Both the position numbers and the translations under genes were made by a program. Below are positions 1 to 20,000 of a stretch of DNA of 20,000 nt, one piece after another. Origin of the DNA: an uncultured virus (IMG/VR IMGVR_UViG_3300033148_004385). Taxonomy: Duplodnaviria; Heunggongvirae; Uroviricota; Caudoviricetes. Location of the stretch: IMG/VR virus record IMGVR_UViG_3300033148_004385, positions 54,259-74,258 of that record; one strand, given 5' to 3'. The first letter of the stretch is position 1, and each line of letters starts with the position of its first letter. The notes beneath the pieces are model-generated. The model saw only the letters and a program-made list of their open reading frames with translations. It had not been told where the DNA came from and ran no database searches.

Positions 1-160
1 AGTTATATATACTTCTAATTTCACCATCATCAGCAGCATCTTCATCATCCCAACGCCTTATTATTGACCCTGTATAACCTTTTTGTTGTCTTTCGTATAT
101 AACACCACCTTTTACAACAAAGTCGCTAAATTCGCTTGATTTACTGTTTTCATTACTCAT
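1..160 (-). CDS. 5' part of a probable MORN-variant repeat protein (runs off window edge)
   Basis: Manual translation from ATG at 160: MSNENSKSSEFSDFVVKGGVIYERQQKGYTGSIIRRWDDE...; GGAGG RBS at 166-170; carries the G-x-x-YE...(F/Y)TG leader shared by neighbouring MORN genes. Confidence 0.65.
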   Translation of the reverse strand, partial: MSNENSKSSEFSDFVVKGGVIYERQQKGYTGSIIRRWDDEDAADDGEIRSIYN

Positions 161-165
161 ATTAT

Positions 166-231
166 CCTCCCTTGGATTATGGCTTAATTACCATCTGCTT
201 ATAATATACGGATTTTTTTCGGATTTATCAA
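166..231 (-). promoter_or_regulatory. Promoter/stem-loop/RBS cassette copy 1
   Basis: Minus strand TTGATA-17-TATATT, then AGATGGTAATTAAGCCAT, then GGAGG. Confidence 0.8.
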
Positions 232-239
232 GGGTTATT

Positions 240-722
240 TTACTTTTTATTATTATCTTTTAATATTTCATCATTTTCCCAAAATTCTTTAAATTCGATA
301 CTACCATCTTCATGGTATCTAATATATTCACCATCTTTTAAACCATCTTTGTAATTACATTCTGTTTCTTTATTCCCATTTTCATGCCATCTTATATACT
401 TACCATTTATACCATCATTTACAAGAGTACACTCAACTTTTTTATTACCATTTTCATAAAAAGATTTTAATTGACCATTTAATAAATCGTCTTTGTAATA
501 AGCGATTCTTTTTATTGCACCATTTAGGTGATATTCAATATATTTCCCTTCTAATTTTCCATCCTTGTACTGCTGTATTGAAAACAAAAGATTGTTATTT
601 AACCATGTGGTATATTTGCCATCCAACTTCCAGTTAAGAAGTGTGTAATCAGTTTTTTTATTCTCATGTTCTTCATCAAAAAAAGTAGTGATGTGAACTT
701 TGTTAAGATTATCTTTACGCAT
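240..722 (-). CDS. MORN-variant (MORN_2/YwqK-like) repeat protein
   Basis: Repeats such as YKDGKLEGKYIEYHLNG and YKDGLKDGEYIRYHEDG; likely start ATG 722 after GGGG RBS, overlapping the upstream stop. Confidence 0.85.
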   Translation of the reverse strand: MRKDNLNKVHITTFFDEEHENKKTDYTLLNWKLDGKYTTWLNNNLLFSIQQYKDGKLEGKYIEYHLNGAIKRIAYYKDDLLNGQLKSFYENGNKKVECTLVNDGINGKYIRWHENGNKETECNYKDGLKDGEYIRYHEDGSIEFKEFWENDEILKDNNKK

Positions 723-1299
723 AATTAAGCCCCAAATTAAATGATATAATTTCTTTACCATCTTTGTAGTATTTTTCTAATTTTTTATTACCATCTTCAT
801 CCCACCAAATTTGTAAACCATCTTCTTCACCATCTTTATAATTTATTTCCAGTTTTTTATTACCATTCTCATACCACCATGTTTTCTTACCATGTTCTTT
901 CCCATCTTTGTAATTTGTTTCTATATATTTATTTCCATTTTTGTACCAATCAATTTGTAAACCATCTTGTTTCCCATCTTTATAATTTTCTTCAGATTTG
1001 TTATTACCATTTTTAAACCATTCAGCTTGTTTACCTACCAAAACATCATTTAAATAATCCCTTTCCAGTTTCTTTACCCCATTACTAAACCAAACAATTT
1101 CTTTCCCATGTTTAAGACCATCTTTATAATTTTCTTCACTTTCTTTTTGGGTTTCCATTGAAAAATAATATTCAATCCATAAGCCATGTTTTAAACCATT
1201 TTTAATGTAACCAGTTGTATATTTCTCATTAACTTCACCTGTAAATGGTTTTTCTTTTAATTCATAAAATTTTCCATCATCAACTGCTATTCTACACAT
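715..1299 (-). CDS. MORN-variant repeat protein
   Basis: Leader DGKFYELKEKPFTG plus ~6 YKDGKxxG..W..NG repeats; start moved to ATG 1299 (AGGAGG RBS). Confidence 0.9.
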   Translation of the reverse strand: MCRIAVDDGKFYELKEKPFTGEVNEKYTTGYIKNGLKHGLWIEYYFSMETQKESEENYKDGLKHGKEIVWFSNGVKKLERDYLNDVLVGKQAEWFKNGNNKSEENYKDGKQDGLQIDWYKNGNKYIETNYKDGKEHGKKTWWYENGNKKLEINYKDGEEDGLQIWWDEDGNKKLEKYYKDGKEIISFNLGLNYA

Positions 1300-1304
1300 A
1301 ATAT

Positions 1305-1371
1305 CCTCCTGTGAATGGTGGTATAATACCACCTATATAATACATTGTATATTTAAAAATTAATTTGTCAA
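1305..1371 (-). promoter_or_regulatory. Promoter/stem-loop/RBS cassette (variant)
   Basis: TTGACA-16-TACAAT; perfect inverted repeat GGTGGTAT-T-ATACCACC (1317-1333); AGGAGG. Confidence 0.7.
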
Positions 1372-1375
1372 GGAA

Positions 1376-2125
1376 TTATACTATGATATCATCTAAATAT
1401 TCATATTCATATTGTTTACTTCCATCTTTGTAGAACCAAACACATGCACCATGTTTTTTATCATCTTTATAATTTAATTCGTATTGTTTGTTACCATTAT
1501 CATACCACCCTAATATAACACCCTCTTGTTTGTCGTCATTTAAAAAACCTTTGTATTCCAACTCACCATTTTTATGCCATCTTAAAGTGATACCATATAC
1601 TATACCATTTTTTGTGTTTACTTCGTGTTTTTTATTCCCATTTTTATAAAACATTTTTTGAATACCATCAGCTAAACCCCTTTTATAAAACTCTATAAAT
1701 TCAGTGTTACCATTTTCATACCATGTTATTAACTCAAAATCACTCTTATTGTTTTTATTTTTATAGAAAACTTCAGATTTCCTTTTACCACTTCTATACC
1801 AACTTTTTAAATCTAAAAGAGCACATGAAATACCAATTCTTTTTTTGTTACCATTATCCCACCATTCACAAAACTCACCACGTTTTTTACCATTCACAAA
1901 ATTATAAACACTTCTTTTATTACCCTTTTTATACCAATAGGTTCGTTTACCATTTAATTTACCATATTGATAATATTCTTCATAATACAAAACATTGTTG
2001 TATTTCCATTTTGTATATTTGCCTTCACGTTTATAATTAACAAGTGTGCATTCCGATTTCTTGTTAAAATCATCATAATAATTTATAATTTCACGTGTAT
2101 TTGTGTTGTCTATCTTTCTATCCAT
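1376..2125 (-). CDS. MORN-variant repeat protein
   Basis: Multiple WYENG/WYDNG repeats; likely start ATG 2125 after AGGGG RBS. Confidence 0.85.
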   Translation of the reverse strand: MDRKIDNTNTREIINYYDDFNKKSECTLVNYKREGKYTKWKYNNVLYYEEYYQYGKLNGKRTYWYKKGNKRSVYNFVNGKKRGEFCEWWDNGNKKRIGISCALLDLKSWYRSGKRKSEVFYKNKNNKSDFELITWYENGNTEFIEFYKRGLADGIQKMFYKNGNKKHEVNTKNGIVYGITLRWHKNGELEYKGFLNDDKQEGVILGWYDNGNKQYELNYKDDKKHGACVWFYKDGSKQYEYEYLDDIIV

Positions 2126-2579
2126 TTTCACACCCCTTTTTAAGTAAACCACCATCTTTATAATAATATTTTACTACTTCCTTACCACTTTTATCCCAAT
2201 GTATTTCTTCCCCATCTTTTAAACCAAATACATAATTTCGTTCTATATGTTTACCACCATTTTCATACCAAATAAATTCATAACCATTTTTAAAATAATT
2301 AAGATAATTTCTTTTTATATGAATATCCCCATTTTTATGCCAATAAGTTTGTTCACCATTTCGTTTACCATTTTCGTAATTACATTCTTTATATCTTTTA
2401 CCATTTTCATACCAATGAATTTCTTTACCATGTTTTTTACCATCTACATAATCTATCTCACAAAATTTATTACCATCATCATATAAATCGACAAACTTAC
2501 CAGTAAATGGGTTTTCTTTTAATTCATACATTAAACCACCCTTCAACCCAGTGTTCTCATAATTGACAACATTTTCCAT
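2118..2579 (-). CDS. MORN-variant repeat protein
   Basis: GGLMYELKENPFTG leader; YVDGKKHGKEIHWYENG repeats; GAGGT RBS. Confidence 0.9.
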   Translation of the reverse strand: MENVVNYENTGLKGGLMYELKENPFTGKFVDLYDDGNKFCEIDYVDGKKHGKEIHWYENGKRYKECNYENGKRNGEQTYWHKNGDIHIKRNYLNYFKNGYEFIWYENGGKHIERNYVFGLKDGEEIHWDKSGKEVVKYYYKDGGLLKKGCENG

Positions 2580-2589
2580 TTTTTTTACC

Positions 2590-3129
2590 TCATAATATAT
2601 TACCTAACATTTTTTTTACCCTAATGTGTTTCTTTACATCCCAGTTACTTAAATCTTGTTTAAAGGATTTTGCATTTAAAAACATCCATTCCATATAAAT
2701 TACATTGCTAACATTCCAACCACCAATATCACTATTAAAAGAATCAGTATCCTTAAACATAGCAGTCATATCATAAACATTACTCACATCCCATTTACTT
2801 AAATCACCATTAAAAGAAGTAGCACCATAAAACATACTATTCATATTGGTAGCACCACTTACATCCCAATTACTTATATCACAATCAAAAGTATTTGCAT
2901 CCATAAACATATGACTCATGTTGTGAAGTTTTGATACATCCCAATCACTGATGTTTATGTTAGGGTATTTCTTGAAAATATTATTAATACCCAATGTGTC
3001 ACCTTTGTTTTGATATCGTTGTACTTTTTTTGTTAAAAAACCTGTACGATAATCGGTAACAAATAAAGATTTAAGAAAATCACGAATTATTAATTTTCCG
3101 TTACTAAATTCTACTTGATATTTCATCAT
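2590..3129 (-). CDS. DUF285/BspA-type repeat protein
   Basis: Tandem WDVS..xMxxMF..A..FN.D(I/L)S.W repeats. Confidence 0.85.
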   Translation of the reverse strand: MMKYQVEFSNGKLIIRDFLKSLFVTDYRTGFLTKKVQRYQNKGDTLGINNIFKKYPNINISDWDVSKLHNMSHMFMDANTFDCDISNWDVSGATNMNSMFYGATSFNGDLSKWDVSNVYDMTAMFKDTDSFNSDIGGWNVSNVIYMEWMFLNAKSFKQDLSNWDVKKHIRVKKMLGNIL

Positions 3130-3773
3130 AAAGTTATATCATCAATCAAAAATCTATTTAATAATATAGATATATCATCATATATAGAAAGAATGTCATT
3201 AGAATCTTTTTTAACATCTACTGCTACAAGATTTAATGTTCTATTATTAAATAATCTCTTTATGTCATCACCAAAAGCCTGGTAGCTAATAACTACATTT
3301 TTATCATTATTTAAATCTAAATAAGAGAATTCTTTAAACTCTAAACCAAAAGAATTTTCTAATTTCACCTCTATTTCTTTCTTTTCTTTTTGTGATTTAC
3401 TGCTTCCATGTTTATCAATTAATTCACTAATTACATCAAATTTATAATAAAATGTTCTGTGTATTGATATAGGAAATACACCTTTCATAAAAAAGAATAA
3501 ATATACAATCCTTTGTTGTCCATTAATAATATTATATCTATAATCATTTATATTATAATACATATAAATGCTTGGGATTGGTATATTTTTTAGTAATGAT
3601 ACAACCAAATAGATTACAATTTTCTCTTCCCATACATATTTTTTTTGATGTTTTGGTATAAAATATGTACCTGAAGACATTCTGTCTATGATTGTATCAA
3701 TTGGTGTCTTTGAGTCACTATATCCAATATCAGCATTCATTAAATCACCTATATTAACACTTTTATTTTTCAT
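3126..3773 (-). CDS. Stand-alone DUF262 (ParB/Srx-fold, GmrSD N-terminal-like) protein, degenerate motifs
   Basis: IPKHQKKYVW (cf. PxYQRxYVW), SLLKNIPIPSIY, IINGQQRI (cf. DGQQR). Confidence 0.75.
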   Translation of the reverse strand: MKNKSVNIGDLMNADIGYSDSKTPIDTIIDRMSSGTYFIPKHQKKYVWEEKIVIYLVVSLLKNIPIPSIYMYYNINDYRYNIINGQQRIVYLFFFMKGVFPISIHRTFYYKFDVISELIDKHGSSKSQKEKKEIEVKLENSFGLEFKEFSYLDLNNDKNVVISYQAFGDDIKRLFNNRTLNLVAVDVKKDSNDILSIYDDISILLNRFLIDDITL

Positions 3774-3843
3774 TTTTTTTACCTCATGACATTGAAATCA
3801 ACTATTTTAATTCATTGGGTTTTTGTGTTTATTTTACCGTTAT

Positions 3844-4209
3844 CTAACCACCACATTTAAAACCATTTTTATAATCTATTTCACTTTTTTTATTGCCATT
3901 TTTATACCATTTAGTTTCCTTACCATTTAATTCACCATTTAAATAAAATCTCTCAAATACTTTACACCCATTATCATAATACAATATTTCTTTCCCATGT
4001 TTTTCACCATTTTTATAATCCACACTTTTTTGTTTATTCCCAGTATAACCCCATAATATACAAATACCATGTTTTATGCCACTTTCGTATTCTATTTCAT
4101 GATGTTTATTACCCTTATCATATAAATCAATGAATTTACCAGTAAAAGGTTCTTGTTTTAATTCATATGCTAAACCGTTGTGTTCGCCTATTTTATCAGT
4201 TGTTGTCAT
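3844..4209 (-). CDS. MORN-variant repeat protein (3' end apparently frameshift-truncated)
   Basis: NGLAYELKQEPFTG leader, close paralog of 2118-2579; AGGAG RBS. Confidence 0.88.
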   Translation of the reverse strand: MTTTDKIGEHNGLAYELKQEPFTGKFIDLYDKGNKHHEIEYESGIKHGICILWGYTGNKQKSVDYKNGEKHGKEILYYDNGCKVFERFYLNGELNGKETKWYKNGNKKSEIDYKNGFKCGG

Positions 4210-4215
4210 AATATG

Positions 4216-4277
4216 CTCCTATAAAAACAACAAAATCATTGTTATAATACTATATCATTTGTTTATTATTTTGTCAA
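4216..4277 (-). promoter_or_regulatory. sigma70-like promoter with weak hairpin and RBS
   Basis: TTGACA-17-TATAGT; AGGAG. Confidence 0.7.
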
Positions 4278-4314
4278 TTTGAAAGATTATTTTACTGAAG
4301 ATGTCTTTTTATAT

Positions 4315-4680
4315 TCATTTTTTACACAAAACATTTTTTAATGTTTTAATGACAGACTCTTTAACTATATCAATGTTATCAACCATAGTTTTTGTCTTTG
4401 GGTTTTCAGAAATAAGACCAATGCTACCATCATTATAATATTCTAAATAAACAATTTTATATGTATTGCGAAAGACTAAACAAACCCCTTCATCAGCAGA
4501 AGTAGTAACACGAAACGGTATTAATTTATTAGAAACAAATTCAGGTATCATTTTTCTTAAACCATCTAAAATTTCTTTAGATGGTTTTTCACCCATTTCT
4601 TCATGTGGGTAATTACCACCAGATAACCAATTTTCTAAATCATCAATTTTTTTTAATAATATTTCATTAAAATCAATCAT
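4315..4680 (-). CDS. Hypothetical protein
   Basis: ~121 aa ORF overlapping the upstream stop; no motif recognised. Confidence 0.7.
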   Translation of the reverse strand: MIDFNEILLKKIDDLENWLSGGNYPHEEMGEKPSKEILDGLRKMIPEFVSNKLIPFRVTTSADEGVCLVFRNTYKIVYLEYYNDGSIGLISENPKTKTMVDNIDIVKESVIKTLKNVLCKK

Positions 4681-5800
4681 CACCAATTATTTCCCCATTT
4701 TTATATTCTTTTTTATATTCTACTTCCCCATATCTCCAAGTACTTTGAATACCATCTTTTCTATCATTCACATAATCTACTTCGGATTCTTTTTTACCAT
4801 CTTCATACCAAGTTTCAAATTTACCATGTTTATCACCATTTTTATAATTTAATTCACATTCTTTATTACCATTTTCATACCATTCTGTATATTTACCATC
4901 CAAACAACCTTTCACATAGTTTCGTTCATATTTTTTATTACCATTTCTATGCCACACAGTATATTTACCTTCGTATCCATCGTGACCACGAAAACCCTTA
5001 CACTCAATTTTACCATTTAAATAATACCAACTTAAAGAACCAAATCTTTTACCAAAATTATAATTTACTTCAGATTCTTTTTCACCATTATCATACCACT
5101 TTGTTTGTTTACCATCCTTATCACCATCTTTATAATTATATTCTAACTCTTTTTTACCATTACTATACCAAATTATTGTTGTACCATGTTCTTTTCCATT
5201 CACATAATTCCCATCACGTCTTTTATTTCCATTTCCCCACCATTCAATATATTTCCCATTTTCTTTACCATTTTTATAATGTATTTCATATTCTTTACGA
5301 CCACTATCATACCATTTTATTTCTAAGCCATGTATTAAACCATCTTTATGGTAAAGTTCATTTTTTATGTGTCCACTCTCATACCACCATGTTTCTTTAC
5401 CATTTAATTCACCATCAATATAATTTTTTTCTACGTTTTTTTTACCATTTTCATACCAATAAATTTCTTTACCGTGTTTCATTCCATTCTTAAAATTAAG
5501 TTCAACCATTTTTTGACCACGACCATAATATTGTGTATATTTACCATGTTTCAAACCATCCTTGTAATATACCTCCATTTTTATTACATCACCAGGATAT
5601 TCATGATATTCAATAAGTACACCAGTAAATGGTTTGGGTTCTAAACTATACATTATATCATCAATTTGAATTGGTTTTTTTTTAGTTTTATATTCGTTAA
5701 TGTGTATAATATTATTGCATCCATTTTTTTTATATTCATTTGTTGGTGTTATTGCATGTGTTAAACCATTAATTTCTATAATTTTATTTGTAATTTTCAT
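4673..5800 (-). CDS. Long MORN-variant repeat protein
   Basis: 375 aa, roughly a dozen YKNG..HG....WY.NG repeats after a PFTG leader. Confidence 0.92.
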   Translation of the reverse strand: MKITNKIIEINGLTHAITPTNEYKKNGCNNIIHINEYKTKKKPIQIDDIMYSLEPKPFTGVLIEYHEYPGDVIKMEVYYKDGLKHGKYTQYYGRGQKMVELNFKNGMKHGKEIYWYENGKKNVEKNYIDGELNGKETWWYESGHIKNELYHKDGLIHGLEIKWYDSGRKEYEIHYKNGKENGKYIEWWGNGNKRRDGNYVNGKEHGTTIIWYSNGKKELEYNYKDGDKDGKQTKWYDNGEKESEVNYNFGKRFGSLSWYYLNGKIECKGFRGHDGYEGKYTVWHRNGNKKYERNYVKGCLDGKYTEWYENGNKECELNYKNGDKHGKFETWYEDGKKESEVDYVNDRKDGIQSTWRYGEVEYKKEYKNGEIIGDD

Positions 5801-5810
5801 AGTCTCTACC

Positions 5811-6716
5811 CTATTTTATATAGCCATATTCATATGTTCCTTTCTCACAAATAGAACCATCTTGATTATAAATTGTATATTCTCCGTTTTCTAAACCTTT
5901 TTCATAATACCGTTCATTTTTTTTATCACCATTTTCATACCATTTTGTTTGTTTACCATGTTTATTTCCATCTACATAATCTACTTCACTTTTTTTATTT
6001 CCGTTTTCATCCCAAATACTCTCTAAACCATTTGATTTGCCATCAACAAAATTTCTTTCCCAATGTTTTACACCATTTTCATGCCACCTCTTTTCTTTAC
6101 CGTTTAATTTACCATTTTCGTAAACCTCTTCACTCATTTTCTTTTTAAGCGAATACGAAAACCAAACAATCTTTTTCCCGTGTCTCTGACCATTTTTATA
6201 ATTAGTTGTTATATGTTGTGTACCATCAGGTGAAACATCAATCATAATACCATGTATTTGACCATTTTCATAGTTTATTACAGTACTTTCGCCACCACTT
6301 GGGTAATAAGAAATGCTCTTACCATGTTCTTTCCCATCTACATAATCTATATCATGGCTTTTACTTCCATTTTTCCACCATAAAATATGTTTACCATTTA
6401 ATACACCATTATCAAAATCACTTTCAGATTGTTTATTACCATTTTCATACCATTTAGTTTGTTTACCATTTTCTTTACCATTTGTATAATTTAATTCAAT
6501 TTTCTTTTGTCCATTTTTATGCCATTCTGTGTGTTTGCCATTTAAAACACCATCTTTATAATTAGTATTATATTTCATAGAACCATCTTTACGGTATTCA
6601 ATTTCAACCCCATCTAACACACCATCTTTATAATTACTTCGTTTTTTTACATTACCATTTTTTTTATATGTTTCTATTAATTCACCATTTACTGGAACAC
6701 CATTTAATTTAATCAT
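5811..6716 (-). CDS. MORN-variant repeat protein
   Basis: Repeats throughout; likely start ATG 6716 in a TAATG overlap with the upstream stop. Confidence 0.9.
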   Translation of the reverse strand: MIKLNGVPVNGELIETYKKNGNVKKRSNYKDGVLDGVEIEYRKDGSMKYNTNYKDGVLNGKHTEWHKNGQKKIELNYTNGKENGKQTKWYENGNKQSESDFDNGVLNGKHILWWKNGSKSHDIDYVDGKEHGKSISYYPSGGESTVINYENGQIHGIMIDVSPDGTQHITTNYKNGQRHGKKIVWFSYSLKKKMSEEVYENGKLNGKEKRWHENGVKHWERNFVDGKSNGLESIWDENGNKKSEVDYVDGNKHGKQTKWYENGDKKNERYYEKGLENGEYTIYNQDGSICEKGTYEYGYIK

Positions 6717-7585
6717 TATTTTACCCACCACTTTATATCGCCATCTCTTTTACCATCTTTATAATTTTCTTCACAAGCTTTTTTTCCACTATCATGCCAC
6801 CAAATTTCTTTACCATTTTTTTTACCATCTTTATGATTTGTATTTGATTCGATTTTACCATTAGGATGCCAAGTAAAACCGAAACCCTGCATATCACCAT
6901 CTTCATATTCTGATTCTAATTGCTTATTACCATTAGGATAAAACCTAGTAAATGTACCATGTAATTGACCGTTTTTATACATCTTATAGCTTTTTTTCTC
7001 ACCACCCTGATACCAAGACATAGAAACACCATCTTGTACACCATCCTTAACATTTATTTCCATTGATTTAATACCATTTTCATACCAGATAGTTTCTTTA
7101 CCATTTATTTTATTATCTATATAAGTTAATTCCCTTTCTTTATTTCCATTTTCATGATATTTAATTTGTTTTCCATGCAGAATGTGACATTTTTTATAAT
7201 TATATTCACTTTGGATATTGCCATTTTCATACCAGATTGTTTCTAATCCATCCATAACATCATTTAGATAATTTGTTTCCTTTCTTTTTTTACCATTACT
7301 ATACCATATTGTATATAACCCATTTTTTTTACCATTCTCATAACTTACTTCTATCCATTTCTTTCCATTTTCATTCCACCATGTTTCTTTACCATGTTCT
7401 TTCCCATCTTTGTAATCAACTACATTGTATATCTCACCTTCATCATTATAATTGGTAATTTTCCCATGTAGCTTTCCATCCTTAATAAAACCTTTAATTT
7501 TATTATTTTTAATTTCACCTGTATAGGGTTTAATCATAACTTGACGATAAACCCCACCAACAAAACACACTTTCATTTCATCCAT
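6716..7585 (-). CDS. MORN-variant repeat protein
   Basis: GGVYRQVMIKPYTG leader; YKDGKEHGKETWWNENG repeats. Confidence 0.9.
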   Translation of the reverse strand: MDEMKVCFVGGVYRQVMIKPYTGEIKNNKIKGFIKDGKLHGKITNYNDEGEIYNVVDYKDGKEHGKETWWNENGKKWIEVSYENGKKNGLYTIWYSNGKKRKETNYLNDVMDGLETIWYENGNIQSEYNYKKCHILHGKQIKYHENGNKERELTYIDNKINGKETIWYENGIKSMEINVKDGVQDGVSMSWYQGGEKKSYKMYKNGQLHGTFTRFYPNGNKQLESEYEDGDMQGFGFTWHPNGKIESNTNHKDGKKNGKEIWWHDSGKKACEENYKDGKRDGDIKWWVK

Positions 7586-7588
7586 ATT

Positions 7589-8041
7589 TTACCCCTGTTT
7601 TAATATTAATATAAAAAAATTATTTTCTTTTAGGAATTCAGAATATTCACTCAAATTATAAATACCATTTCTATAACGCATTTCATTAAGTAATTCTTTA
7701 TTAGCTAAATAATTGTTATATGCATCATTCAAATACGTTTTAAAATCATCCAAAATCCCTACCTCATTGTGACCAAAAACTACTAAATCATAACCATCAA
7801 TCTCACCAAACAATTCACCAGTTTCATACCCTGATATTTTAAGTTCTAATTTATTTTTTAATTTTATATTAGAAATTGAGTCTATATATAATATTGTTTC
7901 TTGTGGTTTGGCAAGACAACCCCTAGAATTTAAATTCGCTTCCATTGCTAAAATTAATTTATGAATAGAATAAAAAACAACTGCTAATGGTAATGATAAT
8001 AAACCCCAAACCACAAGGCTTTCCAATTGAGATTGAGTCAT
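7589..8041 (-). CDS. Hypothetical protein with one N-terminal transmembrane segment
   Basis: LVVWGLLSLPLAVVFYSI hydrophobic stretch; ATGA overlap with upstream stop. Confidence 0.7.
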   Translation of the reverse strand: MTQSQLESLVVWGLLSLPLAVVFYSIHKLILAMEANLNSRGCLAKPQETILYIDSISNIKLKNKLELKISGYETGELFGEIDGYDLVVFGHNEVGILDDFKTYLNDAYNNYLANKELLNEMRYRNGIYNLSEYSEFLKENNFFILILKQG

Positions 8042-8815
8042 ATTTTTTCACCCTTAATATATTCACTAATATTTTTTATTTCACCATTTTCATGCCATTC
8101 TGTATATTTACCATGAAGTATACACTTCTTAAAATTCCGTTCAAATCTTTTATTTCCATTCTCATACCAAGCAATTTGAATACCATCTTCTACATCATTC
8201 ACATAATTTGTTTCAGATTGTTTATTTCCATTCTTATACCAATAAGTATGAACACCATACCTATTACCATTTTCATACTGCAATTCACATTTTATCTTGC
8301 CATCATAATACCATCTTATTTCTTTACCATTTTTTTTACCAGCTTCATAGTTTATTTCATTTTCTTTATTTCCATTCTCATACCAAAGAAAAGATTTCCC
8401 AATCGGCTTGGCGTTTTCGTAAATTGATTCAAAACTTTTCTTACCATTTTCATGCCATTCAGAGTGTTTACCATGTCTTTTACCATGCTTATAAAATATT
8501 TCAGTTTGTTTATTGCCATTATGATACCACCAAGTTTGTATACCATGGCTTTCCCCATTCTCGTTATTTAATTCATATAGTTTACTACCATATTCGTTCC
8601 ATTCAATTTCAACCCCATGTAGTAACCCATCTTTATAAGTTTCTTCTGATGCTTTATCACCATTTTTATGCCAAAAAAACTCTTTACCATCTTTTTTTCC
8701 ATCTTTATAGTTTATTTCCCATTCTTTTCTCCCATTCTTATTGTAATAAACCTCTTTACCATTTTTTTTTTTCGGCTAAATAACCACCTTCTGGTATTAA
8801 ATTGTTTTTACACAT
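8038..8815 (-). pseudogene. MORN-variant repeat gene interrupted by one extra base in an A11 tract
   Basis: ATG 8815 with AAGGAG RBS reads MCKNNLIPEGGYLAEKKKW*; with A10 it continues NGKEVYYNKNG... in a stop-free frame to 8038 (~258 aa). Confidence 0.85.
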
Positions 8816-8821
8816 AGATTT

Positions 8822-8892
8822 CTCCTTTGAAAATAAATAATTGCATAATTACAACCACAATTTATTATATATTTTATTTCATATTTTGTCAA
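8822..8892 (-). promoter_or_regulatory. Consensus sigma70 promoter + hairpin + RBS
   Basis: TTGACA-17-TATAAT; GGTTGTAATTATGCAATT; AAGGAG. Confidence 0.8.
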
Positions 8893-8930
8893 TTACTTTT
8901 ATGATTTCATTTATTAAGAGAAAAGAAATA

Positions 8931-9725
8931 TTAAATATCCATTTCCATAGCAATTTCAGCACTTCCCACATTAACTTTTTTTAAATGTTTATTTATTATA
9001 ACCTTACGCTCATGTGTATATTTTGCAATTTGAAGACCATGTTTTTTTCCATTTTTGTAATTACAGGTGGTTTTCAATTTTTCAAATAATGACATACCAT
9101 CATCGGGTATAAAATCGTAAATTTCTACCTTAAATCTGTGAACACCAGTAACCCATTTGGTATAGAGACCCTCTATTAATCCATTATTATAAAAACATTC
9201 AATATCAAGTTCCTTATATCTATCATGCTTTTTGTATTCACCATGTAATAGCCCCTGTTTATATGTTGTCTTAACATCTATTCTTCCGTTTTCATGCCAA
9301 GATTTATATTCACCATGTCTTTTCCCATTTTCATATCTGACATCTGATTTCTTTTGTCCACTCACATACCAAAAGAAAGATTTTCCATGTGGTTTATTAT
9401 TTTTAAATTCCTGAATGGATTTTAACTTATCATTTTCATAACGTAATATTGACACCCCATCTTTTTTATTGTTTTTATATTCAATATTTGAAATCATTAC
9501 ATTATTGTCATCCCATTCAATTTGTTTACCATGTAATTTCCCATATTTGAACATTTTCTCTGTTTTTAATAGCCCATTTTTACAATATTTCTCTTGCCGT
9601 CCATGTAATTTATTATTTTTAAAATTTTGAATTAAATTTCTTTCACCATTTTTGAAATTCCTAATAATCCTTATACCACCATCTTCATGATATAATTCAT
9701 CGAAAAAAATGTTTTCTTCAATCAT
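8931..9725 (-). CDS. MORN-variant repeat protein
   Basis: FKNNKLHG and YENGKRHGEYKSWHENG repeats; divergent C-terminus. Confidence 0.87.
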   Translation of the reverse strand: MIEENIFFDELYHEDGGIRIIRNFKNGERNLIQNFKNNKLHGRQEKYCKNGLLKTEKMFKYGKLHGKQIEWDDNNVMISNIEYKNNKKDGVSILRYENDKLKSIQEFKNNKPHGKSFFWYVSGQKKSDVRYENGKRHGEYKSWHENGRIDVKTTYKQGLLHGEYKKHDRYKELDIECFYNNGLIEGLYTKWVTGVHRFKVEIYDFIPDDGMSLFEKLKTTCNYKNGKKHGLQIAKYTHERKVIINKHLKKVNVGSAEIAMEMDI

Positions 9726-9750
9726 GTTTGCCCCACTAATTTTAATGATT

Positions 9751-10725
9751 TTATTTCTTTAGGTCTTCAGCTAAAACAGCATTCCCACATGTAATTCTGC
9801 TAACATCTTCTTCATTTGATGGGATAAAAATTAGAACATCAAACCCTTCTTTAATTAAATCTTTTTCAATTTTAGTATAAGGTGTAAAATACTTTTTTGA
9901 TGATTTAATACCATTAAGAATACACTGCTGTGTTTGGTGTATAGGTGTGATTTTAACCATGAATTTTTCTGGATTAAAAAGTTTTCTTAACTTCTTTGCA
10001 TCCACTTCATATCCATCCGCCAATGCAAAATTTAAAGCATATTTTCTACCAACAGGTTTCATTAATCTTTCACCAATTTCTGATATCTCTTTGAGTTGTA
10101 ATGATTCATTGTTAAACATTGTATTTCTTTGTGAATCTGATGTTGAATTTATAGAAAATTGTAACCCTGCTTCACCTTCGTAATGTTTATTTTTCATGTT
10201 ACACCACATTTGTATTTCATTTTCAAGTAATTTATTTGTGTTTGGAAGCATTGTTGTAAAAACTGGGTGTATAGTATCACATTTTAAACCAGTTGTTTCA
10301 ACTAATTTTTTTAACCCATGTGCAAACCAAATCACATCAGGATTCCAACTTGGTTCACCCATTCTTGTCAAATGTAGGTTTAACCGTTTAGTATATTTAA
10401 CATCCTTCCTCTCATTTATGGCTGTCACAACCTGTTTATTTAAGTTATCAAGCGAAATGTTACCCTGAAATTTTAATAAAGGCACATCACAAAATTGGCA
10501 GTGATGCGGACATCCGTGTTGGGTTGAAATAGTCACAACCCATTTTTCACCCAATGGTAAAACATTACCGTCTGGAACTTCTTCTATTTCCCTTGTTAAA
10601 CCCAGAAAATCAGCCTTAACATTGGCATTACTTCCATAATCACCAATAGACGTAAACTCTAAAGGTTTATTGTCTGCTGTTTCCATTGTGTAAATCACAC
10701 CTGTTGGTACTTTAATTTTATTCAT
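9751..10725 (-). CDS. RlmN/Cfr-like radical SAM protein
   Basis: STQHGCPHHCQFC (CxxxCxxC in RlmN-like context), MGEP, LQFSINS, C-terminal ITCG. Confidence 0.8.
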   Translation of the reverse strand: MNKIKVPTGVIYTMETADNKPLEFTSIGDYGSNANVKADFLGLTREIEEVPDGNVLPLGEKWVVTISTQHGCPHHCQFCDVPLLKFQGNISLDNLNKQVVTAINERKDVKYTKRLNLHLTRMGEPSWNPDVIWFAHGLKKLVETTGLKCDTIHPVFTTMLPNTNKLLENEIQMWCNMKNKHYEGEAGLQFSINSTSDSQRNTMFNNESLQLKEISEIGERLMKPVGRKYALNFALADGYEVDAKKLRKLFNPEKFMVKITPIHQTQQCILNGIKSSKKYFTPYTKIEKDLIKEGFDVLIFIPSNEEDVSRITCGNAVLAEDLKK

Positions 10726-10734
10726 TCCACCCCT

Positions 10735-11595
10735 TTATTGTCTTTCATTTAAAACTTTTCTACTTTCTTGAACACCTATAATATATACCGCTCTTGTCTC
10801 AATTTCACCATCTTCGTCATAACATATAACTTCACCGCTTTTCATGTTATCTTTATATTCACATGTCAATTCAATTTTTCCGTTTTTATAATACCAACTT
10901 TCTTTACCATGTTTTAAACCATCTTTGTAATGAAGTTCTTCTTTTATTTCACCACTATAATAATAAACAATATATTTCCCATGCCATTTACCATCTATAA
11001 AATCTATATCATTTTCTTTTATGCCATTCACATTCCATTCAATAAACTTACCATGTTTTTTTCCATTTTTATATGTACAACTAAGTTTCTTTGTTCCATC
11101 CCTATACCACACTTTACATTCACCATGTTTTTCGCCATTTTTTAAGCCTTCTATTTTACGAATTTTACCATTTCTAAACCATGATATTTTATGTCCATGT
11201 TTTTTTCCTTGTATATAATGTGTTTCTGAAGATATATCACCATTCATATACCAATCAATATATTCACCATCTAAAAAACCATTTTTACCATAAAATTCAC
11301 ATTCTTTATTGCCATTCCTGTACCAGTAAATTTCTTTGACTTCACCATTTTCAGAAAAACATTCTGTATATAACTCACCTGTTTCATACCATGTTTTAGA
11401 TTCGCCATCTCTTTTACCATCTTTATAATTTTCTTCACTTTGTTTTTTACCATCTTCGTAAAAACTTTTATGTGTTCCTTCTTTTTTTCCATTAATATAA
11501 TTACCTTCCATTCCATTAATGTTTTTACCATAACCACTAAAACCATCTTTATTGATTTCATAAGTTAATCCATTATCTTCAACAACCGTTTTCAT
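10735..11595 (-). CDS. MORN-variant repeat protein
   Basis: NGLTYEINKDGFSG leader; many repeats; AGGAGG RBS. Confidence 0.9.
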   Translation of the reverse strand: MKTVVEDNGLTYEINKDGFSGYGKNINGMEGNYINGKKEGTHKSFYEDGKKQSEENYKDGKRDGESKTWYETGELYTECFSENGEVKEIYWYRNGNKECEFYGKNGFLDGEYIDWYMNGDISSETHYIQGKKHGHKISWFRNGKIRKIEGLKNGEKHGECKVWYRDGTKKLSCTYKNGKKHGKFIEWNVNGIKENDIDFIDGKWHGKYIVYYYSGEIKEELHYKDGLKHGKESWYYKNGKIELTCEYKDNMKSGEVICYDEDGEIETRAVYIIGVQESRKVLNERQ

Positions 11596-11600
11596 TTAAA

Positions 11601-11675
11601 CCTCCTAAAATAGTGTAATTGGTGTAACCACCATTAAGACAATTTAATTATATATTATTTGATTTATTTATGCAA
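11601..11675 (-). promoter_or_regulatory. sigma70-like promoter + RBS
   Basis: TTGCAT-17-TATAAT; AGGAGG. Confidence 0.65.
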
Positions 11676-11715
11676 GAATTTTTTTGATTTTAAGATTTCA
11701 TGGGATTTTTTTAGT

Positions 11716-11886
11716 TCACAGTCTTACCATTTTATCTAATAGTAAGACTGTCCACCCAAATAGAACAAATAGAAACCACAACATCAATAATATTAAAAGA
11801 ATTTTCCTAATTCGTTTTTTATTTAAATTGATTCTTATTTTCCATACGTTCCAAGATGTTATCAATATTTTAATTAGAGTACTCAT
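11716..11886 (-). CDS. Small (56 aa) basic/hydrophobic membrane protein, absent from the ORF track
   Basis: MSTLIKILITSWNVWKIRINLNKKRIRKILLILLMLWFLFVLFGWTVLLLDKMVRL; has its own promoter cassette and AGGAG RBS. Confidence 0.7.
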   Translation of the reverse strand: MSTLIKILITSWNVWKIRINLNKKRIRKILLILLMLWFLFVLFGWTVLLLDKMVRL

Positions 11887-11892
11887 ATGATT

Positions 11893-11957
11893 CTCCTACG
11901 AAATCATGGCTTAATTACCATCTGTTTAGAGTATACTGATTTATTTGGATTTGTCAA
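11893..11957 (-). promoter_or_regulatory. Promoter/stem-loop/RBS cassette copy
   Basis: TTGACAAATCC..16-nt spacer..TATACT; AGATGGTAATTAAGCCAT; AGGAG. Confidence 0.85.
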
Positions 11958-11960
11958 GTA

Positions 11961-12314
11961 TTATTTTGGTAGTTTCTTCAAAAAATCTGGCAATACTTTT
12001 ATTAGTGCCTTCATTTGGTCTTCTTTACTTATGCTTTTGTGCCTTTGTTTATGTATATGTATATGTCGTACACTATACATAGCTTTAGCACCCCATGAAT
12101 TATAATATTCTTTAGTATATTCTGGGTTTTGATGTATTATATCTTCAGCACATTTTAAAGCAAACTCCAAACTTTTAATATGTTTTTCTAAAATAGATAT
12201 TTTATCAATCTTAAATGATAATTTATTATTTAACACACCTATTTGTTTTTGTAGTTTAACAATTAAATATTTTGCTTTTTGATGAACGATTTTTGGTATT
12301 TTCTTTGTACTCAT
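11961..12314 (-). CDS. Hypothetical basic protein with coiled-coil-like segment
   Basis: 117 aa ORF; upstream TGnTATAAT and GGGG. Confidence 0.65.
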   Translation of the reverse strand: MSTKKIPKIVHQKAKYLIVKLQKQIGVLNNKLSFKIDKISILEKHIKSLEFALKCAEDIIHQNPEYTKEYYNSWGAKAMYSVRHIHIHKQRHKSISKEDQMKALIKVLPDFLKKLPK

Positions 12315-12362
12315 GTTATAACAACCCCACTTAAAAATTAATTATAACATTTTTTTGGTAAA

Positions 12363-12899
12363 TTAATCAATCATGTAAGAAATACTAACACTTTTATTGT
12401 CACTATTAAATTTCTTTAATGCATTATTTTCTTTATTTTTTTGTTCCATTCTTAAATCTAAATCATTAATCCTGTAATAAACACCAGTATCATCACGTCT
12501 TAATCTATAACGTAAAATAGCTTCTTCCTTCCTGATTTTAATAATTTCTATAAACTTATTAATTATTGCAGATGTATAATAACTAAATGGGGATTTCAAT
12601 GTCCCATCCGCAGATGTTTTAGTTAAATCAAACATGTGGTATTTATTAATGCAATGCATATAAGCATCTTTAATCATTCCATATTTGAATTTATAAGAAT
12701 AAAAATTTCTTCTGTTACTTATTTTAATTGCCATCAGAAAAAATAATGAATGTAGTTTTTTGGTAGCACGACCAAGTTCATTGCTTTTTGTTAATTCTTC
12801 TCTTAATTCTTTATTGCTAAGATACTTACCTTTTTTACCCTTTTTAAGAACATTGATTGCTTCAAGTTCTTCTTGTTTTAATATCTTTAAATCATCCAT
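12363..12899 (-). CDS. 55: T4 gp55-like late-transcription sigma factor
   Basis: YLSNKEL, ISNRRNFYSY, MIKDA...C...FD, PFSYYTSAIINKFIEIIK resemble gp55 motifs (YVNNKEL, LSKRFNFSGY, MIADG, NFD, P.AYITQ..FNAF); start placed at ATG 12899. Confidence 0.82.
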   Translation of the reverse strand: MDDLKILKQEELEAINVLKKGKKGKYLSNKELREELTKSNELGRATKKLHSLFFLMAIKISNRRNFYSYKFKYGMIKDAYMHCINKYHMFDLTKTSADGTLKSPFSYYTSAIINKFIEIIKIRKEEAILRYRLRRDDTGVYYRINDLDLRMEQKNKENNALKKFNSDNKSVSISYMID

Positions 12900-13230
12900 G
12901 TAATACCCTTTTAATGTCTGTTGCAGAACGTTGTAACTTATTATAAATTTTAGCATCAATAAACTCTTTATTGGATATTAAAGCCCCTTTAGTTTGTATA
13001 AAACCAACTTTTGGATAAAAATCAAAAAGTAAATTATAATGTTCTAAATCTGTTAATTTATAAAATGTTTTGTTTAAGTCCTGGATTAAAGCAATACCCT
13101 TTTTATGTAAAGATAAATATCTATTAATCCTGTATTGACTGTATAGTTTTTTTTCTACTATAAACTTATTATTCTTATTCGTAATTGATGCTAAATAAGA
13201 ATATATACTTTGCGGTTTTAATTCAAGCAA
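12892..13230 (-). CDS. 62: T4 gp62-like clamp-loader small subunit
   Basis: YSQYRINRYLS...IQDLN...LTDLEHYNLL resembles the gp62-family Y.PFMINR.LS...NEMN...QYDFL pattern; TTG start, AGAGG RBS. Confidence 0.6.
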   Translation of the reverse strand: MLELKPQSIYSYLASITNKNNKFIVEKKLYSQYRINRYLSLHKKGIALIQDLNKTFYKLTDLEHYNLLFDFYPKVGFIQTKGALISNKEFIDAKIYNKLQRSATDIKRVLHG

Positions 13231-13278
13231 AATAACCTCTTAGTGATAATATGTTTAATGGATTATAATATATCCCAA

Positions 13279-13617
13279 TTATTTAATAAAAATTTCTTTG
13301 GTTATATGTTCCATAAAAGCCCTAACTTCACTTATTTTGTATTCTTTATTATCATCAAAACCATCGTTTTCTTGCATCATTTCCACTAAAATATTTTGAT
13401 TTATTTCAACATCTTCTTTAATTGTTAATAATTGCTTCAGAATTTTTAAAAAATTTCTTTTACCAATTTTAGAATTAACCGTTTTACCAAATATACTTAT
13501 TAACTTTTCAAAACTAAATTGACCAGTTACAATATCATTAAATTCTGAAAAATCAGATTTTGAAAATAAAAACTTATAGAAATCTAACAATAAACTATTT
13601 AAAATTGAACCTTTCAT
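13279..13617 (-). CDS. Hypothetical protein
   Basis: 112 aa ORF; its ATG overlaps the TGA of the duplicated rnh 3' end. Confidence 0.7.
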   Translation of the reverse strand: MKGSILNSLLLDFYKFLFSKSDFSEFNDIVTGQFSFEKLISIFGKTVNSKIGKRNFLKILKQLLTIKEDVEINQNILVEMMQENDGFDDNKEYKISEVRAFMEHITKEIFIK

Positions 13618-13685
13618 TTATACAAACCCCTTATAAAAGAATATCCCATGTTTTGTATAATATATTTATTAATAAATTTGTAATA
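13594..13685. repeat. Direct repeat copy A (rnh 3' end + start of next gene)
   Basis: 13608-13685 matches 14298-14375 at 72/78; match extends through ACTATTTAAA with a 6-nt indel. Confidence 0.92.
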
Positions 13686-13748
13686 CTCTATGTGTTTTAT
13701 ATGAAAATTGTAAAAAACATGGTAAATATCAAAAAAACAAGAAAACAC

Positions 13749-13812
13749 TTGAGAAATCCAAGTAAATCAGTATACTCTAAATAGATGGCAATTAAGCCCT
13801 AATTCATAGGAG
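13749..13812 (+). promoter_or_regulatory. Promoter/stem-loop/RBS cassette copy (inverted orientation)
   Basis: TTGAGA-16-TATACT; AGATGGCAATTAAGCCCT; AGGAG. Confidence 0.85.
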
Positions 13813-13818
13813 AATGAT

Positions 13819-14298
13819 ATGGTAGTAGCAAGAAATAATGAAACAGGCTTAGTTCATGAGCTAAAAGAAGAAATATTCACAGGAATTTATAATAATTGTG
13901 AATATTTAGATGGTGAAAAACATGGGAAATCTATTATCTTTTATGATAATGGAAATAAAAAAATTGAAGAAAATTATAAAAATGGAAAACAACATGGGAA
14001 ACAAATTGAATGGTATGAAAATGGTATTAAATTTGAAGAAAAGAATTATAAAAATGGTGCATTACATGGTAAATATACAGAATGGTATAGAAATGGGAAT
14101 AAAAAATCTATACATTCATATAACGAATGGAAAATCACACTTGGTATTAAGTGGTATGAAAATGGAAATAAAGAATTTGAAATAAATTATAAAGATGGTA
14201 AAAGACACGGTAAAGAAATTTGGTGGCATAAAAATGGTAATAAAAAATCTGAATTAAATTATAAAAATGGGAAACAAATATATTCTTCCACTATTTAA
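13819..14298 (+). CDS. MORN-variant repeat protein, only plus-strand gene
   Basis: TGLVHELKEEIFTG leader; YKNGKQHGKQIEWYENG repeats. Confidence 0.92.
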   Translation: MVVARNNETGLVHELKEEIFTGIYNNCEYLDGEKHGKSIIFYDNGNKKIEENYKNGKQHGKQIEWYENGIKFEEKNYKNGALHGKYTEWYRNGNKKSIHSYNEWKITLGIKWYENGNKEFEINYKDGKRHGKEIWWHKNGNKKSELNYKNGKQIYSSTI

Positions 14299-14375
14299 AC
14301 CTTTCATTTATATAAACTCCTTATAAAAGAATATTCCATGTTTTCTATAAGATATTTATTAATAAATTTATAATA
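14290..14375. repeat. Direct repeat copy B
   Basis: Partner of 13594-13685; core offset 690 bp. Confidence 0.92.
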
Positions 14376-15149
14376 AACCAAAGCTTTTAATTTAGTTCGT
14401 TCCCTATTTTCATATAAAACTTCAATTTCCTTCTTTAAATGTTCGGGTATTCGTGTTAAATCAACCATCCTTAAGTTATGTTCAAAAAGTTCTTCTAATT
14501 TATGACTTTTAAGCCAACTTTCTAATTTATTTGATTTTAATATTTTTAATGCTGTTTGTACACCAACACCCTTTTTTAATTTATGTACACTATCAGCAGC
14601 ATCACCAACAATTGCGTGTATCCTGATGTCATAATCGTCATCCTGAACGACTTTAAAGTTTCTTGGGGATATTTGTATTAAATTCTTATTATGAGTGTGT
14701 AGCTGCTTAAAATCCTTGTCATTTGAGTATATTATAAAGTTTTCATCAGGATTTGTGATTGTAATGTGACCAATTAAATCATCAGCCTCACATTTATAGT
14801 TTTTTAAGAAATTAAAAGGTAAAGCTTCTTCCATTTCTTTTCTAAAAGTATCAACAAATTTAAAAAAATAATCAAAATCTATTTTACTATCATTTCTATT
14901 TTTCTTTCTGTCACCTTTATAGTCAATTTGTTCATCCAAACGCCAATTCTTATAGTCATATAAAACTATAATATCTTTAATTTTGTAATTAAACCTCGTT
15001 TTCACATACATCATTTCTCTTATCATTTTTTTAGCAAATTCAATTTTGAATTGTTTACTTTTTAGTGGTGTGTACTTAGCAACCCCATGTAAAGATTTAA
15101 ACATAAAATTGTTAAAATCTATCAGGACAATATAACTCTTTTTATCCAT
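14304..15149 (-). CDS. rnh: T4-type RNase H / 5'-3' exonuclease (FEN family)
   Basis: LIDFNN, WR...YKGDRKKNR, EADDLIG, SNDKDFKQL, GDAADSV, GVG. Confidence 0.9.
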   Translation of the reverse strand: MDKKSYIVLIDFNNFMFKSLHGVAKYTPLKSKQFKIEFAKKMIREMMYVKTRFNYKIKDIIVLYDYKNWRLDEQIDYKGDRKKNRNDSKIDFDYFFKFVDTFRKEMEEALPFNFLKNYKCEADDLIGHITITNPDENFIIYSNDKDFKQLHTHNKNLIQISPRNFKVVQDDDYDIRIHAIVGDAADSVHKLKKGVGVQTALKILKSNKLESWLKSHKLEELFEHNLRMVDLTRIPEHLKKEIEVLYENRERTKLKALVYYKFINKYLIENMEYSFIRSLYK

Positions 15150-15234
15150 AGTATTTTCCTATTAAAAAATTTAATAGGTTATTATAGGTTTTATTGATTA
15201 TTTAAGGAATTGATTTGTGTGCTATTTTATTATG

Positions 15235-15477
15235 TTACCAACCATCAACATAAAAGGTTTCACTTATTTTGTTACCATCTTCATCCCATTTTGTTTCATC
15301 ACCATGCTTTTCCCCATCTTTGTAATGTCTTTCTAAACGCACATTTCCATTATACCACCATTCTATATATTTACCGTGTATTAACCCATTTTTGCATTCA
15401 GTTCTGGTTTTATATTCACTAATTATTTCAAGAACACCAGTGAATTTTTTACCATCTATCAATGTGATTTTACTCAT
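15235..15477 (-). CDS. Short MORN-variant repeat protein
   Basis: DGKKFTG leader, KNGLIHGKYIEWWYNG; start placed at ATG 15477 after GGAGG. Confidence 0.85.
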   Translation of the reverse strand: MSKITLIDGKKFTGVLEIISEYKTRTECKNGLIHGKYIEWWYNGNVRLERHYKDGEKHGDETKWDEDGNKISETFYVDGW

Positions 15478-15494
15478 TTTATCCTCCATTTTTT

Positions 15495-16181
15495 TTAATA
15501 TTTCATTATTTTCCAACCATCAAAAGCATTTCCCCTTATATATAAATCATTTTTAAATTTATCTTCATGATGGTAAGTTGTCGTATAATCTATCCAATCA
15601 ACTTCTATATCATTTTCTTCAAAACCCAATTCCATTAAATAATGATGCAAAAGGGTTAAACTAATTGTTTCACTATAAAATTTTTTAGTTTCACCAACAA
15701 TAACACCATCAATCATTTTTTTCATGAAATCAATTTCGATACCAATTGCACGGATTCGATTTAAATGGTGTAAAAATTCTTGTGTTGTTAAAACAGTATC
15801 TTTTATATCATTTTTCCCAATGCTATGTTTTAATTCCTGATAACCAGTTTTAACCAATGTTTCTAAATATTCAGGATTTGATTTATATAAAGAATTAAAT
15901 GCCCTGTATAATAAATATTGATATTCTAAACCATCCCTTTTATATTCCTTACCTTTCCAATATAAAATTTGATTTGATTTCCAAGCCTTATTTCGCTTGC
16001 TGCCTTTGCTTTTTGCCTTTATGCCTACCAAATCACATATTTCCCTTTGCTTGGCTATATCAGGAAGTTTTAAGGATTGTAAGAACCCTTCCATGCTGCT
16101 ACATATCACACCATCTATTGTAAAATTGTATTCCTCAAAGTTTGATAATTTAATATCCTGTGTTGAACTTATGTCAATCAT
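15495..16181 (-). CDS. T4 gp30.3-like NADAR-family protein with C-terminal extension
   Basis: LSNF...F.IDGV...SMEGFLQSLK, LYWKG, LKHSIG...DTVLT..EF resemble gp30.3. Confidence 0.75.
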   Translation of the reverse strand: MIDISSTQDIKLSNFEEYNFTIDGVICSSMEGFLQSLKLPDIAKQREICDLVGIKAKSKGSKRNKAWKSNQILYWKGKEYKRDGLEYQYLLYRAFNSLYKSNPEYLETLVKTGYQELKHSIGKNDIKDTVLTTQEFLHHLNRIRAIGIEIDFMKKMIDGVIVGETKKFYSETISLTLLHHYLMELGFEENDIEVDWIDYTTTYHHEDKFKNDLYIRGNAFDGWKIMKY

Positions 16182-16771
16182 AATTTAACTCCATGATTTT
16201 CTAAAAACCAATCTTTAGCTTTTTGTATATCTGTTTTAGAATGTGTTATGTTTTCATTCATATCTACATAAAATTTCCCAACTTCAGCCCAACTTTCAAA
16301 ATCATATATTTGAACCATTAAGTGTAACCTGAATTTCCTTATATTTTTAATTCCAATTTCATGTATTGAATAACCAAATGGTTTGATTTTACCATCTAAA
16401 AATTCTAAGATTGCAGTAGTTCTTTGTAACCCATCAATAATTTGAGAATTATTTTCAGAACCAAACATTCTAAACATCATAATAGTAGTTGAAACACCAG
16501 ATAATAAATTTTCAATAAACTTTTGCTTCATACTTTCATTCCATTTGTCATTTTTTCTTTGAAATGCTGGAACTGCTAATTTTAAAAATTCATTGCTACT
16601 TATTTCAATGTGTTCTTCAAATAAATCATATTCCACATATAACAACATTCCCTGAACGAAACGTTTTAATTCTAAATTAACAGAATAATTTGATTTATTA
16701 AAGCTACTATTCTTACAACCATCTATTACTTCTTGAACTGACTTCTTATGCATTTCTATCCTTTTTAGCAT
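16178..16771 (-). CDS. Stand-alone DUF262-like (ParB/Srx-fold) protein
   Basis: VPAFQR..DKW, FIENLL.G, IIDGLQRTT. Confidence 0.75.
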   Translation of the reverse strand: MLKRIEMHKKSVQEVIDGCKNSSFNKSNYSVNLELKRFVQGMLLYVEYDLFEEHIEISSNEFLKLAVPAFQRKNDKWNESMKQKFIENLLSGVSTTIMMFRMFGSENNSQIIDGLQRTTAILEFLDGKIKPFGYSIHEIGIKNIRKFRLHLMVQIYDFESWAEVGKFYVDMNENITHSKTDIQKAKDWFLENHGVKL

Positions 16772-17351
16772 GGGATATTAAACCTTCTTTGTAACAAACA
16801 CCACAATCACGACCACGACTAAAATTACCATGATTGTAAGGCATTTCATGACCATTTGAACATTTAATAATCAGGGTGTTTTTTGATGTTAAGTTTTTAG
16901 CTTCACCACCAACAATTGTGTAACCCCTTTTTTTTATGTTTTCTTTCATTTCAACAACTTTTTTCTTTATTGCGCACCCATTACATACATATTTACCATT
17001 CATTGCTGTATACATCAATAAACCCCTTTCATTGTCACACTTATTACATGTAATTTTATATGTTGTCATCGTGTTTAAAAGGTAGTTATCACCGATTGAT
17101 GGGTTGATATTGATAATAGTGATATTATATTTTTTTTCAGCTTGTTTTTTAGTAATTTGTTTTAGCTTTCTTTTTTCATATGAACAAATACTACATCCAT
17201 TCCCCGTAACAATGTTACCTAAAAACATGCTTATTTCATGGTTATTTTTACATTTAACCGATATTTTTTCATTAGTGTAAAATTTTTTTCCTAGTTGGTT
17301 GATTGTAAAACCAAATTTATTCAACCTTTCTTCTACTATTTTACGTTTCAT
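16746..17351 (-). CDS. Multi zinc-ribbon (treble-clef-like) protein
   Basis: KCKNNH..GCSIC; CNKC..CNGC; KCSNGH..DCGVC; no nuclease motif seen. Confidence 0.7.
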   Translation of the reverse strand: MKRKIVEERLNKFGFTINQLGKKFYTNEKISVKCKNNHEISMFLGNIVTGNGCSICSYEKRKLKQITKKQAEKKYNITIININPSIGDNYLLNTMTTYKITCNKCDNERGLLMYTAMNGKYVCNGCAIKKKVVEMKENIKKRGYTIVGGEAKNLTSKNTLIIKCSNGHEMPYNHGNFSRGRDCGVCYKEGLISHAKKDRNA

Positions 17352-17357
17352 TTCATT

Positions 17358-17503
17358 CTCCTATAAATATTTTTGTAATTATTTCTTAAAACCTTCCTTT
17401 TCAGGTGGGCTTAATACTGTCATATAACCTTCATAGGCTGTACCCTGATTCGGTTACAACTTCCCATCTATTTATAGTATACAGTTTTTTTTGGATTTGT
17501 CAA
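17358..17503 (-). promoter_or_regulatory. Expanded promoter cassette with a structured ~110-nt leader
   Basis: TTGACAAATCC..16-nt spacer..TATACT; AGATGG[insert]ATTAAGCC; CCT-GAAA-AGG hairpin; AGGAG. Confidence 0.75.
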
Positions 17504-18048
17504 TAATTACAATCATATTCTGTTTTAAGATATCCTTTGTTTGTTATTATTTCAAATATATCTTCTAAATCACAAATAACAAATTCAACACCCAAAGATT
17601 CTAAATATTGAATTCCGGCAATAGTAAACTTAGAATATTCATCAATTTCTTCACACCAATCTTGTATTTTATCTTCAATTACAACCTGACCAGTTAAACA
17701 ATCAACTTCATATGAATCTGAATATAATTCATAATTAATAAAAATCTTTTTAATTTCTACCATTTCATTTATTGTATATTCAGGTAATTCATGAAATGAA
17801 TTAATACCATATGAAAATTGGAAGGTAAATCTCATTTTTGATTCTTCCATTTTTTGGTTATCTACATCAGCATAGACTAAAATTTTACTAAAAGGTGATA
17901 ATAACATTGGCTCATTGAACCAAAATGATTTAATTCCACTTGTAGCAGTGGAATCTATATTAGAATTGAATTTTTTAGGTGAAATATAAACCTTTCCGTC
18001 TCTGATTACAAAGTCCTTTCCGTCTGTATTTCTATAAAAATTACCCAC
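17500..18048 (-). CDS. Hypothetical protein
   Basis: 182 aa ORF, GTG start with AGGGG RBS. Confidence 0.7.
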   Translation of the reverse strand: MGNFYRNTDGKDFVIRDGKVYISPKKFNSNIDSTATSGIKSFWFNEPMLLSPFSKILVYADVDNQKMEESKMRFTFQFSYGINSFHELPEYTINEMVEIKKIFINYELYSDSYEVDCLTGQVVIEDKIQDWCEEIDEYSKFTIAGIQYLESLGVEFVICDLEDIFEIITNKGYLKTEYDCNY

Positions 18049-18069
18049 TTGATTCCCCTACGGATTTTT

Positions 18070-18477
18070 TTAATGTTGGTATCTTTTTTTTAATGAATCT
18101 ATTTCTTTTTTGGTGAATAAACTTCTTTTCAATAATAAACCATAAACATCAGCACATAATACAGCTTGTGTTGATAATTTAGTTGTATTATATGTTTCAC
18201 CATCATGATGAAAAGTTATTGAATAATTATCATTATCAACAACATCTGAAATGTCATCAAAATAAAAACTTAAATAATTACCATTTTTTAATAAAATGTC
18301 AATATGCATTTGTTCCATACCATCAGTTGATGATAAATTATTAAAAAAATCCCAAATTGTAGTTTTAAGTTCCGACCTATATGTTGTTGGTGCGATAACT
18401 TCCATACCATTAAAAGATTCATATGTTTCATCCCAGTATTTCACTATTTCATTTGAGATATATTTATTAGTAGTCAT
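18070..18477 (-). CDS. Hypothetical protein
   Basis: 135 aa ORF, GAGGT RBS, own promoter cassette. Confidence 0.75.
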   Translation of the reverse strand: MTTNKYISNEIVKYWDETYESFNGMEVIAPTTYRSELKTTIWDFFNNLSSTDGMEQMHIDILLKNGNYLSFYFDDISDVVDNDNYSITFHHDGETYNTTKLSTQAVLCADVYGLLLKRSLFTKKEIDSLKKRYQH

Positions 18478-18481
18478 TTGA

Positions 18482-18548
18482 ACCTCATGTAAACGATGGC
18501 TTAATTATCATCTATCTACAGTATATTGGTTTTTTTTGGATTTGTCAA
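18482..18548 (-). promoter_or_regulatory. Promoter/stem-loop/RBS cassette copy
   Basis: TTGACAAATCC..17-nt spacer..TATACT; AGATGATAATTAAGCCATC; GAGGT. Confidence 0.85.
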
Positions 18549-18551
18549 GGT

Positions 18552-19193
18552 TTATTTCTCAAAATAAAATATTCTTTCCATTTTACTATAATCAGTGTGG
18601 TAATTAACAGTAACATCTTTATATAACGAATTTAGATATTTTAAAATGTCATCAGGTTGTAAGAATTTAGGCATATGATTTTTATAACAAAAATACACAT
18701 CAGTAATTTCATTAGCAATAAAATCTGTATTAAATTCATTGCTAATTGCTTCATGTACCATATATCGACTATTAGTTGGTATGCTTGCTGTTTCACCATC
18801 CATAAAATCTTTTGTTATAGAATTAGCAATATTTATCAGTACATCATTTTCAATTCTTTTCATTTTTTCTAATATTTTTCTATTATTAATAAATTTAGTG
18901 GAAGTAGTGAATGTCATTTTACAATCAGAATTTGAAGTATTTAGGTTTAATGTTAAGTTTTTATTATCAAATAATTCAGTTTTTATATGCATAATTATAT
19001 AATCAGCATTTTTTAAATACAATATTATGTAATCATTTTGGAAAGCATATGGACCCAATGGATTACCACCATGTACTACAACAGTTGTAAATCCATCATT
19101 AAAATTAATTACTTTATATTTCATAATTGATTCTATAAATTTTTGTAGTTCATCAATTGTATTTATTTTTTTTTCTATTATCATATCACTCAT
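18552..19193 (-). CDS. Hypothetical protein
   Basis: Likely start ATG 19193 (MSDMII) after GGAGG. Confidence 0.72.
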   Translation of the reverse strand: MSDMIIEKKINTIDELQKFIESIMKYKVINFNDGFTTVVVHGGNPLGPYAFQNDYIILYLKNADYIIMHIKTELFDNKNLTLNLNTSNSDCKMTFTTSTKFINNRKILEKMKRIENDVLINIANSITKDFMDGETASIPTNSRYMVHEAISNEFNTDFIANEITDVYFCYKNHMPKFLQPDDILKYLNSLYKDVTVNYHTDYSKMERIFYFEK

Positions 19194-19198
19194 ATAAT

Positions 19199-19262
19199 CC
19201 TCCATTAATATAGGTTTAATTACCCATCATTTAAATTATATGGATTTTAAAGAGTTTGTCAA
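19199..19262 (-). promoter_or_regulatory. Promoter/stem-loop/RBS cassette copy
   Basis: TTGACA-16-TATAAT; GATGGGTAATTAAACCT; GGAGG. Confidence 0.8.
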
Positions 19263-19269
19263 TTGATTT

Positions 19270-19938
19270 TTAATATCTATATAATTTATAAACAGTCTTT
19301 GAAAATATCTTTGAAATTTTAGTATGTAAACCTGTTTCAGATATAATAAATTCATCAGTGTTTATATTATTTTTATTAAATGTGTAATCTTGTCTTTTAA
19401 CTATTTCCTGAATATAAAAGTTATTAAAATCAATTTTATTATCAAATCTATCTCTTAATTTTTCTAATCTTTTACTTTCAAAAATATTTAATTTATATTG
19501 AGTATTTGTTATTATATAAATATAAAAACTCATTAATAATCTATTATCATATGTTTTACTAATTCCATTCAAATCAATTTTTTCTAAAATATCTTTATTA
19601 TGTAAATAAACAGAAGATAATATTAACATACTTTTAGATTTATTTTCATAAAATCCAAATCCAATTTCATTTTTATCATACTTATAAGTAGTATTATTAA
19701 TAATATTTTTAAGTTCCATTTTCTTGTTATTTTTAAACATATTAATTATTTTTTTATCATTTATTAATGAATAATCAATATGTATTCCTTTTTTTTTAGA
19801 TTTAAATATTCTAAATGTATATTTTTTATTTTTATATAATGCTTTAATTTGTATTCCAAAATTTATATTTTCAATTATTGATATTTTAAATTTATTTCTT
19901 TTTAGTTTTTTTATTAATTCTTTTTTTAATTTTTCCAT
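19270..19938 (-). CDS. Basic hypothetical protein, possibly a degenerate RNase HII/HIII-like fold
   Basis: ORF with AGGAG RBS is clear; EIG...LILSSVYL...GISKT...ISKIFSK only loosely echoes IGxDE...LVVAAVYV...DSKK...AASIIAR. Confidence 0.4.
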   Translation of the reverse strand: MEKLKKELIKKLKRNKFKISIIENINFGIQIKALYKNKKYTFRIFKSKKKGIHIDYSLINDKKIINMFKNNKKMELKNIINNTTYKYDKNEIGFGFYENKSKSMLILSSVYLHNKDILEKIDLNGISKTYDNRLLMSFYIYIITNTQYKLNIFESKRLEKLRDRFDNKIDFNNFYIQEIVKRQDYTFNKNNINTDEFIISETGLHTKISKIFSKTVYKLYRY

Positions 19939-20000
19939 TTTTTTAACTCCTAATTACTATATATATTATATATAATAATATTATAAGTAAAACTAAAAGT

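Follow-up and report, generated by a model that had tools for sequence, protein, structure and literature searches.

Known systems with related proteins

In Bacillus subtilis, YwqK is a small cytoplasmic protein that binds and neutralises the secreted LXG deaminase toxin YwqJ (10.64898/2026.09.29.755374), and databases give its name to the MORN_2 family (PF07661). YwqK is a single gene located behind its toxin, whereas the phage described here carries 27 divergent MORN_2 copies, and the ORFs scanned contained no toxin family. Counter-defence of an antitoxin type has a precedent among T4-like phages in AdfN (gp30.3), whose family acts as an orphan antitoxin there (10.1101/2024.07.11.602962). 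AdfN is a one-copy enzyme, whereas the phage MORN proteins would act by binding.

Expansions of MORN proteins have been described in other genomes. A study on Fusobacterium mentions over 40 MORN2 paralogs of unknown function in the AT-rich genome of F. periodonticum (10.1101/534297); they resemble the phage set in their number (dozens), but are cellular, mostly provided with signal sequences and clustered with adhesins, whereas the phage set is viral and cytoplasmic. Orpheovirus has 55 MORN paralogs (PMC5786535), and two reports describe giant-virus repeat proteins as lineage-specific, arranged in tandem arrays and subject to accordion-like gain and loss (PMC5786535; PMC5753266). The giant-virus MORN families share with the phage copies the lineage-specific viral expansion and the fold, but they belong to viruses of eukaryotic hosts and often have an N-terminal adaptor-like segment, whereas the phage has a bacterial host, which offers no ubiquitin route, and the only N-terminal element of its copies is a structural cap. 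The adaptor-like segment of the giant-virus proteins is read as an F-box; no N-terminal adaptor domain was matched by Pfam among the ORFs of the window (the whole analysed stretch of 20,000 nucleotides). Parallels are already known in giant viruses and Fusobacterium, and literature searches outside subscription journals and supplements gave no published case of a MORN expansion in a phage.

A block of MORN_2 genes in a T4-like phage

The proposed viral, T4-like origin of the DNA was borne out: the record is complete with direct terminal repeats, and a T4-type terminase, a gp23-like capsid protein, gp55, gp32 and the clamp loader were all found. The capsid protein shows 24-27% identity to those of known phages. 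The gp55-, gp62- and RNase H-like genes that had been proposed as neighbours of the repeat genes are indeed present (Table 1). Scans of viral contigs with the RNase H and capsid sequences returned identical records only, a search of contigs for the promoter element gave two matches, both to the same phage, and neither of two metagenome scans for relatives gave a match.

The best matches of the radical SAM protein and of NrdJ are from Bacteroides phages (54% and 33-36%, respectively), and many cellular MORN_2 matches are from Bacteroidota. TTGACA/TATAAT promoters and Shine-Dalgarno (SD) sites do not fit Bacteroidota. No tRNA genes were found, and a simple exact-repeat search gave no CRISPR array. 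Stop-codon recoding was ruled out, as the genes are open under table 11 and an in-frame TGA occurs in one MORN copy only.

About 14 paralogs of 80-375 aa on a common repeat scaffold had been noted, which proved correct for the window (14 MORN_2 genes between positions 1 and 15477, with sizes based on SD-supported starts) and understated the total. Thirteen of the 30 window ORFs scanned match PF07661; 12 pass the curated cut-off of 29.6 bits and the other one stays below it (23.1 bits, E 6.6e-5), while the 14th copy, truncated at the start of the window, was recognised via its translation and a repeat HMM. The 14 genes are the end of a 23-gene block, with nine further copies directly past the window start, and four more are located elsewhere in the genome. 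The complete 153.5-kb genome thus contains 27 copies, of which 26 are open frames spanning 18.1 kb (about 12% of the DNA) and one is interrupted by a stop codon. The frameshift in m05 is due to an A11 run (8762-8772) in this assembly; in the near-identical record G001 the run is A10 and a frame of 258 aa stays open. PARCEL repeat genes and GmrSD_N genes are each present twice.

The repeat unit comprises 24 residues (72 nt), with glycine at position 12 in 161 of 163 units. Median identity among the copies is 35% and the highest pairwise value 52% (over at least 80 residues), net charge ranges from -11 to +14 and the longest exact match between non-overlapping genes is 37 nt.

Table 1. Genes and promoter sites of the MORN_2 block and its surroundings in the window
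Feature	Position	Strand	Remarks
m14 MORN_2, 5' part	1..160	-	187 aa in full, runs past window start; leader present
sigma70-type promoter and conserved leader element, upstream of m14	174..231	-	
m13 MORN_2	240..722	-	about 160 aa; no leader
m12 MORN_2	715..1299	-	about 194 aa; leader
sigma70-type promoter upstream of m12	1344..1371	-	11/12 matches
m11 MORN_2	1376..2125	-	about 249 aa; degenerate units, no leader; differs from G001 by two amino acids
m10 MORN_2	2118..2579	-	153 aa; leader; model pLDDT 90.9
PARCEL/DUF285 repeat protein, within block	2590..3129	-	
GmrSD N-terminal (DUF262-like) domain protein, within block	3126..3773	-	stand-alone
m09 MORN_2	3844..4209	-	121 aa; leader; own promoter 4249-4277
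m08 MORN_2	4673..5800	-	375 aa; N-terminal extension, then leader
m07 MORN_2	5811..6716	-	about 301 aa; model resembles solved MORN folds; 108-nt patch in common with m18
m06 MORN_2	6716..7585	-	289 aa; leader
m05 MORN_2	8038..8815	-	frameshifted here; own 12/12 promoter 8864-8892
m04 MORN_2	8931..9725	-	264 aa; degenerate, no leader
radical SAM protein, within block	9751..10725	-	weakly RlmN-like, far below cut-offs
m03 MORN_2	10735..11595	-	286 aa; leader; differs from G001 by two amino acids
sigma70-type promoter and conserved leader element	11901..11957	-	serves small ORF, probably m03 onward
gp55-like late sigma factor	12363..12959	-	
gp62-like clamp-loader subunit	12892..13230	-	
sigma70-type promoter and conserved leader element, upstream of m02	13749..13799	+	
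m02 MORN_2	13819..14298	+	159 aa; leader; sole inverted copy of block; nearest unit consensus
T4 RNase H-like 5'-3' exonuclease	14304..15149	-	MORN_2 gene on either side
m01 MORN_2	15235..15477	-	80 aa; two units; partial leader
gp30.3-family (NADAR, AdfN-like) gene	15495..16181	-	directly upstream of m01, and of the block

Fold, leader and cellular location

The two models obtained are all-beta (pLDDT 80.0 and 90.9) and consist of single-layer beta-hairpin sheets, and the best solved matches of the m07 model are Trypanosoma brucei MORN1 (6t4r; Z 13.2, rmsd 5.8, 209 residues aligned), junctophilin-2 (7rxe) and the MORN4-Myo3a complex (6jle), which have the single-layer antiparallel hairpin sheet in common with it (Z 10.3-13.2, rmsd 4.0-5.8). 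The expected MORN sheet fold is thereby confirmed at the level of models. The solved proteins differ in their eukaryotic 23-residue units, in their scaffolding roles and in sequence (13-19% identity to the phage copies). MORN sheets can bind peptides.

With PF07661 proteins at large the phage copies share the 24-residue unit, the cap and the variable columns; they differ in the absence of a signal peptide, in their occurrence as 27 stand-alone copies and in having no fused domains beyond short extensions. The leader that most copies were said to carry was matched in full by a regular expression in 8/14 window copies and 15/27 genome-wide (one of the 27 being truncated at the locus boundary); it is partial in several others and missing from four window copies, to which the claim does not extend. 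In the model the leader folds as a beta-hairpin that extends the sheet. Cellular relatives bear the same cap behind a signal peptide, and a role of the leader as a special docking motif was ruled out, because bacterial MORN_2 proteins ordinarily begin their repeats with this cap. A simple hydropathy test detected a hydrophobic N-terminus in 0/27 phage copies versus 37/45 cellular relatives, in agreement with the proposed lack of a signal peptide and in support of a cytoplasmic location. The adhesin-like family NF033566 scores 15-43 bits on the copies, against a cut-off of 250.

Promoters and timing

The original statement that many copies have their own host-type promoter holds for 5 of the 14 window copies, which are preceded by a sigma70-type site with 10-12 of 12 matches (231, 1371, 4277 and 8892 on the minus strand, 13749 on the plus strand); for a sixth, one small ORF lies between the promoter at 11957 and the copy. 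Since the promoter scan gave 191 sites in total versus 164.5 +/- 14 in shuffled sequences, only these high-scoring intergenic sites count. An early-promoter regular expression, which missed two sites of the scan, showed no enrichment (3/25 copies versus 20/182 other ORFs). The T4 late motif was found upstream of 0/25 copies and of 15/182 other ORFs, the capsid gene among the latter, which argues, as proposed, that the proteins are not late. The promoter leader has at most a weak hairpin (z between -0.03 and -2.29 across 7 copies; two-sided change in 1/5 pairs).

Variation, recombination and turnover

The scaffold columns of the repeat are constrained (pN 0.36 versus pS about 0.5), and open frames, SD-like sites (upstream of 14/14 window copies) and this constraint at the low identity among copies indicate that the proteins are being kept. 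At the variable columns pN (0.66) and pS (0.60) are saturated and fit neutrality and diversifying selection equally. The same columns vary in cellular MORN_2 proteins (Spearman 0.85), and the variability is therefore generic to the scaffold. The way strands alternate in the model would place variable column 24 on one side of the sheet and columns 1/3 on the other, which speaks against a single variable surface and leaves a single hypervariable face unsupported.

Nine differences separate G000 from G001, of which six lie within MORN genes, which make up 22% of G000 (P 0.005, or 0.046 per gene), and four of five substitutions are non-synonymous; these polymorphisms are very few and may include assembly errors in repeats. 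Reshuffling of repeats, as had been suggested, is hinted at by one clear case, a 108-nt patch that is 83-91% identical between m07 and m18 (the latter outside the window), and by an excess of close unit pairs among copies. Nearest-neighbour units are mostly consensus-like, and the best score for shared rare residues (24.0) is above the 95th percentile of the null (23.0) but below its maximum (28.3). Unit exchange between genes in this phage is thus weakly supported.

Because there is no relative of this phage to compare, the evidence for turnover is drawn from other phages, where it was seen in place of fixed 1:1 orthologs, in line with the original prediction. Other phage contigs hold separate MORN_2 expansions of 4 to at least 26 copies, which cluster by genome: best matches are within the own genome for 25/27 copies of G001, 25/26 of G002, 7/8 of G003, 8/9 of G004, 4/4 of G006, 6/6 of G008 and 5/5 of L274, and for 6/13 of G010, the rest of which match its relatives. 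Among the related G002, G008 and G010 there were 3 label changes versus 16.0 after shuffling (0/200), and in the 99.9%-identical pair L270/L274 a whole copy was deleted by crossover in one of the two. Related phages differ freely in how many copies they have and where these lie.

Possible functions

The reading that we favour, with about as much chance of being right as wrong, is that of a lineage-specific cytoplasmic MORN_2 family under birth-and-death, whose members are early protein binders aimed at host proteins. From sequence comparison, an exported bacterial MORN_2 gene with its hairpin cap would have been captured and have lost its signal peptide. It would then have multiplied by tandem duplication, copies being gained, lost and occasionally patched through recombination of the 72-nt unit (gain and loss are seen in other phages and hinted at here). 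The motifs predict transcription from host-type promoters, singly or as coupled operons. Each copy is modelled as an open beta-hairpin sheet in which Gly and aromatic positions are fixed and mid-strand positions free, and the copies may differ in the host protein that each binds and blocks by sequestration; the most plausible candidates are defence sensors, toxins and takeover targets.

A bolder form, which we consider rather unlikely, is that several phage lineages have independently made germline antibody-like repertoires from a bacterial repeat protein that was exported, with tens of cytoplasmic MORN_2 sheets per genome. Each sheet would recognise another defence protein or toxin of the host, and the set would be renewed as units are exchanged and copies duplicated or lost. 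The specific link to toxins that had been proposed found no support: the variable columns are those of cellular MORN_2 proteins, YwqK is an automatic database label on many MORN_2 proteins, exported ones included, and scans for toxin families were negative for the 30 window ORFs and 100 of 166 other G001 ORFs (Pfam) and for 20 ORFs (PADLOC), although many neighbours have no family, which leaves room for an unknown toxin.

We likewise give a limited chance to one common function for all copies, with dosage or redundancy: repeats would favour duplication, the resulting copies would accumulate in an early region that tolerates them, and mid-strand residues would drift in a loosely constrained sheet. 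Equal pN and pS at variable columns shared with cellular relatives are in keeping with this, as are the stop-broken copy, the copy frameshifted in one assembly, the crossover loss between near-identical phages and the likewise duplicated PARCEL and GmrSD_N genes. However, copies that take up 12% of the genome are a heavy load, 26/27 frames are open despite deep divergence, and near-identical copies would be cheaper than the divergent ones observed.

A true YwqK-type immunity array, in which orphan proteins capture interbacterial toxins that reach the infected cell and so let it survive up to lysis, seems improbable. It draws on the neutralisation of YwqJ, on the YwqK name of the relatives and on a weak PF07661 signal that the B. 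subtilis control genome gives at E <= 0.01, but this signal is gone at E <= 0.001, the term MORN is absent from the accessible parts of the YwqK descriptions, the name is also given to exported proteins, most of the relatives found are exported and come from Bacteroidota and Marinimicrobia, and the benefit for a lytic phage would be narrow.

The chances are equally small for an intracellular structural scaffold, in which the paralogs, attached to membrane or to each other by their edges, would organise replication or serve to shield the DNA of the phage. The sheets are open-edged and of varying length, eukaryotic MORN proteins serve as scaffolds in axonemes and junctions, and gp55, gp62 and RNase H are enclosed by the block, the last of them being flanked by MORN copies in L058 as well; yet a hairpin caps the N-terminus of the copies, their number and position are variable, and subunits of a lattice would be expected to be few and conserved.

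A role in the virion or in receptor binding, or as targets of a diversity-generating retroelement, is very improbable in spite of an adhesin role proposed for cellular MORN_2 proteins in one study (10.1101/534297) and weak LIC20035 adhesin matches far below cut-off, given the missing late motif, and the retroelement was ruled out, as the complete genome has 0 RVT_1 matches at E <= 0.1 and the copies contain no near-identical template/variable repeat pair.

Implications

The counter-defence proteins known from phages come for the most part from small genes that occur singly and are unrelated to one another. A repeat scaffold that several phage lineages had multiplied to tens of copies would provide a single cloneable panel for screening many defence systems, and would show that repeat-protein expansion as known from giant viruses also occurs in bacteriophages. 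If the copies are redundant, they still form a clear gene accordion that takes up 12% of a phage genome. If the antibody-like repertoire is true, they would represent a modular class of anti-defence proteins of general scope, and programmable binders could be taken from them as from a natural library. The phage set could also show for the first time what members of the MORN_2 family do, a very large and uncharacterised family in which a single copy used as query retrieves 20,178 cluster representatives (E <= 0.001).

Genome of origin and size of the MORN_2 family

The MORN_2 expansion is real, larger than first reported and recurrent in other phages. The window (GC content 26.7%), which forms the final 20 kb of the 74,258-base virus record G000, is covered at 99.97-100% identity by G001, a complete record of 153,500 bases with direct terminal repeats that encodes a T4-type terminase, gp32, a clamp loader and gp55, which bears out the T4-like viral origin of the DNA. 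Its capsid is only 24-27% identical to known phages, and the phage classifies as a deep-branching T4-like phage; scans of viral contigs and metagenomes for relatives returned identical contigs only. Elsewhere than in the MORN block, G000 and G001 differ by a 45-base indel (G000 38689, G001 33569-33615).

The roughly 14 MORN-variant genes originally predicted in the window were recovered: 13 of its 30 ORFs match Pfam MORN_2 (12 above cut-off) and the 14th copy is truncated by the window start, past which nine further copies continue the same block. On G001, a repeat HMM found 26 MORN ORFs spanning 18,132 bases and one copy with an in-frame TGA, hence 27 copies, 23 of them in a single 23-kb block; the remaining four lie at two separate sites. 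Compared in pairs, the copies share a median identity of 35% and at most 52% (alignments of at least 80 residues). The copy m05 is frameshifted in G000 by an A11 run where G001 has A10 and an open frame; G001 ORFs contain just one other A/T run of ten, and the difference may reflect phase variation or an assembly error.

Repeat anatomy

From the G001 family we extracted 163 units of 24 residues each, with Gly12, Gly21, Gly8, an aromatic residue at 5 and Trp17 as fixed positions and columns 1, 3, 14, 16 and 24 as the most variable. Two copies are predicted to form single-layer hairpin sheets (the first from a single sequence, pLDDT 80.0, with 36-63 for the other four models; the second from a 20-row alignment, pLDDT 90.9). 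The best solved-structure match was MORN1 (Z 13.2, rmsd 5.8, 209 aligned), followed by junctophilin-2 and MORN4-Myo3a, and the viral matches were giant-virus MORN proteins. Among 120 profile matches listed, one protein (P0043) fuses MORN_2 to a DarT-like domain.

The N-terminal leader, modelled as a capping hairpin, also occurs in cellular relatives, there after a signal peptide, and is thus no peculiarity of this phage. The difference lies in export: a genome scan yielded 45 cellular MORN ORFs, 37 of which have a hydrophobic N-terminus, whereas none of the 27 phage copies does, in line with the predicted lack of signal peptides. The simplest history would be capture of an exported gene that subsequently lost its signal.

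Expression signals and neighbouring genes

All 14 window copies have SD-like sites. The suggestion that many have their own host-type promoter holds for five of the 14, which directly follow high-scoring sigma70-type sites, the rest being closely coupled to genes upstream. A T4 late motif precedes none of 25 copies tested; of the 182 other ORFs it precedes 15, including those for the capsid and the prohead protease. An early-promoter regex was not enriched at the MORN copies (3 of 25 versus 20 of 182 other ORFs). Taken together, these signals suggest early or middle expression of the MORN copies. A conserved promoter element (see table) consists, in this order, of sigma70 boxes, a near-invariant 16-base sequence containing a weak 5-pair inverted repeat, and an SD site; it may serve as an operator or form a 5' hairpin, and a viral contig scan found the element in no other phage.

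In T4-like phages, the gp30.3 family is known as an orphan antitoxin (10.1101/2024.07.11.602962). The GmrSD_N genes gave weak matches to the defence proteins NsnA and PD-T4-2, and their products are possible decoys; an RNA ligase and an RNA-repair HAD domain are encoded too. The predicted Cas cassette is type IV-B-like plus cas6, with cas6 over the cut-off and csf1, csf2, cysH-like and csf3 below theirs; a simple repeat search found no CRISPR array. PARCEL/DUF285 constitutes a second repeat family, mostly known from bacterial surface proteins.

Features in the window, G001 and other fetched loci (L-numbers)
Feature	Location	Remark
Conserved early-promoter element	window 174-231, 11901-11957, 13749-13799, 18491-18548	14 copies in G001
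m05	window 8038-8815 (-)	MORN_2 copy
m07	window 5811-6716 (-)	MORN_2 copy
gp30.3/NADAR-family gene (AdfN-like)	window 15495-16181	directly upstream of MORN block and first copy
Stand-alone GmrSD N-terminal domain genes, two	window 3126-3773, 16178-16771	without nuclease part
PARCEL/DUF285 repeat proteins, two	window 2590-3129; L033:13801-14568	
RlmN-like radical SAM protein	window 9751-10725	54% identical to Bacteroides phage Versailles protein
Type IV CRISPR-Cas cassette	L038:8090-11966 (G001 128090-131966)	profile matches
Class II ribonucleotide reductase with intein	L036:8790-11570	G001
TnpB/Cas12f-like gene	L034:6263-7882	G001
Radical SAM mobile-pair A-like gene	L039:4126-4872	G001
RNase H-like genes	window 14304-15149; L058:3971-5089	flanked by MORN_2 copies
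RNase H-like gene of G002	L142:1506-2756	MORN_2 copies 3 kb away
Small Cys-rich paralogs, about eight	L281:153-2128	common start

MORN expansions in other phages

When 50,697 annotated phage records were searched by tblastn with one copy as query, two matched, neither with a comparable array. Three motif scans of viral contigs yielded 26, at least 134 and 39 stretches, and among the 80 matches listed for the second scan (69 non-self loci) ten loci on five contigs, one a giant virus, carry at least five MORN ORFs; the scans were built on motifs of these same families and therefore provide examples, not a frequency. Phage-like expansions occur in the 388-kb G002 (T4-type terminase and tail tube; 26 copies across five fetched regions), the 347-kb G003 (terminase; eight within 12 kb), G010 (13 in tandem), G004 (nine), G008 (six, at the contig end), L274 and L270 (five and four) and G006 (four by HMM, surrounding its RNase H gene). 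Every family carries a conserved end segment of its own. In a tree of the related G002, G008 and G010, copies group by genome with weak support (3 changes versus 16.0 shuffled; 39 copies, first 85 residues, omitting six G002 copies with another leader). L274 and L270, 99.3-99.95% identical, are distinguished by a 452-base segment whose loss leaves one MORN copy fewer; two adjacent MORN genes share about 17 identical bases, in which the crossover took place.

The proximity of MORN_2 copies to RNase H-like genes may merely reflect early-region position. The Cys-rich paralogs beside the MORN genes of another phage contig (L281) are a second expanded family, and giant-virus-like contigs (L259/L111 and L275) carry paralogs combining a RING-type zinc finger with MORN_2, as read from their sequence.

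Diversification and function

Nucleotide identity between units is 56.6% within and 56.0% between genes; this absence of a within-gene excess would be expected from old saturation or from a shared pool. At 80% identity or more there are twelve unit pairs, where 200 column shuffles gave 0.25 on average and never more than 3, although consensus-like units take part in most of these pairs and the null takes no account of covariation. For the proposed reshuffling by repeat recombination one case is convincing, a 108-nt patch shared by m07 and m18 (a copy outside the window), 83-91% identical with flanks mostly at 41-66%. In a saturated test, variable columns gave pN 0.66 and pS 0.60 and scaffold columns pN 0.36; the variable columns coincide with those of cellular relatives (Spearman 0.85). 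Six of nine differences between G000 and G001 fall in MORN genes, which make up 22% of G000 (P 0.005; 0.046 per gene), and four of five substitutions change a residue; four other loci outside the block are 100% identical. The complete G001 genome has no reverse transcriptase.

MORN expansions are already known from Fusobacterium (10.1101/534297) and giant viruses (PMC5786535, PMC5753266); literature searches brought up no phage case among the articles listed. The main rival reading, a redundant or dosage family, is possible if rather doubtful. YwqK-type immunity is quite unlikely: YwqK itself binds a secreted deaminase toxin (10.64898/2026.09.29.755374; PMC8321402), but the proposed likeness rests on an automatic name spread across many MORN_2 proteins, and no toxin family was found among the ORFs scanned in the window and G001. 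We see about an even chance that the family provides early cytoplasmic binders of host proteins, evolving by birth-and-death.
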